Position numbers and translations under genes: made by a program
Shown here: positions 1-64,000 of the stretch, piece after piece
Numbering within the stretch: position 1 is the stretch's first letter
Layout: the number at the start of each line of letters is the position of its first letter
Notes under the pieces: model-generated
Told to the model about the DNA's origin: nothing
The model's database searches: none
The model's input: only the letters and a program-made list of their open reading frames with translations
Assembly (NCBI GenBank): GCA_964600295.1
Contig: CAZRIY010000001.1
Coordinates: forward strand, 24,810 to 88,809
DNA length: 64,000 bases
Direction of reading: 5' to 3'
Origin: an uncultured Candidatus Saccharibacteria bacterium
GTDB taxonomy: Bacteria; Patescibacteriota; Saccharimonadia; CAZHVB01

Positions 1-1179
1 TTGCAGATACTTTTCTAGGATTCGGGCTTGGCTATTTTTCCGCAGTAGTATAGCGATTTCGGTTGGTGATTGGCCGCGGGACAGGCGCCGTTTAATATCC
101 GTAGCTATCCAGCCGGCTTCTTCTTCATGGGTAAGGAAGGTTTTAAGTTGGGGCGGACTGCTCTGAAATTGTCCGCGAAGCTGCTTATCAATCTGGTAGC
201 GAGCTTCCAGACGATCAGGGTTATTATGTTGTATCAAGCGATATGCACTATCCAAAATTTCTTGGCTTGATCGATAATTTTCAACCAGGGCCAACTGCTT
301 TGCCTTGGGATAGCGTTGCTTAAACTCAAGGACATTGGCTACTGCCGCTCCGCGAAAACGATAGATGGATTGATCATCGTCCCCCACTACCATCACGTTT
401 TTTGCTCGACCCGACAGCAAATCAATCAAGCGGCTCTGAGCCGGGTTGGTATCTTGAAATTCGTCAACCAACAGGTATTTTAATTCGGCCTGGATCTTGC
501 TGGCTACGTTGGCCCGCTTGGTTAATAGTTCCACGGCCAAGGCCACTTGATCGGCAAAGTCGACCAAATTATTCTGGCGCAAAAGTTTTTGGTAGGCACC
601 ATAGGCCCGAGCCAGCTCCAGGTGACGGCCTGCTTCAATTTTTTCTGGTCGGCTTTTGGCCCTAGTCTGGCCGCCTCGCGCAAATTTGGCGTAGGCTTCT
701 GGGTCAATCAACTCGTCCTTCAGTTTGGAGAAATAGGCAGCTAGATCGGCCAACATACCTTCAGGATTTGTAACTGGAGAGTAATAATTTAACTTGAATT
801 GATCTAGATGCTCGCGCATAAAAACCAACTGTTGCGTTTCATTCAACAGACTAAGTTGCTGATTTAATCCCAACTCATAACTAAATCGCCTCAGTAAATT
901 AAACCCGAAAGCATTGAAAGTAGTAATATTTACATCAAAGATATAACTACCCAGCAACTCAATCACCCGGCCTTCCATTTCTCTAGCCGCTTTAGCGGTA
1001 AAAGTGATTGCCAATATTTGGGAAGGTTCTGTTTTTAGTCCATTTATTAGATGAGCAACTCGATTGGTTATGACTTGGGTTTTACCTGTACCAGCCCCAG
1101 CCACCACCAACAACGGCCCCTGGCCGTGCTTAACTGCCGCCTGTTGTTGGGGATTCAGGGCTTTGAAATTTAGCGACAT
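1..1179 (-). CDS. UvrD/PcrA/Rep-family SF1 DNA helicase, partial. N-terminal 393 aa in window; the gene runs past position 1.
   Basis: Start ATG is the complement of 1177-1179. Translation MSLNFKALNPQQQAAVKHGQGPLLVVAGAGTGKT... carries a Walker A motif. The frame stays open, with UvrD-like motifs, all the way to position 1 (checked by hand). Confidence 0.8.
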   Translation of the reverse strand, partial: MSLNFKALNPQQQAAVKHGQGPLLVVAGAGTGKTQVITNRVAHLINGLKTEPSQILAITFTAKAAREMEGRVIELLGSYIFDVNITTFNAFGFNLLRRFSYELGLNQQLSLLNETQQLVFMREHLDQFKLNYYSPVTNPEGMLADLAAYFSKLKDELIDPEAYAKFARGGQTRAKSRPEKIEAGRHLELARAYGAYQKLLRQNNLVDFADQVALAVELLTKRANVASKIQAELKYLLVDEFQDTNPAQSRLIDLLSGRAKNVMVVGDDDQSIYRFRGAAVANVLEFKQRYPKAKQLALVENYRSSQEILDSAYRLIQHNNPDRLEARYQIDKQLRGQFQSSPPQLKTFLTHEEEAGWIATDIKRRLSRGQSPTEIAILLRKNSQARILEKYLQ

Positions 1180-2738
1180 TACATCTTAGTCTTAGGGTGG
1201 ATTCCCAACAATTTCCAATAGGCTTCCATAGCTACTCGAAATTGATCTACTAAGTAGAGTTTGGCGGCCGCTTGAGATTTTGGTAAATCGATAATTCGGT
1301 CTGCCTCATAATATTCGTGGAATAATCGAGCTAGCTCAATTCCATAAAAAGTCAGTTGATGAACCCCATGTGTTTGGGCAATGTCTCGGACTAGCTCGGG
1401 TAGCTGCAAAAGTTGCCGAATCAGCTGCCGTTCATGCACGTCTACCTCTGTTAGTTGCCCGTTTGGTTTTATTCCGAGTCCGCTTGCTCGGCCAAGAATA
1501 GAGTGTGCGCGAGTGTAAGCGTACATCACATAGTAGAAGGGGTTTTTCTGCGATTCTTCTTTGGCCAAGTCCATATCAAAATCCATGTGGGTATTGGCCG
1601 AACGCATCAAGAAGAACCATCGCACTACCTCAGTAGGAATCTCTTCTAATAGCTCATCGACTGTCACGTAAGTTCCGGCCCTTTTACTAATTTTATATTC
1701 CTTACCATCGCGGATAAGTCGCACCCACTGCACAATCACAAACTCTAATACTCTATCTGGCAAAAGTTGTTGTATTGTCAACTTCAAGGAGGGTACCTGG
1801 CCAGCATGATCAGCCCCCCAAACTTTGACTGACCGGTCAAAACCCCTCTCTTTAAATATCTGCCAATGATAGGCTAGATCATTGGCTAAATAGGTTCGAC
1901 CTCCTTGTTTTTTCTCGAGGACGCGGTCGCGCTCGTCGCCCAATTTAGTTGACAACAACCAAATTGCATCATCTCTGGCTGCAACTAATTTGCTGGACTT
2001 AAGTGCCTTTAAAACAGTTTGGTAACTTTGTTCCAGTCCCCGTTCGTTAGTTCTGATGTCAAAACTAACTCCCATACTTTTAATGGCTGGTTCTAAGTAT
2101 TCTTCCCAGATATAAGCGGTCAAAACTTTACTTAAATCAGTTTCTTTAGTTCGACGGTAGAACTTTGTTAAGTCTTTAAGATATTCACCGCGATAGGCTA
2201 TCTCACCTTCCACCTTTTCGCCCGCCGCGGCCTTAATCGATCGTATCAGTTCCTCAATTTGGGTACCTCCGTCGTTGAAATAGTACTCTCGAGTTACTTT
2301 GTTATCAGAGGTAGCCAATACATTTGACAACACGTCACCCACAAAACCGCCGCGGGCATTACCAAGCGTCAATGGACCGGTAGGATTGGCCGAAATAAAC
2401 TCGACCTGGGTTTTTTGTCCTTTACCGCTGTTATTCTGCAGATAATTAGGTTTTATTTGTCCTAATTGACGAATCCAAAAAGCTTGATTCATTACCAGAT
2501 TGATAAAACCGGACCCAGCAACTACAGCCGATTCAATATCGGGGTGTTTTATCTCGGAAACCAGCTGCTTAGCTACCTCTACTGGGGGCTGTTTAAGCTG
2601 TTCTGACAGTTCAAAAGCCACATTGGTGGCAAAATCTCCCAATTGAGCCTCAGGATAGGATATTTTGGGGGTAATATCGATCTTATATGCCCGTTTAACG
2701 GCTTCGGTCACCGCAGTTGTCACCTGCTCACGTATCAT
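1179..2738 (-). CDS. argS: Arginine--tRNA ligase
   Basis: 550-aa ORF at 1179..2831 with ArgS hallmarks (FISANPTGPLTLGNARGG.., class I HIGH/KMSK context). The likely true start is the internal MIREQ.. at 2738, which avoids overlap with smpB. Confidence 0.85.
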   Translation of the reverse strand: MIREQVTTAVTEAVKRAYKIDITPKISYPEAQLGDFATNVAFELSEQLKQPPVEVAKQLVSEIKHPDIESAVVAGSGFINLVMNQAFWIRQLGQIKPNYLQNNSGKGQKTQVEFISANPTGPLTLGNARGGFVGDVLSNVLATSDNKVTREYYFNDGGTQIEELIRSIKAAAGEKVEGEIAYRGEYLKDLTKFYRRTKETDLSKVLTAYIWEEYLEPAIKSMGVSFDIRTNERGLEQSYQTVLKALKSSKLVAARDDAIWLLSTKLGDERDRVLEKKQGGRTYLANDLAYHWQIFKERGFDRSVKVWGADHAGQVPSLKLTIQQLLPDRVLEFVIVQWVRLIRDGKEYKISKRAGTYVTVDELLEEIPTEVVRWFFLMRSANTHMDFDMDLAKEESQKNPFYYVMYAYTRAHSILGRASGLGIKPNGQLTEVDVHERQLIRQLLQLPELVRDIAQTHGVHQLTFYGIELARLFHEYYEADRIIDLPKSQAAAKLYLVDQFRVAMEAYWKLLGIHPKTKM

Positions 2739-2814
2739 ATATCCAGTATCTGGCATCCGGCTATCGGTATCAAGACGCCTGGCTCCTAACTCCTCTATCC
2801 TATATCCTAAAAAT

Positions 2815-3267
2815 ATGAAAGTATTGGCCACTAACCGCCGGGCTAAATATGATTATGAGATCAGTGAACGGCTAGAAGCCGGTATAGTTTTGTCTGGCGC
2901 CGAAGTTAAGAGCGTTAAAGCTGGCCATATTAGCCTTAAGGGCAGCTATATTACCCTGATAGGTGGTGAATTGTATCTGTTAAATGCCCACATTTCGCCC
3001 TATAAGTACGCTAGGCCCAAAAGTTTTGAGGAAACCCGCCGCCGGAAGTTGCTGGTACACAAACGCGAGGCAGACAGACTATCCGGGCTTAAGCAAGCTG
3101 GCCAGGCTTTATTTCCATTGGCTGTTGGAACCAAACATAGCCTGATCAAAGTTGAAGTAGGAGTCGGCCGCGGGCGCCAGCGAACAGACAAGCGCCAAAT
3201 AATTAAAAAACGCCAGGCCGAGCGCGAAATTGCCCGTGCCGTGGCTGCCAAAAACAAAACTCAATAG
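2815..3267 (+). CDS. smpB: SsrA-binding protein SmpB
   Basis: MKVLATNRRAKYDYEISERLEAGIVLSGAEVKSVK...LLVHKRE is canonical SmpB. ATG at 2815. Confidence 0.9.
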   Translation: MKVLATNRRAKYDYEISERLEAGIVLSGAEVKSVKAGHISLKGSYITLIGGELYLLNAHISPYKYARPKSFEETRRRKLLVHKREADRLSGLKQAGQALFPLAVGTKHSLIKVEVGVGRGRQRTDKRQIIKKRQAEREIARAVAAKNKTQ

Positions 3268-3328
3268 ACGAAGATATTATTTGGCAAACTTTTTTTGAAA
3301 AAAAATAGATTTTTTTGTAAAAATGTTA

Positions 3329-3357
3329 TTGACAGGATTTAAGCATTGGCATAATCT
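3329..3357 (+). promoter_or_regulatory. Putative sigma70-type promoter
   Basis: TTGACA at 3329-3334; CATAAT/TAATCT at 3350-3357 with a 15-17 nt spacer. Sits in an AT-rich intergenic region. Confidence 0.35.
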
Positions 3358-3361
3358 GAGG

Positions 3362-3527
3362 TTAGACACCTGAATAAAAAAGGTGTTCAAAAAACAAAAA
3401 CGTAAAATAAAGCTCCCTAAGCAACGGCTCCCCCAAGCCGTTGCTTAACTAAAAAACAAAGCTATATCCAAAAAAAGAATATCCAAATTTCAATTTAAAA
3501 CCCGGCCCAAACAGCCGGGTTTTAAAA
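3362..3527 (+). ncRNA. Candidate small RNA: promoter, three hairpins, intrinsic terminator
   Basis: Hairpins at 3366-3387 and 3421-3444 (GCAACGGC/GCCGTTGC). A GC stem at 3497-3523 (AAACCCGGC..GCCGGGTTT) is followed by a T-run. No ORF covers the region. Confidence 0.3.
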
Positions 3528-3609
3528 TTCTAGTCCACTTTATTTTTTCAAAAATACTATTTATCCTGCAAGATTGTTTCTCTTAGAGGCTGGTGGAAGT
3601 TGATCGTTT

Positions 3610-5271
3610 TTGGAAAATTTGCGGGTGGTGAACTATATTAACCATATGCCTATTGACCAGCGCGATCGCGAAGAAACGGTGGCCCGCCAACGGGCCAGTA
3701 TGCTCAAAGCTATATACACCGATGCCCGCCAAGTTCAGGATCTGGAATCGCTTAGTCAGATTATATCGCTTGATGATATGCAAAAACACCGAATCGTGCC
3801 TCTATTAATGACTTCTCATGATCTGGTACTTGGCTTTACCCAATCAACGCCCCGCCATAACATCAATCAAGTAAAGGCCAAGCTGTCTAGCTTTAATCTA
3901 AGGTTTAATTTGATATCGGATAGTGGTTATAAAGAACTCCTGGACCGCTATACAGCCCTTCTGAAGCCGCCTCGGCCCCCCGACCATAAACAACTGGCAG
4001 ATCGTCTGGCTAGAGCAGTTCTTGAGGCTAAACAAACCGCAGAGGACCCAGATCTTTTCACCAAAAAATTAGCCGATACCAGCCAAAAGGATCTAATCCA
4101 GCTGATCGCCCAGCAAGCCTACTTAATTAACTCGTCCGATATTCATATCGAACCAACGCGTGATGTCATCCGTCTCCGCTTCCGTATCGATGGGGTGTTG
4201 CATCAGGTGGCTACGCTGGCACCCGATCGATTTAACCTGTTGTTGTCGGTGCTCCAGATGCATAGTGGGATTCGTTGGAACGCCAACTATCCGCAGACTG
4301 GACATATGACCGCCGAGTTGGTTAATCACAACGGTGATGTCGGACCAGTCAATATGCGGGTGGAAACCACTCCCACTAACTATGGTAGTGATATTGTCAT
4401 CCGCATCTTTAATCTAGATGTCAGTTATCTCAATCTTGACCACATTGGTCTGAGCCAACGCCACCATCAGGCTATTGAAGAACTAATCAAACATCCCCAC
4501 GGGCTGGGCTTAATTACTGGACCTACCGGTTCGGGTAAAACTTCTACGCTCTATGCCATTTTAAATCGACTAAATACACCGGAAGTCAAAATCATTACTC
4601 TGGAGGATCCGATTGAATACGAGCTTGGCGGATTGACCCAGTTGGCGGTAGATTCTAATCAAGGCCAAAGTTTCGGTGAGCGTTTGCGGGCCGTGCTGCG
4701 CGAAGACCCCGACATTATCATGGTGGGCGAAATTCGCGATCCCGATACTGCTAAGACATCTTTACAATCAGCCTTGACTGGACACTTGGTACTTTCGACC
4801 TTCCACGCCAACTCGGCAGCTGGCGCGGTTAGCCGCTTGATGGACATGATTGGCGCCAATCCGATGGTGGCTTCGGCACTAAAATTAGTAATGACCCAAA
4901 GACTGCTGCGCAAACTTTGTGAACATTGTAAACAAGCCGATAAACCTGGCGAAAAAGAGCTTGAACAAATCAAAAATATCCTGGAAACGCTACCCGAAGG
5001 CCAGCGACCCGACCTAGAAAAAGCCCAGCTCTATAGGAGTAAAGGTTGTGATAAATGCTACCATATTGGCTACAAAGGCCGTTTGATGGTGGCTGAGCAA
5101 TTGATAATGAGCCCAGCCGTTGAGCAACTAATTGCTAGCTTCGCTAGCTCACAGCAAATCCATAGCCAGGCAGTCAAAGAAGGTATGATTACTATCCTCC
5201 AGGATGGCGTGCTCAAAGCCCTAGATGGCTTAACCACGCTCGAAGAAGTTTTTCGCGTCCTGGAAACGTAG
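3610..5271 (+). CDS. pilB: Type IV pilus / type II secretion assembly ATPase (PilB/GspE family)
   Basis: Has the T2SSE N-domain, a Walker A (GPTGSGKTST) and the GspE signature EDPIEY..., plus a C-terminal CxxC..CxxC. The start is TTG at 3610 or ATG at 3645. Confidence 0.85.
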   Translation: MENLRVVNYINHMPIDQRDREETVARQRASMLKAIYTDARQVQDLESLSQIISLDDMQKHRIVPLLMTSHDLVLGFTQSTPRHNINQVKAKLSSFNLRFNLISDSGYKELLDRYTALLKPPRPPDHKQLADRLARAVLEAKQTAEDPDLFTKKLADTSQKDLIQLIAQQAYLINSSDIHIEPTRDVIRLRFRIDGVLHQVATLAPDRFNLLLSVLQMHSGIRWNANYPQTGHMTAELVNHNGDVGPVNMRVETTPTNYGSDIVIRIFNLDVSYLNLDHIGLSQRHHQAIEELIKHPHGLGLITGPTGSGKTSTLYAILNRLNTPEVKIITLEDPIEYELGGLTQLAVDSNQGQSFGERLRAVLREDPDIIMVGEIRDPDTAKTSLQSALTGHLVLSTFHANSAAGAVSRLMDMIGANPMVASALKLVMTQRLLRKLCEHCKQADKPGEKELEQIKNILETLPEGQRPDLEKAQLYRSKGCDKCYHIGYKGRLMVAEQLIMSPAVEQLIASFASSQQIHSQAVKEGMITILQDGVLKALDGLTTLEEVFRVLET

Positions 5272-5296
5272 CCCGATAAGGTGTAGAATGGACTAA

Positions 5297-5524
5297 ATGG
5301 GTATGAAATACGTGGCGGCTATGCCCCTGCGCAAGAATTTATTAGTTAATCCAGACGGCAAGGTTCCGGTAATAGAACACGCCTTTGATGTCCGTATCCT
5401 CGAAACGCTTTGTGGCGATATTAAACAAAAATTGGAAATGCTTAAACACGAGTGGGATCCTATATCGCCCCATACTTGCCGAAAATGTTTACGTCGTTAT
5501 AAAAACGGCTCTATACACCGCTAA
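5297..5524 (+). CDS. Hypothetical small protein
   Basis: 75-aa ORF just downstream of pilB with a weak RBS. C-terminal HTCRKC. Confidence 0.3.
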   Translation: MGMKYVAAMPLRKNLLVNPDGKVPVIEHAFDVRILETLCGDIKQKLEMLKHEWDPISPHTCRKCLRRYKNGSIHR

Positions 5525-5593
5525 GCACCGTTCAATCGAATTGGTTTAGTTGTTTTCGGTCTTCATGAGTTACGGTAAGATCGGAACCAGGCT

Positions 5594-6109
5594 CTACATC
5601 CCAACAATGATCAGCGCTAATGCCATAAGCCCCATGCCAACATCTTCTACGAAACTCACGGTACTTAAAGGAAGTTTGATTACATTCCCCAAGCAGGCAC
5701 AGTGAATACCTGTGCGTCGTCTTATCTCTTGAGCAACGCCAATAGACCCAGCTGCCATTACTGCCAGTGTTATCCAGTCCCTCATTTGGGGAAGTAGGTC
5801 GGCCAGGTAAAGTGTCGCTAAAATCAGTTCGATAAATGGATAGACATAGGCATATGGTTTATAACGCTTGGCTACCACATCATAGCTAGCAAACATCAGC
5901 ACAAACATTCTGTAGCCAATCAATTTAAAAGAACCGAATACCAAGAAGAAAACTCCCATAAACCATCTTATCCAGCCCGAGAATGTGTCTGGGTCGTAGG
6001 CCATAGTTAGTAACCAGGAAGCCGCAATAATCGCCAGGATTACTAAGACAAATTTGATTACTTCTTTAGGTGAGTGCTCACCCTCCACTATGGAAACAGT
6101 AGGTTCCAT
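5594..6109 (-). CDS. DoxX/MauE-like integral membrane protein
   Basis: Four predicted TM segments and a CxC motif (HCACLG), as in MauE/DoxX. Confidence 0.5.
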   Translation of the reverse strand: MEPTVSIVEGEHSPKEVIKFVLVILAIIAASWLLTMAYDPDTFSGWIRWFMGVFFLVFGSFKLIGYRMFVLMFASYDVVAKRYKPYAYVYPFIELILATLYLADLLPQMRDWITLAVMAAGSIGVAQEIRRRTGIHCACLGNVIKLPLSTVSFVEDVGMGLMALALIIVGM

Positions 6110-6146
6110 AGTTAGATCTTAGCAAAGACGTCAAGCGTCTATAAAC

Positions 6147-6185
6147 AAAAAATCCCTAGCACAGGATGTGCTCGGGATTTTTTGG
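6147..6185. terminator. Bidirectional intrinsic terminator-like hairpin
   Basis: ATCCCTAGCACA-GGA-TGTGCTCGGGAT stem flanked by an A-run on the 5' side and a T-run on the 3' side. Confidence 0.4.
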
Positions 6186-6607
6186 TGGAGCTGGGGGGTA
6201 TTGCACCCCCGTCCGCAAGCTAACAACCCACTCCTCTACAGGCATAGTCTGCTTGAAAGCATTTAAATCTTCACGCCTAATGTCTAAAAACAGACCAAAT
6301 AACAGTTGGCGCTAACCTTCTATATTCTCGATAAACTGCGAAGGTAACAATTTATCCAGCCGAAAATATGACACCGGGAATCCTCTATTCGGCGTTGAGG
6401 AACCGATGGCTGTATAACCCTTAGGCTACAGCTGGTGCAAACTGTTGAACGTTAAAAACGTTCGCTAGTTTTGCGAATATAGATTTGGCATCTATAAATG
6501 TCGAGCTTAATAACGCTCGGCTCAGAGCGACCTGCCAAGTAGATTGTAAAAGTACTTACGTCGAAGCTTGTCAGCCCCACAAAAAACTTTACCACATCTG
6601 TCAGCTT

Positions 6608-6664
6608 TTGACAATAGTTAAGTATTATGATACAAATATACCGATTCTCGATCATGAGATCGAG
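6608..6664 (+). promoter_or_regulatory. Promoter plus 5'-UTR palindrome for the 6686 gene
   Basis: TTGACA at 6608-6613, a 17-nt spacer, then an extended -10 (TGaTACAAA, 6628-6636). Palindrome CTCGATC-atga-GATCGAG at 6647-6664. RBS AAGGAG at 6674-6679. Confidence 0.45.
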
Positions 6665-6685
6665 GACGAAACTAAGGAGTTATAA

Positions 6686-6994
6686 ATGGGTGAAGATTTT
6701 AGACCGACAATTGATCCCGAAAATATCCAGACACTTCATGAAGTTAGCGATGAGGTATTGGAAAGCTACCGGCTTTCCGAAAAGCCATTTCGGGTGGCTT
6801 TGGCAACTGATGAACCGGCGGGAGTTTATGAGACTGTAACCGCCTTTATTAGCGCTCAAATTCGAACGGGACAGTGGTTGTGTTTGACCAAAGATCAAGA
6901 TTATTTTTTGTTTGAGGAGCGGCGAAACGGCTGGATGGCTTATCAAAACCAGCTACTACAATATGCAAATCGCGGTTCTAGAACCAAACGTTAA
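6686..6994 (+). CDS. Hypothetical protein
   Basis: 102-aa ORF with a strong AAGGAG RBS 7 nt upstream. Confidence 0.5.
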   Translation: MGEDFRPTIDPENIQTLHEVSDEVLESYRLSEKPFRVALATDEPAGVYETVTAFISAQIRTGQWLCLTKDQDYFLFEERRNGWMAYQNQLLQYANRGSRTKR

Positions 6995-7073
6995 AACTTG
7001 CACGTGGTATTACAATAGATCTAAGTACTTAACGAAAGATGGTTGGGTATTCGTTCCTAAGGGGGAGGTGAAC

Positions 7074-7427
7074 ATGGAAGGTCCAAGAGTAAGGACTAAC
7101 TGCCCGCGTTGTGGTCAGGTCGAGTTTGAAGCCGGATACATCTACCTGGATTTTGACCGACAAACAAACGAAGGCGACTACAGTTTCGTCTGTCCGGTCT
7201 GCGAGGAATTGGTTGTGAAGCCAGTCGATCACAAGATTGCAAAGCTGCTAATGGCTATCGGTGTCGAAATCGGCGAAATTAACATACCGGCCGAATTGCA
7301 TGAAGATCGACCCGAAGGTCCAGTCATTACTCTGGACGATGTAGTCGATTTGCACTTCGATCTCCGCGATGAAGCCAAGGTGGCTCTAGCACTTGATGAG
7401 GCACGCTACCTGATTCTCGGACCGTAG
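7074..7427 (+). CDS. Hypothetical zinc-ribbon protein
   Basis: Internal start MEGPRVRTNCPRCGQ.. preceded by a GGGGGAGGTG RBS. Two CxxC pairs (CPRC...CPVC). Confidence 0.5.
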   Translation: MEGPRVRTNCPRCGQVEFEAGYIYLDFDRQTNEGDYSFVCPVCEELVVKPVDHKIAKLLMAIGVEIGEINIPAELHEDRPEGPVITLDDVVDLHFDLRDEAKVALALDEARYLILGP

Positions 7428-7443
7428 AACCTCCTAAAAAGTA

Positions 7444-7511
7444 CCCAGGTGGGGTAGATGTTGAGTCGGGTCTTCTGTCGACTTCCCGGATTCGCTCCCC
7501 CGCCTGGGTAC
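7444..7511. repeat. GC-rich palindromic repeat, copy 1 (CCCRGGTGGGGTAGAT family)
   Basis: CCCAGGTGGGGTAGATG ... CCCCCGCCTGGGTACC form an imperfect inverted repeat. Confidence 0.5.
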
Positions 7512-7523
7512 CTCCCCAAAACG

Positions 7524-7582
7524 CCCGGGTGGGGTAAGTTGTAGACAGGGTCGTTGTCCCCTGGCTCCTTACCCTACCTGGG
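7524..7582. repeat. GC-rich palindromic repeat, copy 2
   Basis: CCCGGGTGGGGTAAG ... CCTTACCCTACCTGGG. Overlaps the 3' end of the hydrolase gene. Confidence 0.5.
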
Positions 7583-8428
7583 TTGCTCTTTATTACGGGC
7601 TTTTTCTTCCAAATTAGTCAACAACTGCTCGGCGGCCGCAGTGTATTTATCTGGATTACGATGCAATTCATCGTGACCACCCTTGACTGATGCAAAACCG
7701 TCCAAATAACCGCCGTAGCCCTCCAGAGTCTTTTGGATATCACCCATCTTAAATAGTGGATCATCAAAGCCCGCCATCACGGCTACGCCTACTCCATCGC
7801 GATGAAGGCCCTTCAAAGCTTCTTGGATTTGTGAGCGAGAGATAGCCTTAGCTTCAGCGGTAGCCCTACGAACATTGTGGAAGGCATACTTAATACCTTC
7901 TCTTTGCTGCATCAATGAATCCTTGGGTAGTTTTTTCATAAAACGCCTAAACAACTTTGGAAAAGTGTCTGGGCCGCTCATACCGCCAGGATTAACAAAC
8001 ACGATGTTGCGGAACATATCTGGCCGAAGCGAGGCCGCAATCGCAACATCAATTCCGCCCTGGGAATGGGCAATTACGTCTACCTGCTCTAGCCCCCTAT
8101 CCGCTATTACCTGCAAGATATTCAGTGCCTTGGCGTAGCCGGCGGGCGGATAGGTTTTATTTTCTGTTCCGAATTCAAAATCTAGTGGTACGTCTTCTAA
8201 AACGCTGTGGCGAGGATGATCTATGGAGATTACTCGACGATTCTCATTGAGTAGCGTATTGATACTGCCCCTCAAAACAACGGGGCCTTCGCTCCAACCA
8301 GGAGCCAGCAGCACTGGTACTTCACTTTTAGGATGCTCCGGCGATAGATCAATTAGTCGGTTCGGTTCAATGACACTTTCGGGAACCGTGGTTGGCACAT
8401 CTTCGAAGCCGGGAGCCAGTTTTTCCAT
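7574..8428 (-). CDS. Alpha/beta-hydrolase fold protein (lipase/esterase-like)
   Basis: AHSQGG nucleophile-elbow motif (GxSxG). Confidence 0.7.
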   Translation of the reverse strand: MEKLAPGFEDVPTTVPESVIEPNRLIDLSPEHPKSEVPVLLAPGWSEGPVVLRGSINTLLNENRRVISIDHPRHSVLEDVPLDFEFGTENKTYPPAGYAKALNILQVIADRGLEQVDVIAHSQGGIDVAIAASLRPDMFRNIVFVNPGGMSGPDTFPKLFRRFMKKLPKDSLMQQREGIKYAFHNVRRATAEAKAISRSQIQEALKGLHRDGVGVAVMAGFDDPLFKMGDIQKTLEGYGGYLDGFASVKGGHDELHRNPDKYTAAAEQLLTNLEEKARNKEQPR

Positions 8429-8580
8429 TTTTATTTTTTAAGGAAATTTACACTATAACTACACCACAGAACTCTCTTAAGTGCAATTCGACTGGACGCA
8501 AAGCGCTTGGCTGTGCTATTACACTCCTGATACTTGATCGAAACAGGTCGATCGAGTTTATGGCACCTCAGGGGGTGACA

Positions 8581-8919
8581 ATGGGCACTGTATATGAACT
8601 GGAGATTCTGTCGGGACCGAACAAGTCAGAACTCGTTCGGTCGCTCAGTGTTGGCAAGGGTTCCGCTCGGAAAATTGTGGAATTTGATGTCAGGCCACGC
8701 TCACGCAAGGAGAATCCGGCTAAGACCTACACGGTCAGAGTCGTGATCGATGGTTTGAGGCGAAGGTTTGGGAACGATACCGACTTGACCATCTGGGCTG
8801 TGTTCGTGGTTGAGCCGGCCAAGTGGTACCAAGAGCCCAAGCCCTACGCAAGACAAGCCATCAGGGGCATCTATGATGCCAACGGCCATACCGGCTTTTT
8901 CAAGTTTGTGAAATCCTGA
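8581..8919 (+). CDS. Hypothetical protein
   Basis: Internal ATG at 8581 behind a GGGGGTGA RBS. The longer ORF from 8392 probably overextends. Confidence 0.4.
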   Translation: MGTVYELEILSGPNKSELVRSLSVGKGSARKIVEFDVRPRSRKENPAKTYTVRVVIDGLRRRFGNDTDLTIWAVFVVEPAKWYQEPKPYARQAIRGIYDANGHTGFFKFVKS

Positions 8920-8923
8920 AGTG

Positions 8924-8967
8924 CCCGGGTGGGGTAGATATGAGTCTTTGACTTCTCTACCCCACCC
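8924..8967. repeat. GC-rich palindromic repeat, copy 3
   Basis: GGGTGGGGTAGA-17nt-TCTACCCCACCC, a perfect 12-bp stem. Confidence 0.55.
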
Positions 8968-9136
8968 TTTGTTGTATAACTATATTAAGATTATGCTTGA
9001 CCTCCGTTAAAATTGGTCTTAAATTACGCGATCGCTGTTTTTAAAACCAATTTTGAAAGAATATTGTTCTTGTTTGTGATATCACATTGCTAGTATGGGG
9101 TGGTTTGTTTGTTACAATAAGCTAAAGCATTAAGGG

Positions 9137-10093
9137 ATGGGGATGACACCGCAGGATCCGAACGCTAAATCGCAGATTCGGAAGCACTACTATCTGGAGC
9201 AATACGTAGTAATTGCTCCCAAACGCACGCACTCGCTGCACCACGAGGAATTTTCCAAAACTGGTAGCTTGCGCAATCCGCCGCTGGAAGATGAACCCAG
9301 TGTTTATGAAATTCCCGGCGAGGATGGTCATTGGGCAGTCAAAGTTATTAGCAATCTTTACCCTGCCTTCTCTACGGCCAATGACCATGCCTATGGCGCA
9401 CAGGAAGTGGTGCTGATATCTCGCGACCCCACGGATATACCCATCGGACGATTGCCACTTGATCAGATTGAACGTGTATTCAAAGCTTACCAGCACCGCA
9501 TCGCGGCCCTGCGCGGACTAAAGGATATAAACTACGTCAGCGTCTTCCACAATCAAGGTTTGGAAGCCGGAGCCAGCGTTAAACAAACCCATTCTCAAAT
9601 TATTGCCACTCAGCTTATACCGCCAGCTCTCAAGCGTCACGCCGAAGTTTTTAGCCAATTGCGCCGCCGTTATGGCGTTTCACCCATGAGCAGAGCCATA
9701 GCCTGGGAACGCGAGCAGCAGGTCCGGGTAATCTATTCCGATCGTTATATGTCGGCCATCTGCCCTTATGCCAGCCAATACCCTTTTGAGGTTTGGATCG
9801 TACCCAAAGCCCAAGTGAGATCGATCCGCGAGATGTCCCGCAGCCAATTCCACGCCTTGGCTGTTGCCCTCAAAGTAGTGGTGCTGGGGCTAGAAACCGA
9901 GCAGATTAGTTACAATTTTCATCTGATAGAAGACGTTAAGGGCATGGACAACCACTTTATGATCCAGCTGGTCCCCCGGCCAAACATCTGGGCGGGTTTT
10001 GAACTCAATACTGGTGTAGCTATTAACCCAGTGGCGCCCGAAGAGGCCGCATTTTGGTACCGCTCCTTTATTGAAGAACGCGATGCTCTATAG
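9137..10093 (+). CDS. GalT-like nucleotidyltransferase (galactose-1-phosphate uridylyltransferase family, HIT superfamily)
   Basis: FHNQGLEAGASVKQTHSQIIAT aligns with the GalT FENKG...HPHGQI active-site region. About 318 aa. Confidence 0.65.
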   Translation: MGMTPQDPNAKSQIRKHYYLEQYVVIAPKRTHSLHHEEFSKTGSLRNPPLEDEPSVYEIPGEDGHWAVKVISNLYPAFSTANDHAYGAQEVVLISRDPTDIPIGRLPLDQIERVFKAYQHRIAALRGLKDINYVSVFHNQGLEAGASVKQTHSQIIATQLIPPALKRHAEVFSQLRRRYGVSPMSRAIAWEREQQVRVIYSDRYMSAICPYASQYPFEVWIVPKAQVRSIREMSRSQFHALAVALKVVVLGLETEQISYNFHLIEDVKGMDNHFMIQLVPRPNIWAGFELNTGVAINPVAPEEAAFWYRSFIEERDAL

Positions 10094-10104
10094 AAGTAGC
10101 TATT

Positions 10105-10439
10105 ATGCTGGCTAAAGTTTTTGGCGCTGCCAACACCGGTTTTGATTCTCAGCCAGTGGAAGTTGAATGTGATATTGCAGCCGGGCTGCCCAACAGGAAC
10201 GATTCGAAAACTCGCGCAAAACCAATGCTGATATGACAAATGCCGATATTAAACTCTTTTGCGGTCTGGATAATGCCGCCACCCAAATCTTAACCAAAGC
10301 CATGAATGCGCTGGATCTATCTGCCAGGGCCTATATGCGGGTGCTCAAGGTCGCCCGAACCATCGCCGACTTGTCTGGGACAAAAACCATCGCTACACCG
10401 CATCTGACTGAAGCTTTACAGTACCGCGTCAGCCGCTAG
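10105..10439 (+). pseudogene. comM: comM/yifB (Mg-chelatase-like ATPase) remnant: N-terminal 30 aa and C-terminal ~68 aa, frameshifted, with ~1.2 kb internally deleted
   Basis: MLAKVFGAANTGFDSQPVEVECDIAAGLPN is a ComM N-terminus. After a frame change the ComM C-terminus follows (..LSARAYMRVLKVARTIADLSGTKTIATPHLTEALQYR). The AAA+ core is absent. Confidence 0.75.
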
Positions 10440-10448
10440 CTACAACAT

Positions 10449-10751
10449 TCAGATTTGGATCCAGTTGTAGAGCTGCTCGTCGAGCAGGCTTGCGCGAAAA
10501 ACCAGCCAGAGCACAATCTGAGCTGCCAGCAGGCTGCCAAGCACAACTAAACTGATGCGTAAATCGCGGTGAGTTAATGAACGCTTGTTTATGACTGTTG
10601 TAGTTTTCTCGACAGACGGAGTAGTTACTAACGCGGACTTGGGACCGGCTGGCTCGGCTGGTTTTAACAACTTTAAATCTTTGCTAAATTGGAATTGCCG
10701 TCGTTCGGCGGCACGCTGTTTTTGGGCCTTCGTCCGATGCTTTTTTACCAT
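10449..10751 (-). CDS. Hypothetical small membrane protein
   Basis: 100 aa, basic N-terminus, one C-terminal TM. Confidence 0.3.
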   Translation of the reverse strand: MVKKHRTKAQKQRAAERRQFQFSKDLKLLKPAEPAGPKSALVTTPSVEKTTTVINKRSLTHRDLRISLVVLGSLLAAQIVLWLVFRASLLDEQLYNWIQI

Positions 10752-10780
10752 TAAATTGAGTATATCACCAGGATTGATAT

Positions 10781-11287
10781 ATGCTGGGACTAATGGGACA
10801 AGAGCCAGCCAGCTTGGTATGGATAGTGGTAGCCGTCAATTCAGTTGCTATATTGTTCGGCCTCTATTGGGTGGTCCGCCTTAGGCGGCGATTTCAAGCA
10901 GCTCTAGGCAATCTCGATAGCCAACAGGATCTAGCCCAAACCCTGGCCGATTATTTCCACAAATTGGGAGTTACGGCCAAAACTCTGGATAATCTTAAGT
11001 CCAGTTATCAGCACTTGGCCGCTATCGCTGGCCGCTCAATTCAAAAGACTGGTATCGTCCGTTTTAACCCCTTCCGCGATACCGGTGGCGATCAAAGTTT
11101 TGTCCTAGCCCTACTGGATAATCGTGATAATGGTTTTCTGATGACTAGTATCCATGGCCGCGAAGGCACCCGAATTTATGTCAAATCAATCATCTATGGA
11201 GCCAGTCGGCACCAATTATCAACCGAGGAAACCAAAGCCCTGAAGAATGCCAAACTAGGAGCTGTTAAGGAAGCGGGCAATGGCTAA
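10781..11287 (+). CDS. DUF4446-like membrane protein
   Basis: N-terminal TM, then conserved VRFNPFRDTGGDQSF / MTSIHGREGTRIYVK motifs. Confidence 0.5.
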   Translation: MLGLMGQEPASLVWIVVAVNSVAILFGLYWVVRLRRRFQAALGNLDSQQDLAQTLADYFHKLGVTAKTLDNLKSSYQHLAAIAGRSIQKTGIVRFNPFRDTGGDQSFVLALLDNRDNGFLMTSIHGREGTRIYVKSIIYGASRHQLSTEETKALKNAKLGAVKEAGNG

Positions 11288-11642
11288 AAATATTAACCCA
11301 AATACGGAGCAAACCGTGATTGCAACAAAAGTCCAGGTGAAGGGCACGCTGATTTGCCAAAATGATCTGTGGTTCGATGGATTAATTGCCGGAGACATCG
11401 AGGCTGGCGGTGATGTCACCATAGGCCCCAACGCGGTTGTCACCGGTAATATCTCAGGCGTCAATCTAAGCGTTGCTGGGCAAGTCCACGGCAACCTTAA
11501 TGCTTTAGACGCCCTAAGTGTAGCCACCACCGCGATTGTGCAAGGAGATATTAAGACCAAAAAACTAGAGGTAGCTGGCGGTGCCTCTATCTCTGGCAAC
11601 CTGCGCATGGAGCAGGCCGAGCCCACAGGTACCCCGGCCTAG
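11280..11642 (+). CDS. Bactofilin (polymer-forming cytoskeletal protein)
   Basis: Beta-helical bactofilin (DUF583) repeats. The start overlaps the upstream stop (ATGGCTAA). Confidence 0.8.
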   Translation: MAKNINPNTEQTVIATKVQVKGTLICQNDLWFDGLIAGDIEAGGDVTIGPNAVVTGNISGVNLSVAGQVHGNLNALDALSVATTAIVQGDIKTKKLEVAGGASISGNLRMEQAEPTGTPA

Positions 11643-11653
11643 TTTAGTTATCT

Positions 11654-12487
11654 ATGTATTACTACATTGTTAATCCAGCAGCCGGCGGTGGCCTGATTAA
11701 CAGTATCCAGGATCGACTGAAAGCCAATCTAAATGAGTTGAAGATTGATGGAGAATTTGCCAAGACATTGGGACCGGGTGACGCCCTCAAGGTTACCCAA
11801 ACAGCTCTGGAAAAAGGCGCCAAAACCATCGTAGCGGTGGGCGGCGGTGAAACGGTAAATGAAGTCATAGCAGCCATTTATAAAGCTGGTCATCCTGAAG
11901 TTGCCATTGGTATTATTCCCACCGGCAAACAAAACTGGCTGGCCCAATATTTGGGTATTAGTAGCTGGCGTGAAGCGCCCGAAGTCCTAGCAGCCCGGCG
12001 GTTGATGGAGTACAAACTAATGACAGTTAATGACGAGGTTTTTATTCACTTTTTAAACCTGGCGACTCATCTGCCCGAGCCCGAAGATGAAGAACAAAAA
12101 CAGCGGTGGCAAAAAGTTCTCGAACGACCCGAAGCTCCGCCGCCCTTAAATTATAAAATCGAAGTTGATGGTGGCTATAAAATACGTGGCCAGGCAGACT
12201 TAATTACTATCCACAATCAGAAATTTCTCGATCTAGCACAAGATAATCGCTTAATGATGCGTCTACATGCTTCAGCCAATCAATCCCGCCTAAGACAGCA
12301 GCTGAGTCGGTTGAGAAAAAGTGGTCGATCACCCACTCTATCTCAACTTACTGCCGAGAAATTACATTTGCGGCTGCAACGCCCAGCCGAAGCGGTTCTA
12401 GATGGCAAATCAATTATTGGTAAGCACTTCCGAGTGGCTATGACCGATCAACATTTACGATTAATCGCTAAGTCACAGCGAGTTTGA
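11654..12487 (+). CDS. Diacylglycerol-kinase-family lipid kinase (YegS/BmrU-like)
   Basis: DAGK_cat domain: IVAVGGGETVNEV..., IIPTGKQNW. Confidence 0.7.
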   Translation: MYYYIVNPAAGGGLINSIQDRLKANLNELKIDGEFAKTLGPGDALKVTQTALEKGAKTIVAVGGGETVNEVIAAIYKAGHPEVAIGIIPTGKQNWLAQYLGISSWREAPEVLAARRLMEYKLMTVNDEVFIHFLNLATHLPEPEDEEQKQRWQKVLERPEAPPPLNYKIEVDGGYKIRGQADLITIHNQKFLDLAQDNRLMMRLHASANQSRLRQQLSRLRKSGRSPTLSQLTAEKLHLRLQRPAEAVLDGKSIIGKHFRVAMTDQHLRLIAKSQRV

Positions 12488-12550
12488 CAGGGGTAATGGC
12501 TTACTGCTACACTACCCCTGAAAATCGGTACGCATAAGGAGAGGCAAGAG

Positions 12551-13060
12551 ATACAGAACAAACCACCACGGACTAATCAAGAGATTCGGGCGAAAGAGGT
12601 CCGTTTGATTGATGAATCCGGAGCCCAAGCAGGCATTGTACCGATAGCCGAAGCCTTGAATTTAGCCTCATCCGCTGGACTTGATCTTGTAGAAATAGCA
12701 CCCAGCGCCCAACCGCCCGTGGCCAAAATAGTCGATTGGGGCAAGTGGCGCTATCAGCAAACCAAACAAGAGCAAAAAGCCCGCAAGAAACATCGCGTTC
12801 AGGATGTAAAGCAGATGCGATTCGGCCTCAAAATCGGCCAGCATGATCGGGAAGTTAAGCTGCGCAAAGTCCGCCAATTCCTAGAAAACGGCGATAAAGT
12901 AAAACTGTCAGTTTTTTTCCGCGGCCGAGAAATGGCCCATCCTGAAATCGGCCACCAGCTACTAGACCGTCTGGTAGCAGAATTATCCGATATTTCGGTG
13001 GTGGATCAAGCACCTCAGATGCTGGGTAAATACTTGAATCTGACCCTACGCAAAAAATAG
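12551..13060 (+). CDS. infC: Translation initiation factor IF-3, with a non-AUG (ATA) start
   Basis: IF-3 homology (..NQEIRAKEVRLIDESG..) extends upstream of the first ATG/TTG. There is an in-frame ATA at 12551, 6 nt after a GGAGAGG RBS and just after a stop. infC uses an atypical start codon in other bacteria. Confidence 0.8.
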   Translation: MQNKPPRTNQEIRAKEVRLIDESGAQAGIVPIAEALNLASSAGLDLVEIAPSAQPPVAKIVDWGKWRYQQTKQEQKARKKHRVQDVKQMRFGLKIGQHDREVKLRKVRQFLENGDKVKLSVFFRGREMAHPEIGHQLLDRLVAELSDISVVDQAPQMLGKYLNLTLRKK

Positions 13061-13126
13061 GTTGTTTCCAGTTTGGTATCTTTCCAGATATAATTGTCTA
13101 GACTAATTAATGAGCAGGGGTTAGGT

Positions 13127-13321
13127 ATGCCTAAGCTGAAGGTACATCGTGGTACCAAAAAACGGATTAGATTGACTGGCAATGGCAAGATGCTAAGACG
13201 CCGGGCTTTTGGCAATCACTTTTTGGCCAAAAAGAGCTCCTCACGTAAGCGCGGCTTGTCCAAAGAATATCAGCTCAAAACTGGGGATAAGAGCCGGATC
13301 AAGCGCAGTCTTGGAGTCTAG
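13127..13321 (+). CDS. rpmI: 50S ribosomal protein L35
   Basis: MPKLKVHRGTKKRIRLTGNGK... Confidence 0.85.
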   Translation: MPKLKVHRGTKKRIRLTGNGKMLRRRAFGNHFLAKKSSSRKRGLSKEYQLKTGDKSRIKRSLGV

Positions 13322-13324
13322 GGT

Positions 13325-13720
13325 ATGAGAGTTAAACGTGGTGTCACCGCCCGCAAACGCCATAAAAAGCTATTGAAGCAAACCAAAGGTATGAGCCGTG
13401 CTCGGCGCACCAGTTCGCGGCTGGCTCGTCAAGCCGTAACCAAGAGCTTGAGCTACGCTTACCGCGACAGGCGAACCCGCAAACGCGACTTACGCCGGCT
13501 TTGGATTATCCGTATCAACGCAGCGGCTCGCGAGTCTGGAACTTCCTACTCACAACTGGCCGGTCAGCTAAAAACTGCCAATATAAAACTGGATCGCAAA
13601 ATCCTGGCCGAGTTGGCCGTTAACTATCCCAAAGTTTTCGCCGACATAGCCCAAGCCGCTCAAAAACCCGCCCCAAAACTCGCCACGCAGGCAAAAACCA
13701 AGACACCAACTAAAGCTTGA
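13325..13720 (+). CDS. rplT: 50S ribosomal protein L20
   Basis: [22 protein letters not shown].. Conserved infC-rpmI-rplT order. Confidence 0.9.
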
Positions 13721-13745
13721 AAAAGACATTTGCCTCTGTTATAAT
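13717..13745 (+). promoter_or_regulatory. Promoter of rnpB
   Basis: TTGAAA (13717-13722), a 17-nt spacer, TATAAT (13740-13745). About 10 nt before the RNA 5' end. Confidence 0.55.
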
Positions 13746-13754
13746 CGTCAATTG

Positions 13755-14123
13755 CGAGACTGCTGGATGATCGCTTCCGCCTTCGGGTGTGAGAGGAAAG
13801 TCCGGACAGCGTAGGGTAAGGACGGTCGCTAACGGCGACCGGGTGTGAGCCCAGGGAAAGTGCCACAGAGACTATACTAGCCCCGCCATCGGCGGGGCCA
13901 AAGGTGAAAAGTGTCGCCATAGGCGACTCCCGTGTTGGTGACAACACGTGGTGGTAAACCCCGTCCGCTGCAAGGTAGCTGGTTCATTATCTCGGAGCTA
14001 ATCTGGGAATTCTGGTACCCGCCAAGAACCGGCGATATAGAGCCGCACGAGCTCGCGCAGCAATGCGGAGCCAAGATAGATGATCATTCTTGACAGAATC
14101 CGGCTTACAGGCAGTCTCGAGCA
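13755..14123 (+). ncRNA. rnpB: RNase P RNA (bacterial type A)
   Basis: GAGGAAAGTCCGGAC P4 5' strand. ACAGAATCCGGCTTAC P4 3' strand. GGTAAACCCC...GCAAGG element. P1 pairing CGAGACTGC/GCAGTCTCG. Confidence 0.85.
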
Positions 14124-14124
14124 C

Positions 14125-14163
14125 TTTTTTAGACCCGCTCAATTCGAGCGGGTCTTTTATTTC
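14125..14163 (+). terminator. Intrinsic terminator of rnpB
   Basis: T-run, then AGACCCGCTC-AATTC-GAGCGGGTCT hairpin, then TTTTATTT. Confidence 0.5.
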
Positions 14164-14564
14164 TGCGCGTCCAAGATGCGGTTAACCTCGGCGTCGGCCA
14201 GTTGGTTAAACTCCCGTCGCACGTGGGTAAAGGTAACTTTGGGATAAAGTTTGGTCAATTCTTTGATAGCCTCGTGTATCGGCTTTAGCTGTTGATTTTT
14301 AACCTTATATAAACCGTTGAGTTGGCGAACCACCAGCTCACTATCCAGATTGAATTCGATAAGATCGGGCTGAAACTTGGCGACAGCTTCCAGGGCCAAC
14401 TTGACGGCTTGATACTCAGCCTGATTGTTGGTGGTCTCGCCCAAATACTGGCCACCAGTTTCGAGGATTTGGTCCCCCGCCATGATTACATAGCCAGAAG
14501 CAGCCGGCCCGGGATTACCCCGCGCGCCACCATCGCCAAATATCTTTAATGATTTGTATTCCAT
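14157..14564 (-). CDS. rnhA: Ribonuclease HI
   Basis: RNase H fold motifs: KIFGDGGARGNPGPAASG, TNNQAEYQA. Confidence 0.8.
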   Translation of the reverse strand: MEYKSLKIFGDGGARGNPGPAASGYVIMAGDQILETGGQYLGETTNNQAEYQAVKLALEAVAKFQPDLIEFNLDSELVVRQLNGLYKVKNQQLKPIHEAIKELTKLYPKVTFTHVRREFNQLADAEVNRILDAQK

Positions 14565-14574
14565 AATATTGTTG

Positions 14575-14651
14575 TGGTCGGGGATGCCGGATTCGAACCG
14601 GCGACCTCACGGCCCCCAGCCGTGCGCGCTACCAAGCTGCGCCAATCCCCG
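14575..14651 (-). tRNA. tRNA-Pro (anticodon GGG)
   Basis: Cloverleaf folded by hand. Acceptor CGGGGAT/ATCCCCG; anticodon loop CTGGGGG; T-loop GGTTCGAATCC; 3' CCA. Confidence 0.85.
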
Positions 14652-14929
14652 ACTTAATTACGATACCTTTAGCCGCGGATATTTTACAACTTAAAAAGGG
14701 CTCCCGTCTCGTTCACGGTCGCCCCTTTTATGTCTCCACCTCATGGTATACACAGCGGCTTTTCCTATCAATCGATAGGTGGGTGCCAGCAGCCAGCCAC
14801 CAAGGTGGTCGGCTAGCAAAGCCCCCTATTGAGAGTGTTAAACTGGAAAAGCGCACTGCTACACCAATAACGTAGAGACACTTTAATAATAGCAGGCGAT
14901 GTCAAGTTTTTCTAGCTAAATTTTTTGGC

Positions 14930-15559
14930 TTAGATAAACCGAAATCCCGGAATTAACAGAGATACCAAGGCCGAAATAATTCTGCCGATGGTGGGACTAA
15001 TCACCGGAAACAGCAGGAAGATAAATATCATAATCCCTACCAGGCCAAAGCTCTCGATTTGGCGCATTATAGCTCGCAAACCTTCGGGTGCCGTAGCATA
15101 GAGCACTCGACTGCCATCCAACGGCGGGAACGGGATTAGGTTGAAAACAAAGAAACCAATGTTAACTAGAACGAATAACTGCAAGAAATCTGCGGCTAGA
15201 GTGCTAGCGGGCACGAATCGCAACCAAACCGACATTAGCACCGCTACTACCAGGTTGGTTAACGGTCCAGCTACTGCCACCATAGCTGCCCCTAAATCGC
15301 CATGGCGCAGCCGGTGGGGGTTAAATGGTACGGGTTTGGCCGCACCAAAGACTGGTAAGCCAGCCAGAAATAAGATGATTGGCAGTAACACAGTAGCAAA
15401 TGGATCAATGTGTGCCAGCGGATTAAGGGTTAACCGACCGCTCCATTTTGCAGTCTCGTCTCCCAGTCGATAGCTAACGTAGGCGTGCATAAATTCATGA
15501 AATGTAATCGACAGCGCCAGAATAATAATCAGTAGCACCACTCCGGTGACTTGATCCAT
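14930..15559 (-). CDS. Site-2 protease family metallopeptidase (M50)
   Basis: HEFMH zinc motif and a LDG motif. Multi-TM. Confidence 0.8.
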   Translation of the reverse strand: MDQVTGVVLLIIILALSITFHEFMHAYVSYRLGDETAKWSGRLTLNPLAHIDPFATVLLPIILFLAGLPVFGAAKPVPFNPHRLRHGDLGAAMVAVAGPLTNLVVAVLMSVWLRFVPASTLAADFLQLFVLVNIGFFVFNLIPFPPLDGSRVLYATAPEGLRAIMRQIESFGLVGIMIFIFLLFPVISPTIGRIISALVSLLIPGFRFI

Positions 15560-15643
15560 AGGAATCAGTATACAGGTTTGACTGACTCGGGGTGGCTAGC
15601 GTACTATCTACAGAGTCAAAGGATAAAAGTAGGACGGACTAAG

Positions 15644-15874
15644 ATGGCTTACCGCTGTGATATTTGTGCCAAAACTAAGCTTTACGGACATAACGTTAGC
15701 TTTTCTCAACGTAAAACTAACCGCGTTTGGAAACCCAATCTGCAGACTAAGCGTCTAAGCATTGATGGAAGCAAAGTTAAATTAAAGGTTTGTACTCAAT
15801 GCCTGCGCCGCCTCAAAGCCGAGCAAGCCAATACCGTCACGGAAGATAAGCCAAAAATTAAAACCCAGGCTTAA
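15644..15874 (+). CDS. rpmB: 50S ribosomal protein L28
   Basis: MAYRCDICAKTKLYGHNVSFSQRKTNRVWKPNLQ... Confidence 0.85.
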   Translation: MAYRCDICAKTKLYGHNVSFSQRKTNRVWKPNLQTKRLSIDGSKVKLKVCTQCLRRLKAEQANTVTEDKPKIKTQA

Positions 15875-15903
15875 TATATATAAATCCTAGTCAACCCGAA
15901 CAT

Positions 15904-15942
15904 AAAAAAACCGGTTCTTCTATCTGGGCAGTGAAGAAACCG
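15904..15942 (-). terminator. Intrinsic terminator (minus strand)
   Basis: On the minus strand: CGGTTTCTTC...GAAGAACCGG hairpin followed by TTTTTTT. Confidence 0.35.
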
Positions 15943-16132
15943 ATGTGTTTGAGCGGTGAGCTACCGAGTGGCGAGGACTGCTTGAGCGAACGAGTGAGCG
16001 AGTGCCGCAGCCACCCGGCTAGCGAGCAAGCGAAAGAATCTAGAGTTTCTGAGCTCTGCCCGGTGGTTTTACGCAATTTTTGATGGCAAAAATTGCAAAC
16101 ATAATTTGGCTGTCAAAACTGGCAAAAGAAAA

Positions 16133-16771
16133 TTACTTAGTTTGGGGTTCCAGCACTACAACGCTGGTCTCATCGCCAAGTTCTCTGGCACTAACTTTAA
16201 GTTTGGGGATTGGTTTTACGCCCTCACCGCCAACTTCTTTCAAAAATAATTTCAGATCGTCTTGGGGCATGGGATACTTAGTTTTTCCGTCGTTGTAATG
16301 CACTGGTACCACCCACTGCGGTTCGAACTGAGCCACCAGTTTAGCTGCAGCGTTAGCATCAAGTGTTAGCCCATGTCCGCCAATCGGCACAATCATTACA
16401 TTAACCTCGCCAATATTCTCTATCTGAGCCTCGCTAAGTTGACCGCTGATATTGCCAGTGACAAGCAGCCGTAATCCGGCGGTACCAATGGTATACATAA
16501 TGCCCTTGGCTGGTGCTTTGGGATCATCAATATGCAGTTTGGCACCGATGCCCTGGATTTCCACGGTCTTAATTTCGTATTCGCCGGGACTGGCGATCTT
16601 AAAGATATCTTTATGGCTAAAACCGTTTTCGCCTAGCGTAGTAGTCAGTTCAACTTCGGCCTTCAGCTTTGGTAACTTCAAACCGGAGGCAACATCGGGA
16701 GGGTCAATCAGAATATGCAGATGTTTGCTGGCCACCAATACACAGGCAGCGCCATAATGGGTTAATTCCAT
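16133..16771 (-). CDS. MBL-fold metallo-hydrolase (COG2220-like)
   Basis: Beta-lactamase-fold motifs: ILIDPP.., PIGGHG... Confidence 0.6.
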   Translation of the reverse strand: MELTHYGAACVLVASKHLHILIDPPDVASGLKLPKLKAEVELTTTLGENGFSHKDIFKIASPGEYEIKTVEIQGIGAKLHIDDPKAPAKGIMYTIGTAGLRLLVTGNISGQLSEAQIENIGEVNVMIVPIGGHGLTLDANAAAKLVAQFEPQWVVPVHYNDGKTKYPMPQDDLKLFLKEVGGEGVKPIPKLKVSARELGDETSVVVLEPQTK

Positions 16772-16813
16772 ATGTTTGTTTACCTCCTAATTTCAGAATC
16801 TATTGTAGCAGAT

Positions 16814-17446
16814 CTAGGCTTCTAATTCGGCTGGCTCAGGCTGGGGCTTAACCTCTGGTTTATCGAGCTTGGGTATCTCACCAATCAGAACGGTATGTTT
16901 ACCCCCCAATACCATATTCAAGAAGCGATCATTTAGGTCTGAACGATAATCAAAGTCGTCTTTGCTCATAACAGCGTAGCGTAGATCTTTGCCTTCTTCG
17001 ACCTCTAGCTGCTGGATTAACTGTTCCAGCTTGTGACGATTAACATCCCCTACAATAAGTACATCAATTGGTAGGGCCGGTTCGCGAACGAATACTCCGG
17101 ATAATAATGCCAAATCAACTGCCCCCAGTTCTCGCATCCGTTCAGCCAAGTCTCCGCCGCTTTTAGCCACTACTTTTTCCTTCTTGGTTGAAACATCAGT
17201 GAACATATCGCGTAAAGCATCGTAGTGTTTATATTTCTGATTTACTTCGTAGTAAAGTTTATTGCCAGAAACGTCGGATTTGATAATACCAATTGATAAC
17301 AAATTGGAGAGTTCCCGGCGTACGGAATTAATTTGTTCTTCAATTTTACGGGTAATTTCACGTACATAAAATGAACGGTTTGGATTGGTATAAAAGAGAT
17401 GTAGCAATTTTACTCTGGTCTTTGAGCCAAAGAGCTGTTCAATCAT
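16814..17446 (-). CDS. Winged-helix DNA-binding protein, putative transcriptional regulator
   Basis: N-terminal wHTH (FYVREITRKIEEQINSVRRELSNL). Confidence 0.4.
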   Translation of the reverse strand: MIEQLFGSKTRVKLLHLFYTNPNRSFYVREITRKIEEQINSVRRELSNLLSIGIIKSDVSGNKLYYEVNQKYKHYDALRDMFTDVSTKKEKVVAKSGGDLAERMRELGAVDLALLSGVFVREPALPIDVLIVGDVNRHKLEQLIQQLEVEEGKDLRYAVMSKDDFDYRSDLNDRFLNMVLGGKHTVLIGEIPKLDKPEVKPQPEPAELEA

Positions 17447-17599
17447 GGTTAACCCCAGATTACTTGGCTATATTGTACCAAAAAAAGGTTACAAAAATGA
17501 ATAGTAAAGTTACAAATTGGGCAGTTGAATAACTATTGGTACCAACGCTGGTGCGTTGTAGCTACGAAGATGTGAAGATACAACTGATGTGAAATAAAA

Positions 17600-18367
17600 T
17601 TAAAGGCTAATAAAATACTTTGTTAAGGTGTCCGATTTTCCCCAAACTTCTCCCGCAAATCTGTCTTTGGTAACAATTCTACCATCATAAAATCCCTGAT
17701 ATGTTTGTCTGTTATCCGGTAGTACAAAATACTGATCTCCTCGTAATTTCACCGAAAAATCTGCCATGGTCCCTTGGCGGAATGGTTCATCATGGGAGCT
17801 GCCATTGATAAAAACTGTATTGTTTCGAATCTCTATTTCCTCACCGGGTAAACCAATTATTGTACCTATAGCCATCGGCGATTCATCCTTGCGCTTATAG
17901 ACCACTTGGTCACTTCTTTGGAAATCATTTGAAAATTTTCTAACCAGTACGTTATCTCCCTCTTTATAAGTAGGCTCCATACTCTTACCAAAAACTTGGA
18001 AATTTTGATAGCCGGTTATGGCCATGATACTCCCTAATATTACGATTATTATTGCAGCCAGAACACTCCAGCTTATAAGCAGACTTAGTGACTTTGGCCA
18101 GCGAGCTCCCGCAAATTTCTTGAGTAGCCAGTAAAAAATCGCAAAAGATGCCGGCAAGAAAAGTACCTCTATTAAAATTTCAGGTTTCGCGCCTGTTAGA
18201 GTAATCAGCCCCTCTATAGCTATTGTTAATAAGCCTTGAGTGAGAGTTAAGATTATTGCTTGACCAAGGCTCAACTTTAATTTAAAAGTTCTGGCTAGCC
18301 CCCAAAGTAGGGCCACTATAATAATGAAATCAACAAGTAAAAGACCAGTAATTAATGCGATGTCCAT
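17600..18367 (-). CDS. lepB: Signal peptidase I (S26) with a long N-terminal membrane extension
   Basis: GKSMEPTY catalytic Ser box and YFVLPDNRQ box. Confidence 0.8.
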   Translation of the reverse strand: MDIALITGLLLVDFIIIVALLWGLARTFKLKLSLGQAIILTLTQGLLTIAIEGLITLTGAKPEILIEVLFLPASFAIFYWLLKKFAGARWPKSLSLLISWSVLAAIIIVILGSIMAITGYQNFQVFGKSMEPTYKEGDNVLVRKFSNDFQRSDQVVYKRKDESPMAIGTIIGLPGEEIEIRNNTVFINGSSHDEPFRQGTMADFSVKLRGDQYFVLPDNRQTYQGFYDGRIVTKDRFAGEVWGKSDTLTKYFISL

Positions 18368-18387
18368 TGTGTTGATTATATCACCGG

Positions 18388-19110
18388 TTAGCGGGGGCGA
18401 GTTTTGGCTACAGCCGCAGCCCTTAGCTCAAGTTCGTTATCTAGTGGCTTGAGTTCTTTCACGTCATAGCGACGGTGCAGAGCCCGCAGAATCAATCCAT
18501 CGGCGAACTGAGGATTCTTGGGTAAAACAGGACCATGCAGATAGCAGCCAAAGACATTGTTCATGGCCGCTCCCTCAAAACCAGATTGGTCGTTGTTGCC
18601 ATAGCCTTTGATCACCCTGCCTAGTGGCTGCTGATCAGGCTCAAGTATTGTCTGACCGCTGTGGTTTTCGAAGCCTACTAACTCTCCAAATTCGGATTGA
18701 ACTACTAAATTACCGATCATCCTTACGTCGGAGCCTCTGGTTTGGGCCCCGAACAAACCGATGCCCGGAATCATTTTTTGGTCTTTGGTTAAAAAGCCGT
18801 GCCCGAACAGTTGGTAAGTACCGCAAATCGTTAGCATAACCACCCCATCGGCTGCGGCAGCTTGGAGGTCCTGGGCGCGGCTCTGCAGGTCTTTGGCAAT
18901 TAGGGATTGTCCACGATCCTGACCACCGCCGCCAAAGATGATGTCGGCCGATTTAAAGTCGTACTTATCCCCCACTCCTACCTCATCAACGTTCGGGTGC
19001 CAGCCGCGCCAAGCTAGACGCTTAACCAGTGTGATAATATTACCGCGATCACCATAAATGTTCATTTCAGCCGGATATAAGTGCGCGATTCTAACTGGTT
19101 TCATTGCCAA
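18388..19110 (-). CDS. gatD: Lipid II isoglutaminyl synthase, glutaminase subunit GatD
   Basis: CobQ/CobB-type GATase: LTICGTYQLFG catalytic Cys, HGPVLP His. Immediately downstream of murT. Confidence 0.8.
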   Translation of the reverse strand: MAMKPVRIAHLYPAEMNIYGDRGNIITLVKRLAWRGWHPNVDEVGVGDKYDFKSADIIFGGGGQDRGQSLIAKDLQSRAQDLQAAAADGVVMLTICGTYQLFGHGFLTKDQKMIPGIGLFGAQTRGSDVRMIGNLVVQSEFGELVGFENHSGQTILEPDQQPLGRVIKGYGNNDQSGFEGAAMNNVFGCYLHGPVLPKNPQFADGLILRALHRRYDVKELKPLDNELELRAAAVAKTRPR

Positions 19111-20405
19111 ACCTTCTTTACCGCCGATTGTTTGGCTAACAGCTGGCGCAGCGCCAGCATGGCGGTGTAGGTAGGAATAATAAAGCCAATGGCGCCGGCT
19201 GGTATTGAATCGATAAAGTGCTCAAGCGCTCCGGCAAGGTTTAGCTCGGTATTACTTTTGATCTCTGCATATTTTAAACGTACCGCCAGATCATTGCCCC
19301 GAATACCGCTAGCCAAAATCTGGTGATCTTGCCCTGCCATTTGTTCAAAGTCGACATCCCACAGCCAAGAGACATCACGGCCATCGGCGATATTATCATT
19401 GATGGCAATTAGCAGGGGTTGGTGCTTGGTTCCGAGCAGAAAAGTGCGGATGATTTGGTTAAAACCAGCCGGGTTTTTTACCAGCAGCAGCTGCAGCTTT
19501 TTATCGCCTAGTTCAATTAGCTCGGTGCGTCCAAAGGCTGGCTTCACTCGGGCGAGACTTGCGATAGCCGAAGCAATGTCCATTCCCAATGATAGAGCAG
19601 CTCCTAGGGCAGCTAAAGCGTTGTAGGCATTATAAATCCCTTGGATTTGCAGCCTGCCGTGATAGACCTCTCCCTTGTGCTGGATAGTTAAATTTTGCTG
19701 GCCGCCCTTAACCTCCGCAGAACTAAGTCGCAGATCCAGATCTTCAATCGGCTGATCTTTCTCTGACTGATTGTTTCTTGCTAGTTTCCCCCCGAGCAGT
19801 TCTTCGTCGTGGGGTAGTAGAGTCCGGATTTTGTCGCTGGCACCAAAGAAAACTGGCTGGGATTTGCTGGCCTTGGCCAGGCCAGCCACCAGGGGATCGT
19901 CGGCATTTAGAACCGCTTTTTGAGTATAGGGCAGGCCCGTGCCAATCAGTTTGGCGGTTCGATCAAGTTCCCCATACCGATCAAGCTGGTCGCGCAGCAA
20001 ATTTAGCACCACGATGGTGCGGGGATGCAGTTTTTTGGCCACGTCTTCGGTAAAAGCCTCGTCGACCTCAAACAACCCAATATCCGCATCCAGTTTACCC
20101 AGCCAGTTAGCATGCTCAAGCAGAGCCGAAGCTATCCCCCGGCTCATATTGGAACCCGCCCGATTACTAACCGATTTATGTCCGTTGTCCTCCAAGATGC
20201 CCCGGATCATCTTGGTAGTGGTGGTTTTGCCGTTGGTACCAGTTACTAAAATCGAACCATCTTTAAGATCTTTGGCCATACGATTGATAAATTTTGGGTA
20301 GATATTTTCGACGATTAGTCCGGGGAAGGCCGAACCAGCTCCACCCCTTAGACGGGTCAGCCAAAGCAAAGTCTTACCCAGCCAAATTACCGGTAACTTA
20401 AACAT
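19101..20405 (-). CDS. murT: Lipid II isoglutaminyl synthase, Mur-ligase-like subunit MurT
   Basis: VTGTNGKTTTTKM Mur ligase P-loop plus a DUF1727-type C-terminus. Overlaps gatD. Confidence 0.85.
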   Translation of the reverse strand: MFKLPVIWLGKTLLWLTRLRGGAGSAFPGLIVENIYPKFINRMAKDLKDGSILVTGTNGKTTTTKMIRGILEDNGHKSVSNRAGSNMSRGIASALLEHANWLGKLDADIGLFEVDEAFTEDVAKKLHPRTIVVLNLLRDQLDRYGELDRTAKLIGTGLPYTQKAVLNADDPLVAGLAKASKSQPVFFGASDKIRTLLPHDEELLGGKLARNNQSEKDQPIEDLDLRLSSAEVKGGQQNLTIQHKGEVYHGRLQIQGIYNAYNALAALGAALSLGMDIASAIASLARVKPAFGRTELIELGDKKLQLLLVKNPAGFNQIIRTFLLGTKHQPLLIAINDNIADGRDVSWLWDVDFEQMAGQDHQILASGIRGNDLAVRLKYAEIKSNTELNLAGALEHFIDSIPAGAIGFIIPTYTAMLALRQLLAKQSAVKKVWQ

Positions 20406-20415
20406 CTATAATTAA

Positions 20416-21306
20416 TTATACGGATAGAAAATCAGACACCAATTTAAAAGCCTCTTTGGAATCTTCTATCCAATGGATCTGGGGGTGGCGCTTGAACCAA
20501 GTGCGCTGGCGTTTGGCCAGCTCCAGCGTTGACTTAACGATTTTACGCTTAACCTCACCCACGCTGATTTCTCCCTCGAAGTAGGGGTGCCATTCGCGGT
20601 AGCCAATGCCCTTCATAGCTTCATTGTCCCAGCCGTATTGATCGCTCAATCGTTTAATTTCGTGTTTCAAACCGTGCTTGAGCATCTGATTCACGCGTTT
20701 TTCAATGTTGGCTCGGAGCTGTTTGCGCTCCAGTTTTAAACCCAGTAACAGAGTGTTTTGACGAATTGCAGTTTTCTTTGGTCGCCGTCCGCCAGTTTCC
20801 AAAAGCCTAGTTAGCCGACGTTTGTTCCGTAGATCGATACCGGTTGTATCAATGCCTTGCTGGTTAACAAGGGCTAGTAATTCGGGCGTAGTAAACTTGG
20901 ATAGCTCATTCCGAAGACTCGGATCCCCCGGCGGCAAAAAACTAAAGTCAAACAGTACGCCATCGATATATAACCCGGTACCCCCAACCATAATTGGTAG
21001 TTTCTGGCGGCTGGAGATCTCGGTGATGGATTGATTGGCCAGTTCTTTAAAGACGGCGGCCGAGAAGTGGTCAGTTGGCTCAGCGACATCCAGCAGATGG
21101 TGGGGGATCTCGACCCGCTTTGCAGCCGCAGGTTTGGCTGTACCGATATCAAAACCCCTGTAAATCTGCCAAGAATCGGCGTTGATAATTTCGCCGTTGA
21201 AGCGTTTGGCTAGCTCATGGGCAAAGGCCGACTTACCACTGGCAGTCTCGCCAACAATAACAATAAGTCTTGTAGATTTACTGGCCAAAATCTGGATCTT
21301 GTTCAC
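20416..21306 (-). CDS. miaA: tRNA dimethylallyltransferase
   Basis: GETASGKS P-loop, IPHHLLD, MVGGTGLY. Confidence 0.9.
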   Translation of the reverse strand: MNKIQILASKSTRLIVIVGETASGKSAFAHELAKRFNGEIINADSWQIYRGFDIGTAKPAAAKRVEIPHHLLDVAEPTDHFSAAVFKELANQSITEISSRQKLPIMVGGTGLYIDGVLFDFSFLPPGDPSLRNELSKFTTPELLALVNQQGIDTTGIDLRNKRRLTRLLETGGRRPKKTAIRQNTLLLGLKLERKQLRANIEKRVNQMLKHGLKHEIKRLSDQYGWDNEAMKGIGYREWHPYFEGEISVGEVKRKIVKSTLELAKRQRTWFKRHPQIHWIEDSKEAFKLVSDFLSV

Positions 21307-21490
21307 TGGCCGGATAATCTAAAGCCTCGAGTGTTGATGTATCTTCAATTATTTCTTCCTCTAGCTTCATTCGTACGGAATCATCCTTCGTTTCGTGGAG
21401 CTTATCTTCCAAAAAACCAACTCTCAGACGCAAAAACCTGGTTCTTTCTAGCTTCTCTGCTTCGGTTAAAACCGCTTTCAAATTTTCCAT
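21278..21490 (-). CDS. Hypothetical small coiled-coil protein
   Basis: 70-aa ORF overlapping the miaA start by 29 nt. Confidence 0.2.
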   Translation of the reverse strand: MENLKAVLTEAEKLERTRFLRLRVGFLEDKLHETKDDSVRMKLEEEIIEDTSTLEALDYPASEQDPDFGQ

Positions 21491-21574
21491 CTTTACTCTT
21501 CGTTGAATTATAAGCTGATTACCGTGAGGGATAAATTGCTTATGCCTTATTTGAATTGGCTATTATTTACGCGA

Positions 21575-21916
21575 TCACGTATTTTTTGACATGTTTCCGG
21601 CGGGCCACCAAATTAATTGGTCGATATTCACATTGAAGTCCTTGTCCACATCAATGCCCTCAGCTTCAAGGTCGCGCTTATGGGCTGCGTAGCCACCGGG
21701 CGTATAGCCTCGCGCTAAACCGCCATTGCGGTTAACTACCCTCTGCCAAGGCAAATCCTGCGGTCCCCAATGGGCAATTTGGCCCACAATCCTGGCCGAG
21801 CGCGGCCGGCTGCATAGCGCCGCAATCTGCCCATATGTCATCAACCGCCCCTTAGGAATCTTGGCAACTAGCATGTATACCGCCTCCCGAAACTCTTTCT
21901 CAGACTCCACCCTCAT
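21575..21916 (-). CDS. Alkyltransferase-like (ATL) protein: an MGMT DNA-binding domain with Trp in place of the active-site Cys
   Basis: ..TYGQIAAL..RSARIVGQ..PWQRVV.. The usual PCHRV motif reads PWQRV here. Confidence 0.7.
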   Translation of the reverse strand: MRVESEKEFREAVYMLVAKIPKGRLMTYGQIAALCSRPRSARIVGQIAHWGPQDLPWQRVVNRNGGLARGYTPGGYAAHKRDLEAEGIDVDKDFNVNIDQLIWWPAGNMSKNT

Positions 21917-22707
21917 TACACGTTCGCGGTCGCGTAGATTGATTTGGAGATCTGGGCAATCGCCAGTACGCCGGCATTATCAACATGGTATCTTTGATCT
22001 GATAGATCGTTCGACAGAACGCATAGAACATATGGACGATTGGCCCAAACAATAGCTACTTCGTGACGACTATCTTCCCAGGTACCTTCCTTATTCGAGA
22101 CTTCCAGTTTGGTCTTACCGTCTGGCAAGTTTTTCGGTAAATAGCGCTTTATGCCCCAATTTAGGTGGCAGTGCTTCATAATCTCGAGAATCAACTGTGA
22201 ATCAGCACTGCTAAGAAATTGTCCGGTATAAAGGCCACTTAAAAGCTTCGCCATTTCCTCTGGCGTAGTATCGCCGTAATGGAATTTGCCATCGGCCAGT
22301 AATTCCAGTTGGGTTTGTTTCATACCGACTGAGGACAACCAGACATTGATAGCCTGGGCACCAAATTTATTAACCAATAGTTTTGCTGCGGTATTGTCAG
22401 ACTGGGCCAGCATAGTGGTTATTGCATCTTGGATGGTAATCTTTAGCCCGTCATGGAGTAGATTTAAAACACCAGTCCCGGGCATTTTAGCGCCCTTTTC
22501 CAGCGTTAATTCGTCTAATAATTTTGCTTTGCCCTCTTTGATAAATTTCATCACGGCCGTGGCAATCGGCACCTTGGCTAAACTGGCTGCGTAGAATTTT
22601 TGGTTAGAATTCAGCTCAAAGAAAGGTTTATCTTCATTTACGAATTGAGCTTGAATACCCCATTTTCCACCAGCTTTGAAGATAATTTTTTGAATTTCCT
22701 CTTTCAT
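21916..22707 (-). CDS. Class A beta-lactamase-related serine hydrolase
   Basis: ASLAK (SxxK), SDN, KEG (a KTG-like triad). Confidence 0.6.
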   Translation of the reverse strand: MKEEIQKIIFKAGGKWGIQAQFVNEDKPFFELNSNQKFYAASLAKVPIATAVMKFIKEGKAKLLDELTLEKGAKMPGTGVLNLLHDGLKITIQDAITTMLAQSDNTAAKLLVNKFGAQAINVWLSSVGMKQTQLELLADGKFHYGDTTPEEMAKLLSGLYTGQFLSSADSQLILEIMKHCHLNWGIKRYLPKNLPDGKTKLEVSNKEGTWEDSRHEVAIVWANRPYVLCVLSNDLSDQRYHVDNAGVLAIAQISKSIYATANV

Positions 22708-23288
22708 AGCAGCTCCCGAGCAACTGCGTGCCAGTCATTGACCCGTTTTACATTCGGCGGCAATTTATCCGTCTGATTCCAGGGGTAATTACCAAATAAT
22801 AACCCTTTTACGCTGTTTTTTGCTGCCTCAAGAATATGACCCAAATGATCGTCGATTAAAATGCTTGCTCCTAGCTCACGACTCAACTCACCTTTAGATC
22901 TGTAGCCGCTGGTATCGAAATAATACGAATGCACAACGTCTTTAAAAATATCGGGGAAGTGTTCTTTAACCCATTGTTTGGTAGCTTCCTCAATGATGTG
23001 AGGCCTTCCAGTTATCACCACTAATTTATAGACGCGCTTCAAAGCGCTTATGGTAGATATCGCATCCTCAACGGGGGGGATATTCAGATATTCAGGACTA
23101 TTCAGAAACTTGTGGATCCTTTCCACGGCTTTAGCTTTGGTATCCGTTTGCCACCTACCAAGATCTTCAGTATAGAAATCTTCCGTAGTCATGTCGGTGT
23201 CGAAGTTTTGGTTGTAGTATTCAATAATTTTTGGTGCGGTTTCTACAACTACATCATCAAGATCAATCGCGACCGTTTCTTGGACCAT
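22704..23288 (-). CDS. HAD-superfamily hydrolase, 5'(3')-deoxyribonucleotidase-like
   Basis: DLDDVV motif I. Confidence 0.6.
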   Translation of the reverse strand: MVQETVAIDLDDVVVETAPKIIEYYNQNFDTDMTTEDFYTEDLGRWQTDTKAKAVERIHKFLNSPEYLNIPPVEDAISTISALKRVYKLVVITGRPHIIEEATKQWVKEHFPDIFKDVVHSYYFDTSGYRSKGELSRELGASILIDDHLGHILEAAKNSVKGLLFGNYPWNQTDKLPPNVKRVNDWHAVARELL

Positions 23289-23289
23289 T

Positions 23290-25122
23290 TTAAAGCGACG
23301 AGTGGTGGACGTGGGATTTAACTTCGTTAACCACGGTTTGGATAAATTGATTTACGCCAATCGGTCTTTCTTCATGCTTGACCGCCATGTCTAAACGAAC
23401 CCTTGGTACCACTTTGCCACTTTTAACCTCTTTATCACCGACTACCAGAGTATAGGGTACCTTCATAACCTCAGATTCACGAATCTTTTTAGACACCGTT
23501 TGATTACTCAAATCGGCACCAGCACGCAGACCCGCGTCCTTTAGTTGTTCAAGAATTTTTTTAGCATAATCAAGGACTGGTTTTGAGTCATTAATGACTA
23601 CTAGCCGGACTTGTTCGGGTGCTACCCAGACTGGGAAACGCCCCCCGGTATGCTCTAGGTAAACGGCCAGGAAACGTTCAATTGAACCCATCAGGGCATA
23701 ATGAATCATTACCGGGGTTTTGGCAGAGCCATCCTCGGCCGTATATTCGAGCTCGAAGCGGGCAGGCTGGACAAAATCTAACTGAATGGTTGCCAGTTGC
23801 CACTCTCGGCCCAGTGAATCCACCGCAATCATATCAATCTTAGGCCCGTAAAATGCGGCCTCACCCTGATCAATTTGATAATCTAACTTGTTGGCCTTGG
23901 CCACCTTTTCCAGTATGGCTTGCGACTGATCCCATAGCTTTTTATCGCCCAAAAATTTATCAGAGCTGTCGCGGAATGACAGATGAATCTTGAGCCCCAG
24001 GTCAACTGATCGATAAAAGGTTTGGCTAATTTCTAATAGCTCATCGACAATGGCATCAATTTGACCGGCTGTGCAAAAAACGTGGGTGTCATCCTGTGTT
24101 ACCGAGCGAACGCGTGATAAGCCGTGGAGTTCACCAGACTTTTCATCCCGGTAAATAGTGGTAGTTTCCATGTATTTAACGGGTAAGTCGCGGTAACTGC
24201 GCGGCCGTGAGGCGTAAATTTGGGCGTGGTGGGGGCAGTTCATGGGTTTGAGCACCAATTGGTCGGCGGTTTCCTGGCTTTTTACCAAAAACAATTCCTC
24301 GCCAAACTTTTCCCAATGTCCCGAAGCCTCATACAATCGCTGGTGACCGATGTGGGGTACCCACACCCGCTGGTAGCCTCTGGCTCGGCGTAGCCCTTGG
24401 CTTAGTTGGTTGAGCTTATCACGCAGCACAGTGCCTCTGGGCGTAAACAGGGGCAAGCCTTTACCCACTAGATCTGAGAAAGTGAATAAATCGAGCTCCT
24501 GACCCATGCGCCGATGGTCGCGGCGCTCGGCTTCTTCCAGGTTCTGTAGATGCTTATCGACTTCTTCTTGAGTCGCAAAGGCTGCACCGTAAATTCGCTG
24601 TAGCTGTGGGTTCTTTTCGTTTCCACGCCAGTATGCCCCCGCGATTTTTTGGAGTTTGAATGCCCCAACTTGACCGGTCGATTTAACATGCGGCCCACGG
24701 CAGAGGTCTTCAAAATCACCCGTACTGTAAAACGAAATTTTATCTACCGACTTACCTACTATGTGGTCATCTTCAACATCTTTAACTGCCGTAGTACCCT
24801 TGGTTTTCAGATCATTCAACAGCTCCACCTTGTAATCTTGCTTATTGTCTTTAGCCCATTTGATAGCCTTCTCAATATCCAGATCAAATTGCTCAAACGG
24901 CAGGTCGGCATTAATAATCTCGGTCATTTCGTCTTCAATCTTGGGCAAATCTTCAGGTCTTAGGGTGTCTTTACCGAGATCAATATCGTAATAAAAACCA
25001 TCTTCGATAACCGGCCCAACGCCAAACTTAGCTTTGGACCATAGTTTCTGAACCGCAGCTGCCATAATATGCGCCAGCGAATGCCGCATCGCTTGTAGTT
25101 CTTTATCTTTTGTCTCGGCCAT
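23290..25122 (-). CDS. thrS: Threonine--tRNA ligase (no N-terminal TGS domain)
   Basis: HSLAHIMAAAV editing-domain motif, class II aaRS core, C-terminal anticodon-binding domain. Confidence 0.9.
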   Translation of the reverse strand: MAETKDKELQAMRHSLAHIMAAAVQKLWSKAKFGVGPVIEDGFYYDIDLGKDTLRPEDLPKIEDEMTEIINADLPFEQFDLDIEKAIKWAKDNKQDYKVELLNDLKTKGTTAVKDVEDDHIVGKSVDKISFYSTGDFEDLCRGPHVKSTGQVGAFKLQKIAGAYWRGNEKNPQLQRIYGAAFATQEEVDKHLQNLEEAERRDHRRMGQELDLFTFSDLVGKGLPLFTPRGTVLRDKLNQLSQGLRRARGYQRVWVPHIGHQRLYEASGHWEKFGEELFLVKSQETADQLVLKPMNCPHHAQIYASRPRSYRDLPVKYMETTTIYRDEKSGELHGLSRVRSVTQDDTHVFCTAGQIDAIVDELLEISQTFYRSVDLGLKIHLSFRDSSDKFLGDKKLWDQSQAILEKVAKANKLDYQIDQGEAAFYGPKIDMIAVDSLGREWQLATIQLDFVQPARFELEYTAEDGSAKTPVMIHYALMGSIERFLAVYLEHTGGRFPVWVAPEQVRLVVINDSKPVLDYAKKILEQLKDAGLRAGADLSNQTVSKKIRESEVMKVPYTLVVGDKEVKSGKVVPRVRLDMAVKHEERPIGVNQFIQTVVNEVKSHVHHSSL

Positions 25123-25150
25123 TGAGATTGATTATATAATAGTCGGGTTA

Positions 25151-25227
25151 GGGTGCGTAGCTCAGTTGGCTAGAGCGCATGATTCACATTCATGAGGTCG
25201 GAGGTTCGAGTCCTCCCGTACCCACCA
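25151..25227 (+). tRNA. tRNA-Val (anticodon CAC)
   Basis: Acceptor GGGTGCG/CGTACCC; anticodon loop TTCACAT; T-loop GGTTCGAGTCC; CCA encoded. A TATATAAT -10 sits upstream. Confidence 0.85.
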
Positions 25228-25252
25228 GAGGAAGATAGTAATATTTTACTAG

Positions 25253-25648
25253 TTAGTTGTTGCTACTTAACAGAGATAGTTTGATTTCCCTATCTTTTGG
25301 ACCATCTAGTTCAATCAGTACTATGCTTTGCCAGCTTCCAAGCACCACTTTGCCCTTTTCGACTGGCAAAGTTATTGAAGTACCAATCAAAGTTGATAGC
25401 AAATGGGCTGGGACGTGGGCGGGATCGTGCGAATGCCGCCAATTGATATTTGGAATCAGAGACTCCAGAAAATCGAGTAAATCTTTATCGGTGCCGGGGT
25501 CGAGCTCGGCTACTGCCATCGCACAAGTTGTATGAAGAGCGCTAATAACTACTGCACCATCTGTTTTACTGCTACTTGCAGCTCGCTGAACCTGTCCAGT
25601 AATGTCTATAATTTCCTGCGGCTGGCTGGTCTGTGCCTTAATGATCAC
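25253..25648 (-). CDS. YjbQ/UPF0047 family protein (secondary thiamine-phosphate synthase-like)
   Basis: IIDITGQV, ALHTTCA, HVPAHL motifs. Confidence 0.75.
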   Translation of the reverse strand: MIIKAQTSQPQEIIDITGQVQRAASSSKTDGAVVISALHTTCAMAVAELDPGTDKDLLDFLESLIPNINWRHSHDPAHVPAHLLSTLIGTSITLPVEKGKVVLGSWQSIVLIELDGPKDREIKLSLLSSNN

Positions 25649-25880
25649 GACTAAATAGTCTGATTGCAGTTTTGCCGGCCTGGCGGAGCAAATTAGAAAT
25701 ATAAAATGGCCTGTAGGCTTCTGTTAGTCTGGCTGTGACCTCGGCTCTAGCGATTTGATGCTGCCTCTCGCGGGCAAAACGGAAATAATCTTCCGATGAT
25801 AGCTCGCCAGCAATCCAAGCTTCTGATTCTTCTGTAGTCGGTGTCGAGTAACTAACACCAAATTCTTCCCTCTCTGCCAT
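25638..25880 (-). CDS. Hypothetical protein
   Basis: 80-aa ORF between YjbQ and tRNA-Val. Confidence 0.3.
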   Translation of the reverse strand: MAEREEFGVSYSTPTTEESEAWIAGELSSEDYFRFARERQHQIARAEVTARLTEAYRPFYISNLLRQAGKTAIRLFSRDH

Positions 25881-25882
25881 AT

Positions 25883-25959
25883 TGTTATAATACTACCTAC
25901 TCGGGCTCTTAGCTCAGTTGGCTAGAGCGCTTCCTTGACGTGGAAGAGGTCAGAGGTTC
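25883..25959 (+). tRNA. tRNA-Val (anticodon GAC)
   Basis: Acceptor GGGCTCT/AGAGCCC; anticodon loop TTGACGT; CCA encoded. Confidence 0.85.
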
Positions 25960-25998
25960 GAATCCTCTAGAGCCCACCAAAAAGGAGACCACAGAATA

Positions 25999-26193
25999 AT
26001 GAATATTATATTAGTCATCACGTTATTTGCGGCAATTTTAGCCGCTGTGATATTTGGACGCAGCGGGGGCCTTAAACGTCTGTTTGAGCTCCAGCCGGGG
26101 ATTAGGATCGCCTTATCGGTATTGATTGTTGGTGGGGCGCTTGGACTGGGAATTCTGGCTGCTTTTGCGCTGTTGGCTCTGATTCTACAATAG
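25999..26193 (+). CDS. Small hydrophobic membrane protein
   Basis: 64 aa with two TM segments. Strong AAGGAG RBS 8 nt upstream. Confidence 0.45.
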   Translation: MNIILVITLFAAILAAVIFGRSGGLKRLFELQPGIRIALSVLIVGGALGLGILAAFALLALILQ

Positions 26194-26317
26194 CCTTTAC
26201 CGCTTGTGGGGCATTTATGCCTTGACGCCATAATATATTACAGACCGATTGCACAGCTCACCGGTTCGAAACTGACATATATTTTGAAAGCTGATACACT
26301 TTTGGTACACTAATAAT

Positions 26318-26536
26318 ATGTCTACTGCTAAAACCAGAATTAACATTAGTCTACCCGATGAAGTCAAAGAAGCGCTGGTTGAACTAGCTAAGCGTGATCG
26401 TGTTCCGGCTGCTACTAAGGCTGGCAGGTTACTCGAAATTGGTCTTGAACTCGAAGAGGATTTAGTTTGGGACAAAATTGCCGCCAGACGTGATACTAAA
26501 GACGCTAACTTTTTGTCTCACGCCCAAGCTTTTTAG
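26318..26536 (+). CDS. Ribbon-helix-helix antitoxin (RelB/ParD-like)
   Basis: TRINISLPDEVKEAL... RHH motif. Lies 3 nt upstream of the RelE-like gene. Confidence 0.6.
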   Translation: MSTAKTRINISLPDEVKEALVELAKRDRVPAATKAGRLLEIGLELEEDLVWDKIAARRDTKDANFLSHAQAF

Positions 26537-26539
26537 CCG

Positions 26540-26812
26540 ATGTATGAGATCTTCTACCACGAGGGCGTAGTTAGATCGGACATCCCCAAACTAAGCAGCG
26601 AGTGGAAATCTAAAATCCAGAAAGCCATTACGGCCAAGTTAACCAGCCGACCCGAAGTTTACGGTAAGCCGTTGCGCCGTTCGTTAAAAAACTACAGAAA
26701 GTTGCGGGTGGGTGATTATCGGGTAATTTTCCGCATCGAAGGTAAGGCGGTCAAAGTCTTTATTATTCAGCACCGGTCGGTCGTGTATTCATCTGCTCGT
26801 AATCGTATCTAG
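26540..26812 (+). CDS. RelE/ParE-family type II toxin
   Basis: KLRVGDYRVIFRIE..IQHRSVVY, typical of RelE/StbE. Confidence 0.7.
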   Translation: MYEIFYHEGVVRSDIPKLSSEWKSKIQKAITAKLTSRPEVYGKPLRRSLKNYRKLRVGDYRVIFRIEGKAVKVFIIQHRSVVYSSARNRI

Positions 26813-26903
26813 GTTTATTATTTTCAGATTTACTTACCTTAACCCATAGCTCTAAGGAAGAGCGTGGCTACCACGTTTGTATTGTAGACAATTCGCATGA
26901 GTT

Positions 26904-27146
26904 CTAACGCCTTTTAGCTCGACTCACTTCTTTGCCGGCTCGTACGCAGTCCTCATCTGAAACTAGACCAGCTTGCTCGACTATGGCACTGAGTTCGTCA
27001 GCTCCTGCTGCCAGAGCATCCCAGGCTTCAGTGTCTTGGGTGCGCAAGCGGCTAACCACCGCTTGGCGGATGTATTCACTGCGGATGCCATATTGATCCT
27101 TAGCAGCTCTATCTATTTTCTTTACTAATTCCTTGGGGGTTGCCAT
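26904..27146 (-). CDS. Ribbon-helix-helix (CopG/Arc-like) DNA-binding protein
   Basis: SEYIRQAVVSRL RHH signature. Confidence 0.45.
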   Translation of the reverse strand: MATPKELVKKIDRAAKDQYGIRSEYIRQAVVSRLRTQDTEAWDALAAGADELSAIVEQAGLVSDEDCVRAGKEVSRAKRR

Positions 27147-27213
27147 ATAAATCCTACATTAATCGTATGTAAGTTTTGCATGCTCTGGTCGCTTATGGCT
27201 CAATGAGTAATTC

Positions 27214-28062
27214 TCAAGCCTCTTCCCAAATCTGCCCCAGAGCTCCATGCTCTTTCAGCTTCTCTGTTGTCGTAAATCGCATATGTGGCCTGTCTTCGTC
27301 GTCTCGTTCCCAGATGTCTGCTATCAGTCCTCTGGTTCGGCGCTTGGCATAAATCAGGTCAGTGGTGGTTGGACAAATCAACAAGATGATCGGTACCGGG
27401 TCGCCATAGGTTTCGCTCTCCCATTCGTCCATTTCTTCATCTAAATATTCAACATATTTCTTCAGCCTATAGCGCAATCGGTAACGTGGTAGGGTGGCAT
27501 CAAACACCTCCAACAGATAACTTTCAACAGCGTGCGGTTCGCCCAGACCATCGTACTGCTCTTTGGAAAAACACAGGTGCGGATGAATCAGCTCATTGTC
27601 GCTCAAAAAGTGGTAGTAGCTATCACTCAAGTAGTCGGCTTCAGTTTCGTAGAAATACCAGGTTTGGGGATACCCACTCTCATCGCTACCATCTTCAAGA
27701 CTAATGCAAGAATCTGCAATCAGCAGACAGCGATCTATAAAGCTTTGGCTGCGCTCATGTTCTCGGTATCGCTTGCGGATTTCTCCGGCTGGATGGGAAT
27801 CTCTATTCTGCAGCTGCCGTATGCCGTTAATACCTAGATAGTAGATGGCTGGCTTGGTCTTCTCGGCAAAGTGGTCCGGATTGTAGATCCAATTGATATA
27901 CGCCTTGGCTCGTAGGTCTCTTAGCCATAGGTTAATAGTCTTTTTATCTTTATGCTTTAGTATTGTCTGTATTTGTATTCTAATTAAGAATCTATGGGTA
28001 TATAGAAGATCAAGTATCTCTCTTTGTTTCCCGGTTATTTTTGGCGCTTGTTGTAGTTTCAT
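27214..28062 (-). CDS. Replication-relaxation family protein (associated with plasmids and integrative elements)
   Basis: N-terminal ..ITGKQREILDLLYTHRFLIRIQIQ.., the family's wHTH signature. Sits in AT-rich DNA. Confidence 0.45.
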   Translation of the reverse strand: MKLQQAPKITGKQREILDLLYTHRFLIRIQIQTILKHKDKKTINLWLRDLRAKAYINWIYNPDHFAEKTKPAIYYLGINGIRQLQNRDSHPAGEIRKRYREHERSQSFIDRCLLIADSCISLEDGSDESGYPQTWYFYETEADYLSDSYYHFLSDNELIHPHLCFSKEQYDGLGEPHAVESYLLEVFDATLPRYRLRYRLKKYVEYLDEEMDEWESETYGDPVPIILLICPTTTDLIYAKRRTRGLIADIWERDDEDRPHMRFTTTEKLKEHGALGQIWEEA

Positions 28063-28205
28063 TTTGCCAAACCCTCCTACTCCCTATATGTATAAAGGTA
28101 GGTACCACTATAGCTGGAAAATAACAGATTGGCACAAGCGCAATCCTGCCCTCGCCCGTGGGGGCAGAAATAATCGAGCTTTTTTACTCGTGCGGTTGGC
28201 AAGCT

Positions 28206-28269
28206 ATTGAACCATTATGTAGGTTGAAAGTGTCTAAGATGTATGGTGGCTAAATATTGAACCATTACG
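28206..28269. repeat. Two 17-bp direct repeats (ATTGAACCATTAYGT), iteron- or operator-like
   Basis: CTATTGAACCATTATGT at 28206 and ATATTGAACCATTACGT at 28253, upstream of the replication-relaxation gene. Confidence 0.4.
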
Positions 28270-28342
28270 TTCCGTTTGACATAATAGATACTTCCTGCTA
28301 AAGTAATCTGGTTTCCGTGAGGAAAGGAGGTACTTTTAGCTT

Positions 28343-28483
28343 ATGGCTAATAGTCCACAACTGGAAACCTATAAGCTCTTTTATGAGCAGCTTCCAGTCA
28401 TCAAGCCGGCAATAAAAAAGTCGGTTCGCAAGAGCCGATTCCCGCAAGCCGGCCGCAGTCTGCTGGAAACTCCAGCTAAATAG
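28343..28483 (+). CDS. Hypothetical 46-aa protein (below the ORF-track size cutoff)
   Basis: AAAGGAGG RBS 9 nt upstream of the ATG (MANSPQLETYKLFYEQLPVIKPAIKKSVRKSRFPQAGRSLLETPAK). A strong terminator follows. Confidence 0.35.
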   Translation: MANSPQLETYKLFYEQLPVIKPAIKKSVRKSRFPQAGRSLLETPAK

Positions 28484-28494
28484 GCAGACAACAA

Positions 28495-28530
28495 ACCAGA
28501 GGAGCCCCGACATAGTTTCGGGGCTCTTTT
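28495..28530 (+). terminator. Intrinsic terminator
   Basis: GAGCCCCGA-catagtt-TCGGGGCTC followed by TTTTAT. Confidence 0.5.
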
Positions 28531-28623
28531 ATATACCGCTAGCAGTATGGAAGACTGCTAGGCGTTTAACACTGGCAGACGAAGTATGTACGGCCCAAAA
28601 AGGCGTAGCCTATATTTGGGAGC

Positions 28624-29391
28624 TTACTTATCTTCTGCCGGCTGCTTGGCTTCTTTAGCTGATTCTGCGGGCGGTTTGCCGTCTTTGGCCGGTTCGCCAG
28701 TCTGTTTGTCGCCCTTACTATCGTCCGTCTTATCATCGTCTGTAGCGTCATCAGCCGCACCACCTTTTTCGGCTTCTACTTGGGCTACCAATTCTTCCTC
28801 AGACACCTCAATCTCGGGTTCTTCTTCCTCTTCGCGCTCCGCCTCGGTTTTGGCTACTAGCTGGTCTGGGTCGTTAAGGACTGTCACGCCGGATGGGATA
28901 TTAAGATCACCGACCGTAATCTCTTGACCAACTTCTTCGAGGCCGTTCAAATCAACCGTAATGTTCTCTGGCAAATCCTTGGGCAAGGCCTCTATCTCGA
29001 CTGATTCTAGGGGCTGCAGCAGCATGGCATTGAGGTTATAAACCGCCGGTGCTTCACCCTCAAAGTGGAGCGGCACCTCGGTTTTGATTTTTTCATCCAT
29101 GCGTACGGTGTAAAAATCAAAATGGAGAATTTTATCGGTTATCGGATCTAGTTGAACATCGTGAAATAGTACGTTCTTGGGCTTGTCTTCGCCTTCGATA
29201 TTGAGTTCAACTAGTTTAGAGGTACCGGCTTGATGATAGGCCTTGTCCAACGCTCGCTCGTCCGCCTGAATAGAAGTAGCATCTTTACCCTGGCCATATA
29301 CCACGCCAGGCACTAGCCCCTGGCTGCGCACCGCCTTAAGCGCTTTGCCGTAGAGTTGGCGCTTGCTAGTTTTTAGTACAACCTCTTGCAT
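28624..29391 (-). CDS. rplY: Ribosomal protein L25 / general stress protein Ctc, with an acidic C-terminal tail
   Basis: L25/Ctc beta-barrel domains plus an E/D/K-rich extension. Confidence 0.85.
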   Translation of the reverse strand: MQEVVLKTSKRQLYGKALKAVRSQGLVPGVVYGQGKDATSIQADERALDKAYHQAGTSKLVELNIEGEDKPKNVLFHDVQLDPITDKILHFDFYTVRMDEKIKTEVPLHFEGEAPAVYNLNAMLLQPLESVEIEALPKDLPENITVDLNGLEEVGQEITVGDLNIPSGVTVLNDPDQLVAKTEAEREEEEEPEIEVSEEELVAQVEAEKGGAADDATDDDKTDDSKGDKQTGEPAKDGKPPAESAKEAKQPAEDK

Positions 29392-29412
29392 CGGGGCTGA
29401 TTATACCAAATT

Positions 29413-30465
29413 TTAGAGTCGGCGGCTGCCGGTTGGAGCCAAAATGCGGATGACCGATGATATAGCAACCAGCAGCAATATCAACAATACAAAGGCCGCA
29501 GTACCACCGATCACAAAGATAGTTACAGCTACCAGAATAGTTATTAAATAGATAATTAGCACAGCCCGGCGATGGCTGACCAAACCGGAGTCTAAAATTC
29601 GATGGTGGAGGTGCCCGCGATCCGACTTAAAGGGTGATTGTCCTTTTGATATCCTGCGCGCGAAGACCCAAACCATATCGACTACGGCCAGACCCAAAAC
29701 TAGGGCGCCAACGGTGATTTTGGAGCCTGAGTAGATCGATAATACTGCCAGAATTAGCCCAATAACGTAAGCCCCGCTATCGCCCATGAAAATGCGGCTA
29801 GGGTAAAAATTATAGGGTAGGAAGCCCATTAGTGAGCCCAGCAATCCGATGGCTAGGATAGCTACAGTGGCATGGGCCATCCCCGGCGTGATGGCCATGA
29901 TAAATAGCACCAGCGCCGCGATAGCCGACACGCCGCCGGCCAATCCATCCAAACCATCCAACAAATTGACGGCGTTGATCATACCGACAATCCACAACAG
30001 GCTGACGAAATTGGCTAGCGGTATCAAGTTGAAGTTAAAGCCGAATAACTCTAGTGGAATGCGCCAACCATCCAGAGCAATGGCGCCGCCTAAAGGATTG
30101 CTAATATAGATAATGCCCAAACCCCCCGCTAACACCACGCCAGCAGCCATAAACTGCCAAATTAACTTGGTGGGAGCACTCAAGCCGCGAATATCATCAA
30201 TTATGCCAACAGCTAACAAAATCAATAAACCGCCGAGCAGACCTAGCAAAGGTCGGTCGAGTTTGACAAAAAATAGCAGCGGCAGCAGCCAACCGGCGAT
30301 GATGGCTATTCCACCTAGTCGTGGTGTGGGTTTGTTGTGCAATTTACGCCGCTTATCCGGCTTATCAACCGCTCCCCAGCGGAATGCCAAACGCTTAGCC
30401 AGTGGTGTCACCAGCAAGCTAGCAACAAAGGCCCAACCAAAAGCCATAATATATGTAGAATTCAC
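29413..30465 (-). CDS. Polyprenyl-phosphate HexNAc-1-phosphate transferase (WecA/TagO/MraY superfamily, WecA-like)
   Basis: IIDDIRGL, NAVNLLDGLDGLAGG, FMGDSGAY, DRGHLHHRIL. Ten or more TM segments. Confidence 0.75.
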   Translation of the reverse strand: MNSTYIMAFGWAFVASLLVTPLAKRLAFRWGAVDKPDKRRKLHNKPTPRLGGIAIIAGWLLPLLFFVKLDRPLLGLLGGLLILLAVGIIDDIRGLSAPTKLIWQFMAAGVVLAGGLGIIYISNPLGGAIALDGWRIPLELFGFNFNLIPLANFVSLLWIVGMINAVNLLDGLDGLAGGVSAIAALVLFIMAITPGMAHATVAILAIGLLGSLMGFLPYNFYPSRIFMGDSGAYVIGLILAVLSIYSGSKITVGALVLGLAVVDMVWVFARRISKGQSPFKSDRGHLHHRILDSGLVSHRRAVLIIYLITILVAVTIFVIGGTAAFVLLILLLVAISSVIRILAPTGSRRL

Positions 30466-32108
30466 TTCTTGACCGCCTTCTCGGTAACATCAAATTCCAG
30501 GTACTTGCCTAGCATTAATCGAGTCATGGCGTTTAGCGCCGCCACGGAATGCATACCGATGGCTACAAATGGCAGCAGCCCCCATTGAAAGATCATTGCC
30601 AGATGGCGGTGGCGACGATAACGAGCCGGACGTGGGGGCAAGGTAGCTAGGCTAACCAGAAGTGTAGCAATGGCACCAACCATGGCCACAGTTTGGATGT
30701 AACTGGCTAGTACTGGCAGCTGGTGAGCAATTACCTGATTACTGAAATCGGAATTCAATAACAGAGGTATCCAAGCCCCAAAAGCCAAGATTAACGGAGC
30801 CGTTGCCCAGGTGAAGAAGCCCTCGAAAAGGCGCAGGAAGTACCACCATTTGGTCGCCCAATTAATTTTTTTGTGGCGTAAATTGCTAACAAAAACATAG
30901 GAGATATCACTGCTCCCCCAGGCCCAGCGGCGTAGCTGCTTAAACTGGGCACGGAAGGTTCTGAAATAGCTATTGGCCAGTACAGCATCCTGATAAACCG
31001 GTATATATATCGGAATGGCTTGGTGGTCGCCCTCATACCGATAATAGGTGCGCCAAAACTGGTGACCATCCTCCACGATCGAACGCACGTTCCAATAATC
31101 GGTGTCGATAAGAGTTTGCAGGCTTTGGGCGTGTGAAGAAAAATTGCGCAGTCGATGCGGTCGGGTGGCTTCAGATAAAATCCAAAATGAGTTCCACGAA
31201 GCCACCACTCGCATGGCCGCCGGCACATCCCAAATATTATTCAAGAACATGGGTAGTGGTTGGTAGGATTTGCGAACCCGGTTTGGCGTTGAAGCATAGA
31301 TAAAAGTTAAGTGAGAAAAATATTGGGGGTGTGGTCGGTTATCCGCATCGAGCGTGGTCACCAAGATATGGTCTGGCTTTATTCCTCGACTGGCCGCATA
31401 TTCGGTTAACTTCCGAGCCGCATAAGTAATGTTTCCCGCCTTGGCTTTAACTTCACCGGGAATGTTTTGGGGGTGCTTGATCGCCCGAGCGTAACCAAAC
31501 TGGGAGCCATATTTCTTGATTAGATATTCGGCGTTGCGCTGACTTTCGGGCCCACCACGCTCTTCATAAGCAATAACTAGCCAAACCCGATCAAGACGGT
31601 GGGTAGTTTTGAGAATGTAAAGAATAGTACCTTCAAGGATCTCTAGAGGTTCATTGAGGGTGGCCACTATGGCGGCGTGGTAGATGCTGTCGGGCTTAAG
31701 TATCTGGATATCTGACCCCATTAACTGCTTCAAGTACCGCAGGTATTCGCGTAGTTCCTGACGGCTTAAGGCATTCAGTCGGCCATTTTTGAGTTGCTGT
31801 CCAACGCGAACCATAGCGGCAGCAGGATCTTCTAGATCGGCTAGACGGTCTTGCCAGAGAGCACGGCTAATTCGCCGCATGCGCGCGTAACCTCTTAGCA
31901 AACGTGTGGCATTACCAAAGTTCTTGGACAGCCACAACAAATCGTAAGCAATGATCAGATATACCACCAGGATTGGCTCAATAAAGCTGAGGATAATCGG
32001 TGACAGTAAGAATAGCCACGCCAAAGCTCCGGGCAGAATTTCCCACAGCCTAGCCAGCCATCGGCCGCCGTGCGCCAGGTCTTCGGCAGATAGAGTTTGG
32101 GTGCTCAT
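30462..32108 (-). CDS. Processive family-2 glycosyltransferase (cellulose/hyaluronan-synthase-like), membrane-embedded
   Basis: TTLDADNRP (D,D,D) and QLRRWAWG (QxxRW) motifs, flanked by TM segments. Confidence 0.75.
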   Translation of the reverse strand: MSTQTLSAEDLAHGGRWLARLWEILPGALAWLFLLSPIILSFIEPILVVYLIIAYDLLWLSKNFGNATRLLRGYARMRRISRALWQDRLADLEDPAAAMVRVGQQLKNGRLNALSRQELREYLRYLKQLMGSDIQILKPDSIYHAAIVATLNEPLEILEGTILYILKTTHRLDRVWLVIAYEERGGPESQRNAEYLIKKYGSQFGYARAIKHPQNIPGEVKAKAGNITYAARKLTEYAASRGIKPDHILVTTLDADNRPHPQYFSHLTFIYASTPNRVRKSYQPLPMFLNNIWDVPAAMRVVASWNSFWILSEATRPHRLRNFSSHAQSLQTLIDTDYWNVRSIVEDGHQFWRTYYRYEGDHQAIPIYIPVYQDAVLANSYFRTFRAQFKQLRRWAWGSSDISYVFVSNLRHKKINWATKWWYFLRLFEGFFTWATAPLILAFGAWIPLLLNSDFSNQVIAHQLPVLASYIQTVAMVGAIATLLVSLATLPPRPARYRRHRHLAMIFQWGLLPFVAIGMHSVAALNAMTRLMLGKYLEFDVTEKAVKK

Positions 32109-32509
32109 ATTTCTAGGTGGCTAGTTAGGGTAAAGACAATTATGAGAGCAAAGAGATTAAAAATGACCGCACCCATAACTAGGAAAAAACTGGCAATGCG
32201 GCTTTTATCATACCCTAGCGCCGCCAGAGCTAGATTGCCGGCCGTTATCATTACCATAAATGCGCCATAGATAACCACCTGATACCAGGCACCCAACGCG
32301 TCGAAGCCCTGAAGACTGGAATATTGGTAAGGTACGGCGAAATCACGCGGCCGCAGCCTCCAAATGAGCAGCAATACCCCGCTTGTTGCTAATACGATAG
32401 CTGTCACCAAAAAACCGATAAACAAGCGATCGTTGAACAACCGCTTTAGGCTGCGCCCAAAGCTCGGCTTATCTGAACTTGGAATCTGGGGGGTTGAATT
32501 ATCTGCCAT
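32105..32509 (-). CDS. Hypothetical membrane protein
   Basis: 134 aa with 3-4 TM segments. Overlaps the GT2 start. Confidence 0.4.
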   Translation of the reverse strand: MADNSTPQIPSSDKPSFGRSLKRLFNDRLFIGFLVTAIVLATSGVLLLIWRLRPRDFAVPYQYSSLQGFDALGAWYQVVIYGAFMVMITAGNLALAALGYDKSRIASFFLVMGAVIFNLFALIIVFTLTSHLEI

Positions 32510-32518
32510 TTTTTAAAA

Positions 32519-32596
32519 CTGGCGGGCCCGACCGGATTTGAACCGGCGATCTCCTCCGTGACAGGGAGGCGTGTTAACCAAGCTACACCACGAGCC
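32519..32596 (-). tRNA. tRNA-Asp (anticodon GTC)
   Basis: Acceptor GGGCTCG/CGGGCCC; anticodon loop CTGTCAC; discriminator G; CCA. Confidence 0.85.
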
Positions 32597-32641
32597 CACT
32601 TCGTTACTCAGTATAAGTTATCATATAAACTGGGCAAAGTT

Positions 32642-32717
32642 GCCGCCTTAGCTCAGTTGGTAGAGCGGCGCTTTCGTAAAGCGCAGGTCTCCGGTTCGAT
32701 CCCGGAAGGCGGCTCCA
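32642..32717 (+). tRNA. tRNA-Thr (anticodon CGT)
   Basis: Acceptor GCCGCCT/AGGCGGC; anticodon loop TTCGTAA; CCA. Confidence 0.85.
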
Positions 32718-32791
32718 GCGGGATTAGTACAGTGGTAGTATACCTGCTTCCCAAGCAAGAGACGCGGGTTCGATTCCCGCATCCCGCACCA
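32718..32791 (+). tRNA. tRNA-Gly (anticodon CCC)
   Basis: Starts directly after the CCA of tRNA-Thr. Acceptor GCGGGAT/ATCCCGC; loop TTCCCAA; one C-A mismatch in the anticodon stem. Confidence 0.8.
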
Positions 32792-32798
32792 GCTGCAG

Positions 32799-34271
32799 CT
32801 AGTCTAAGCCCTGGCGAATGGTAGCACGTCGATTTGCGCCGGCGGCAGCCTGGCTTTCGTTATATCCGGCCGCAATATCATAGAAACCGCTCCACCATTG
32901 TTCTAGAAACATCGTCTCGCTGACCAGAGCTGCAGAACCGCTAAACATCCTCTGATGTGGTCCGCCCCCCGACATGGGAACGGTTAATATTTCCGATTTG
33001 GCCGAACTAGTACGAACGTTATCAGCGCTTACCCTGACACCACCAGTAAATGAAGGAGCGTAGGCGTAAAAACTTCTAAGCTCAGTTCCATTGGACTCCA
33101 ACACTCGTACATGCGGACCGCCGCCCGGGCCAGCCGCTACAATTACCTCAGCCGATAAAGAGCCCGTGACGTCGGCCGAAGCCACATCAACCCCACCGGT
33201 AAAATCGGGTGCGTAGGCATAGAAACCGCCAACTTCGGTACCGTTGACCCGTAGTACCCGCACATGCGGCGCACCATGGATGGTGCCAGTAATAATTTCA
33301 TCTATCCCATCTCCATCAACATCTCCGGCAGCTACTCTTACACCGCCCGTGAAGGAAGGATCATAAGCATAGAAGCCGCCAACTTCGGTACCGTTGGTCT
33401 TTAAAATACGAACGTGGGGGCCACCACCCGGGCCGGCAGCAGTAATAATTTCATCTATTCCATCACCATCAACATCTCCGGCCGCCACATCAACTCCGCC
33501 GTAAAACTGGGGGTGATAGGCATAAAAGCCCCCACCATCGATTGGAACATTGTTGCTATCGAATATTCGCACATGCGGACCGCCACCGCGCCCAGCTCCA
33601 ACCACCGTCTCTGACTCCTGGTTGCCACCGAACTCACCCCTAGATATATTAATTCCACCACCATAGACGGGCCCATAAGGCAAAAGCTCATTGGGTAATT
33701 GCGGATAATAGGCAATTGGGGCAGATCGATGCTCGGCATGTATTAGCGAGTCGTAAGGATTATCACGACCACCATCAGGGTTTATGATTTCAAAATGCAG
33801 GTGGGAAGAGGTATCCTCGGCATTACCGGAATCCCCCACCCAACCAATCAACTGCCCTTTAAAAACCTGGTTTCCCACTTTCATATCGGCCGCATAGGCA
33901 TTCATCGGGTTACCGCTACCATCGTCTGTCCCGAGCGTATCGTTGTTGATATGAAGATAATTATAGGTGTAACCCTCATTATCCCGGAGTCCGATCATAT
34001 ACCCCCATGACGGCTGGGGGTAGGCAACATAGCTCACCACCCCATCAATTGCCGACAACAACGGACGCATTTTTGGAGCAAAAATATCCGTAGCAGCGTG
34101 TATGCCGCCAGAACGAGGCGAGTTGTAATCATTACTAAAGCTAGCAGGGCCGGCCACTGGAAAGACTATTGATCGAGCAGCTAGCACAGTCGCCGGACTA
34201 AATAGCCAAACAAAATCAAGAAGAATAATGCAAGCAGTTGTAAGAATGGAAAGAATCTTTTGTTTTTTCAT
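32799..34271 (-). CDS. Secreted M23 family metallopeptidase fused to FG-GAP/VCBS-like repeats
   Basis: Signal peptide. M23 motifs (HxxxD, HLHFE). Then 4-5 repeats of FYAY.P.FTGGV.VA.GDVDGDGIDEII.A.GPGGGPHVRV. Confidence 0.75.
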   Translation of the reverse strand: MKKQKILSILTTACIILLDFVWLFSPATVLAARSIVFPVAGPASFSNDYNSPRSGGIHAATDIFAPKMRPLLSAIDGVVSYVAYPQPSWGYMIGLRDNEGYTYNYLHINNDTLGTDDGSGNPMNAYAADMKVGNQVFKGQLIGWVGDSGNAEDTSSHLHFEIINPDGGRDNPYDSLIHAEHRSAPIAYYPQLPNELLPYGPVYGGGINISRGEFGGNQESETVVGAGRGGGPHVRIFDSNNVPIDGGGFYAYHPQFYGGVDVAAGDVDGDGIDEIITAAGPGGGPHVRILKTNGTEVGGFYAYDPSFTGGVRVAAGDVDGDGIDEIITGTIHGAPHVRVLRVNGTEVGGFYAYAPDFTGGVDVASADVTGSLSAEVIVAAGPGGGPHVRVLESNGTELRSFYAYAPSFTGGVRVSADNVRTSSAKSEILTVPMSGGGPHQRMFSGSAALVSETMFLEQWWSGFYDIAAGYNESQAAAGANRRATIRQGLD

Positions 34272-34423
34272 TTATGTTTGTAGAATTAGTTTACCGCGTA
34301 GTGTAATTTCTTGCTATGTAATTTCATAATACTAAGAGGTCAATTGGGACCAATTCCCCTTGTTTAGTTCTGACTGACCGAATTAGTGAAGCGGAGTATA
34401 ATTTACCGCGCCGAGGTCGCCTA

Positions 34424-34801
34424 GTGAAAAATAATCAAGTCTTCAAAATTTTCTTGAATAGCAAAAATATCGCCGAGGTGCGTTTTATCGGCGATCAAAC
34501 CGAAGCCACGGTGGATCAAGCCATCAAATCTATTGTCGCCTTCGCCAACAGACTGGTTACCCCGCATCGGAAACCGGTTTTCTTAATTGATTACGCAGAG
34601 ATGGGAAAGTCCACCATGGCCTCTAGACAGCGCGCCATCAGGGGCATGAAAGAGATCCCATTTCAGAAAATGGCCGGAATTAATGCTGGCGCGGTTATAA
34701 AATTCTTCACCAATGCTATTGCTGGTATTACCGGTAATTCAGATCGTGCTAGGCACTTTTCCACCAGAGCTGAGGCGGAGCGCTGGTTGCTCGAAACTTA
34801 A
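34424..34801 (+). CDS. Hypothetical protein (possibly STAS/SpoIIAA-like)
   Basis: 125-aa ORF. Weak resemblance only. Confidence 0.35.
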   Translation: MKNNQVFKIFLNSKNIAEVRFIGDQTEATVDQAIKSIVAFANRLVTPHRKPVFLIDYAEMGKSTMASRQRAIRGMKEIPFQKMAGINAGAVIKFFTNAIAGITGNSDRARHFSTRAEAERWLLET

Positions 34802-35310
34802 GCCGGCTGAATAATCCCGCAGGCCAGGCGGGGGCCGCCAGAAACACCGGAACCGGATTCGCCGCCGTGGTAGGGATCTTCATTGGCGTGAATCATCAGT
34901 GAAGTCCCTTCTTCGGGATCAAGAATCGACAGTGGGCCGGATGATAAGGTGATTCGAGTAGTAATTGCAGAGAGTGTGCCTTGGCCTTTGGAGTTGATCA
35001 CAATATTCGGCAGATCGCCGGCGTGGAAAGGATGGTTAACGTCGGGATCAGAATTGCCTGCCGGCCCGGGATCAAAATGACCGCCGGCGCATTTAAAACC
35101 GCCCGAACAATCGGCTTTTTCGTGGATATGGACCCCATGTTTACCTGGCACTAGCTTAGCCGGATCACCATTGAGCTTAAGGGTGACCTCAACGATAGTT
35201 TGGGTACCAATTAGGTACTCCCTAAATTCGGCGTTACCAGCAATACCGTCGCCCTCGATTTTAGCATTGGCTTTAGCTGTTTGGCGCTTATCGCCAGCTA
35301 CGATTTCCAT
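34798..35310 (-). CDS. sodC: Cu/Zn superoxide dismutase
   Basis: GVHIHE, GGHFDP, HAGDLPN, HANEDP, GGPRLACGII (metal-binding His residues and the disulfide Cys). Confidence 0.85.
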   Translation of the reverse strand: MEIVAGDKRQTAKANAKIEGDGIAGNAEFREYLIGTQTIVEVTLKLNGDPAKLVPGKHGVHIHEKADCSGGFKCAGGHFDPGPAGNSDPDVNHPFHAGDLPNIVINSKGQGTLSAITTRITLSSGPLSILDPEEGTSLMIHANEDPYHGGESGSGVSGGPRLACGIIQPA

Positions 35311-35313
35311 TGG

Positions 35314-36405
35314 TTAACTCTCTTGAGGTGGGGTTTCTTCTTGGTTTTCGGGTTGTGGCAGTTTGATGTAGTCGCTGCTTTTTGACTGATCGAGTTGCTC
35401 TTCGAGGAAACTATTCATATCCTTGGCGTATTTAATCAAAATGTGAGAAACCTTGATCTCATTGTCCTTTTTTTCGGTAGCCTTGATAATGTGATAGCCG
35501 AAGCTGGTAGTCACAATCTCGGAAACCTGACCCAGTTCTAGCTTCAGGGCCGCGTCCTTGAACTCCTGCACAAATTGAGTTTCGGCCGATACAAACCCCA
35601 AATCACCGCCGTTGTCCTTACTGCCAGTATCTTGAGATGTCTCTTTGGCCAGCGAAGCGAAGTCTTCTCCAGCGCGAGCTCGGGACAACAGGCTTTCTGT
35701 TAGCTGTTTTTGCTCGCTACTGATATCTGGCAGTAATTTTTGCTCCAGCTTTTGAGTCAGCAACTGGAGACGATATTCGCGGCGGAAATCTTCCATATCC
35801 CACCCATAAAATTGCTCGATGGCGGTCATGAATTTATCCTCTCCACCTTGTTTCTTGATAATCTCGTCCATGGCTTGGTCCAGGTCGTTTCGGCTAACTG
35901 CAATATCGTATTTATCGGCTAGTTGTCGCATTAGCACTTTCATCTTGGCACGTCGCAGAGAGGATTGTTGTATTTCTAACAATAAGTTCCGATTGGCGGG
36001 CGAACTAAAATCAATTGGCTCTTGGCTACTGGCGGCCGGACCGGTGGGATGCTCATAGATATTTTTGCGATAACGGACTTCAAACAGGTAGTCGGAATAT
36101 TGAACGAAGTCGCCATTAACTTTGGCCATGGGATAAGGAATAATCTTTGATACGCCATAGACCAAGCTGTTATCTTCATGCCTGAGGTACACCAGCAGCG
36201 TAATTACGCAGATAAAAATCCCCAGGATCGAGATCAAAATCCCGGCTGTCAACTTTACAACTCGATGACGGGCTAAAGTCTGCGGCTTGACGTGTTTATA
36301 GCCTTGGTCTAGAACCTCTTGCCTTGTTTCATCTAAAGCGGCTTCGCCTTTGGCGGCTAAGCTTTTAGTAGACTTACTGGGGGTTTTGTTAGTCTTCTTG
36401 ACCAT
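35314..36405 (-). CDS. Membrane-anchored parvulin-type peptidyl-prolyl isomerase (PrsA/SurA-like foldase)
   Basis: N-terminal TM. PpiC domain (GGDLGFV...FGYHIIK). Confidence 0.7.
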   Translation of the reverse strand: MVKKTNKTPSKSTKSLAAKGEAALDETRQEVLDQGYKHVKPQTLARHRVVKLTAGILISILGIFICVITLLVYLRHEDNSLVYGVSKIIPYPMAKVNGDFVQYSDYLFEVRYRKNIYEHPTGPAASSQEPIDFSSPANRNLLLEIQQSSLRRAKMKVLMRQLADKYDIAVSRNDLDQAMDEIIKKQGGEDKFMTAIEQFYGWDMEDFRREYRLQLLTQKLEQKLLPDISSEQKQLTESLLSRARAGEDFASLAKETSQDTGSKDNGGDLGFVSAETQFVQEFKDAALKLELGQVSEIVTTSFGYHIIKATEKKDNEIKVSHILIKYAKDMNSFLEEQLDQSKSSDYIKLPQPENQEETPPQES

Positions 36406-36940
36406 GTTCCTCCTGATCCGTGCCAGTCAACTCGGCCGGACTACCTGATTTAACACTTCTCATCTGTTTGACCATTAATTGGTGCACCCGTTCTGGTTTG
36501 TGAATGTAGTTCAGCAGCAGGTCACCAACATACGTCTGAACCGTAATTGTACCATAGCCAAACATAGTCGCTTGCAAGCCCTTAATTTCATAATTTACGC
36601 TCTGGATCTTGTTATGGCTAATGTCCACCACCTTGCGGTTAAAAAAGCCTTTTTGAATGATCTGGATCAGTCGCTCGCTACTGATGATATACAGGCTGAA
36701 GTACCAACCTATCATGCGGTGGCCAAAGACTAGCAATGCCACCATAAAACCAATTAGTAGCCCCCACCAAGGCCAGCCGGACAGGGGCCAGATCGATAAC
36801 GGCACGGCGGATAGCGTCAGGACCACCAGGGAAGCAATTAGGCGGCGGCGCATAACAATCGGATGTTGGCGAAAAACCATTTCCACCGCTTCGCCCTCAT
36901 GCTGACCGGCAAATTCGTAGGTTTTAAGATCTTTGGTCAT
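36389..36940 (-). CDS. Bacterial PH-domain (YdbS/YdbT-like) membrane protein
   Basis: Two TM segments followed by a bPH_2-like domain. Confidence 0.5.
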   Translation of the reverse strand: MTKDLKTYEFAGQHEGEAVEMVFRQHPIVMRRRLIASLVVLTLSAVPLSIWPLSGWPWWGLLIGFMVALLVFGHRMIGWYFSLYIISSERLIQIIQKGFFNRKVVDISHNKIQSVNYEIKGLQATMFGYGTITVQTYVGDLLLNYIHKPERVHQLMVKQMRSVKSGSPAELTGTDQEEHGQED

Positions 36941-37178
36941 AAGTACTCCTTCAAGTATAGAAGTTATGGGTCCTGATTTCTAATTCTAAAGCGGCTATCG
37001 AGTAAACAAATCTCCGTTTCGAGCCGAGGACTGTCTGAGTGTGCTGTAGGCGGACGAGTTCCGCAAGCTAAGAGATTTGTTGAGAGAGCACATAGTGTTT
37101 GTGAGCTCTAGTCGAGAGCTTGGCGCCACCTTATCGGCACAAAGTGGCAAAAATTCTTTTGATAGACTGTAGAGATAC

Positions 37179-37254
37179 GCCCTGGTAGCTCAGCGGATAG
37201 AGCGCCTCCGTCCTAAGGAGGGCGTCGCAGGTTCGAATCCTGCCCAGGGCGCCA
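37179..37254 (+). tRNA. tRNA-Arg (anticodon CCT)
   Basis: Acceptor GCCCTGG/CCAGGGC; anticodon loop GTCCTAA; T-loop GGTTCGAATCC; CCA. Confidence 0.85.
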
Positions 37255-37397
37255 TGGTTCGACACGCTCACCATCGGTGAGGTTGGTGAACCATAATGAT
37301 TTGGATAGAACCGTCGAGCGAAGCGGAGGTTCGGTGTAGCGAACAGGCGCGCAGATTTTTATATCGAGCACCTGTAAGTGGAGAAGGCAAAGCCGCT

Positions 37398-37415
37398 ATC
37401 CTGCCCGGGGCGCCA
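37398..37415 (+). repeat. 18-nt direct repeat of the tRNA-Arg 3' end (att-like scar)
   Basis: ATCCTGCCCGGGGCGCCA matches ATCCTGCCCAGGGCGCCA (37237-37254) at 17 of 18 positions. A third GGCGCCACCTT copy is at 37122-37132. Confidence 0.45.
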
Positions 37416-37506
37416 CCTTGAATTTGAGACCTTTGTGCAGACTTCCTTATATATTTTCTAGTGTAGACAAGTTGATACTTAATATATCTATTTCTGATAA
37501 AGCGAC

Positions 37507-37764
37507 TTAATCATATAGCTGAGGGTGGGTACCAATGATATCAAATATGGCTTCATCGTTTCGCAGTAGATACAAAGCCCTATAATCGCCAGTGATGTCT
37601 ATGCTGCGATACTGTTTGTACTTGCCTTTGAGCTGGTGGTTTCTTAATTGGGAATCAAGTGGGTTGATGCTGAATAACCTGATCCTTTGAACGAGGCGGT
37701 TTCGCAGGGTTGGATCTAGTTTCTTTGATTGTTTGATGAAATGTTTGGAATAAGCAACCTTCAT
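37507..37764 (-). CDS. YafQ/RelE-family type II toxin
   Basis: ..GDYRALY..IIGTH, RelE/YafQ fold. Overlaps the antitoxin gene by 4 nt. Confidence 0.7.
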   Translation of the reverse strand: MKVAYSKHFIKQSKKLDPTLRNRLVQRIRLFSINPLDSQLRNHQLKGKYKQYRSIDITGDYRALYLLRNDEAIFDIIGTHPQLYD

Positions 37765-38042
37765 TCTAGTTCGGCAGCAAGAAAGTCCAAGGCTTTCTTG
37801 TTATTGTTGAACTTGTGGTAATGACCCTTATCAATTTCGGCTTGAGAGATTTGCATCAACTTCTGGGTCGCCTCGTTGGGAGCTTCAGGCAAATCAAAGA
37901 CAACGCTCTGCTCAGTGGCAAATCGGCGTAATTCATTATTTAAGACCGCACTAATACTCACCCCGAGCTTACTGGCAGTCTCCCTCGCTAACTTCTTAAG
38001 TTTGGGGTCAGTTTTTAAATTGATAACAGCATACTTGCTCAT
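37761..38042 (-). CDS. DinJ/RelB-family antitoxin
   Basis: MSKYAVINLKTDPKLKKLARETASKLGVSISAVLN.., DinJ-like. Confidence 0.7.
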   Translation of the reverse strand: MSKYAVINLKTDPKLKKLARETASKLGVSISAVLNNELRRFATEQSVVFDLPEAPNEATQKLMQISQAEIDKGHYHKFNNNKKALDFLAAELE

Positions 38043-38101
38043 ACCAAAAGTGTATACTTCTGCCTAAATGGTGTCAAAAACATCGTATCCTGATTCCAAG
38101 C

Positions 38102-38659
38102 TTAATCTGATCGGAAGCGCTGCCATTCGATAGCTTTACCGCGAGCCACATAGTCGGACATCACCAGCTCGTCGTAGATGCCGTCGATCAAGTCGTAATC
38201 CTTGGCCTCTTCCAGATTTACCCAGGCCGAATCTACAGTTTCACCCTGCTGCAGCCTTATCTTTCCACCCGCGTAATCGGCCAGGCATGAGATGACTAGG
38301 GTGGGGGCGCCATCTTCATGGATTCTGGCTAGGCTGGTAACATAGCGCACATTGGCTATTTTGAGACCAGATTCTTCGTCGACTTCCCTCGTTAAGGTTT
38401 TTTCCAGGACGTTGTACCAATAATCCTCGGTGTCTTTGGGCTGGTTGATAAAATCGCTAACCTCCAGCTTGCCACCCGGGACGGTCCAGCGGTTGGGGAA
38501 GCGTTTTTTATCCGGCGAACGTTGTAAAATTAAGTATTTATCGCCGCGGGCTACAATAGCGGTGGTGACAACTTCAAACTGGTCATTATCTTCAGGTTGC
38601 GCTATCACTTCTTGGGCTTTGGCTTTGGCTTTGGCTTTGGCTTTGGCTTTTGCTGCCAC
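38102..38659 (-). CDS. NUDIX hydrolase with an N-terminal (AK)n tract; GTG start
   Basis: Nudix box GGKLE...REVDEESGL. The N-terminus VAAKAKAKAKAKAKAQ is encoded by the hexanucleotide repeat. Confidence 0.7.
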   Translation of the reverse strand: MAAKAKAKAKAKAKAQEVIAQPEDNDQFEVVTTAIVARGDKYLILQRSPDKKRFPNRWTVPGGKLEVSDFINQPKDTEDYWYNVLEKTLTREVDEESGLKIANVRYVTSLARIHEDGAPTLVISCLADYAGGKIRLQQGETVDSAWVNLEEAKDYDLIDGIYDELVMSDYVARGKAIEWQRFRSD

Positions 38660-39273
38660 TGCTTGCTGTAAATTACATGATCAATGGCTGTGTCGTAGTC
38701 GTGGAGCTCGCCGGGACTAAACCAAAGAGCAATTTCGGCTTCGGCGGTTTTGGGGCTATCACTGGCATGGACCACGTTCTTGGTGGCCCAGTCCCCCGCA
38801 TCGGATAGTTCGTAAGAGTCGATCGTATAGTCAAAACCAATGCTGCCAACATCGGCGCTGCGCGGGCTGGTGCTGCCGCGCATTTTGCGCACTAGCTCCA
38901 CCACATGGGCTCCCTCCAAAACTAATGCAATAACCGGACCAGCAGTAATATGTTCCATCAGTTTGCGACGGGTATTTAAGCCCAGATCTCGAGGTTTTAA
39001 CGGTGGTTTTACACCTTTTGCAAGATAATTTTCATAGGTTCGAGTGCCAGTACCCACTAACCAATCTTCGCTATCTGTGTAATGCTCGGCGGCTAATTTA
39101 TCATCTGGCCAGAGCATCTTGAGGCCAATGATTTTGAAACCCTTGCGTTCAAAACGCTGAATGATTTCCCCTGTCAGTTTGCGTATTACCGCATCGGGTT
39201 TTAGCAGTACCAAAGTTCGTTCGCGACGAATTTGCTCTAGCTTCTTTGGATCAGGCTGTAATCGTTTAGGCAT
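38605..39273 (-). CDS. ndk: Nucleoside diphosphate kinase with an N-terminal extension and a C-terminal (KP)6 tail
   Basis: ERTLVLLKPDAV.., NVVHASDS (catalytic His region), ..QQKPKPKPKPKPKPKK end. Confidence 0.8.
   Translation of the reverse strand: MPKRLQPDPKKLEQIRRERTLVLLKPDAVIRKLTGEIIQRFERKGFKIIGLKMLWPDDKLAAEHYTDSEDWLVGTGTRTYENYLAKGVKPPLKPRDLGLNTRRKLMEHITAGPVIALVLEGAHVVELVRKMRGSTSPRSADVGSIGFDYTIDSYELSDAGDWATKNVVHASDSPKTAEAEIALWFSPGELHDYDTAIDHVIYSKQWQQKPKPKPKPKPKPKK
38615..38650. repeat. Hexanucleotide microsatellite (GGCTTT)6 (CAAAGC on the coding strand)
   Basis: Six perfect tandem units plus partial flanking units. They lie in the overlap of ndk (KP repeat) and the NUDIX gene (AK repeat). 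Confidence 0.85.
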
Positions 39274-39278
39274 TTTAA

Positions 39279-40070
39279 CTATCTTAGCAAGCCAATGGCT
39301 ATAACCAGAATGGCCAAGCCAATGCGGTAATAGGCAAAGACGGCTAGTTTATGCTTGGCCAAGAATTTTAGCAAGAAATCTATGGCTAAATAGCCACTAA
39401 TGGCAGCAGCTAGGATACCGACCATAAAAACGCTTATGTTTGATGTTATATTACCAACGTTACCGCTGAAGCTAAGCTTTAATATTGCCCCAAAAGTTAC
39501 CGGTATCGCCAACAAAAATGAGAACCTAGCTGCAGCTTCGCGGCTAAACCCCAGCCACCTACCGGCCACAATGGTAATACCAGACCGCGATACGCCGGGG
39601 ATTAGGGCTAAACCTTGAGCCGCACCGATTGCCAGGGCGCTAGGGTTGTTCATTTTTTCTACGTCTTTAGAGCCGGGTAAACGATCTACCCAAAGCATCA
39701 CTAAGCCGACTACTAATAGGTTGAATGCCACAAGACCAGTGGAACGCAGCGAATCTTCGGCCAGCGGCTGGAGCAATAACCCCAAAATTATTGCCGGTAC
39801 AGTGCCCAAGGCTATATATAACCCCAACCGCCGGTCTCCTCCCTTGAAAACTGCAGTTAAGATCCCGGCGATCTCTTTGCGGAAATAGATAACCAGGGCC
39901 GCCAGCGTTCCGATATGCAACATGACGTCAAACAATAAGTCGCCAACTGGCGCGTTAAACAGCTTCTCGGCCAGGATCAAATGGCCAGAGCTGGATACCG
40001 GAATAAACTCGGTCAACCCCTGGATAATCCCCAAAATGAGCGCCCACAGTAACATAGTTACAAGATACAA
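39279..40070 (-). CDS. uppP: Undecaprenyl-diphosphatase
   Basis: GLTEFIPVSSSGH and PGVSRSG motifs. Eight TM segments. Confidence 0.85.
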   Translation of the reverse strand: MYLVTMLLWALILGIIQGLTEFIPVSSSGHLILAEKLFNAPVGDLLFDVMLHIGTLAALVIYFRKEIAGILTAVFKGGDRRLGLYIALGTVPAIILGLLLQPLAEDSLRSTGLVAFNLLVVGLVMLWVDRLPGSKDVEKMNNPSALAIGAAQGLALIPGVSRSGITIVAGRWLGFSREAAARFSFLLAIPVTFGAILKLSFSGNVGNITSNISVFMVGILAAAISGYLAIDFLLKFLAKHKLAVFAYYRIGLAILVIAIGLLR

Positions 40071-40085
40071 GAGACAAGAAGCAAG

Positions 40086-40439
40086 TTACAACTTTTTGCC
40101 CGTATTAATTATCATGCTCGATAGGATGTTCTTTAACTCATTCGCCTCTGTTTTAAGCCGATTGATTTCTAAGGCAACCTTCTGATTGGCAGCCTCCAAA
40201 AGTTCTAGCCAATGCATAACTTCCTTAGCTTCTTTACGAGCGATCTTCAGCCTATGTAGGAAGTCGTTCTTGCCGAGTGCATCATTGGCCTCTCGATAGT
40301 TGGCCCCAACGGAGCCGGCAGAACCTACCAGCTGAGAGATTAGACGACTATTAACAACATCTTTTGGCAGCTTCTTGCAGAAACGGACCACCTCAACGCC
40401 AAAGTCGGTACTTCGTTTCTCGAAGTCATAGCTAGCCAA
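40086..40439 (-). CDS. Four-helix-bundle protein (23S rRNA intervening-sequence protein family)
   Basis: About 117 aa, all alpha-helical, with the conserved GS.GANY.EA core. Confidence 0.7.
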   Translation of the reverse strand: MASYDFEKRSTDFGVEVVRFCKKLPKDVVNSRLISQLVGSAGSVGANYREANDALGKNDFLHRLKIARKEAKEVMHWLELLEAANQKVALEINRLKTEANELKNILSSMIINTGKKL

Positions 40440-40476
40440 TTTGTATCCTTGTATCTTGTTGCTTGGAACTTACCAA

Positions 40477-41049
40477 CTACTGTTGGTTGAGACCTTCGTA
40501 GCAGGCCTTGGTGGAATCGTCGGTCTTGAGGTACTCGTTGATGGCTTGAACCACCTTGGATTCAGGCTTTAGCTCTTCCCAGAACAACACCTGATCGCGA
40601 TTGATGGTCATCTTATCTACCGGGCAATGCAATTCCGAGCGTCCAAGCTTGACCAGGGATACGCCGGGCTGCTCAGTTTGCTGCTGGCTGGCGGGCGGCT
40701 GTACCCTCTCCTGAACCTGGAGATAGTAGATGTTGGCTAGTTGCAACTGATCGGCTTCGACAGTTGGCAGATGGCCAAAATAGACCTGGCCATTGGTTAG
40801 AAAAACGGCAAACCATTTATCGGTAGTTTTCTGGCTGGTGGTAGTGCCAGTTGAGCTATCTTCGTTGTTCTTCATCATCGAGAACAGCAGAATTCCGCCT
40901 ACCAGTAGCACTACGGCTGCAACCAATAACAGTCCCAAAGAGCCTACTGAACGCCGACGCACAGGTGGTGGTAAAGGTCGGTGGTGCTGCGGGCTGGGTT
41001 CGCTGCTATTAGATTGATTGACGGTCGGCATGTCCGGCTCGTTATCCAT
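40477..41049 (-). CDS. Hypothetical membrane-anchored protein
   Basis: Pro-rich N-terminus, one TM, extracellular domain containing Cys. Confidence 0.4.
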   Translation of the reverse strand: MDNEPDMPTVNQSNSSEPSPQHHRPLPPPVRRRSVGSLGLLLVAAVVLLVGGILLFSMMKNNEDSSTGTTTSQKTTDKWFAVFLTNGQVYFGHLPTVEADQLQLANIYYLQVQERVQPPASQQQTEQPGVSLVKLGRSELHCPVDKMTINRDQVLFWEELKPESKVVQAINEYLKTDDSTKACYEGLNQQ

Positions 41050-41133
41050 ACAACTCCTTTTGTCTCTTAAAGCTTATGTATTGCTTATAATTTTCTAGCT
41101 TAAAGGATCAAGCCTATTGATGCAACCCTGGAA

Positions 41134-44100
41134 CTAGCCCTGAACCTGATAATTGAATATCAGATCAATAGTAGCCGGTTCTTCCAGGTAGATGGTGAAG
41201 CCGGTGGCCGTGGCTTCAATGCGGTAGCGCGGCGCAAAACCGTTGGTGGGGCTAGCTACCACATTCGGCAGGTTGCTGTAGGCTCGAGCAAAGTCGAAAT
41301 GGACCGAGGTGGCCCCAGCCGGAATCGTCAGCTGACCGCGGGTGTCGTTGTTACCCACAGTATGACCCAGGACCTTGAGATCTTGCACAGTAGCCAGTCC
41401 GCTGACAGTCAGCGGGCCAGCCAGCGTAGTCGAACCAGTTACCTTAAGATCAGCCACAGTTGCCAAACCCGTCACTTTAAGATCCTTGGTGGTGGTGAGA
41501 TCGCTAACACTAAGAGATGTAAAGTTGCCGTCGGTCGATTGGGGACTGGTTTGGGCGGGCTGCACGTTATTGGCATTCGAGAGGGTAAACCAACCTGGGT
41601 TAACAAATACCTCAATTGTGCCAGTACCGCCTGCGCTGTATGCCTGTAAAGCCACGCCAACGATTCGGCCAGATGCAGTAGCTTTCATACCAACCCCAGC
41701 TAGTGACGAAGCCGTGATCGGATCGCCCACCGCGATGCTACCACCCTCTGTTGAAACTTTAGTGGGTACCCGACCGATTAGGGCAATTGGATAACCGCCG
41801 TCGCCGCTCCCTAAAACTTGGTGAGGCTGAGTAGACACAATGCCAATAGCACTGGCTTGATAAGCATTGGTAGTCTTAACGACTGAGCTATTGCCACTGG
41901 TTGCCACCAGCTCGCCCGGATGGAGATTTTCATTTGAGGTGTAATTTTCAGCAATATCCGCTCCGTTGGCCGTACAAGTACCAGCCGTCACAATCCCGCC
42001 CTTAACCGCTATGCCATTGAGGGTTTCTCCCGCCGCGCAAGTGGCGGTTATACCCGAAGTACCGCCGTTGCGATAAACGCCTGTTGCATTAATATCGCCA
42101 GTTACATCCAGCGCATAGGCTGGCGCCGAGGCCGTACCGATTGCTAAGCTACCAGCTGAATCAAAGTGGCTAAGTACGGTTCCGGATGAATTTTGCAGCT
42201 GCAGCAGATCAGCGGCCTGCGAAGCTATGCCTCTTATACGGATACCTACATCGTTGACACCTACGCTAGTTACTCGGAGAGTGGCACTAGCATCTATTGC
42301 GTTTGTGCCAGCGGTTAAACGTAAGTTGTTAACCGAATTTCCAGCTACCTGAAAATTATCATCAGTCTTCAAGCTATCAACAGCCGACCGATAGAGGTTG
42401 GTGTCGCCGCCAAAATTAATCCCACCACCTGCGCTAGTGGATGCAACGAAGTTCAGTTTTGCATTACTCGTAACTCCACTACCAATACCCAGATTAGAGT
42501 CGGTAACTAAAAAGCTGGCAGCCGACCGGTAGAGGTTCGTGTCGTTATCGGCCGCTCCGGTGCCGCCAAAGTAGAGTTTGCCTGAACCTTCGATACGGGT
42601 ATCGCCGGCTACATCAAGCTTGAAATCTGGACTGGTGGTACCGATACCGACGTTTCCATTCGATTTAACCGTCAATGTAACATTGGGCGTGAATAATGCG
42701 TCTGCAGTGGTGGCACCTGTCCCGCCGATAAATCTAATGTCTCCTGCCGCACCTGGATAGCTCGCAACCATACCCGAGTAGCCAATTGATGCGTGGGTAA
42801 TGGTGTATCTAAATACTCCACCAGCATCTACATAAAAGTTTGAACCAAATCCGCCTGAGCCGCTATCGGCCCCCGATGTAGTCGCCCAAGAACCGGTAGT
42901 TAGTCTTCTATTGTTCCCGCTCAATATCGCATTTCCTGCAACGTCTAGGCTTGCGCTAGGTGCGGTAGTACCAACACCGACGCGACCATCACCCCTAACC
43001 GTTAGAGCATTGTTAACGTAGCTAGCGCCATAATTGATTGATAACAGGTCATAGCCAGTGCCAGTAGCTCCACTGCCGATCCAGACAATATCGTCGTTTT
43101 GCGTGCCGGAAGGCGCCTCAAAGCGGGCAATTACTGCATTGGCAGCACCATTCTCAACGTGCAATCTGGCCGATGGGACTGTTTCGCCGATGCCGACGTT
43201 GCCGTCGTTGCGAACATAGAGTTTTGAACTATCGGCAGAGTCAGTTACATTCAAGGCCGCAGCTGTATTATCCGCAGTACTGCCCTTTACTACTAGCCTG
43301 GCCGAGGTGGGAGAGGTATTGCCGATGCCCAAATTCCCAGAACCCAGTATCGTCAGTCTTTCGTCTGGAGTTCCCCCACCATTAAAGGTATAAAGGGCCG
43401 TTCTTATTGGTGAACGTCCAGCTACTAAAATATTTTGACCAGATTGTTGCAATGCCAAGGAAGTTACATCATCGTAATTCGCCATCAGATCTACCCTATA
43501 TGATGTAGGGTTATCTGCAGCGGATAATCTTAATTTTGCCCCACCGGCAGCAACAGAACGCTGCAAATGCAATAACACTGACGGATCTGTAGTCCCGATG
43601 CCGACGCTTCCTGCAGGCGTAATGTTTACAACATCGCTTCCACCGACGGTGACCCGAAGATTACCTTCGCTAGTACCATTGGTTTCTTGGATGCCAAAGG
43701 CCCAGTCACGAGCCGTTGTGGTTTCGGCTGCTGTGGATTGGATGTGGAGACTCGTTGGTCCCAGGTAAAGATCGCGCCAACGAGCAGGGGCTGAGCCAAG
43801 ATCGTAGGTATCATCGACTCCGGGCAAGATGTGGCCGGTGACCGTCAGGTTGCCCGTTATGTTCTGACCACCGTTGACAGTAAGAGCACCCCCAACAATG
43901 AAGTTATCGTCGGTTTTGAGAGTATTAGCAGCCGAGCGGTAGAGGTTGGTATCACCCGACGAGTTAGCGTCAAAGATGATTCCCGCAGGACCAACGACGC
44001 CAAAGTCCGATGCATGGAATGAATCGTCGGTCTTGAGAAGGCTAGCACTTGCTCGGTAGAGGTTAGTATCTAAAGCATTGGTGCCGTCTCCCCATTGCAG

Positions 44101-47100
44101 AGTTCCGCCAGCCTGCGCTAGCCATCGAGGAAGAGCATCGCCCGAGACTATGGTAGATAGACCGGTAGCTGCGCTGGTGCTTCTATTGACCCGGAGTTGA
44201 TCATCGGTCTGCAGTAAATCTGCTCCTGCGCGATAAAGATTTGTGTCAATCGTAGTACCATTACCCCATTCCAAAGTACCACCAGATAGAACTCTTAAAC
44301 GCGCAGCTGTATCGCCAATGAGTTTTATGTGTTGGGCCCAGTCACCAGCCGCACTGTTGGTAATATTAACGTAGCTAGCACTGGAGTCTGTCTGAAGTCT
44401 GATTTCTTCGCCAGCTGCATTTGAAACTCGTAGATCATCATCATTTCCCAAGGAAAGCGTGTCAGCAGCGCTGCGGTAAAGATTGGTATCGCCAGCAGAT
44501 CCAAAAAGAATCGTGGGTGATCCCGAAGGTCCAGTCGTTCCGATCCCAACTTGACCTGCTCCAATAGATGCATAGATAGGCTGGCTTGACCAGAATTCAT
44601 CATCAGTACGCAGATTGTTAGCTGCATTGCGGTAGAGATTAGTATCGCCGCCGATCAAAAGACCGCCACTCCCACCCGGGACTGATAGTTGAAGTTGGCC
44701 AGCACCCGAAAGTGTCATAGGGTTGCTAGCATCAGCGAACTGCCACCGGTGGGCCCCACCAGTCGGAGCCCAATAGCGCATAGCAAGCCCTTCACTAGAC
44801 AGACCATAGCCGCTGTCTCCAATCTGGACTGTTGGAACCGTATTAGAATAATTTCCAGAGGAGAGTAATACGGTTGAATTGTTTCGTAGAGTACCATTTA
44901 TATCCAGTTTATAGGTGGGTCCAGTAGTCCCAATCCCAACGTTGCCAACACCATCAATCCGCATTCTTTCGCTATTACCTCCTATAGCAGTTGTGGTGAA
45001 GAACTTCAGCAACCCTTGGTAGTCATCGGCCGTCGCCGACCCCTTAGCCCCCTGAATAGTAGCGAATGAATAAGGGTTAGCGGTATTACCACTCTCACCG
45101 GCAAAACGAAGCGATGGACCAATGTCTACCGCAGCAGCAGTATTGGAAACAAGGGTGACTGCGGAGGTGTCGAAGTTAGCGTTCGGACTGGTACCGACGC
45201 TAATTACTTGTAGTTTGCTTGTCGGCCCTATAGTGCCGATCCCAACATTGCCACTAGATAGAACTGTAATGTGCTGAGATCCGCTACCGTTAGCTCCCAG
45301 ATAAATAGGTCCCGTATTAGAATTCATGTACAGGTTGTGCCCAGAAGCAGATTGGTAAATATTTGCGGCTTGTGCACCAGAGAAGTACAGCTCAAAACCT
45401 GAACCATTTCCGATGTTCAGGGTGCCAGATACATCAGAGGTTGCAATGGAGGCGACTGCGCCCACTCTAAGGTTACCCGAAGATGCCACACAACCTGTAT
45501 CGCTAGCTTCGATGCAAACTCCACCGCCGACTACGTGGAGCCTTGAATCTGGCCCAGTGGTACCGACTCCGACATTGCCACTTGATGCACTTATGGCTAG
45601 AGGAACAGTTCCCGAGAATCCTGAACCTATACCGATCTTAAAGGTATCAAGATCGGCTCCTTGGGCGCCTATGGTCCAGCGGGCTACGCTAGAGTTCTCT
45701 ATAAGCCGAAGGCCGACTTCGTCGGGAGTCGCCGTTTCGGTGCCTATATCGGTATAAGCATCAGCGCCAGCGCCGCCATTATTAAGTAACTGGCCCACTA
45801 CAGAGCCGCTGCTACGTACGTCTAGCGTACGAGCCGGCCCAGTAGTCCCAATCCCCACATTGCCACTAGGCGTGATGTTTACGACATCACTTCCTCCGAC
45901 AGTAACTCTAAGGTTACCTTCGCTGACGCCATCGGTTTCTTGGATGCCAAAGGCCCAGTCCCGAGCGGTGGTGGTTTCGGCGGCTGTGGATTGCAGGTGT
46001 AAGCTGGTTGGTCCAAGGTAAAGATCTCGCCAGCGGGCAGAGGCTGAGCCGAGGTCATAAGTATCATCGGCTCCCGGGAGAATGTGCCCGGTAACGCTCA
46101 AGTTACCGCCCGAGGTTATGCCACCGTCTGCGTAGAAATTACCATCAACCTCCAGGTCGCCCTCTATGAACAAATCATCATCCGAAGCCAGACCATGGCT
46201 GGTGGCTCCGCCCGAATCCGAAATCGCGTTGTAGGCTAGGCCAGTTACCCCACCAATGTTCAGAGTATCCGTATCTGCAAGATAAACTTGTCCGCCCGCT
46301 GGATTTACCGTTAAATCTGCATCCGACGTAATATCGTCTCCATTGACAGTTAAGTCTCCCGTAATCGTAACGTCACCTGTAGTACCGACCGTTACAGCAG
46401 TTAAGACATCGGATTCATTGCGGATTGAGAAACTACCGCCGGGATCGGAACGCAATCGCCAATTTTTAGCAGCAGTATTATTTAGCCCCAAGAAGACCCC
46501 TGGGCTACTTCCCTGTGAAGCTGTTACCGACACTGAGCGTGCAGCGAAATCGGCATCGGCGCCGGACGGAGTTATGGTTAGATCGCCAACATTATCAGTT
46601 CTAAAATCTGTGTAATTAGTGCTGTCCGTATGGGTTAATCGCAACTGGGGATTGGTGGTATCAAGCACCTCGAATTTACGATCCGGGCCTATGGTGTTTA
46701 TGCCCACATTGCCGGTATTTAAGACTGTTAGTCTTTCTTGGAATGCTGACGTGTCAGACGACGAGATTGCCAAGCGGCCCGCTGGTGCCGCACCCTCTGC
46801 ACCCCGTACCTGCCTGAGGGCGCCACCTACGTAGGAGTCTGCGCTAGATGGTGTTAGTAGCAATTCGGCAAACGAACTATTGTTTGTGGTATCACTGTTT
46901 TCGATACGTGCGCCTACGCCGCCCCCAACATTACTGGCCTGTACTTCCAGTTTTTGTGATGGCGAGGTCGTGCCGATACCGAGATTACCAAAACTGTTTA
47001 GGCGCATGCCTTCAACTTGGTCATTACCGCTACCGTACCCAAAAACCAAATCTCCAGGCGCGGTTGAGGCAGTACGATCATGGAAGACCGCCCCTATAGT

Positions 47101-49779
47101 TGGGCCCTTACGAAGAGTGCCGCCAGTGTCATATGTCAGGAAGCCTAGGAGTGCGAGATTGTTGTTTGTGATGTCGCTATTGACTATTTGAGCATAGCGA
47201 TTGGCGGCCGAAGTATATGTAGTAAGAGTGTTGGCCTTTTCAACATGTAGAAGTGCTCCGGGACCTGTGGTACCGATGCCAACGTTGCCACTAGCATCGA
47301 CTACGAACGGGGTTGAATCGGTAAAAGTGCCATCGTCGTTGACACGGAAGGCAGCCGCAGTGCCGGCTTGAGTGATCTCGAAGGTGGTATCGGTAGTAGT
47401 ATCGGTTAGTGTAATCTCAATATCCCGGCCGTCAGAAGTAGCAATGGTATTACCATTGGCATAGGCGTTTTGTAGCGTTACTGAGGGGTCAGAACCGCCA
47501 GAACCGGAACAGGTCGAGAGTTGATTGGAACCGTTGCGGCAGACCGAGGTAGAGCCGGCGGCACCGAGGGTGGTCACCGCCAGAGTACCGGTAAAGTTGG
47601 CAGCGGAAGTGATAGTTTGACCATTGATCGTACCAGAAACCAGCAGATTATCTTGGATATCCACCGTGCCACCAGCATTGACGATTAAAGTGGCGGCAGT
47701 ACTAGTAATATCTCCACCGTTGACGGCCAGATCGCCCGAACCGGCCGCGCAGGCGGTATCACTAGATTCGATACAAACTCCCCCACCAACCACGTGAAGC
47801 TTGGAATCCGGTCCTGCCGTACCGATACCGACGTTGCCGCCATCTTTAACAGCGAGAACGGTGTTGGTACCATCCTGCAAAGTTAAGATATCGCCAGTGC
47901 CATCTTGACGAACATTGAGAGCGGTTTTGTCAAACAGCGCATTATCAGCCCAAAAGATGCCCAGGGCACTTGTTGAGGTTGTTGTGTTGTTCGAATAAGC
48001 GCGAAATACCTGATCGGTTGAAATAGTGCCGTCGATTTCTAATAAAGCGCTGGGGCTATCCAGCCCGTCACCAATGACCACTCGACCGTCGGTATTGATA
48101 CGCATATGTTCGGTGCCACTAGTTTCAAATCCAAGGTCAAAACTATCATTTGTACCGAGCATAGCTACTTCGCCAAAGGAATTGCCGCCCTGGACAAAGG
48201 CTACGCCACTGCCGCTGGTGAAACCGCAGGATGCTGCACCCTGCAGGCAGACTGTACCGCTTTCGTTGGGTAAGGCGTAAGCCCGATTATCTGTTAATGT
48301 TGTGGTCTGTACAGCGCCGGTGAAACCGGAGTTGGTTAGATTTAAGAGGGGTGTGGTTACTGAGGTGCCGAAGGTGGGGTTAGCCACCGTCGCCACCGCA
48401 ATATTACCGTTGGCTCCCCCATCGCTGAGCAACAGGTTAGCACCGGCCGTTAACACCCGCTCGTTGGTTAAACTGGGATTAAGACTGAGGGTAACGTAAT
48501 CGGCACCGGCTGGGGCTGAACCGCCTCCGCCGATGCAGTTGCCAAAATTGGTACAGAAGTCGTAAACCCCAGCGGGATGGGCCGGTACCCGGTAGGTGGC
48601 ATCAGCTACCGGTGGAATGAAGGCTAAGGTGCTGGTAAAGCCACCGCTGGTGGCGGTGAGAGTGGTGGAAGCGTTGCCTTGGAGGGTTAGGGCTTGGTCG
48701 CTGGCACCGATGGTTAAGTCGGCGGTGGGGGTTAGAGTATTAGCGTAAAGAATATCGCCGACTGTTAGGCTGGCCTGGAAAGTATTATTACCGCTGAAGA
48801 CTTGGTCGGCGCGGTCGAGCAGGGCGACGTTGGGGGTCAGACGGGCATCGGCCAGGGTGCCGTGGCTGATGCTGCTGGCATTGAGGTTGGTAATACCAGC
48901 GCCGTCGCCAGCAATAGTAGTAGCACTCAGAGCCTGGAGGTTGGTATTGCCCTGGACGGTTAGATCACCTTCCAGCAAGGAATCCCCATGGACTAGCAGG
49001 CTGCCAAATTCTCCCTCTCCAGAGGTAGTTACGCTGTCAGAACTAAAATCATTAACCGTGACATCACCGAGGTTGCTGGTGCCGGTGACCTCGAGGTTGT
49101 TGATGGTGGCCAGACCGCTGACGTTGAGATCGATGAAATTAGCCAGCCGTCCATCCACTTGATCAACTTTGAGGTTGTTAATCTCAGCCTGATCTTTCAG
49201 ACCAGCCAGGCGGGCTTCAAGCTCGGCTTGCTGCTGTTTCTGGCGCTGGGCCAATTGATTAAGCTTGGTAACTGTACCGAAGATTAGCCAAGCTAATAGG
49301 CCGGCCGATAGCAGAATCAGTAGGATAAGCCAGAGGTGGCGCTTGCGGCTGGGTTCCGGCTCGTCATTGGTTGATTCCCCTGGAGGTTCTGGGGGTGGAG
49401 GCGACGGCTGAGGAATTATTGGCGGTTCTTCCACCATGGGATGGAATACGGGGGGTTGTCCAGTAGTAGAACTTGGATAAGCTACGCTTTGGTCTAGAGA
49501 TCCAACTTCACTACTGGATTGGACGGGCGCAGGTGTAAGCGGCGGAGTTGGGGAGGGCTCTGGAATGGGCTGGCTAGGAACAGTTGGCGGAGGGGTTTCC
49601 GGGGAAGTGGCAGATTGAGCCAGAGGTACTGCTGGAAATTGCGAATTTGTAGGCGGTGAGGGCTGATAAGTTTGGGGAACTGGCGGTAATTGAACCGGAG
49701 CTTCTCGAAAACCGGCAGATGCCCCTCCAATAGTTGAAGGGGCACCGTGAATTTGGCCGAAGATGTTTGTTTCAGTCAT
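41134..49779 (-). CDS. Giant (2881 aa) membrane-anchored repetitive surface fibre protein, tail-fibre-like
   Basis: Pro-rich N-terminus (~150 aa), one TM (HLWLILLILLSAGLLAWLIFG), a coiled coil, then at least 13 GNVGIGTTxPxxKLxV modules. Duplicated ..GHILPGADDTYDLGSAxxRWRDLYLGPTSLH.. units. C-terminal ~110-aa lectin-like domain shared with the next gene. Confidence 0.8.
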   Translation of the reverse strand: MTETNIFGQIHGAPSTIGGASAGFREAPVQLPPVPQTYQPSPPTNSQFPAVPLAQSATSPETPPPTVPSQPIPEPSPTPPLTPAPVQSSSEVGSLDQSVAYPSSTTGQPPVFHPMVEEPPIIPQPSPPPPEPPGESTNDEPEPSRKRHLWLILLILLSAGLLAWLIFGTVTKLNQLAQRQKQQQAELEARLAGLKDQAEINNLKVDQVDGRLANFIDLNVSGLATINNLEVTGTSNLGDVTVNDFSSDSVTTSGEGEFGSLLVHGDSLLEGDLTVQGNTNLQALSATTIAGDGAGITNLNASSISHGTLADARLTPNVALLDRADQVFSGNNTFQASLTVGDILYANTLTPTADLTIGASDQALTLQGNASTTLTATSGGFTSTLAFIPPVADATYRVPAHPAGVYDFCTNFGNCIGGGGSAPAGADYVTLSLNPSLTNERVLTAGANLLLSDGGANGNIAVATVANPTFGTSVTTPLLNLTNSGFTGAVQTTTLTDNRAYALPNESGTVCLQGAASCGFTSGSGVAFVQGGNSFGEVAMLGTNDSFDLGFETSGTEHMRINTDGRVVIGDGLDSPSALLEIDGTISTDQVFRAYSNNTTTSTSALGIFWADNALFDKTALNVRQDGTGDILTLQDGTNTVLAVKDGGNVGIGTAGPDSKLHVVGGGVCIESSDTACAAGSGDLAVNGGDITSTAATLIVNAGGTVDIQDNLLVSGTINGQTITSAANFTGTLAVTTLGAAGSTSVCRNGSNQLSTCSGSGGSDPSVTLQNAYANGNTIATSDGRDIEITLTDTTTDTTFEITQAGTAAAFRVNDDGTFTDSTPFVVDASGNVGIGTTGPGALLHVEKANTLTTYTSAANRYAQIVNSDITNNNLALLGFLTYDTGGTLRKGPTIGAVFHDRTASTAPGDLVFGYGSGNDQVEGMRLNSFGNLGIGTTSPSQKLEVQASNVGGGVGARIENSDTTNNSSFAELLLTPSSADSYVGGALRQVRGAEGAAPAGRLAISSSDTSAFQERLTVLNTGNVGINTIGPDRKFEVLDTTNPQLRLTHTDSTNYTDFRTDNVGDLTITPSGADADFAARSVSVTASQGSSPGVFLGLNNTAAKNWRLRSDPGGSFSIRNESDVLTAVTVGTTGDVTITGDLTVNGDDITSDADLTVNPAGGQVYLADTDTLNIGGVTGLAYNAISDSGGATSHGLASDDDLFIEGDLEVDGNFYADGGITSGGNLSVTGHILPGADDTYDLGSASARWRDLYLGPTSLHLQSTAAETTTARDWAFGIQETDGVSEGNLRVTVGGSDVVNITPSGNVGIGTTGPARTLDVRSSGSVVGQLLNNGGAGADAYTDIGTETATPDEVGLRLIENSSVARWTIGAQGADLDTFKIGIGSGFSGTVPLAISASSGNVGVGTTGPDSRLHVVGGGVCIEASDTGCVASSGNLRVGAVASIATSDVSGTLNIGNGSGFELYFSGAQAANIYQSASGHNLYMNSNTGPIYLGANGSGSQHITVLSSGNVGIGTIGPTSKLQVISVGTSPNANFDTSAVTLVSNTAAAVDIGPSLRFAGESGNTANPYSFATIQGAKGSATADDYQGLLKFFTTTAIGGNSERMRIDGVGNVGIGTTGPTYKLDINGTLRNNSTVLLSSGNYSNTVPTVQIGDSGYGLSSEGLAMRYWAPTGGAHRWQFADASNPMTLSGAGQLQLSVPGGSGGLLIGGDTNLYRNAANNLRTDDEFWSSQPIYASIGAGQVGIGTTGPSGSPTILFGSAGDTNLYRSAADTLSLGNDDDLRVSNAAGEEIRLQTDSSASYVNITNSAAGDWAQHIKLIGDTAARLRVLSGGTLEWGNGTTIDTNLYRAGADLLQTDDQLRVNRSTSAATGLSTIVSGDALPRWLAQAGGTLQWGDGTNALDTNLYRASASLLKTDDSFHASDFGVVGPAGIIFDANSSGDTNLYRSAANTLKTDDNFIVGGALTVNGGQNITGNLTVTGHILPGVDDTYDLGSAPARWRDLYLGPTSLHIQSTAAETTTARDWAFGIQETNGTSEGNLRVTVGGSDVVNITPAGSVGIGTTDPSVLLHLQRSVAAGGAKLRLSAADNPTSYRVDLMANYDDVTSLALQQSGQNILVAGRSPIRTALYTFNGGGTPDERLTILGSGNLGIGNTSPTSARLVVKGSTADNTAAALNVTDSADSSKLYVRNDGNVGIGETVPSARLHVENGAANAVIARFEAPSGTQNDDIVWIGSGATGTGYDLLSINYGASYVNNALTVRGDGRVGVGTTAPSASLDVAGNAILSGNNRRLTTGSWATTSGADSGSGGFGSNFYVDAGGVFRYTITHASIGYSGMVASYPGAAGDIRFIGGTGATTADALFTPNVTLTVKSNGNVGIGTTSPDFKLDVAGDTRIEGSGKLYFGGTGAADNDTNLYRSAASFLVTDSNLGIGSGVTSNAKLNFVASTSAGGGINFGGDTNLYRSAVDSLKTDDNFQVAGNSVNNLRLTAGTNAIDASATLRVTSVGVNDVGIRIRGIASQAADLLQLQNSSGTVLSHFDSAGSLAIGTASAPAYALDVTGDINATGVYRNGGTSGITATCAAGETLNGIAVKGGIVTAGTCTANGADIAENYTSNENLHPGELVATSGNSSVVKTTNAYQASAIGIVSTQPHQVLGSGDGGYPIALIGRVPTKVSTEGGSIAVGDPITASSLAGVGMKATASGRIVGVALQAYSAGGTGTIEVFVNPGWFTLSNANNVQPAQTSPQSTDGNFTSLSVSDLTTTKDLKVTGLATVADLKVTGSTTLAGPLTVSGLATVQDLKVLGHTVGNNDTRGQLTIPAGATSVHFDFARAYSNLPNVVASPTNGFAPRYRIEATATGFTIYLEEPATIDLIFNYQVQG
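48370..49140. repeat. About 0.75-kb segment ~98% identical to 60777-61547 (direct repeat between the two giant genes)
   Basis: Identical antisense ORF peptides appear in the ORF track at 48830 and 61063. One 60-nt comparison (48841-48900 against 61248-61307) shows a single mismatch. Confidence 0.7.
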
Positions 49780-50033
49780 TTTGCCGATTTTTGTTTACAA
49801 GCATAAGTTTAATCCTGGTAGGGCGGAATGTAAACAATTTTTATTCAAAAAAATATGGGGTAATTTTGCGAGTATGTAACGTTTATTGTCGGTAATAAGT
49901 TTGACCAAAATGGGTTCTGGGGCACTACTGATCGGCCCAAACGGTCGAAATTGAAATGTTCGTTTAGATGTAGGGTTGTGGCTTCGACTACAAAACCCTC
50001 TAATTTCGGTTTTTTCGGCAGTTTCGCGATTTA

Positions 50034-53000
50034 TCATTGTTGCACCATATAATCGAACGTTAGATCGGCGGTTGTAGGTTCGGCAAGATGGATGACAAAA
50101 CCGGTGGCAGTTTTTTCAACCCAGTAAAAGCTGCCGGGGTTGGCTTGAGCGCTAACCACCACGTGGGGTACCCCACCGTAGGCGCGGCTAAAACTGTAGC
50201 TGGCGCTAGTAGCCCCGGCGGGAATTGTGAGAGTCCCTCGTGTATCAGCGTTGCCAATCACGTGGCCACTGATGACGATGTCGCCCACGCTGGTTAAGCC
50301 GGTAACCTTGAGTTCGGCTATGGTGGCTAGGCCAGTAACTTCCAACTTGGCAGAGGTTACCAGCTGCACCACCTTCAGTTCGTTGGCGGTAATGGTGTTG
50401 GCTACATTAAGATCGCTAAAGTCGGAGTTGTTCTGAATCGCCTCAGCATCCGTTTCGGCCTGGGCTGGGCCTTCAGTCTCCGCCTGAGCCTCATCACCTG
50501 GCTGGGCGTCCTCAACTGGTTCGAGTTGGCTCAGCCGTTGATCTAGCTCATCCACCCGCAGCTTAAGTTCGGCGGTGGCCTGGATGTTGTAGATGGGCAG
50601 GGCGCTGAAATTAATTTGTTTAAAGCCTAGGGAGTCCATGGAGACCAATTCTGGGAACAGGGCCTCAACTTCTTGGGCAATCAAACCTTGTTGGGTGGCG
50701 GTCCCCAGGTGACGATCGGGGAATTCCTCGGCCCGCCAGTTGTAAGTAACCGCCCGCAGCTGGCCAAAACGGTCCAGAATCGGTTCGAAGCCTTGAATGT
50801 TGGTCTTGAGGCGTTCGTCTGAGGAACAGGTGCCGGCAATCACGGTACCGTCCGCATCCTCCACACAGCCGTCCGTACCTATACCAACTCGCACATTTCC
50901 GGCCACCACTAATTTTTGAGCCGAGGGATCCGTAGTGCCGATGCCGACGTTGCCAGTACTATCAATGCGCATTCGTTCGGCATTATTTGTACCAAATAAC
51001 AAAGGTGTAGCTCCGAACGTGCCTATACCAAGCGAGGTATCACCTGCAGATACAATGTTAGTGGTGTCGGTAGCTGCCCGTCCGAAGTAACTAACCCCAG
51101 TGTAGGTGGGACCAAAGGCATACGTTTCTAGACTTGCTCCGCCGCTGGCGGTGTTTCTAACGGTCGATGCAGCGTATTTGGTGGTGGAGGTCGCTGTGAG
51201 GAATTGCAGAACATTGGCATCGGTTGATTCGGAAACCTCGAGTTTACCGGCAGGTCCAGTTGTGCCAATGCCGACGTTGCCGGCGCTTGTGACACGCATG
51301 CGCTCCGCAAGCGTGCCCGTGTTGGGATTTGTGTAAAATAGCAATGCCCCTGATTCATCTCCAGCTGTGGCATTTTCTTTTTGTCCCCAAATCCCGGCGA
51401 AGACAGCTTGGGCTGATTGAGCAGTTTTATAACCCTTAAATAACAAGCTTCCGCCGACACCAGCTGCTGCGGTTCGAGTATCATTGAGGATTTGGCTCCA
51501 GCCAGTACCGGTTAAACTTGGTGCTGTACCCGAAGCCACTTCCAGCCTAGCGGCGGGAGTAATAGTGCCGATGCCGACGTTGCCATCGCCCCTGAGCACT
51601 AGGATATTATCTGTGTTTAAGCCTCGAAACCCTAATAAATCATTCGGCGTTGATGCGTCTAGGTCGGTCTCGATAAAGAATCGATCTGTTTTATCACTGG
51701 CGGCAAAAATTAATCTTTTATCATCAACAGTTTCTCCGCCAGCGATTTCAATCTCACCGTTTACTTCTAGTTCTTCACTCGGACTATTAGTGCCAATACC
51801 GACTAGACCACCATTGAGAATCGTCATGTTAACGGCTGAACCGGTACCAAACTGTAAGGCAAAATTACCGGCCTTGGCACCTAATAGAGTGGCGTTTGCT
51901 AATGCATTGGTAAAGCTTGCGCCCGATGAATCTTGGCCAGCAGTTTGGATAGTACCAAGTATCGAGGTAACCCCGGCATTATCCTGCGAGAAAGATATAT
52001 AGGATGTACCAACTTCGCCCCCGTCGTTATCTGTATCTGCAGTTAGTAGTAAGGCGCTGTTGGCTCCGCTTTGGACCGCTATAGTTTCATTAGCAGTGGT
52101 ATTGGTACCCACTACTAAACGGCCCTCGGTAGGTGTGCTGTCACCGATCCCAACATTGCCTGAAGATTCCAGAACAGTTAGGTGGGTAGTTGCCGCACCA
52201 GCGTTGCGGACATTAAAGCTACTGCCGGCCCCCAAATCGTTAAAGATGCCGGGGGCCGTCAGGATGATTGAACCATTGGTTCCCGTAATGAAGTTGTTTG
52301 TAGCCCCTGCACTAACGGTAAGCCCTTGGGTCGTTCCATCAGAGCGATAGAAGCGAAGTGTGCCCGCGTTATTCAGACGGACATCACCGGTCACATCAAG
52401 TTTGAACCCAGGACCCGTATTACCAATACCAACGTTGCCGGTTGCACCATCGCCATATAGGAAGGTGGTGGCAAAGGTATTGGGAGTTGACTGATCGACT
52501 ACTCCCAGTTGGAAGTCGGCACCTGTACCTCCGCCGAAGGCAGAACTGAGTTTTATGGCTGAGGTACCGAGTGTGCCACTATCGCTATTTGTGAGTAGCA
52601 GACCGCCCTCAAAAGCCGTGCCGCTATCTGAAAGTATGGTTGTGTGATCGGCATACGCTGGCGTGGCACTAACATTGCCAAGTTTGGAACCACCGGAAAC
52701 CCTTAAGTTGCCGCTGGCAGATGCGCATCCAGTGTCACTAGATTCAATACAAACTCCGCCCCCAACGACATGTAATCGAGAATCTGGCCCCGTGGTGCCA
52801 ATCCCGACGTTGCCGTTTTCATCAATCCTCATCCTTTCTGTTGGTGATCCACCATTGGCAGTAGAAAAGCGTAAAGAACCAACGGGATTGACAGTCAGAG
52901 CATCCTCTTTATTACTACAAATATTAGCAGTTCTTTTATCTGCTCCGCTCAATCCGGTAGAACCAAACTGCATGCAACCCATAAGTGAGGTGTCCCCAGT

Positions 53001-56000
53001 CGCGGCGCTGGAAAGGACGAGATTACCGAAGGACGCTGTAGTAGTACCCGCGTTATGAACTTGAAGGTCTGTTCTAGTACCGCCCCCTCCCAGGCCACCT
53101 GGCGCAGTAGTCCCGATGCCGACGTTGTTACCAGCAGTTACATATAGCGCATTGTTATTGACATTGAAGATACCGTTAGTGTTTGCGCTAACAGCGACCG
53201 TACCGCCATCGCTATTTAAGTGTAAGGTACTGGCGGCACCGTTGTTTCGCGCCAGGATTTCGTTATCATCCATGGTTATGTTAGTGCTAGTAGTGGATCC
53301 GGTTACCAAGTAACCTCCACTGGCCAAGGCAGAATCTGTACCACCAACTACGTGAAGTTTTGCGGACGGATCGATAGTGCCTATGCCAACGTTGCCACCC
53401 GATGGCTGCAGATTTAGATTGTAGGCAGTTGCGGTACCATCAGTTCTTTGCGCCTGTAGCCACGGGTCGCCATCTCCGGCAACTCCAGCTAGCAAACCGT
53501 AGTTCACATCAGTATTCGTTAGGTAAAAACCTCCGCTTGCTGAACCTAGTGTGGGTGAGTTTACGGCTGTCGAACCAGTGATTTGCAGCCGCACTTTTGG
53601 TGCAGCAGTACCAATACCTACATTGCCGGTTACATTCAGTGAGGCCGTATGGGCGGAGTTGGTGATTAGTCCGGTGGCTACAGTGGGCGAGCCACCCTGC
53701 AAGGTATCGGCATAAACCGCAGCAGTAGTGCCGGCATGGAACTGGACGTTATCCAGGCGAATGGTCTCGGCTATACCTTCGGTGAATCGCAATTTGGCAT
53801 AGGCAGTATTGGCCGGGGCGGTGCCAGTAACGGTAACTTTTTGCCAGCCACTGACACCAGTAGTGGCAGTGATGGTAGCACTTTCGCCCAATGATACTTG
53901 ACTAGCATCAAACCAAAGAATTCTGACCCGCCAGTTGCCCCCAAGACTGCCATCTTGGGCCTTCAGCCAATAGTTGCCGATATAGTCGGCGGCGGCGGTA
54001 GCAGGCATAAAGTCGCTCTCAAGAAAGTGAGTGCCCGTAGCATCGCTGACCATTTCCAGGGCGTAGCGGCCGCCGCCGCCCGTTTCGGCCACGGCAGTGG
54101 GTCCGCCGGACAGGGACCAGTTGGTGGTGTTACCGCTTTCAAAGCCAGAATTGGGTACTAGGTTGGTGGTGTCGCTATTTACAAAACCGGCGAGACCATT
54201 GAGAACCTGGACATTACCGGCCACATCTAATTTATAGGTGGGGGTGGTTGTACCGACTCCTACGTTACCGGTGGAATCTATCACCAATCTTGCAGTACCT
54301 TCATCGGCAATGGCAAAGCCACCCGGGAAGGAATTACCCGATCCTCCAATTGTAAGATCCCAGTTGCTGCCTTCGGTGCCATGAGTTAGACGCATACCAT
54401 TTAATCCAGTGCCGCCGGCTCCTTGGACTTGGAGACGAGTACCAGTACCGGTGATAGAAGTAGTGCCTATGCCGATGTTGCCAGCAAAGTATGAGTTCCC
54501 AATACCGGTTACGGTGAGTTCTCCGATAGTGGTTAAACCTTTGGGCACAGCAGTTGAAAGTGGGCTAAAGGCTAGCGGAGTACTACCAGTGTTAACCTGT
54601 ACGTTATCGAAATAAACAAATTTGCCAACTGTGGGTGCACTTGTTGTACGTATATGTATTGTCCCGGTATTGTCACTTGCAGTTGTAAGGATCATGGTAA
54701 CCCGCTGCCACTGATCTCGCAGACTCATATCAGCGTTGTATTTAGTTTGGGTAGAACCGGCAAAACCTCCATCATCTCCGATAGTTATTTGGCCACCGTC
54801 CCAATCTGCTGGCACGTATACATAGAAATACATTGAGTAAGTAGTGGTTGCGGCCAAGACCAGTGTAGGTGGAAGGGCTAGCCGGTTATCATCTTGATAT
54901 GTAGCCTTTAGTGAGTAGAGGCCGTGAAGAGCTTGATCAGTAACTGAGGCAATAGTATTGGTTCCCCGCTGCGCCCAACCGCTGGTGGAGGCATTTTCGA
55001 CGCTTGGATTTGATATTAAGTTGGTTAACCCACCACCAAAGCCACCATATGTTTGTACAAAATCATGATCAGTTTGTGATTGCAGGATATCCCCTCCTTG
55101 CAAGTCAAGCTTAGCTTGGGGAGCAGTAGTGCCAATTCCGACATTGCCACCAGGAGTGATATTTACAAGATCAGATCCACCCATGGTGACTCTCAGGTTA
55201 CCTTCGCTGGCCCCATCAGTCTCTTGAATGCCAAAGGCCCAGTCCCGGGCCGTGGTGGTTTCAGCGGCAGTAGATTGAATATGCAAGCTAGTGGGTCCGA
55301 GATAAAGATCTCGCCAACGGGCTGCCGCTGAGCCCAGATCGTATGTATCATCGGCTCCGGGCAGAATGTGGCCAGTGACGGTTAGGTTGCCGCCAGAGGT
55401 TATACCGCTATCCGCATACAGTGTGCCGTTAACTTCTAGATCGCCCTCGATAAATAGGTCGTCATCCGAAGCCAAACCATGGCTGGTAACTCCGCCTGAA
55501 TCCGAAATTGCGTTGTATCCAAGCGCGGTTACCCCGCCGATATTCAAGGTATCACCATCCGCAAAATAGACTTGCCCGCCGGAAGGATTAACAGTTAGGT
55601 CTCCGCCACTATCGGCCTGGAATTCGGTGTAAACCGAGCCATCGGTGTGTGTGAGGCGCAGCTGAGGGTTGGAGGCATCCAGTACATCCAGCTTGCGATC
55701 TGGCCCTGTCGTATTGATGCCGACGTTTCCGGCATTATTTATACGCATACGCTCGGCTTCAGTCGCAGAACCATCTGGCGTTGTATAAAACTGCAAACGG
55801 CCAGGCATATCGCCATCCCCAGGAGTCGCATCAACTGCAGCAACTATTCTAGCGGCCGTTTCGTATGAATTGGCATCATAGCCGGTAAATGAGAGCCCTC
55901 CAATGGAGTCGCCAGAAGATACAACAGCTGGGGACCCAAGGCTACCACGAGATTTTCTGACTTGAAGCGCTACACCGTTGGCGTCCGCACTGGCGCGCTC

Positions 56001-59000
56001 AAACAGACCATTGGTACCCGAACTCAAAGCCGTGTGCAGTAAGGCTCCTGGACTAGTCGTACCGATACCCACATTACCGCTGTTGAGAATTGTCAGGATC
56101 TCTGCCGCTCCAAGGTTGTTTATGAAATGATAATCATTTGCTTGAAAGCGCAGAGCGGTGTTGGCTGTGCCCGCATCGTTGAGCGCACTCAGCCGTACCT
56201 GCGAAGCGGAGGTAGATATTGTGAAGTTTTGGTCGGTTCCAACCCTCACATGAAGAGGTGCTTGAGGAGTGATAACCCCAACACCAACACCACCCGAAGC
56301 TTTCAAAGTAAGGATGTTAGCGGTATTAAAAGCAGTACCCGCATCATTAGTGGAGTTGAACGAAAGGATACCATCAGTGGTGCCGTTATCAACAAAGAAT
56401 ACTCGTTGCCCCGAAGTAGAACCCGTGTTTTCAAAATATAGCCTGTTTTTGCCGCTGGTTCCCGAGCTTGAAGTTAGAATCAACCCTTCGTCAGCATTGG
56501 GAATCGTTATACCACTTGAACCACTGCCCACTACGTGTATTTTTCCTAGAGGGCTGGTGGTGCCAACGCCCAGTTTGCCTGAAGCATCTACCACAAAGGG
56601 CGTGGAATCCGAGAAGGTTCCGTCATCGTTAACTCTGAAAGCCGTAGCAGTACCAGCTTGGGTAATCTCGAAGGTGGTATCGGTAGTTTGATCAGTCAAT
56701 GTAATTTCAATATCCCGCCCATCGGTTGTCGAGATAGTATTGCCATTGGCATAGGCGTTCTGCAATGTTACCGAGGGGTCAGAACCGCCCGAACCCGAGC
56801 AAGTGGCAAGTTGATTTGAACCGTTGCGGCAGACTGAGGTGGAGCCGGCGGCGCCTAGCGCGGTGACGATTACATTACCGGAAGAGTTAACCCCAAAAAG
56901 ATCGCCAGATCCGACGGTAAGTAGATATGCAGGAGAGGTATCACCAATGCCGACCCTGCCTGTGTTATCTATCCGTAACCTCTCAGCATTACCATCGCGG
57001 TAAACAAATGGAATAACTGATGTGCTGCTAGTTGATGAGATGCCCTGTAAACCATTTATATTGTCGACAAAAATGCCAAGCCGACGATTATTTGTGCCGT
57101 CATTAAGGTAAGTAGAAATACCGGCGATACCGGACGTTTGGCTGTTTATAACTTGCGGAGTAAATCCTGTGCCTACTCCATCAGGTAGAGTTGAAGTCAA
57201 CCCTGCACCAATCTGGAGTGCAACACCAGGGTTAGTTGTACCAATGCCGACATTACCGTTTTGATCTATTGTCATCCGCACGCTCGGGGTTGGAGATGCC
57301 CCAGCATCATTAGGGGTAGTATAGAATGCTAACTTCGCACCCGAATCGGTATCAGCACCATATCCTTCAGTAGTTAAAGCTTCTATTTTGGCTACAACCT
57401 TGGGATTGGTTGTAGTAAAACTGGTATCATTTGAAGCAAATTGAATAACACCCAAGACATCATCTGTTGCACTGCTCGACACATCCCCACCTAGTCGAAG
57501 AATCGCTGAAGAACCGGGATTTGCAGATACATCCAATTTTACCGCCGGGCTTGTAGTACCGATGCCGACGAAACCTAAATCTGATCCGGCACCACCTTTA
57601 ATCGTCACTCGAGTTCCGGTAGTATCGCCTGTTCTGAAAATTAAATCATCGCTAGAAGTTCCTCCCTGAAGCTGCAACGGACCACCCGAAGACATGACAG
57701 TGAGCGACCCTGTGCCTGTACTATCTATCTTGTAGTTCCCAACAGAAGTATGCGTTATATCAACCCCATCGGATCGGCCCGCCCCCTGTGAGCGAATGCC
57801 CGTATCGCTTCTTACGTGTAGCGAGGTGCCAGGCGCTGTGGTGCCGATGCCGACGTTGCCGGTTGGTGTTACGTTAATTACATCGCTTCCCCCGACGATT
57901 ACCCGTAGGTTGCCTTCGCTGACTCCATCGGTTTCTTGGATGGCAAAGGCCCAATCTCTAGCTGTTGTGGTTTCAGCCGCGGTAGATTGAAGATGCAAGC
58001 TAGTGGGTCCCAAGTAGAGATCGCGCCAGCGGAGGGCGGCAGACCCCAGATCGTAGGTATCGTCGGTAGCAGGTAGCAAATTGCCTGCTAGAGTCGTGGC
58101 GGAACTAGTTACCGCTAAGTAGCTGGTGCTACCAGCATTGTTCTGGACTTCCAGCAGGTTGGCACCAATGGGTGTGGCGTTGTCCCGAACCGTTAGGGCA
58201 CCACGAGTAGCGTCTAGAGTGATTTCGGGAGAGGTTGAAGCGTTGTAGGCGGTTTGGAGGGTGGCAGCACCACCCCCAGTTAGACAGTTACCAGCAGTGG
58301 AACAAAGATCGTAGGTGCCGGCAGCGGCATCAGCCAGGCGGTAGGTAATGTCGGCAGTGGGGTTAACAACCGACAGTACGGTTTCACTGGCATCAGCACT
58401 GGTCCCTTCCCAAATCAAGCTAGCATCGCTCTGGACACCAAAGAGGTCACCATTACCGACGGTTAGAAGATAAGCCGGAGTTGTATCGCCGATACCAATG
58501 CTGCCACCGTTAGCGGAGTCAACTGTTAGTACCCGCACGTAGTTGGTAACTCCGCCAGTGGTGTCCGTATCTATATCAAAGCCGAGCTCGTCGTCGGCGC
58601 CATTTATATCACCAGTACGAAGAACCATGGAACGATTAATTGGGCCAGTTATGTTGTTGACTAAATCCGCTGTATTACTAAGCACCAAATCACCCGCGCT
58701 GGTAATCTTTAGGCTTTGCTCCATTACATCGTCCAGTCGGGTATTAAACACCAAATCGGCATCCGCCGTGCTGGCCGATCCCGTTGTCCAAGTATCAGTC
58801 TTGACCGCGTCGATTTGTGCGGCCGAGCGAAATGCACTAGCTCCCGACAGAGATAAACCAAAATCTATCCTTGTCCCAGCCGAGGTACCAACATCGATAT
58901 TTGCTATCCTTAGGGCCGTTGCGGTTGAGTTAGCGCTAGTGGGGTATACTTCTAGTTTTGCTGTGGGGCTGGCGGTACCTATGCCGACGTTGCCGGTAGC

Positions 59001-62000
59001 AGAATTTGCATAAAAGGTAGAGGCAGCGGTCGATTTATTGTGTAGGTTTAAGATTGGGTGATTACCAGTGCTATCTAGTGTAATTCTAAACGCACTATCG
59101 GTACTGGCATTACCACTGGCATCGAAAAGCAATTGGTTTGTACTGCGCCCTATTGAGGCAATCTGCCCGCCATCGCTATAATTATACGCATCTGAATTCA
59201 ATTCCCCCGCTATAAGTTGAGTGGCCTGCACCTGTAGGGTGCGTCCAGAGTTGGTATTGTCAACCATACGGATCAAGCCCGCTTCAATACGTACTGGATT
59301 ATTTGCCGCTACATCAGCACCCAACCAGGATGTCCCGTTTACGTTGAGTTTCGCTCCTGGAGCGGCGGTACCAATTCCGACGTTGCCGGCGGCATCAATC
59401 ACAAATGGAGTGGTGTCAGTGAAAGTACCGTCATCATTGACCCGAAAAGCATCAGTAGTACCGGCTTGGGTAATTTCGACAGTTTGATCAGTGGCAGTGT
59501 TGTTAAGAGTAATCTGGATATTGCGCCCATCGGTGGTAGAGATGGTATTACCGTTGGCATAGGCATTTTGCAGTGTTACCGAGGGATCGGAACCGCCGGA
59601 GCCGGAGCAAGTGGCCAGCTGGTTTGAGCCATTGCGGCACACCGAGGTGGAGCCAGCTGCGCCCAGGGCGGAAACCCGAATACTGCCGGTGACATCCAGG
59701 ACATCAGCCGGAGCGGAAGCTGAACCTAAAGCCAAGCTGCCAGCACTATTAAAGTGACTCAAGACAGTTCCGGATGAATTTTGCAGCTGCAGCAGATCGG
59801 CGGTTTGAGAAGCCGCAGCTTTAACTACAAGAGCTTTGCGGGTTGAAGATGTGGCCTGAACAATAAGCGCTGTTGTGTAGTCAACATTAGCTGCATTGAA
59901 GCCCAGACTGACCTGAGGTAGTTCAATATTAACACCGCCCCAGTCCGTCCTGACTCCATTGCTATTTGAACCGCTAAAATAGAGGTATTGCTGATTTGTA
60001 CCGCCAGATCCAATCGAATAATAACGTCCATCGGCAGCCAGGGTTGGAAACTTAATACCGCCAGATGTGGCTGAGCCTGGATAATCCACTCCGACGCCAA
60101 CGGTGAGCTTACCTGCGTTACTTAGGGAAGCAAGAATTGCCCCTGTCGAATTTTGCCATTCCTGGAGGTTGGCTGTTTGCAAAGCAATTCCCTGTACAAC
60201 TAATCCTTTGTTAGTAGTAGCACCAGTTGATATAGCCACCTGGGCCAGGTTATCGGCTGTAGTGAGAGGGTTAATCCGTAAGGCATTCGCAGTACCGTTT
60301 TGGGTAATGGTTACTGTTTGATCAGTAGCGGTATCTGATAGCGTGATTGCTATATTTCTACCATCGGTGGTGGTGATAGTGTTGCCGTTGTTGTAAGCGT
60401 TTTGCAGGGTTACCGATGGGTCGCTACCCCCAGAGCCGGAGCAGGTTGAGAGTTGGTTGGAGCCGTTGCGGCAGAGCGAGGTGGAACCGGCGGACCCGAG
60501 TGTCGCCACAGCCAGAGTGCCGGTAAAGGTAGCGGCAGAGGTGATGGTTTGGCCGTTAATTGTGCCGCTTACAACATTACCACTGGTATCAACTTGGAAG
60601 GCATTGCCTGTACCGATAGCTAGGGTGGTGCTGACGTCAAGCGCGCCAGTGATATTGGTGGCACCTTGAAGCTCAATGGTATCGGCTGAGTTCAGAACGA
60701 TATCGTTACCGACGCCGCTACTGGTGAGAGTCAAAGTACCGCTACTTTGCACCAGCGGGGTGGTTACCGAGGTGCTAAACGTCGGATCACTCACCGTAGC
60801 AATCGTAATATTACCGTTGGCTCCCCCATCGCTGAGTAACAGGTTAGCACCGGCGGTTAGTACCCGTTCGTTGGTGAGAGAGGGGTTGAGGCTAAGGGTA
60901 ACGTAGTCCGCACCAGCCGGGGCTGAACCCCCTCCGCCGATACAGTTGCCAAAGTTGGTGCAGAAGTCGTAAACCCCAGCGGGGTGGGCCGGAATACGGT
61001 AGATAGCGTCGGCCACTGGGGGTATAAAAGCCAGGGTACTGGTAAAACCACCGCTGGTAGCGGTGAGAATGGTCGAGCTGTTGCCCTGGAGGGTTAGGGC
61101 TTGGTCGCTGGAACCGATGGCGAGGTCCCCGGTGGGGGTAAGGGTATTGGTAAAGAGGGTTTGCCCGACGCTGAGGTTAGATTGGAAGGTATTGTTGCCG
61201 CTGAAGACTTGGTTATTACGGTCGAGCAGGGCGACATTAGGGGTTAGACGGGCATCGGCTAGGGTGCCGTGGCTGATGCTGCTGGCATTGAGGTTGGTAA
61301 TACCAGCGCCGTCGCCGGCAATAGTAGTAGCACTCAGGGCTTGGAGACTGGTATTGTCCTGGACGGTTAGATCACCCTCGAGCAAGGAATCACCGTGGAC
61401 CAGCAGGCTGCCGAATTCGCCTTCACCAGAGGTAGTTACGCTGTCAGAACTAAAATCATTAACCGTGACATCACCCAGATTGCTGCTGCCGGTAACCTCG
61501 AGGTTGTTGATAGTGGCCAGACCGCTGACATTAAGATCTACGAAATCGGCCAGTTGGCCACTAATATGGTTGACGGTTAGCTGATCAATATGCATCTGCT
61601 GTTCGGAGGCCTCTTGGCGCTGCTGTTCTAGGCTGGCCAGCTGGTCCAGGCCCACTGCCAGGCCATGAATCAACCACCCCAGGGCGCCGGTGACCAGTAA
61701 TATTAGTAACAGGGGTGCTAATGCCCAGCGGCGAGGAGTGGGATGGTCTGATTCTTCCGAGAGGGTTTCCTCTGGTGGAATAATGGGTGGCTGGCCAGCC
61801 GATTGATCGGGGGAAAAGATGTTGGGCTCTGCCGGAGAAGTATTGGGCGTTTGCGTATCTAAACTATAGGGAGCATATATCTGAGGTGTGTCGGCGGGCT
61901 GTGGATTATTATTCGCTTCTGGTCCGGTTAGAGACCACCCTGCCGCCGGCACGACTGCGACCGCCTCGGGGCGATCGGCTTCTATCGGGGCTGGTGGGGG

Positions 62001-62942
62001 CCAATAGGTATTGGGCTGGATTTCCGGTTCAGGGGCAGGCGTTGGTTTTGTTTCCTCAAATTCTGTGGGTGGAATTGGCAACACCGGAGAAGCCGATGTA
62101 TTTTCGGGGTTAGCTGAGCCGATTGCCGTCGAATGGATGGCGTGACTGGGATTTGGTCTCGTTTCAGATGGTGAAACCGGAGTTTCGGGCGCAATTAATT
62201 GTGCTGGCGGGATTTCAGTTAACTGAGGTGATGCAACTATCGGGTTTGGTAATGCTTCGTGGGGTGGGGTGGATTCTACGGGCTGAGAAACTGGAGGATC
62301 CTGCCCATGGTAGCTAGCTGGAGTAGCAAGAGGATCGGCTACGGGATTGGCTGGTTCTTCGGAGGTAGATGGAACCTGTTCTGCCGCAAAGGCTGTTTGA
62401 TTTTCGGAAACTAGGGCTGATGCGGGAACCGGAATTTCGGTTGCATCCAGAGGAGCAACGTTAGCTGGGGGGATAGCAGGTGCAGACTGCACATCAGATC
62501 CTGACACATTAGCGGAATCGGGATTTGTACTTCTAAGAGCTTGGTCAGAGATCGGTGAAGGCGGTTTAGATGAAACAACTTGTGTCTCATCTGGGATAGG
62601 GGGATTGGTTTGCTCTGGTGATCCCACTTCACTGCGCGATTGGACGACGGGTGGGGGTTGAGTAGCCCGAGCCTCTTCTATCACCGCAGTGATGGGGTGC
62701 GAAGCAATCTGGCTGTTAGTAGTGGGGTTAGACTTACCCGCTTCCAGGGGCGACGGCGTAACTGCAGCTACCTTGAGAAAACCACTCTGGGATGATTCGC
62801 CGGGGCTGTTATCAGCTTTAACATGTGAATAATTAAACTGTTTAGTTAAACGGTGTAGACGGGTACGACAGCGGTCAGAGCAAGTTTTGGCTCCTCTGCG
62901 ACCGCTAAAATTAGTTCCGCAAACCTGGCAATTTGTACTCAT
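50034..62942 (-). CDS. Giant (4302 aa) membrane-anchored repetitive surface fibre protein: zinc ribbon, Pro-rich cytoplasmic region, TM, coiled coil, tail-fibre modules, intramolecular-chaperone (S74-like) domain, C-terminal lectin-like domain
   Basis: N-terminal CQVCG..CSDRC. About 400-aa P/S/T-rich region. TM at ~61660-61735. Three ..LCRNGSNQLxTCSGSGGSDPSVTLQNAY.. modules. SSDERLKTNIQGFE...VTYNWR...GLIAQEVE motif (~50560-50830). Terminal ..DTRGTLTIPAGATS...TATGFVIHL..DLTFDYMVQQ. Confidence 0.8.
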   Translation of the reverse strand: MSTNCQVCGTNFSGRRGAKTCSDRCRTRLHRLTKQFNYSHVKADNSPGESSQSGFLKVAAVTPSPLEAGKSNPTTNSQIASHPITAVIEEARATQPPPVVQSRSEVGSPEQTNPPIPDETQVVSSKPPSPISDQALRSTNPDSANVSGSDVQSAPAIPPANVAPLDATEIPVPASALVSENQTAFAAEQVPSTSEEPANPVADPLATPASYHGQDPPVSQPVESTPPHEALPNPIVASPQLTEIPPAQLIAPETPVSPSETRPNPSHAIHSTAIGSANPENTSASPVLPIPPTEFEETKPTPAPEPEIQPNTYWPPPAPIEADRPEAVAVVPAAGWSLTGPEANNNPQPADTPQIYAPYSLDTQTPNTSPAEPNIFSPDQSAGQPPIIPPEETLSEESDHPTPRRWALAPLLLILLVTGALGWLIHGLAVGLDQLASLEQQRQEASEQQMHIDQLTVNHISGQLADFVDLNVSGLATINNLEVTGSSNLGDVTVNDFSSDSVTTSGEGEFGSLLVHGDSLLEGDLTVQDNTSLQALSATTIAGDGAGITNLNASSISHGTLADARLTPNVALLDRNNQVFSGNNTFQSNLSVGQTLFTNTLTPTGDLAIGSSDQALTLQGNSSTILTATSGGFTSTLAFIPPVADAIYRIPAHPAGVYDFCTNFGNCIGGGGSAPAGADYVTLSLNPSLTNERVLTAGANLLLSDGGANGNITIATVSDPTFSTSVTTPLVQSSGTLTLTSSGVGNDIVLNSADTIELQGATNITGALDVSTTLAIGTGNAFQVDTSGNVVSGTINGQTITSAATFTGTLAVATLGSAGSTSLCRNGSNQLSTCSGSGGSDPSVTLQNAYNNGNTITTTDGRNIAITLSDTATDQTVTITQNGTANALRINPLTTADNLAQVAISTGATTNKGLVVQGIALQTANLQEWQNSTGAILASLSNAGKLTVGVGVDYPGSATSGGIKFPTLAADGRYYSIGSGGTNQQYLYFSGSNSNGVRTDWGGVNIELPQVSLGFNAANVDYTTALIVQATSSTRKALVVKAAASQTADLLQLQNSSGTVLSHFNSAGSLALGSASAPADVLDVTGSIRVSALGAAGSTSVCRNGSNQLATCSGSGGSDPSVTLQNAYANGNTISTTDGRNIQITLNNTATDQTVEITQAGTTDAFRVNDDGTFTDTTPFVIDAAGNVGIGTAAPGAKLNVNGTSWLGADVAANNPVRIEAGLIRMVDNTNSGRTLQVQATQLIAGELNSDAYNYSDGGQIASIGRSTNQLLFDASGNASTDSAFRITLDSTGNHPILNLHNKSTAASTFYANSATGNVGIGTASPTAKLEVYPTSANSTATALRIANIDVGTSAGTRIDFGLSLSGASAFRSAAQIDAVKTDTWTTGSASTADADLVFNTRLDDVMEQSLKITSAGDLVLSNTADLVNNITGPINRSMVLRTGDINGADDELGFDIDTDTTGGVTNYVRVLTVDSANGGSIGIGDTTPAYLLTVGNGDLFGVQSDASLIWEGTSADASETVLSVVNPTADITYRLADAAAGTYDLCSTAGNCLTGGGAATLQTAYNASTSPEITLDATRGALTVRDNATPIGANLLEVQNNAGSTSYLAVTSSATTLAGNLLPATDDTYDLGSAALRWRDLYLGPTSLHLQSTAAETTTARDWAFAIQETDGVSEGNLRVIVGGSDVINVTPTGNVGIGTTAPGTSLHVRSDTGIRSQGAGRSDGVDITHTSVGNYKIDSTGTGSLTVMSSGGPLQLQGGTSSDDLIFRTGDTTGTRVTIKGGAGSDLGFVGIGTTSPAVKLDVSANPGSSAILRLGGDVSSSATDDVLGVIQFASNDTSFTTTNPKVVAKIEALTTEGYGADTDSGAKLAFYTTPNDAGASPTPSVRMTIDQNGNVGIGTTNPGVALQIGAGLTSTLPDGVGTGFTPQVINSQTSGIAGISTYLNDGTNNRRLGIFVDNINGLQGISSTSSTSVIPFVYRDGNAERLRIDNTGRVGIGDTSPAYLLTVGSGDLFGVNSSGNVIVTALGAAGSTSVCRNGSNQLATCSGSGGSDPSVTLQNAYANGNTISTTDGRDIEITLTDQTTDTTFEITQAGTATAFRVNDDGTFSDSTPFVVDASGKLGVGTTSPLGKIHVVGSGSSGITIPNADEGLILTSSSGTSGKNRLYFENTGSTSGQRVFFVDNGTTDGILSFNSTNDAGTAFNTANILTLKASGGVGVGVITPQAPLHVRVGTDQNFTISTSASQVRLSALNDAGTANTALRFQANDYHFINNLGAAEILTILNSGNVGIGTTSPGALLHTALSSGTNGLFERASADANGVALQVRKSRGSLGSPAVVSSGDSIGGLSFTGYDANSYETAARIVAAVDATPGDGDMPGRLQFYTTPDGSATEAERMRINNAGNVGINTTGPDRKLDVLDASNPQLRLTHTDGSVYTEFQADSGGDLTVNPSGGQVYFADGDTLNIGGVTALGYNAISDSGGVTSHGLASDDDLFIEGDLEVNGTLYADSGITSGGNLTVTGHILPGADDTYDLGSAAARWRDLYLGPTSLHIQSTAAETTTARDWAFGIQETDGASEGNLRVTMGGSDLVNITPGGNVGIGTTAPQAKLDLQGGDILQSQTDHDFVQTYGGFGGGLTNLISNPSVENASTSGWAQRGTNTIASVTDQALHGLYSLKATYQDDNRLALPPTLVLAATTTYSMYFYVYVPADWDGGQITIGDDGGFAGSTQTKYNADMSLRDQWQRVTMILTTASDNTGTIHIRTTSAPTVGKFVYFDNVQVNTGSTPLAFSPLSTAVPKGLTTIGELTVTGIGNSYFAGNIGIGTTSITGTGTRLQVQGAGGTGLNGMRLTHGTEGSNWDLTIGGSGNSFPGGFAIADEGTARLVIDSTGNVGVGTTTPTYKLDVAGNVQVLNGLAGFVNSDTTNLVPNSGFESGNTTNWSLSGGPTAVAETGGGGRYALEMVSDATGTHFLESDFMPATAAADYIGNYWLKAQDGSLGGNWRVRILWFDASQVSLGESATITATTGVSGWQKVTVTGTAPANTAYAKLRFTEGIAETIRLDNVQFHAGTTAAVYADTLQGGSPTVATGLITNSAHTASLNVTGNVGIGTAAPKVRLQITGSTAVNSPTLGSASGGFYLTNTDVNYGLLAGVAGDGDPWLQAQRTDGTATAYNLNLQPSGGNVGIGTIDPSAKLHVVGGTDSALASGGYLVTGSTTSTNITMDDNEILARNNGAASTLHLNSDGGTVAVSANTNGIFNVNNNALYVTAGNNVGIGTTAPGGLGGGGTRTDLQVHNAGTTTASFGNLVLSSAATGDTSLMGCMQFGSTGLSGADKRTANICSNKEDALTVNPVGSLRFSTANGGSPTERMRIDENGNVGIGTTGPDSRLHVVGGGVCIESSDTGCASASGNLRVSGGSKLGNVSATPAYADHTTILSDSGTAFEGGLLLTNSDSGTLGTSAIKLSSAFGGGTGADFQLGVVDQSTPNTFATTFLYGDGATGNVGIGNTGPGFKLDVTGDVRLNNAGTLRFYRSDGTTQGLTVSAGATNNFITGTNGSIILTAPGIFNDLGAGSSFNVRNAGAATTHLTVLESSGNVGIGDSTPTEGRLVVGTNTTANETIAVQSGANSALLLTADTDNDGGEVGTSYISFSQDNAGVTSILGTIQTAGQDSSGASFTNALANATLLGAKAGNFALQFGTGSAVNMTILNGGLVGIGTNSPSEELEVNGEIEIAGGETVDDKRLIFAASDKTDRFFIETDLDASTPNDLLGFRGLNTDNILVLRGDGNVGIGTITPAARLEVASGTAPSLTGTGWSQILNDTRTAAAGVGGSLLFKGYKTAQSAQAVFAGIWGQKENATAGDESGALLFYTNPNTGTLAERMRVTSAGNVGIGTTGPAGKLEVSESTDANVLQFLTATSTTKYAASTVRNTASGGASLETYAFGPTYTGVSYFGRAATDTTNIVSAGDTSLGIGTFGATPLLFGTNNAERMRIDSTGNVGIGTTDPSAQKLVVAGNVRVGIGTDGCVEDADGTVIAGTCSSDERLKTNIQGFEPILDRFGQLRAVTYNWRAEEFPDRHLGTATQQGLIAQEVEALFPELVSMDSLGFKQINFSALPIYNIQATAELKLRVDELDQRLSQLEPVEDAQPGDEAQAETEGPAQAETDAEAIQNNSDFSDLNVANTITANELKVVQLVTSAKLEVTGLATIAELKVTGLTSVGDIVISGHVIGNADTRGTLTIPAGATSASYSFSRAYGGVPHVVVSAQANPGSFYWVEKTATGFVIHLAEPTTADLTFDYMVQQ
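60777..61547. repeat. Partner copy of the ~0.75-kb inter-gene direct repeat
   Basis: See 48370-49140. Confidence 0.7.
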
Positions 62943-63007
62943 ATTTTTGGTTTTTGTCTAAATTATTTGTTCGTTTATATGTGTCATTATCAAGCATAAC
63001 CGTTACA

Positions 63008-63047
63008 CTTGTCAAGATCATTTGTGTGGCATTTCAGGCTTTTGGGT
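63008..63047 (-). promoter_or_regulatory. Putative strong promoter for the 4302-aa gene
   Basis: On the minus strand: TTGACA, a 17-18 nt spacer, then TGATAAT, about 70-100 nt upstream of the start codon. Confidence 0.4.
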
Positions 63048-63414
63048 CAGTTGTAGCACAACAATCGTCTGCGGATCCGTTTTGGGGGCAGATATGAGGA
63101 AAACTTAGTAGCGTATAGATTAATGTAGATATAATATCAACACCTTTCCTCTGTTGCAGAATGAAATAATAACCATCTGAGTAATACTTGTGTCTTATCG
63201 GTAATAAGCGCATTTTTGGTATTGTAGGATAAATAACAACGATACTAACAGGGGTGTCAAATAATATGTGCTGGTGAGATTTGGTGTGGCTAAACGATCT
63301 TTGTATTACTAGTTTATGTATGTGGCTTTCTATGTGTATTAGTTGAATACATAATGTGTCGTACAATCTAGATTTTGGTTTTTTAATGTCGTACAATCAG
63401 GTAGTGAGCCTCCG

Positions 63415-63688
63415 ATGATGTTCAAATATGTTTACGTTCTTCGTTCAGAATCCAACGGTTATCTGTATATCGGTAAGACTTCAGATCTGAAGCGACGCTA
63501 TATTGAACATCAAAAAGGTATAAGTGGGTTCACCAAGAAGTTCGCCCCCTGGAAGTTAATCTATTACGAAGCCCATACGGATGCAAAAGATGCTGCAAGG
63601 CGTGAAGGATATCTAAAGACTACTCTCGGTAATCGGGCACTTAAGCGTATGCTTCGCAATAGATTGAATCGGAGGTCTACTACCTGAT
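63415..63688 (+). CDS. GIY-YIG nuclease family protein
   Basis: YVYVLRS...GYLYIGKTSDLKRRYIEH GIY-YIG motif. 90 aa. Confidence 0.75.
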
Positions 63689-64000
63689 GCAGATCAATAC
63701 TCTCCTACTTGATTGGCTGGAACACTTGGAAATCGAGCAAAACCGCTCCCAGCGGACAATCACCAATTATCATCACTATTTGCAACGGTTCGTCGAATTC
63801 TCCGGTGATATAGCGGTAACTAAGATTGATTCGGAACTTATACGGCGTTGGCGGTTATGGCTCAACCGCTTGGCCGATGACACCGGCCGCCCCCTGGGTA
63901 AAGCCACCCAAAACTACCATCTGATAGCCTTGAGGTCATTCCTCCGCTATCTGGCCAAGCGTGATATTGACAGTTTAGCTTCAGATAAGATAGAGCTGGC
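63687..64000 (+). CDS. Tyrosine recombinase (XerC/XerD/phage-integrase family), N-terminal SAM-like domain; partial, continues past the window end
   Basis: ..WLEHLEIEQNRSQRTITNYHHYLQRFVEF.....LRSFLRYL.. matches the integrase N-terminal core-binding domain. The ATGA overlaps the GIY-YIG gene. Confidence 0.7.
   Translation, partial: MQINTLLLDWLEHLEIEQNRSQRTITNYHHYLQRFVEFSGDIAVTKIDSELIRRWRLWLNRLADDTGRPLGKATQNYHLIALRSFLRYLAKRDIDSLASDKIEL

Follow-up and report, generated by a model that had tools for sequence, protein, structure and literature searches.

Two tandem giant genes of a Candidatus Saccharibacteria bacterium encode candidate membrane-anchored fibre proteins built from phage-type modules

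In ultrasmall epibionts, the factors implicated so far in recognizing and holding the host are limited to type IV pili plus a small number of adhesins (PMC10633639, PMC11665869), and the locus analyzed here raises the question of whether its two giant genes encode further devices of this kind. The genes, g1 (41134..49779; 2881 aa) and g2 (50034..62942; 4302 aa), start with ATG and lie on the minus strand of the window, by which we mean the entire 64,000-nt stretch of DNA that was analyzed; all features described below map to the minus strand as well. As will be argued, their products are concrete candidates for host recognition by ultrasmall epibiotic bacteria.

Integrity and setting of the two genes

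The first-pass annotation of the locus had listed two tandem paralogous ORFs and had named frameshifts or repeat misassembly as possible sources of artefact. Both ORFs are present at their full lengths, with no in-frame stop in the 2881 codons of g1 or the 4302 codons of g2. DNA repeats inside the locus are only 61–82% identical, so that there was nothing at which the assembly could collapse, and the modules common to g1 and g2 have dN/dS values of 0.06–0.09 at a dS of 0.66–1.7, marking the genes as old paralogues under purifying selection. Repeat identity and dN/dS together exclude repeat misassembly as their origin. Logan assembled the same run independently and recovered neighbouring genes, but its records do not include the complete giant ORFs; the one run accession that was retrieved is SRR6868922. 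By identity, g1 and g2 are the database records P0005 and P0006 (NCBI contig of 236,763 bp).

The genes are flanked by chromosomal housekeeping functions (UppP, NDK, PpiC, SodC, tRNAs, ThrRS, MurT/GatD), and capsid, tail, portal or terminase genes were not found among their neighbours. Compared with 66 named genomes, identity at the UppP loci does not exceed 44% and the matches are scattered across taxa; exact look-ups of 10 housekeeping proteins led to singleton clusters. A σ70-like promoter candidate for g2 (62986..63015; TTGACA-18-GATAAT, 11/12 positions, a consensus match only) lies 44 nt 5’ of the ATG, and a weak promoter-like site (49806..49834; 9/12 positions, a score that shuffled sequences reach as well) is located in the 254-nt spacer 5’ of g1. 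Immediately 3’ of g1, a 190-aa single-TM protein lacking a Pfam match is encoded (40477..41049). In the locus L068, a homologue with 59% identity is encoded 5.7 kb from the giant gene, and the small protein is possibly a companion of giant fibre genes.

Cytoplasmic tail, membrane anchor and fibre shaft

Both proteins begin with a predicted cytoplasmic tail that had been described as Pro-rich, in keeping with a Pro content of 27% in g1 (residues 1–147 of the tail at 1–148; 49336..49779) and 18% in g2 (residues 1–405). The g2 tail consists of a Pro/Ser/Ala-rich low-complexity stretch (residues 36–405; 61728..62837), preceded by a putative, likewise cytoplasmic zinc ribbon of the FCS/treble-clef-like type with an adjoining basic helix (residues 1–35; 62838..62942). 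The zinc ribbon, also part of the initial description, was assigned from the pattern C5-x2-C8-x12-C21-S-x2-C25; it gave a sub-threshold match to Pfam DUF2116 (‘treble clef’; E 0.003) and recurs with the same motif in the relative P0189. Some 36 giant relatives share the layout of tail, TM, fibre and chaperone, some of them carrying Saccharimonadales or Patescibacteria labels. Among relatives with a cytoplasmic tail of at least 80 aa, a MerR HTH was scored above Pfam cutoffs in P0021, P0037 and P0155; weak HTH_17 matches were obtained for P0026 and P0029, and P0023 has a transposase-type HTH at its N-terminus. Our literature search retrieved no paper on g1/g2-like proteins in Saccharibacteria.

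Each protein has one hydrophobic segment, a predicted signal-anchor TM at residues 149–171 of g1 (49267..49335; Kyte-Doolittle peak 2.69) and 406–432 of g2 (61647..61727; 2.37, the sole peak in the protein). For 26 relatives, K+R residues add up to 92 in the N-terminal versus 47 in the C-terminal flank, with more on the N-terminal side in 20 and fewer in none. By the positive-inside rule, we infer a type II, N-in C-out topology for g1 and g2, as had been proposed. This layout of phage-fibre modules supports the earlier view of a cell-anchored fibre instead of a toxin; a polymorphic toxin was rejected, with neither a toxin domain nor an immunity gene being present. Export of as many as 2400–3600 residues behind a signal anchor that lies 150–400 residues from the N-terminus is unusual and counts against the fibre model set out below. 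The coiled coil postulated next to the membrane fared differently in the two proteins. In g1, a juxtamembrane heptad-repeat helix (short coiled coil) is predicted for residues 172–214 (49138..49266), where the hydrophobic fraction at a/d positions is 0.75 versus 0.23 elsewhere, a pattern reached by 1.3% of shuffles; in g2, the heptad pattern was not significant in this shuffle test and the coiled coil was rejected.

A membrane-proximal module (A1) is common to g1 (residues 215–479; 48343..49137) and g2 (residues 467–731; 60750..61544), the two copies being 90% identical with a dN/dS of 0.09. No relatives of A1 were found in GTDB species genomes or JGI metagenomes, and a word-indexed protein search yielded four partial matches only, all to the sub-motif ‘YVTL..LTNERVLTAG’. 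The bulk of each protein is a predicted fibre shaft, comprising residues 480–2607 of g1 (41959..48342) with 14 GxVGIGT and 7 DTNLYR motifs, and residues 732–4040 of g2 (50823..60749) with 20 GxVGIGT motifs in β-helix repeats of the MAT/phage-tail-fibre type; the motif DDTYDLGS..RWRDLY occurs twice in either protein. The phage-tail-fibre-like modules noted before are borne out by PHROG tail-fibre families, which match g1 and g2 at E values from 1e-20 to 1e-73; an NCBIfam scan produced no meaningful match. In phmmer searches against the PDB, a 261-aa shaft segment of g1 matched 8ond, the structure of Bd2133, at E 6e-12 in a motif-level alignment, and the shaft repeats matched the further MAT structures 8oml, 8ojn and 8ol4. 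Within the g2 shaft, two inserted modules had been overlooked previously: a CBM_4_9 module at residues 2641–2765 (54648..55022; PF02018, 30.3–37.9 bits at a cutoff of 25.9) and a divergent, CBM_4_9-like second one at residues 2927–3050 (53793..54164; sub-threshold at 17.4 bits, E 0.006).

Judged by sequence similarity, the shaft repeats are homologous to the β-helix modules of the mosaic adhesive trimer (MAT) fibres of Bdellovibrio bacteriovorus, the closest characterized family (e.g., Bd2133 and Bd3182; Caulton et al. 2024, PMC10769870; PDB 8ond, 8ol4, 8oml, 8ojn, 8on4), with which they have the repeat ‘..ERMRI...GNVGIGT..P..KL.V..’ in common. MAT proteins are trimeric, surface-displayed and glycan-binding (PMC10769870). 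Like g1 and g2, they are phage-fibre-like proteins encoded in the chromosome of a cell, have a mosaic, paralogous design and belong to a bacterium that lives, probably so in the case of g1 and g2, on other bacteria. At the C-terminal end, one MAT subgroup carries an S74 domain with SDxxxK and another has alternative tip folds; g2 has an S74 domain with SDERLK and g1 a G2-type domain, each with a further domain behind it (see below). On the other hand, MATs measure about 1000 aa, g1 and g2 being 3–4 times longer, and possess a cleavable signal peptide, directly followed by a conserved, β-rich N-domain of ~130 aa through which they attach to the surface of the predator; the MAT entries in the PDB comprise C-terminal portions only. 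An N-terminal signal peptide is missing in g1 and g2, whose sole hydrophobic segment starts at residue 149 and 406, respectively; what distinguishes them further is the cytoplasmic tail with TM anchor, the use of a G2-type chaperone besides S74 and a lectin-like domain after the chaperone. Given the MAT homology, the dozens of giant relatives in public databases and the attachment role suggested earlier for giant proteins of CPR epibionts (see below), the class has precedents, although the first-pass annotation knew of no described family with the exact domain combination. On the combination of S74 and H-lectin, we found no paper. MAT fibres are prey-recognition devices, and their relationship to g1 and g2 would suggest that two unrelated bacteria-dwelling lineages recruited phage receptor-binding hardware.

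Intramolecular chaperones and the shared C-terminal domain

The shaft of g2 leads into a Peptidase_S74 chaperone (residues 4041–4145; 50508..50822), recognized before and confirmed by Pfam PF13884 at residues 4041–4100 (51.7 bits for the whole protein and 57 bits for the segment, at a cutoff of 22). Matches in the PDB include 6f45 (E 1.5e-7) and 7dc3 (MYRF; E 0.002). The Ser/Lys dyad is intact (S4041-D-E-R-L-K4046, with Lys at +5 from Ser), and the cut is predicted between S4040 and S4041; the model for this autocleavage mechanism is the Ser1264/Lys1269 dyad of T5 pb1 (PMC4690869). As in the phage fibres of K1F endosialidase and T5 pb1 (PMC4690869), the S74 domain with its dyad directly follows the predicted triple β-helix and the chaperone ends in a helix. 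Phage chaperones, however, form the C-terminal end of proteins that fold in the cytoplasm, whereas g2 continues for another 157 residues and folding of both g1 and g2 would be extracytoplasmic. The additional residues comprise an acidic linker with short β-helix-like repeats (residues 4146–4207; 50322..50507) and the C-terminal domain (CTD) discussed below.

A chaperone had been ascribed to g2 alone, but g1 has one too, a φ29-gp12-type (Peptidase_G2) auto-chaperone at residues 2608–2760 (41500..41958), which the first-pass annotation had missed. It opens with D2608-I-A-E2611, the predicted cut lying between A2607 and D2608. An AF2 model of the domain (pLDDT 81) had the C-terminal fragment of φ29 gp12, 3gqh_A, as its best Foldseek match in the PDB (E 1.4e-3, probability 1.0, TM 0.48/0.51), and 3suc was matched as well; the same fold also turned up in phage cement proteins. 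Pfam PF11962 (Peptidase_G2) did not match g1 itself but did match 5 of 17 aligned relatives (best E 1e-5), and a profile of the family detected Dpo31 D4 (E 0.0015) and φ29 gp12 (E 0.0025–0.0047) by sequence. In the DxAE motif, D, A and E are invariant across the 17 relatives and align with residues 1–4 (DFAE) of the released φ29 fragment. The g1 domain thus resembles those of the φ29 gp12 pre-neck appendage (3gqh, 3suc) and Dpo31 D4 (PMC13317679) in fold, in the DxAE motif with which the released fragment begins and in its site after a β-helical shaft; it differs in being distant (E ~1e-3, 16% identity) and in preceding a CTD, the φ29 domain moreover being ATP-linked. The φ29 gp12 chaperone is reported to bind ATP, and most ATP-site residues are kept in Dpo31 (PMC13317679). 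For both g1 and g2, the intact catalytic motifs lead us to predict autocleavage. The motifs are also preserved more widely in proteins with a chaperone followed by a CTD, with SDxxxK in 35 of 53 (the remainder inspected having S-x4-K) and Dx[AS]E in 34 of 40. Release of the φ29 chaperone requires ATP; since extracellular ATP is absent, the G2-type chaperone may act differently outside the cell.

The two proteins end in a shared, H-type-lectin-like CTD, located at residues 2787–2881 of g1 (41137..41421) and 4208–4302 of g2 (50037..50321). The earlier proposal of a common lectin-like domain of ~110 aa is upheld as to its sharing (53% identity) and its modelled H-lectin-like fold, but the domain measures ~95 aa, and the g1 CTD stays below the cutoff of Pfam H_lectin (PF09458; 12.8–13.5 bits versus 24). 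Within the CTD family, 35 of 39 members match PF09458 at E ≤ 1 (best E 9e-6). The monomer model is a six-stranded β-sandwich with the HPA/discoidin fold, according to which the CTD is an H-type-lectin-like sandwich; in H-type lectins, sugars are bound where the subunits of the trimer meet. Compared with H-type lectins (Helix pomatia agglutinin, discoidin I/II, SLL-2) and the H-lectin-like ends of tailspikes and R-pyocin fibres, the sequence signal in g1 and g2 is weak.

Among 103 informative proteins, 87 have the CTD placed after a chaperone, and its family comprises ~3500 cluster representatives; in a word-indexed database, the CTD profile matched one fragment and nothing else. N-terminal hydrophobic segments are present in 52 of 71 CTD-bearing proteins. 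Across 50,697 phage genomes, neither the CTD nor the order of chaperone and lectin was found, while 466 phage records match the S74 part of g2. The C-terminal cassette in which an S74 or G2 chaperone precedes an H-lectin-like domain is widespread and apparently undescribed, was not detected in cultured phages and may explain how phage-type trimeric fibres fold outside the cytoplasm.

Fibre model and competing explanations

We have established the identities and order of the domains and the conservation of the catalytic motifs in g1 and g2. The explanation that we favour, and hold to be moderately probable, is that the proteins are type II-anchored, trimeric β-helical surface fibres that mature by autoproteolysis and probably serve as glycan-binding adhesins. 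The signal-anchor helix would insert the chain and leave the Pro-rich tail, including the zinc ribbon in g2, in the cytoplasm, while ~2400 (g1) or ~3600 (g2) residues would be exported unfolded, the C-terminus emerging last. The C-terminal cassette (S74 in g2 and the φ29-gp12/G2 type in g1, each followed by the H-type-lectin-like domain) would then nucleate the trimer, and the triple β-helix would zip from there back to the membrane. Upon correct trimerization, the chaperone would cut itself off at S4040/S4041 (g2) or A2607/D2608 (g1), thereby removing chaperone plus lectin-like domain, and the released fragment may stay as a transient cap. Scaling from Bd2133 (370 aa corresponding to 150 Å), the mature fibres would reach a length of ~100 nm in g1 and ~145 nm in g2. 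They would bind glycans on the partner-cell surface via shaft modules, such as the two CBM_4_9 modules of g2, and tip regions, and could in this way mediate cell–cell or host attachment.

The fate of the CTD is where this model departs from the original idea of a distal lectin at the fibre tip. The domain sits downstream of the predicted self-cleavage site in both genes and thus would leave with the chaperone instead of being displayed. In all characterized S74/G2 proteins, the entire sequence C-terminal to the scissile bond is lost from the mature fibre (PMC4690869, PMC10769870, PMC13317679), and the conservation of catalytic motifs across the wider chaperone-then-CTD family points in the same direction. 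If the chaperone were not cleaved or not released, the CTD would remain a distal tip lectin that recognizes the host, a scenario that we deem unlikely while taking it seriously. An H-lectin-like fold does form the permanent receptor-binding tip in several phage tailspikes and R-pyocin fibres, and by analogy the CTD might be retained at the fibre tip; there, however, the domain is located before, and in g1 and g2 after, the autocleavage site, and the sub-cutoff H_lectin score of the g1 CTD also speaks against a tip lectin. A structural coat, that is, a glycocalyx-like or spacer layer that sets cell–cell distance or shields the cell without specific host recognition, would fit the thick fibrous layer and fibre-filled gaps of 20–100 nm in CPR epibionts, attributed to giant membrane proteins (PMC8080830), to which the 100–150 nm estimated for the fibres are comparable, and would also fit the strong conservation of the membrane-proximal module between g1 and g2. 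We nevertheless find this reading rather doubtful, as ligand binding is suggested both by the CBM_4_9 modules and by the relationship to MAT fibres, among which there is one that attaches to glycans of the prey, and two divergent paralogues with different inserts resemble a diversification of specificity.

Improbable in our view, albeit compatible with adhesion, is a function as transmembrane contact sensors in which fibre binding or tension is relayed to a cytoplasmic head that binds nucleic acid or a partner. This idea draws on the MerR and weaker HTH_17 domains of relatives, on the zinc ribbon of g2 and P0189, and on MYRF, a eukaryotic membrane-tethered transcription factor that likewise combines a membrane anchor, a nucleic-acid-binding head and an S74-type trimerizing, self-cleaving domain (ICA). 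Yet g1 has no recognizable cytoplasmic domain, the zinc-ribbon match of g2 is under the cutoff, and one TM helix with a 370-residue disordered linker makes a poor signal conduit; N-terminal HTH domains may partly be gene-call fusions, as P0023 with its transposase-type HTH illustrates. In MYRF, the ICA lies between DNA-binding domain and TM and its cut frees the factor, whereas the S74 domain of g2 is ~3600 residues away across the membrane, and cleavage at this far extracellular end cannot free the head. Equally hard to credit as the coat is the broader proposal that g1 and g2 represent an undescribed class of bacterial ‘tethered fibre’, in which a trimeric, self-maturing fibre of phage descent and >100 nm in length would be wired by one TM helix to a nucleic-acid-binding head, allowing an ultrasmall symbiont to grab its partner and report the contact, with the chaperone–H-lectin cassette adapting phage-type fibres to extracellular folding; the heads cited for it are the zinc ribbon (g2, P0189) and MerR/HTH_17 (P0021, P0037, P0155). 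That the proteins are virion or tailocin parts, be it as prophage tail fibres, in a phage-derived particle or on a contaminating phage contig, seems very improbable to us. The strong PHROG matches and the phage records sharing the S74 part would suit such an origin; they are opposed by the TM anchor, which both proteins carry internally after a long N-terminal tail, and by the housekeeping flanks, g1 and g2 being, unlike virion tail fibres, outside any phage structural module, as well as by a CTD that is foreign to the phage genomes searched and often accompanied by an N-terminal hydrophobic segment. A prophage fibre was accordingly rejected on gene context and TM anchor.

Anchored adhesive fibres, as we prefer to view g1 and g2, would join other giant proteins of bacteria. 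A role in host attachment has been suggested before for giant surface proteins of CPR epibionts (PMC8080830, PMC13059738). Those of Vampirococcus (PMC8080830) and S. methylophilicida (PMC13059738) and Giant1-5 of Apilactobacillus kunkeei (PMC12863079) are built from WD40, PKD, integrin, FN3 or SRRP-like β-solenoid elements, with no phage-fibre repeats or intramolecular chaperones reported there. In other respects they are similar to g1 and g2, being very large membrane or surface proteins, taking up a considerable part of a small genome, sometimes occurring in tandem and having been linked to cell–cell contact.

The gene pair and its predicted membrane anchor

The two same-strand reading frames recognized by the first-pass annotation were recovered at exactly the same coordinates, gene 2 (4302 aa; 50034..62942, minus strand) as the upstream and gene 1 (2881 aa; 41134..49779, minus strand) as the downstream member of the pair, both with ATG starts and separated by a spacer of 254 nt. 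The stretch is bacterial chromosome, with RNase P RNA, tmRNA and seven tRNAs present. A candidate σ70-type promoter of near-consensus sequence (TTGACA-18-GATAAT, assigned by consensus match) lies on the minus strand 44 nt upstream of gene 2; the promoter-like site ahead of gene 1 is weak. An artefact of repeat assembly was considered and could be ruled out, because neither frame contains an in-frame stop, DNA repeats within and between the two genes are just 61–82% identical, the best stretch common to both is less similar as DNA (84.7% identity) than as protein (90%), and dN/dS ratios (Nei-Gojobori) are low, amounting to 0.09 in the membrane-proximal module (dS 0.66) and to 0.06–0.07 in the ‘DDTYDLGS..RWRDLYL’ modules (dS 1.2–1.7). 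Low dN/dS at high dS, combined with the divergence of the repeats, identifies the genes, as judged from their sequences, as old paralogues under purifying selection. One NCBI contig (236,763 bp) has entries for both proteins; an independent Logan assembly reproduces neighbouring genes, but has no entry for the complete giant ORFs.

Just one segment per protein is strongly hydrophobic (residues 149–171 in gene 1, 406–432 in gene 2), and it follows a tail rich in Pro (27% in gene 1, 18% in gene 2). Among 26 relatives, the 15-residue flanks of this helix contain 92 Lys plus Arg residues before versus 47 after it, with the N-terminal flank exceeding the C-terminal one in 20 of the 26 and the opposite order in none. 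This excess supports an N-in, C-out orientation, in line with the single TM helix of type II topology predicted initially. A coiled coil had been proposed to follow the helix; a heptad pattern is supported for gene 1, where 1.3% of shuffles reach the observed value, but not for gene 2, where the shuffle test gave no support. The zinc ribbon assigned to gene 2 is partly substantiated: its first 35 residues show a C-x2-C-x12-C-S-x2-C pattern followed by a basic helix, and the same head (CxxC...CSxRC) recurs in P0189, a relative of unrelated length, but the corresponding Pfam match (‘probable treble clef’, E 0.003) stayed below threshold. Other relatives with long cytoplasmic tails have helix-turn-helix (HTH) matches at their N-termini, MerR-type and above Pfam cutoffs in P0021, P0037 and P0155, weak (HTH_17) in P0026 and P0029.

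The ~265 residues next after the anchor region are 90% identical between the two proteins, and the rest of the shaft is a repeat mosaic with 14 (gene 1) and 20 (gene 2) copies of the GxVGIGT motif. These counts, together with matches of the repeats to PHROG tail-fibre families (E 1e-20 to 1e-73), bear out the phage-tail-fibre-like modules noticed at first. More informative than the PHROG matches are those to solved segments of the mosaic adhesive trimer (MAT) fibres of Bdellovibrio bacteriovorus, namely Bd2133 (8ond; E 6e-12 with a 261-aa query) as well as 8oml, 8ojn and 8ol4, in which the alignment spans the unit ‘..ERMRI...GNVGIGT..P..KL.V’. In the shaft of gene 2, a CBM_4_9 module (residues 2641–2765) scores above its Pfam cutoff, and a second, weaker copy is found at residues 2927–3050.

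Chaperones and the C-terminal domain

The endosialidase-type chaperone proposed for gene 2 was confirmed as a Pfam Peptidase_S74 (S74) domain (residues 4041–4145; 51.7–57 bits versus a cutoff of 22) with its catalytic pair S4041...K4046 inside ‘SDERLK’; alignments were obtained with 6f45, a fibre chaperone of the phage S16 type, and with 7dc3, the ICA domain of MYRF. The corresponding region of gene 1 itself gave no Pfam match. It is a conserved domain of ~150 aa (‘GADIAENY...GRVPTKV...GD.ITASS..G.GMKA’) common to ~20 giant relatives, and 5 of 17 aligned relatives match Pfam Peptidase_G2 (G2; best E 1e-5). The best PDB match of its AlphaFold model (pLDDT 81) is 3gqh, the C-terminal auto-chaperone fragment of phi29 gp12; next come 3suc and phage cement proteins, which have this fold too. 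By sequence, the family profile matches the Dpo31 D4 chaperone and phi29 gp12 (E 0.0015–0.005), with the invariant D-x-A-E motif of the family aligning with ‘DFAE’ at the start of the released phi29 fragment. Dpo31 D4 also begins at an Asp and trimerises alone (PMC13317679). With S74 in gene 2 and a G2/gp12-type domain in gene 1, each shaft thus ends in one of the two known phage intramolecular chaperones. Across the wider family, S74 and G2 are alternatives at the same position; P0070, a relative with the C-terminal domain described below, has a G2-type (residues 1058–1218) and an S74 domain (1317–1415) in series. Two further relatives, P0011 and P0017, have a second TM helix at the extreme C-terminus after S74, in place of the lectin-like domain, an arrangement in which both ends would be membrane-tethered until cleavage.

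Ahead of the predicted scissile bond, both proteins have a Cys pair (C-x13-C-S|S in gene 2, 50700–50830; C-x20-C-x5|D in gene 1, 41950–42050), as do many relatives, e.g. P0018, P0011 and P0027. The pair recalls the P22 tailspike with its cysteine annulus, and it fits an oxidising extracytoplasmic location.

The C-terminal domains (CTDs) of gene 1 (residues 2787–2881) and gene 2 (residues 4208–4302) are 53% identical. An exhaustive HMM search yielded 3543 cluster representatives of the CTD family with E<=1e-3, of which 1443 reach E<=1e-10. Among 157 CTD-bearing proteins collected, 108 have the domain ending at most 15 residues from the C-terminus. That this shared domain is lectin-like was found to apply to fold and family, but not to the Pfam H_lectin match of the gene 1 CTD as such, which remained below cutoff (E ~0.1): the CTD model has a core pLDDT of ~90, and 35 of 39 family members match H_lectin (E<=1; best E 9e-6), so that the model fold and the profile matches support the term at these two levels.

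Upstream sequence of 250 residues or more is available for 103 CTD proteins; in this set, S74 immediately precedes the CTD in 48 and G2 in 39, with a median chaperone-to-CTD gap of 37 residues. The SDxxxK motif is present in 35 of 53 chaperone-CTD proteins (all 10 exceptions inspected have S-x4-K variants), and Dx[AS]E in 34 of 40. The S74 part of gene 2 matches 466 phage records; with the gene 1 CTD, the gene 2 CTD and a central family member as queries, no CTD match was obtained in 50,697 phage genomes. Of 71 CTD proteins with a length of 600 aa or more, 52 have an N-terminal hydrophobic segment. Taking both findings together, the chaperone-then-lectin cassette looks like a trait of exported cellular proteins, not of cultured phages.

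Proposed maturation and comparison with known fibres

Chaperones of the S74 and gp12 types nucleate the trimer at the C-terminus, and cleavage is possible in the correctly folded trimer alone, after which the chaperone leaves (PMC4690869, PMC10769870, PMC13317679). MAT fibres are flexible trimers displayed on the cell surface, one of which binds glycans of the prey (PMC10769870). By analogy with this chaperone behaviour and the MAT precedent, we propose that genes 1 and 2 encode type II-anchored trimeric fibres that, once exported by Sec, would begin to fold at their distal end and mature by self-cleavage at A2607|D2608 (gene 1) and S4040|S4041 (gene 2). The predicted mature extracellular parts comprise 2436 (gene 1) and 3608 (gene 2) residues; scaled from Bd2133, in which 370 residues correspond to 150 Å, the fibres would be ~100 and ~145 nm long, respectively, an extrapolation that is similar to the patescibacterial cell width of 100–300 nm (PMC11665869). 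Ligands would be bound via the CBM_4_9 modules, along with further modules of the shaft or tip.

The first-pass annotation had regarded the lectin as the distal binding tip. The CTD lies downstream of the chaperone and would serve as a trimerisation aid or a transient cap (compare PMC10579305) instead of a permanent tip. The main alternative, that the CTD is kept as the tip lectin of the fibre, sits less easily with this domain order, but stays in play because several phage spikes and pyocin fibres have the H-lectin-like fold as the end that binds the receptor. The self-cleaving fibres that we favour would mature outside the cell, where ATP is absent. The phi29 chaperone has been linked to ATP binding (PMC13317679), which is a caveat for the proposed action of the gene 1 chaperone.

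Having the same repeat as MAT fibres, the two proteins would, by analogy, work like them; a signal peptide is, however, part of the MAT definition, and on this point they fall outside the class. Giant surface proteins of CPR epibionts have already been proposed as host-contact mediators (PMC8080830, PMC13059738), yet with domain types other than those found here. Small genomes with giant surface genes in tandem have precedent as well (PMC12863079), and the giant genes of Omnitrophota represent a separate class. The initial view that the domain combination is undescribed therefore needs to be narrowed, given the repeat common to MAT fibres and the published giant proteins. What appears to be new is a TM anchor combined with zinc-ribbon or HTH heads in the cytoplasm, paralogues that between them use both types of chaperone, the extreme length of the two proteins, and the chaperone-then-H-lectin cassette, on which our literature search found no paper.

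Relatives and gene neighbourhood

A whole-protein search retrieved ~36 more giants of 1.9–4.9 thousand residues with a common plan of tail, one TM helix, fibre, S74 or G2 and, sometimes, a CTD. The names on these relatives are limited to ‘carbohydrate binding domain-containing protein [Candidatus Saccharimonadales bacterium]’ and ‘tail fiber domain-containing protein [Patescibacteria group bacterium]’. The organism that carries genes 1 and 2 is itself likely to belong to the Patescibacteria. The genes of the two best relatives, on 330–360 kb contigs, follow the ATP synthase operon, one of them in tandem with another giant gene. Genes 1 and 2 are surrounded by genes for UppP, NDK, NUDIX, PpiC, SodC, an M23/FG-GAP peptidase, ThrRS, MiaA, MurT/GatD, signal peptidase and PilB, and no phage structural genes were found around them. 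Directly downstream of gene 1 (40477–41049, minus strand) a 190-aa single-TM protein of no known family is encoded, a homologue of which (59% identity; 26015–26287) is located 5.7 kb downstream of the giant fibre gene P0008 in the relative’s locus L068; this may point to a companion gene of gene 1 or may reflect mere shared ancestry.

Several minor features were seen in the same surroundings. A GIY-YIG-like 90-aa ORF (63415–63687, plus strand) is divergent from gene 2 across a 470-nt AT-rich spacer and has a 42%-identical homologue close to another giant fibre gene in the relative’s locus L069. The secreted M23 peptidase fused to FG-GAP repeats maps to 32799–34271 (minus strand), and a large M23 peptidase (29904–31982) lies close to the giant gene of locus L067. 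The 3’ end of the NDK gene (38605..39273) is a (KP)7 repeat that overlaps the next ORF (38605–38659, minus strand), the same 6-nt repeat forming, in another frame, the (AK)n start of the NUDIX ORF (38102..38659, minus strand; GTG start); the NUDIX start is probably misplaced, unless the repeat acts as a slippery tract. A pair of short ORFs (93 and 85 aa; 37507–38042, minus strand) with a 4-nt overlap has the look of a RelB/YafQ-type antitoxin-toxin pair. Finally, a Replic_Relax (replication-relaxation) gene (27214..28062) adjoins tRNA genes at 25151 and 25903, and this region (25151–28062) may be the remnant of an integrated mobile element.

Follow-up and report, generated by a model that had tools for sequence, protein, structure and literature searches.

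The repeated segment of about 0.8 kb that is shared by two adjacent giant genes of a Saccharibacteria-like bacterium probably encodes the base, nearest to the cell, of two tandem paralogous surface fibres; it was presumably exchanged between the genes in the distant past and is probably not part of an active variation system. Both genes are located in the window, i.e., the 64-kb stretch of DNA that was analysed as a whole, which belongs to a contig of 236,763 bp. On sequence evidence, they are two paralogous adhesin-like fibre genes of ordinary mosaic build whose base is conserved:

41134-49779, minus strand: gene 1, intact ORF of 2881 aa, predicted giant fibre protein, N-terminally anchored, without S74 domain
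50034-62942, minus strand: gene 2, intact ORF of 4302 aa, predicted giant fibre protein, N-terminally anchored, with carbohydrate-binding and S74 domains

The fibre part of both proteins is composed of repeated 'ERMRI...GNVGIGT.P..KL' units, which align with Bd2133. The PHROG tail-fibre families 9942 and 18345 were matched by gene 1 (E 1e-20 and 2.8e-20) and by gene 2 (E 1e-73 and 1e-68), and the PDB matches comprised the solved Bdellovibrio mosaic adhesive trimer (MAT) fibre chains 8ond, 8oml, 8ojn, and 8on4 for gene 1 (E 2.7e-8 to 1.5e-3) and the MAT fibres 8ol4, 8ond, 8oml, 8ojn, and 8on4 together with the long tail fibre chain 6f45 for gene 2. Judging by these alignments, the fibre units of both proteins share ancestry with phage tail fibres and with the beta-helix units of Bdellovibrio MAT fibres. 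Pfam yielded no family for gene 1 at E 0.01 and two, Peptidase_S74 and CBM_4_9, for gene 2:

54648-55022, minus strand: putative carbohydrate-binding module of the gene 2 fibre, aa 2641-2765 (Pfam CBM_4_9, E 6e-7, 30.3 bits, cut-off 25.9)
50643-50822, minus strand: putative S74 intramolecular chaperone/self-cleavage domain of gene 2, aa 4041-4100, with 'SSDERLK' (Pfam Peptidase_S74, E 1e-13)

The S74 domain was also matched by PHROG 33119 and PDB 6f45, and Peptidase_S74 was recovered at E 2.4e-15 with the C-terminal fragment of gene 2 alone. It is followed by about 200 more residues including the last domain common to gene 1, whose C-terminal region differs from gene 2 up to this shared domain. 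The predicted order in each protein is a proline-rich cytoplasmic N-terminus, one membrane helix, and a coiled-coil-like linker, followed by the shared, presumably all-beta base module of about 266 aa and, beyond it, a very long fibre of the repeated units, to which gene 2 would add at least one carbohydrate-binding module and the S74 chaperone/self-cleavage domain. The N-terminal elements and the gene 2 promoter candidate are as follows:

49336-49779, minus strand: proline-rich N-terminus of gene 1, 148 residues preceding the membrane helix
49267-49335, minus strand: membrane helix of gene 1, aa 149-171 (best 19-residue hydrophobic window from aa 149, Kyte-Doolittle 2.69)
49147-49266, minus strand: coiled-coil-like linker of gene 1, after the membrane helix
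61725-62942, minus strand: proline-rich N-terminus of gene 2, 406 aa before the membrane helix, starting with a CxxC...CxxxC motif
61656-61724, minus strand: membrane helix of gene 2, aa 407-429 (best hydrophobic window from aa 407, Kyte-Doolittle 2.37)
62986-63015, minus strand: promoter-like site of gene 2, TTGACA-18-GATAAT, a consensus match (11/12) about 45 nt upstream of the start codon

The translation of gene 1 has RKRH on the N-terminal side of its helix, which suggests an N-in orientation according to the positive-inside rule. The N-terminus of gene 2 gave a weak, sub-threshold match to a treble-clef family (DUF2116, E 0.04). A promoter-like site is present upstream of gene 1 as well, and no inverted repeats were found around that of gene 2, i.e., no invertible promoter was found.

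The base module represents the strongest similarity between the two genes in blastn, and the direct repeat that the original prediction had placed here was recovered:

48349-49146, minus strand: base module, gene 1 copy, about aa 212-477, aligned by blastn to 60757-61553
60757-61553, minus strand: base module, gene 2 copy, about aa 464-729, aligned by blastn to 48349-49146

The nucleotide identity of about 98% that had been claimed for it did not hold: the copies are 85.0% identical over 801 aligned columns (E = 0) and 84.5% identical over 260 ungapped codons. Windows of 90 nt range from 93-94% at best to 71-72% at worst, and the longest exact matches span 56, 50, and 30 nt. A 60-nt sample with a single mismatch, counted earlier, therefore came from the best stretch, which it fits, but it is not representative of the module; likewise, the antisense ORF peptides that were thought to be identical match at 101 of 108 residues and are thus merely similar. 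A gapless protein alignment over 280 aa with 86% identity demonstrates that the copies are collinear and in frame, and protein identity is 88% in a core of 268 codons (gene 1 aa 205-472). At the 3' end of the module, 88% identity falls abruptly to unalignable sequence. Identity within the module is patchy: the two longest stretches of identical codons measure 18 and 16 codons (permutation P = 0.011 for the former alone and 0.0007 for both combined). Structure prediction of the module gave no reliable fold (pLDDT 39).

Codon sharing sets the base module apart from everything else that the two genes have in common. Its core has a dS of 0.66 and a dN of 0.073 (dN/dS 0.11), and 68% of the residues identical in both copies have the same codon, compared to 33% expected from codon usage (z = 11.9); in the other shared modules, same-codon use is 33-56% and dS ranges from 1.1 to saturation. 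The high codon sharing and the dS of 0.66, in comparison with nearly saturated modules elsewhere, argue for an exchange of the base segment after the genes had diverged, and the same dS indicates that such an exchange would be old. The pattern implies that the common ancestor of the base module is younger than that of the remaining gene parts, probably because the segment was exchanged or converted between the genes. The searched databases yielded no orthologue of the entire module, so a tree cannot confirm the exchange. The dN/dS per module, proposed earlier as a check, was 0.07-0.13 in every shared module, which is indicative of purifying rather than diversifying selection and goes against a reading of the genes as variation loci.

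The counts of internal cassettes given in the original prediction, i.e., three CRNGSNQL..SDPSVTLQNAY modules in gene 2 and two DDTYDLGS..RWRDLYL units per gene, were correct, and one further CRNGSNQL module was found in gene 1:

47290-47679, minus strand: CRNGSNQL..SDPSVTLQNAY cassette, gene 1, aa 701-830 (motif at aa 747 and 763)
60222-60611, minus strand: CRNGSNQL cassette, gene 2 copy a, aa 778-907 (motif and alignment)
59388-59777, minus strand: CRNGSNQL cassette, gene 2 copy b, aa 1056-1185 (motif and alignment)
56580-56969, minus strand: CRNGSNQL cassette, gene 2 copy c, aa 1992-2121 (motif and alignment)
45880-46359, minus strand: GHILPGADDTYDLGS..RWRDLYL cassette, gene 1 copy a, aa 1141-1300 (motif at aa 1238 and 1249)
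43630-43899, minus strand: GHILPG..RWRDLYL cassette, gene 1 copy b, aa 1961-2050 (motif and alignment)
57876-58145, minus strand: DDTYDLGS..RWRDLYL cassette, gene 2 copy a, aa 1600-1689 (motif and alignment)
55164-55643, minus strand: GHILPG..RWRDLYL cassette, gene 2 copy b, aa 2434-2593 (motif and alignment)
42091-42225, minus strand: 'ADLLQLQNSSGTVLSHF' module, gene 1, common to gene 2 at 59679-59813

Over whole modules, cassette identity is 63-82% for protein and as low as 61-75% for DNA (best blastn cores 73-83%). The gene 1 CRNGSNQL cassette, e.g., has 67% and 74% protein identity and 64% and 68% DNA identity with gene 2 copies a and c, at a dS of at least 2, and RWRDLYL copy a of gene 1 has 82% protein and 74% DNA identity with copy b of gene 2 (dS 1.8). 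The longest exact internal repeats are 27 nt in gene 1 (43681 and 45934) and 23 nt in gene 2, which makes them a poor substrate for length variation.

Several other explanations of the repeat were considered. That ongoing gene conversion or recombination keeps the copies similar and, together with the cassettes, serves antigenic, adhesin, or length variation among cells or strains is distinctly unlikely. Such a process would suit the least diverged segment of the two genes, its patchy identity and its codon runs above the permutation expectation, and a tyrosine recombinase gene is located about 750 nt upstream of gene 2. RecA-type recombination in Escherichia coli needs a minimum of roughly 25 nt, which the exact runs of 56 and 50 nt exceed. 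However, the copies are not 98% identical, and their divergence of 15% is a level that strongly suppresses homologous recombination in studied bacteria; the dS of the core, the purifying selection on all shared modules, the short within-gene repeats, and the gene 2 promoter-like site without flanking inverted repeats point in the same direction. Extra, silent, or partial cassette copies were not found elsewhere in the 64-kb window, and a signature of diversity-generating retroelements (DGR) was absent, the mismatches between the base copies having no adenine bias and an ordinary spectrum. The claim of homogenisation or recombination is thus upheld by the codon sharing as far as recombination is concerned, but not in its 'ongoing' part, and the proposed architecture for antigenic or adhesin variation finds no support, with two intact ORFs, purifying selection on the shared modules, and no silent cassettes in the window. 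Nothing points to a programmed or currently active variation mechanism. Somewhat less improbable, yet still rather unlikely, is a single duplication of the whole gene pair without any exchange, where the base only looks younger due to slower synonymous change (codon selection, mRNA structure, or an overlapping antisense gene) while the rest diverged fast. Strong purifying selection on the protein and antisense ORFs of 110 and 173 aa over the best-conserved third of the module, 94% identical, are compatible with this scenario. By coordinate arithmetic, however, the antisense frame has its third codon positions in common with the sense frame, so that antisense conservation follows automatically, gene 2 has other antisense ORFs of 156-173 aa away from the repeat, and no Rfam families were found inside either gene. 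The abrupt end of the shared segment beside unalignable sequence is what a recombination joint typically looks like. A second, independent tandem pair of genes of this kind on another contig (L007) bears on both sides: its post-membrane region, 69% identical in protein, is the conserved part there too, but same-codon use is 0.49 versus 0.41 expected. Synonymous sites near chance in this pair show that protein constraint alone does not yield codon sharing.

A prophage origin, with genes 1 and 2 encoding alternative tail fibres and the repeat as their conserved end for attachment to the virion, is very improbable. Phage fibres as a rule combine a conserved N-terminal part with a variable distal one, and this layout is found here along with the PHROG tail-fibre and S74 chaperone matches. 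Nevertheless, 148 or 406 proline-rich residues and one strongly hydrophobic helix fit a cell-membrane anchor, and the flanking genes (UppP, Ndk, a NUDIX protein, PrsA, a Cu/Zn superoxide dismutase, and tRNAs) are housekeeping rather than phage genes, without capsid, tail, or baseplate genes near the fibre genes. Sub-motifs of the base module were detected in 2038 representative proteins (E <= 0.001), and many of the best matches are membrane-anchored giants of 2000-4600 aa; the relatives found have only sub-motifs of the module in common. Related giant genes in three other contigs (L007-L009) are located directly downstream of the ATP synthase operon, after atpC, which also speaks against a prophage and is not the arrangement in this window. 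Least probable of all is an assembly artefact, i.e., a chimeric or collapsed join of two similar loci. The genes have 48 exact 31-mers in common, and a contig of the independent k=31 Logan assembly (L006) breaks off at 42208, which falls in a 32-mer of the 'ADLLQLQNSSGTVLSHF' module (42179-42210) that recurs at 59767 in gene 2. Accordingly, the suspected assembly hotspot is real for small k, but the genes have no 57-mer in common; copies with 15% divergence have not been collapsed, the two reading frames remain uninterrupted over 8.6 and 12.9 kb, and the Logan contig is 100% identical to window positions 38621-42208, although it reaches no further into gene 1 than its 3' end.

The closest parallel to a pair of fibres with an anciently exchanged base is provided by the MAT fibres of Bdellovibrio bacteriovorus (PDB 8ond, 8ol4, 8oml, 8ojn, and 8on4), which have a conserved N-terminal cell-proximal domain, exchanged C-termini, and subgroups with and without S74 (Caulton et al. 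2024, PMC10769870). Both systems have '..ERMRI...GNVGIGT.P..KL.V' units, which align with Bd2133 and related chains, members with and without S74, and a paralogue family whose N-terminal part, close to the cell, is conserved while its distal parts are exchanged or mosaic, and MATs are likewise fibres of a bacterium that must recognise other bacteria. By contrast, MATs comprise roughly 1000 aa, compared to proteins that are three to four times longer here, and start with a signal peptide and an N-terminal domain of about 130 aa instead of a long cytoplasmic proline-rich tail and a membrane helix; no relative of the base module (about 266 aa) was detected in the PDB, and the organism, judging by its ThrRS, is a Saccharibacteria-like bacterium and not a Bdellovibrio. 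By analogy, trimeric assembly of both gene products may be expected. Phage S74 fibres and tailspikes (K1F endosialidase, the T5 L-shaped fibre, and the T4-like long tail fibre distal subunit 6f45) resemble them in the PHROG tail-fibre profiles, an S74 domain with an SDxxxK-type motif, and a modular, mosaic organisation in which the proximal end is conserved and the distal parts vary. They differ in that genes 1 and 2 are chromosomal, among housekeeping genes, with membrane-anchored products, and that S74, C-terminal in the phage proteins, is restricted to gene 2 and followed by about 200 residues. Gene conversion is the basis of antigenic variation at Neisseria pilE/pilS, Borrelia vlsE, and Mycoplasma genitalium MgPa/MgPar. 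Common to these loci and the pair studied here are partly homologous coding repeats close together in surface-protein genes and evidence for the transfer of at least one segment between copies, whereas in the present case no silent or truncated donor cassettes were found in the window, the conserved segment is only 85% identical, the shared modules are under purifying selection, and both genes are complete with a promoter-like site upstream of each. Giant surface proteins of predatory or episymbiotic bacteria, here the Omnitrophota giant genes (bioRxiv 10.1101/2023.11.21.568195), and the wider set of membrane-anchored giants (P0145-P0292, loci L007-L009) are also very long, repeat-rich, membrane-anchored, and proposed to act in cell-cell adhesion, and their repeats fragment assemblies; L007 provides another tandem pair in which the N-terminal region is conserved. 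The Omnitrophota proteins carry HEAT/TPR or dockerin domains and, with >30,000 aa, are far above the size of the gene 1 and gene 2 proteins, and the giants of L007-L009 differ in following atpC and having only base-module sub-motifs in common.

Overall, both genes are mosaics whose modules differ in age. Gene conversion or segmental recombination probably copied the base module from one gene to the other, after their divergence but long ago (dS about 0.66), and the module has been under purifying selection ever since. A surface location, an adhesin function, and host binding are suggested for both proteins. The base may be conserved given that both fibres need insertion, assembly, and holding at the same envelope, and the outer fibre and the tip would have diverged, presumably for different host-cell ligands.

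The 0.8-kb repeat of the two giant genes, here termed the base module (48349-49146 in the 2881-aa gene 1 and 60757-61553 in the 4302-aa gene 2; ~266 aa), is a conserved domain of paralogues with a probable old exchange and as such ordinary. Gene 1 (41134-49779) and gene 2 (50034-62942) are both encoded on the minus strand. In the original prediction a dot plot was proposed as a check, and the self-comparison of the 41- to 63-kb region returned exactly these two segments as the top match (E = 0). The existence and position of the repeat were thereby borne out, but the identity amounts to 85.0% over 801 columns instead of ~98%. As direct repeats, the two copies are separated by about 12.4 kb, and they are collinear and in frame, with a gap-free protein alignment of 280 residues; identity in 90-nt windows is 93 to 94% at best and 71 to 72% at worst. 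The longest exact matches between the two genes comprise 56 and 50 nt, and the 60-nt sample with a single mismatch that had been counted earlier probably came from such a stretch. The peptides of the antisense ORFs, which had been described as identical, agree at 101 of 108 residues. According to coordinate arithmetic, the antisense frame has its third codon positions in common with the sense frame, so that its conservation is automatic, and antisense ORFs of 156 to 173 aa are also found in gene 2 outside the repeat. On both grounds the antisense ORFs were discarded as real genes.

The reported cassette counts were correct, i.e., three CRNGSNQL..SDPSVTLQNAY units in gene 2 (plus one in gene 1) and two DDTYDLGS..RWRDLYL units per gene. 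The DNA identity of these cassettes is just 61 to 75%, and the longest exact repeats inside a single gene measure 27 nt (gene 1) and 23 nt (gene 2). The suspected hotspot for assembly errors exists for small k but not beyond: since the two genes have 48 exact 31-mers and no 57-mer in common, fragmentation is expected only with small k. The 3.6-kb Logan k=31 contig L006, which was reached via the neighboring gene and contains the 3' end of gene 1 only, is 100% identical to positions 38621-42208 and ends at 42208 inside a 32-mer present in both genes. The Logan run SRR6868922, in which an identical fragment is present, is not mentioned in the papers searched.

Features of the window referred to in the text
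42179-42210 (gene 1) and 59767-59798 (gene 2): exact 32-nt repeat encoding part of ADLLQLQNSSGT
63015-62986, minus strand: sigma-70-like promoter-like site, 11/12 consensus match
63357 and 63387: 12-nt direct repeat TGTCGTACAATC in the spacer upstream of gene 2
6183-6578, minus strand: tmRNA with tag peptide AKSIFAKLANVFNVQQFAPAVA, an ordinary housekeeping RNA
13755-14123, plus strand: class A RNase P RNA (231 bits), an ordinary housekeeping RNA

The calculation of dN/dS per module turned out against the predicted variation, with values of 0.07 to 0.13 in every shared module that are indicative of purifying selection. The base module stands out with a dS of 0.66, compared with values from 1.1 to saturation in the other shared modules; a value of 0.66 is comparable to the divergence between different species or genera of bacteria. 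Identical residues are encoded by the same codon in 68% of cases in the base module (expected, 33%; z = 11.9) and in 33 to 56% in the other shared modules (z of -0.3 to 4.3). These identical codons are clustered in runs of 18 and 16, for which a run-length permutation yielded a P value of 0.011 when only the longest run was considered and of 0.0007 for both runs jointly, and codon sharing in the base module was not significantly heterogeneous in a segment-based test (P about 0.10). At its 3' end, the shared segment breaks off abruptly, from 88% identity to unalignable sequence. An independent tandem pair of related giants (2799 and 4527 aa) on the forest-soil contig L007 served as a control. 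The post-membrane regions of this pair exhibit 69% protein identity and a same-codon use near chance (0.49 versus 0.41 expected), which shows that protein constraint on the base is a family trait that alone gives no codon sharing. An RNA element behind the nucleotide conservation was rejected, as no Rfam family was detected inside the genes. Most simply, these observations are explained if one gene received its base module from the other long ago, when the two had already diverged. From the proposed ongoing homogenization or recombination, a history of exchange thus persists on the basis of dS, codon sharing, and the abrupt 3' end, but there is no sign of current homogenization.

A different explanation would be recurrent gene conversion of short tracts, limited to the base module, together with an occasional 12.4-kb deletion via the direct repeat. 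The identical runs of 16 to 18 codons could be the footprint of short conversion tracts in a segment of otherwise 85% identity. We consider this explanation improbable. If it were true, the fibers would be kept compatible with one anchoring or assembly partner, and their outer parts would be free to diverge. Recombination at the repeat would remove 12.4 kb and create a chimera of the gene 2 N terminus and the gene 1 fiber, and if such chimeras arise, fiber sets would differ among the cells of a population. Ongoing low-rate conversion or population variants may occur, and copying of the base module long ago is the preferred interpretation.

The architecture had also been likened to that used for antigenic or adhesin variation, yet every test for an active mechanism was negative and there was no sign of programmed variation. 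Silent or further cassette copies were absent according to tblastn and blastn searches in which both genes were compared with the remainder of the window, which represents 64 kb of the 236,763-bp contig, and both giants are complete ORFs, unlike an expression site with truncated donors. Near-identical segments of the kind that guide recombination in cassette-based gene conversion systems were not found either, given the overall identity of 85.0% and the short exact runs both between (56/50 nt) and within (27/23 nt) the genes. A DGR target was rejected based on ordinary mismatch spectra in five repeat pairs (e.g., 84 transitions among the 122 mismatches of the base module, without adenine bias), and no reverse transcriptase was detected among the ORFs scanned. 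The test for adenine bias matters because an Avd-like protein adjoins gene 1: a four-helix-bundle protein of 117 aa (40086-40439, minus strand; Pfam E value of 4.6e-19) encoded just downstream belongs to the 23S_rRNA_IVP family, which includes the Avd proteins of DGRs. An invertible promoter or recombinase switch for gene 2 was likewise dismissed, since the promoter-like site lacks flanking inverted repeats.

The spacer upstream of gene 2 (62943-63414) is AT-rich, with a GC content of ~36% (over 62943-63497) versus 47 to 52% elsewhere. It is followed by a GIY-YIG ORF of 90 aa (63415-63687, plus strand; Pfam E value of 6e-17), which is exactly bracketed by 21-nt inverted repeats with 86% complementarity (63396-63416/63668-63688), the sole notable inverted repeat. 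This ORF looks like a small inserted cassette, and its end coincides with the start codon of a tyrosine recombinase gene. The latter starts at position 63687, 745 nt upstream of gene 2, runs past the end of the window, and encodes an N-terminal SAM-like domain (E value of 4e-12); no link between the recombinase and the repeat was found.

Both giants are composed of a proline-rich stretch (148 or 406 residues), a hydrophobic helix, a coiled-coil-like linker, the base module, and a long fiber. The helix is the single strongly hydrophobic one and is preceded by basic residues, and the long region contains 13 (gene 1) and 21 (gene 2) 'GNVGIGT'-type motifs. The PHROG tail fiber families 9942 and 18345 match both proteins, with an additional match of PHROG 33119 in the S74 region of gene 2. 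In phmmer searches of the PDB, gene 1 matched best with 8ond (Bd2133; E value of 2.7e-8) and also with 8oml, 8ojn, and 8on4, and gene 2 with 8ol4 (5.2e-7) as well as 8ond, 8oml, 8ojn, and 8on4; the alignments of both giants span 'ERMRI..GNVGIGT..P..KL'. Additional domains of gene 2 are a carbohydrate-binding module (CBM_4_9) and a Peptidase_S74 chaperone (aa 4041-4100; E value of 1e-13) with the motif 'SSDERLK', and no S74 domain was found in gene 1 with Pfam. For the base module, no relative was present among PDB sequences, a Pfam search with relaxed thresholds added nothing for it or for the N- and C-terminal parts, and an AlphaFold2 monomer model from the two-sequence alignment reached a mean pLDDT of 39.3 and a pTM of 0.26, too low to be of use. 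For both giants, the orientation in the membrane, the assembly into trimers, the display on the cell surface, and the binding to a host are predictions.

Two further features concern the termini of gene 2. Residues 1 to 27 (62861-62942, minus strand) contain the motif 'CQVCG...CSDRC', a possible treble-clef zinc ribbon with a subthreshold match to DUF2116 (E value of 0.04), which is located on the predicted cytoplasmic side and is missing in gene 1. At the other end (50034-50822, minus strand; aa 4041-4302), S74 is not terminal, and about 200 residues follow, including an acidic segment of coiled-coil-like character and a final domain of ~100 aa with ~52% identity to the C terminus of gene 1 (aa ~2780-2881; 41134-41442). 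If S74 cleaves as in phage fibers, putatively at Ser ~4041, this last domain would be freed from gene 2 and kept in gene 1.

Among the closest known counterparts are the mosaic adhesive trimer (MAT) fibers of Bdellovibrio bacteriovorus, which are trimeric fibers on the predator surface with a conserved cell-proximal N-terminal domain and exchanged C termini, and which are divided into S74 and non-S74 (NS74) subgroups (PMC10769870). In MATs, a signal peptide is directly followed by the conserved, beta-rich N-terminal domain of ~130 aa (PMC10769870). Both giants share beta-helix fiber units with a capping-loop motif that are homologous to solved MAT segments; gene 2 is of the S74 type (SDxxxK motif), and gene 1 resembles the NS74 subgroup. 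In contrast to MATs, they lack an N-terminal signal peptide, the helix being located after 148 or 406 proline-rich residues, and they differ in size and have a membrane anchor and a predicted cytoplasmic tail in place of the signal peptide. Extrapolated from the ~55 nm modelled for a MAT fiber of ~920 aa, the fibers of the giants would measure on the order of 100 to 250 nm. Judged from sequence, the giants appear to be built on the MAT plan, in which the base is conserved and the outer parts vary. The locus represents mosaic tail-fiber-like adhesin paralogues with a conserved base, which are a known kind.

In a search of 1.84 billion representative proteins with a profile of the two base module copies, 2038 proteins were recovered at E ≤ 0.001, all of which match submotifs only (profile positions ~90-145, 138-234, and 224-272), often with many repeats per protein. 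Many of the best matches are giants of 2000 to 4600 aa with an N-terminal hydrophobic helix. No protein in the databases searched covers the whole module, and in a search of 5.8 billion proteins the coverage was at most 40% (best match, 26%). A scan of genome contigs revealed only five partial motif matches, from Patescibacteria-type (Spechtbacterales and Paceibacterota) and unclassified bacterial genomes and one archaeal MAG, and a scan of metagenome contigs for orthologues of the base module gave no match. An exact-match query of contigs with gene 1 yielded no record; both giants are singletons at 90% clustering, and no related contig was found. In view of the wide distribution of its submotifs and the lack of a database protein spanning it, the module is a particular concatenation of widespread fiber subdomains, and each copy has the other as its closest relative.

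Related membrane-anchored giants are located directly downstream of atpC (ATP synthase epsilon) on three unrelated metagenome contigs, L007 (1020-23584), L008 (277-8513), and L009 (9625-15061), occurring as single genes except for the tandem pair of L007. The window does not have this gene order. The related database giants P0146/P0152 and P0149/P0164 exhibit N-terminal parts (900 to 1800 aa) with ~73 to 75% identity, an unalignable middle, and a later part with 61 to 65% identity. These pairs, which may be paralogues or orthologues, are mosaic in the same way as genes 1 and 2.

The window is bacterial chromosomal DNA, with genes for ThrRS, ArgRS, MurT, UppP, Ndk, a PilB-type ATPase, tmRNA, RNase P RNA, and seven tRNAs; further neighbors are a NUDIX protein, a PrsA-like PPIase, and a Cu/Zn superoxide dismutase. 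Affiliation of the giants with a phage structural module was rejected in view of such neighbors (UppP, Ndk, NUDIX, PPIase, superoxide dismutase, tRNAs, ThrRS, and MurT), and no capsid, tail, or baseplate families were present among the ORFs scanned. The nearest ThrRS sequences are 59 to 67% identical, and the named ones are mostly from Saccharibacteria or Saccharimonadales. A Replic_Relax (replication-relaxation) protein (27214-28062, minus strand; Pfam E value of 4e-12) is encoded near tRNA-Val genes (25151-25227 and 25903-25979) and may be the remnant of an integrated mobile element.

Apart from type IV pili and a few adhesins, little is known about how Saccharibacteria or further ultrasmall episymbionts recognize their hosts (PMC10633639), and our literature searches found no paper on tail-fiber-like giants in Saccharibacteria. 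The current locus exemplifies a Saccharibacteria-like genome with two membrane-anchored giants whose units are homologous to phage tail fibers and to the prey recognition fibers of Bdellovibrio. The homology of these repeat units and the design of a conserved base with variable outer parts make the giants reasonable candidates for host recognition fibers of an episymbiont. The repeat itself provides no evidence of an active variation mechanism, and the interest of the locus is modest and lies in its being a candidate host recognition apparatus with a defined module for testing.

Follow-up and report, generated by a model that had tools for sequence, protein, structure and literature searches.

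Tyrosine recombinases of the Xer type, such as the dimer resolvases XerC, XerD and XerA, combine a SAM-like N-terminal domain with a catalytic domain that carries the residues R-K-H-R-H-Y. Stand-alone GIY-YIG (URI) nucleases of the UPF0213/SLX1 type consist of a single small domain; we know of no function assigned to their bacterial members, and of no description of such genes embedded in terminal hairpins with flanking duplications. Other GIY-YIG genes, namely T4 Seg and the relatives of I-TevI, are small selfish genes that lie between host genes and are co-expressed with them. Among short repeated elements, the REP/RAYT “REPtrons” and MITEs such as the Correia elements of Neisseria feature a gene between inverted short palindromic elements, with gene-less copies scattered through intergenic regions. 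Correia elements share transcripts with adjacent genes, and RNase III cleaves the hairpins that they form. Lastly, the intervening sequences of 23S rRNA hold an ORF in the loop of a long helix that is formed by the two ends of the insertion inside the host transcript. The locus described here, on a chromosome of a member of the Saccharibacteria (Saccharimonadia), has features in common with each of these systems. As a whole it is probably best explained as a core xer gene preceded by a mobile hairpin cassette with a GIY-YIG gene, with a translational relay running through both.

We refer to the complete stretch of 64,000 nucleotides that was analyzed as the window. Its plus strand ends within the gene of a Xer-type tyrosine recombinase, of which the first 104 codons are present (63687-64000), and directly upstream on the same strand is an ORF of 90 aa (63415-63687, with an alternative start ATG at 63418). 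The original prediction, made by inspection of the sequence, placed a GIY-YIG gene beside a recombinase gene and had both diverge from a giant gene. All of this agrees with our analysis, as the two ORFs match PF01541 (6e-17) and PF02899 (4e-12), respectively, and the giant ORF of 4302 aa, which has Peptidase_S74 and CBM_4_9 domains, occupies 50034-62942 on the minus strand within the lineage-specific block between bacA and xer. The AT-rich spacer between the giant ORF and the GIY-YIG ORF (62943-63414, 35% GC) is 472 bp long rather than the 470 bp first given. It contains the minus-strand promoter postulated for the giant gene, a sigma-70-like TTGACA-18-GATAAT at 62986-63015 that matches the consensus at 11 of 12 positions; in the closest relative, L082, the promoter block CTTGAC(A)AGTGTAACGsTTATGCT is kept while its flanks diverge. 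The overlap of the two plus-strand genes is real as well, but its sequence is TGATG and not ATGA: the stop codon of the GIY-YIG ORF (TGA, 63685-63687) shares one base with the Xer start codon (ATG, 63687-63689).

The complete recombinase was taken from a sequence that runs past the end of the window (L001, positions 2242-3156) and is 100% identical to it over their 1101-nt overlap. The protein has 304 aa and all six catalytic residues (R150, K174, H249, R252, H275 and Y284), which were located by alignment to E. coli XerD, with the same motifs found against 1a0p, the XerD structure that is also its best solved match (6e-40). It has two domains, with the SAM-like family PF02899 as well as PF13102 and PF13495 matching the part inside the window, and PF00589 recorded for the full protein. 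Models of XerC, XerD and archaeal XerA are all matched over their full length (5e-70 to 6e-75). The protein differs from XerC and XerD proper in that its scores of 252.4 bits for TIGR02224 (XerC) and 251.4 bits for TIGR02225 (XerD) are below the equivalog cut-offs of 335.15 and 329.6, and the only one of the three Xer models whose cut-off it passes is NF040815 (XerA_Arch, 236 bits against 220), which was built on archaeal proteins and is therefore a match at the level of naming only. Hundreds of homologs with 63-86% identity were found, and they include one protein from each of about 80 Saccharimonadia genomes. In the 80 Xer loci that we compared, each from a different assembly, the place of the gene is kept nearly throughout: it is convergent with a type IV pilus/minor-pilin/PilD cluster downstream, and a conserved Rot-bPH-(NUDIX)-NDK-(BacA) block is found upstream, often directly adjoining xer. 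Our results show that the recombinase is the conserved housekeeping chromosomal Xer of this lineage and lies outside the giant-gene block, which is the simplest of the options that had been considered for it.

The spacer upstream of these genes contains two exact copies of TGTCGTACAATC, spaced 30 nt apart on the plus strand. This duplication had been noted before, but the copies are located at 63357-63368 and 63387-63398 and not at 63355-63366 and 63390-63401. The first copy includes the -10-like hexamer TACAAT, and in the second the hexamer ends at 63397, 3 nt 5' of the hairpin core described below. Comparison with relatives showed that both are copies of a conserved, xer-specific upstream motif with the form GTCG[T/C]ACAAT. 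At up to one mismatch, 30 of 70 relatives have it in the 70 nt that precede the Xer ATG, against a background expectation of 0.0035 per 70 nt, and L082 likewise has two copies 30 nt apart. Matches to GTCGTACAAT with no more than one mismatch in the 64-kb window comprise the two xer-upstream sites and one chance-level match, and apart from the xer-upstream pair the motif was not found at the bacA end of the region or elsewhere in the window. Between the end of the motif and the Xer ATG, 13 loci have 6 nt and 11 loci have 13-14 nt, which suggests a leaderless promoter; in relatives, its -10 hexamer TACAAT usually precedes the Xer ATG by 6 nt. Because this spacing has the geometry of a leaderless promoter, the xer mRNA of these relatives would lack a leader. 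Three other roles were considered for the repeat and rejected. It is not dif-like, as no more than about 11 nt are conserved and these have no dyad symmetry; it is not a recombination site but the conserved upstream (promoter) motif of xer; and it is not a general promoter consensus, as GTCGTACAAT is found nowhere else in the window beyond chance.

Between bacA (39279-40070, minus strand) and xer, the window contains about 23.6 kb (40071-63686) that are inserted relative to genomes in which ndk/bacA and xer are adjacent. This segment encodes a 23S_rRNA_IVP-family gene, ORFs of 190, 2881, 80 and 4302 aa, and the GIY-YIG cassette. Judged by sequence comparison, it is a lineage-specific variable region with giant genes, and nothing ties its origin to Xer. 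The original prediction had raised the idea that the recombinase marks the border of a mobile element, in which case it, together with the GIY-YIG gene, would flank a giant-gene island either as the island's integrase or because the island entered through Xer recombination at a dif-like site beside xer. Both giant genes do lie in the interval from bacA to xer, two genes that are neighbours or close to it in relatives, and the bacA/ndk-xer interval is a variable hot spot in many Saccharimonadia; in streptococci, moreover, the single Xer gene is reported to be linked to its dif site (PMC2731167). However, the border idea fits only loosely: Xer is the conserved flank of the interval rather than part of the insert, since a recombinase of 63-75% identity is found at the same position in genomes without giant genes. 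The conserved block upstream of xer does not resemble dif, its two copies are both upstream of xer with none at the bacA end, no Xer site of 28-31 bp duplicated at 40.07 kb and 63.4 kb was noticed, and the protein scores below the cut-offs of integron-integrase models (150.6 against 265 and 96 against 435). An island bordered by the recombinase is therefore very improbable, and its “island integrase” version is largely refuted. An integron integrase was also dismissed on these IntI scores, and in addition the cassette is co-directional with the recombinase while cassettes of the same type are found away from recombinases.

It had also been proposed that recombinases next to repetitive surface-protein loci drive phase variation, and here the recombinase could be an invertase that flips the promoter of the giant gene or a segment of that gene. 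A strong promoter-like site and a repetitive giant gene both lie close to the recombinase, in line with this idea, but we give it almost no credence. Inverted recombination sites, which were to be sought around 41-63 kb, did not appear, as a scan of 40-64 kb returned no inverted repeat pair above chance around the promoter or any other segment (the best pairs were 16-30 nt long and 73-94% complementary). Models of tyrosine invertases gave 47-51 bits against cut-offs of about 221, and the same recombinase is encoded by genomes that have no giant gene. Pair I5, one of those at chance level, places an arm within the spacer, between the 12-mer copies; by our estimate, about three such pairs are expected by chance.

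The 90-aa ORF upstream of xer encodes a stand-alone GIY-YIG domain (PF01541, 6.2e-17, 62 bits against a cut-off of 22.6) with the motifs YxY...YIG, R, E and RRExYLKT. Residues Y5, Y7, Y18, G20, R28, E31 and R62-R63-E64 are invariant in the alignment. The closest solved structures are the UPF0213 proteins BH0048 (1zg2) and EF2693 (1ywl) and SLX1, and the protein resembles this group in its single-domain size and in its motifs. A profile search recovered 17,093 representative clusters at an E-value of 0.001 or better. There is a weak PHROG match to “homing endonuclease”, and the GIY-YIG homing-endonuclease model TIGR01453 gives 20 bits, under its cut-off of 56. A homing endonuclease of the I-TevI/Seg type was rejected, as the 90 aa amount to the nuclease domain only and members of the family are found at different loci. 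In contrast to homing genes, the cassette has no DNA-binding domain and is found at unrelated loci rather than at one homing site, and its family has terminal inverted repeats, 6-bp duplications and ORF-less derivatives, none of which are features of homing. No GIY-YIG gene was found next to Xer in the Xer loci of 83 relatives, and of the small ORFs that directly precede Xer on the same strand in 10 relatives, none (0/10) encodes a GIY-YIG protein, one being a PadR gene. The gene is thus probably not a partner of Xer but belongs to a cassette of about 290 bp (approximately 63398-63686) between the xer promoter motif and the Xer ATG.

The feature that best defines this cassette was absent from the original prediction, as was the notion that the GIY-YIG gene is itself the part that is probably mobile. 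An inverted repeat of 21 nt, complementary at 18 of 21 positions, is located exactly around the GIY-YIG ORF. Its 5' arm (63396-63416) reads ATCAG-GTAGTGAG-CCTCCGAT and its 3' arm (63668-63688) reads ATCGGAGG-TCTACTAC-CTGAT, with the cores GTAGTGAG at 63401-63408 and TCTACTAC at 63676-63683, and the 3' arm ends on the first two bases of the Xer ATG. The same hairpin architecture was found in eight other sequences (L085, L088 with three copies, L090, L134, L213, L214, L217 and L219). In 12 copies, the invariant cores GTAGTGAG...TCTACTAC are contained in a helix of 20-24 bp. The covarying hairpin surrounds GIY-YIG homologs at unrelated host genes, one of which encodes a LysR-type regulator while the others are ORFs without assignment. 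Four copies of 70-120 nt have no GIY-YIG ORF, and two ORF-less copies that measure 119 nt from core to core instead retain an open frame of 43 codons whose TGA overlaps the host ATG. Short ORFs that start 9 nt before the core are also found in other members, analogous to a possible upstream ORF of 10 codons in the window (MSYNQVVSLR*, 63386-63418, plus strand), whose TGA would overlap the GIY-YIG ATG at 63418, again as TGATG.

Several lines of evidence indicate that the helix itself has been conserved. In an alignment of 10 elements, 85% of cells are paired, compared to 35-42% when the register is slid; 12 pairs are changed on both sides, and none of 500 shuffles matched the observed score. 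The terminal helix is part of every minimum-free-energy fold, with z-scores of -2.3 to -6.7. The GIY-YIG proteins end in STT or VYY, which correspond to TCTACTAC translated in two frames, and the core is therefore conserved at the nucleotide level. About 12 members were recovered, several of them through the GIY-YIG protein itself, and the sample is thus small and biased. For the window cassette and for L088, permissive scans against Rfam returned nothing relevant, and three scans of viral contigs for two-armed hairpin patterns gave 0 matches. A metagenome scan for the 15-mer ATCAKGTAGTGAGCC returned 120 stretches, of which only L134 has TCTACTAC within 450 nt downstream; the remaining stretches have no TCTACTAC within that distance and were treated as chance. 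A second hairpin with the same core is located inside the 2881-aa ORF (49463-49514, minus strand) and folds well (z = -5.8). Its membership in the family is doubtful, as it has no flanking duplication and the sequence of its 5' half has a paralog in the coding region of the 4302-aa gene.

All 11 copies outside the window are flanked by direct repeats of 6 bp (5-6 matches out of 6 in each), and most of these repeats duplicate the start codon of the host gene. In the correct register, the flanking 6-mers of these copies agree at 59 of 66 positions, compared to 7-24 in other registers. The copy in the window has no such duplication (TACAAT versus ATGCAG, 1/6), and it is called an insertion because the unit is absent at xer in relatives and belongs to this family, not because of a visible insertion scar. 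By the standards used for MITE-type elements, terminal inverted repeats are present, different host genes are occupied, and 83 relatives lack the unit upstream of Xer. Together, the hairpin, the ORF-less copies, the unrelated host genes and the 6-bp repeats appear to mark a mobile element. Our literature search on the cassette or its hairpin, which covered Saccharibacteria, Patescibacteria, inverted repeats, REP/RAYT and target site duplication, found no description, and on these sequence comparisons the GIY-YIG cassette family is probably mobile and apparently undescribed.

Alternatively, the GIY-YIG gene could belong to the host and cooperate with Xer, perhaps during DNA repair or the processing of junctions, while the hairpin would be purely a regulatory RNA, for instance a translational operator or a site for RNase III. 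This reading is in keeping with the stop/start overlap between the GIY-YIG ORF and Xer and with the predicted pairing of the 5' and 3' arms, which would sequester the Shine-Dalgarno sequence and start codon of Xer. The invariant core also contains G.U wobbles, which favor pairing in the sense RNA, and SLX1 relatives cut branched DNA, a recombination theme. Nevertheless, we consider a host function of this kind distinctly unlikely: the pairing of GIY-YIG and Xer is unique to the window genome among 83 Xer loci, the same unit of hairpin and GIY-YIG gene precedes unrelated genes (the LysR-type regulator gene and the ORFs without assignment), and other copies have the 6-bp flanking duplications.

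How a mobile cassette of this kind would move is a separate question. The hairpin elements might be ordinary MITEs that are moved in trans by a transposase encoded elsewhere, with the GIY-YIG gene as a passenger or selfish settler; under this reading the DNA of the cassette in front of Xer would still be mobile, but its mobilizing enzyme would not be the nuclease. Flanking duplications of 6 bp are what DDE-type transposition typically produces, some copies (70-120 nt) lack the GIY-YIG ORF, and the protein, at 90-104 aa, is a nuclease domain only with UPF0213 and SLX1 as its structural kin. On the other hand, protein subgroups and end classes appear to co-occur when judged by inspection rather than from a tree, as MPSSELS...VYY proteins are found with CCTA/TAGG ends and MFY...GSTT proteins with ATCAT/GTGAT ends, and a lasting functional tie explains this better than repeated capture. 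The ends of the ORFs also overlap the hairpin cores, and the called genes, covering only a few kb around the element at most loci, include no identified transposase. For these reasons, we regard mobilization in trans as unlikely.

A bolder possibility is that the cassettes form a new class of tiny autonomous elements of about 290-320 bp in Saccharibacteria, whose sole protein is an SLX1-like GIY-YIG nuclease of 90-104 aa that acts on the element's own ends. Such elements would insert preferentially at start codons, duplicate the ATG and feed translation back to the host gene through stop/start overlaps. We put this forward tentatively, as a proposal that may well turn out to be wrong. Speculatively, the SLX1/UPF0213-type nuclease most likely acts on a hairpin or cruciform into which the two ends of its element would fold; to our knowledge, strand-transfer activity is not known for a nuclease domain of 90 aa, and we know of no precedent for transposition driven by a GIY-YIG protein. 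If this proposal is true, such an insertion would be nearly harmless in a gene-dense genome. The GIY-YIG element differs from REPtrons in encoding a GIY-YIG nuclease instead of a HUH/Y1 transposase, and from both REPtrons and MITEs in its location at host start codons, where an open reading frame is kept through the element. It also differs from the intervening sequences of 23S rRNA in that its host transcript would be an mRNA leader rather than rRNA.

The arrangement of the cassette suggests how Xer could still be expressed behind it. Transcription would start at the xer promoter motif, and ribosomes would read the short upstream ORF, then the GIY-YIG ORF and then Xer, with reinitiation at each overlapping UGAUG. 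The 3' arm of the hairpin contains a GGAGG, 11 nt upstream of the Xer ATG, that may serve Xer as a Shine-Dalgarno-like sequence; the CCUCC of the 5' arm could mask it until the hairpin is opened. We infer a translational relay through the upstream ORF, the GIY-YIG ORF and Xer from the order and overlaps of these reading frames. The spacing of 11 nt between GGAGG and the Xer ATG is long for a Shine-Dalgarno sequence.

These findings make the recombinase an ordinary one, and its presence should not be taken to mean that a mobile island exists or that the giant surface protein undergoes phase variation. For leaderless promoters in the Saccharibacteria lineage, the conserved motif upstream of xer, with its spacing of 6 nt, offers a usable marker. 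UPF0213-type GIY-YIG proteins constitute a very large family, and one subgroup of it is now associated with a conserved terminal hairpin that covaries, with duplications at the flanks and with ORF-less copies, which gives a testable hypothesis in which a structure-specific nuclease acts on the ends of its own element. The cassette may rank among the smallest mobile units that are self-contained, and its placement at a start codon with a stop/start overlap suggests a way in which a selfish gene could survive in a streamlined genome while the host gene stays active.

The 90-aa GIY-YIG ORF (63415..63687, plus strand; PF01541, 6e-17) and the recombinase gene were both found beside the giant-gene locus, as had been predicted from the sequence. 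The TGA of the former (63685-63687) has one base in common with the ATG of the latter at 63687, and the ORF that opens there runs off the window, its first 104 residues matching an N-terminal SAM-like domain of the Xer/integrase type. The overlap is thus real, but it has the form TGATG rather than the ATGA originally described. On the other side of the GIY-YIG ORF, a spacer of 472 bp (35% GC) leads to the 5' side of the 4302-aa ORF at 62942 (minus strand), and the minus-strand promoter that had been proposed for this giant gene corresponds to a promoter-like site found by sequence scan (TTGACA-18-GATAAT, 63015..62986), a block that is kept in L082, the closest relative, with diverged flanks. 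The observation behind the original prediction is therefore real. The window also holds a tmRNA (tag AKSIFAKLANVFNVQQFAPAVA; 6183-6578), an RNase P class A RNA (13755-14123), and seven tRNAs (14575-37254), and is therefore chromosomal.

An exact match of the GIY-YIG protein identified L001, a 12.9-kb contig that is 100% identical to the window across an overlap of 1101 nt and reaches 9.7 kb further. This allowed the complete recombinase (304 aa) to be read beyond the window end, as the original prediction had advised. The protein aligns end to end with models of XerC (252 bits), XerD (251), and XerA (236), XerA_Arch being the only cut-off among these that it exceeds, while its scores against integron-integrase and invertase models fall far under those models. 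Among solved structures it is closest to E. coli XerD, it has all six catalytic residues, and a database search returned hundreds of proteins that are 63-86% identical to it. A one-genome-per-species scan yielded 80 Xer loci, each from another assembly and nearly all labelled Saccharibacteria or Saccharimonadia. In the related loci the recombinase is followed, almost without exception, by a convergent minor-pilin/PilD cluster, and a rotamase-bPH-(NUDIX)-NDK-(BacA) block lies upstream on the opposite strand, often directly adjoining. With these stable pilus and NDK/BacA neighbours across the 80-locus set, the recombinase is, within this lineage, a core gene of Xer type and not an island integrase, in agreement with the suggestion that it could simply be chromosomal Xer. 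In L001, the convergent genes past Xer are two unknown genes, pilin-like genes, PilD, a PemK/MazE pair, PilC, and PilB/PilT-type ATPases; the PemK toxin and MazE antitoxin genes are situated inside the type IV pilus cluster, between PilD and a pilin-like gene (L001:7286-7845, beyond the window).

In the window, the rotamase-to-BacA block spans 35314-40070, and because it often adjoins xer in relatives, the 23.6 kb at 40071-63686 is extra in comparison with those genomes. This segment contains a gene of the 23S_rRNA_IVP family, a 190-aa ORF, the 2881-aa and 4302-aa ORFs, and the GIY-YIG gene. Many relatives have other material at the same junction: across L002-L081, ndk is 60-100 nt from xer in some loci, and elsewhere ORFs of 600-650 aa or several kb of genes intervene, so the ndk/bacA-xer junction is a variable hot spot. 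The proposal that the recombinase marks the border of a mobile island is not supported, as it is the conserved flank and a core gene. Phase variation driven by the recombinase fared no better, given the low invertase-model scores and a scan of 40-64 kb in which no inverted repeats able to bracket an invertible segment rose above chance level; the direct repeats within the giant genes are diverged protein repeats. The giant ORFs (41134-62942, minus strand) have diverged repeat units in common, with 21-26 copies of a motif that, judged by eye, codes for roughly GNVGIGT. Two domains, Peptidase_S74 (endosialidase chaperone; residues 4041-4100) and CBM_4_9, are found in the 4302-aa protein; L082 has a giant-gene homologue in the same position. 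The "23S rRNA intervening sequence protein" family gene (PF05635, 4.6e-19; 40086-40439, minus strand) lies upstream of bacA, 15 nt away, at the inner edge of this region.

The duplicated 12-mer reported in the spacer is also real, though its coordinates had been given 2-3 nt off: exact copies of TGTCGTACAATC occupy 63357-63368 and 63387-63398, spaced by 30 nt. In 29 related loci we inspected 200 nt of sequence ahead of the Xer start, and most have GTCG[T/C]ACAAT shortly before the Xer ATG. At no more than one mismatch, the motif occurs within 70 nt upstream of xer in 30 of 70 loci, compared with an expectation of 0.0035 per 70 nt from the rest of the same loci; apart from one chance-level match, the window has no copies beyond the two upstream of xer. 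L082 (86% Xer identity) likewise has two copies 30 nt apart. The 12-mer is therefore a conserved xer-specific upstream element, most simply read as the promoter of xer, perhaps combined with an operator. In 13 loci its end is 6 nt from the ATG; in 11 others the gap is 13-14 nt, and TGnTAYAAT comes after the motif. As a 6-nt gap is the spacing expected from a -10 hexamer (TACAAT) to +1, this geometry points to a leaderless xer mRNA. For a dif-type site, the repeat is too short and too asymmetric.

Comparison with L082 shows where the GIY-YIG cassette lies. After the second motif copy, L082 has ATATGT and then the Xer ATG, where the window has CAG, the cassette, CTG, and that same ATG. The cassette is therefore lodged downstream of the xer promoter motif and ahead of the xer start codon. 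None of 83 related Xer loci has a GIY-YIG gene beside Xer, and none of ten small co-directional ORFs upstream of Xer in relatives is one. More distant homologues (partial matches with 47% and 62% identity) do occur between bPH and ndk in two relatives, at L026:4487-4684 and L038:5112-5198, the latter adjoining an apparent tRNA gene as judged by eye, and the bPH-ndk-xer neighbourhood seems to attract GIY-YIG genes repeatedly. The structures solved so far that come nearest to the nuclease are those of UPF0213 proteins and of SLX1, which is a structure-specific nuclease.

A 21-nt inverted repeat (18/21; 63396-63416 and 63668-63688) brackets the GIY-YIG ORF exactly, and fetched homologues share its design: a 5' core GTAGTGAG with a pyrimidine-rich strand, the ORF, the purine-rich complement, and a 3' core TCTACTAC, followed after 3-5 nt by the ATG of an unrelated host gene, in one case a LysR-type regulator. 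Four copies lack the ORF, two of 119 nt core to core (L088:5303, which follows a GIY-YIG copy in tandem, and L134) and two of 70 and 78 nt (L088:3625 and the minus strand of L085, respectively). Scanning about 1 Mb of fetched DNA for the two arms gave 16 matches, compared with 0-1 in shuffled sequence. In a ten-element alignment, 85% of cells are paired versus 35-42% in slid registers, with double-sided changes at 12 pairs and a score reached by none of 500 shuffles, and the terminal helix appears in every minimum-free-energy fold. The GIY-YIG proteins of the family end in STT or VYY, which is TCTACTAC in two reading frames, and the conservation therefore lies in the nucleic acid. The cores pair as G-C, U-A, A-U, G-C, U-A, G.U, A/C, G.U, and the outer helix holds additional U.G and G.U pairs; these wobbles fit a sense RNA better than the antisense strand, with DNA hairpins also possible. 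No Rfam family matches the element, and its signature is limited to a small subgroup of the stand-alone GIY-YIG domain family (17,093 representative clusters). Outside this subgroup, a related 86-aa gene (P0131 homologue; L215:1600-2100 and L216) has no hairpin and lies immediately before a tRNA gene; the first 12 nt of that tRNA gene (GCCGCCATCGTC) recur at the insert's far side, which suggests that another subgroup inserts in a different way. The cores of the family (GTAGTGAA...TCTACTAC) recur in a 52-nt hairpin (z = -5.8) at 49463-49514 (minus strand), within the annotated N-terminal part of the 2881-aa ORF. Read in frame, this hairpin gives SSSEVGSLDQSVAYPSSTT, and its 5' half has a paralogue in VQSRSEVGSPEQ of the 4302-aa protein. 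Flanking duplications are absent, and the hairpin may be a remnant or a chance match.

Signs of transposition come from the flanks. The 6-mers at -9..-4 and +4..+9 from the cores agree at 5-6 of 6 positions in all 11 non-window copies (59/66 in total versus 7-24 in other registers). Most include the host start codon (e.g., ATGGAT, ATGAAT, GTATGC), and insertion would therefore copy the ATG while the host ORF stays whole. In L088 (GCA_041749575.1), a GIY-YIG copy and a 119-nt ORF-less copy stand in tandem at 4960-5430, with three occurrences of ATGGAT at the junctions ahead of the host gene's start; the 70-nt copy (3625-3694) is 1.3 kb upstream. The window copy has no flanking duplication (TACAAT versus ATGCAG), which is the main weakness of the insertion case for this copy itself; it is either an older, remodelled insertion or one that arrived by another mode. 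From this small sample of copies, the cassette is probably a mobile unit bounded by a hairpin.

The arrangement of start and stop codons bears on how such a unit might be expressed. Both 119-nt copies hold an open frame of 43 codons that begins with an ATG 9 nt ahead of the core and ends in a TGA that overlaps the ATG of the host gene, and a short upstream ORF begins at the corresponding ATG in GIY-YIG copies. In the window, this is a 10-codon ORF from 63386 whose TGA overlaps the ATG of the GIY-YIG gene at 63418. A GGAGG in the 3' arm stands 11 nt ahead of the Xer ATG, and the 5' arm has the complementary CCTCC. With two successive TGA/ATG overlaps, the sequence thus permits a termination-reinitiation chain, in which ribosomes would pass from the upstream ORF through the GIY-YIG ORF into Xer. 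Alternatively, RNase III may cut the helix, or the nuclease may cleave a DNA hairpin or cruciform, and these two may act together.

The nearest analogies to the cassette are REP elements with a RAYT gene, which likewise have a gene between inverted repeats and gene-less copies elsewhere, Correia-type MITEs, free-standing GIY-YIG homing genes, and 23S rRNA intervening sequences, but it departs from each in a defining feature. We found no description of the cassette or its hairpin in the literature searched. While the locus is largely ordinary, with a core Xer gene beside a variable region, the GIY-YIG cassette, as a kind of element not found described there, is the part worth pursuing.
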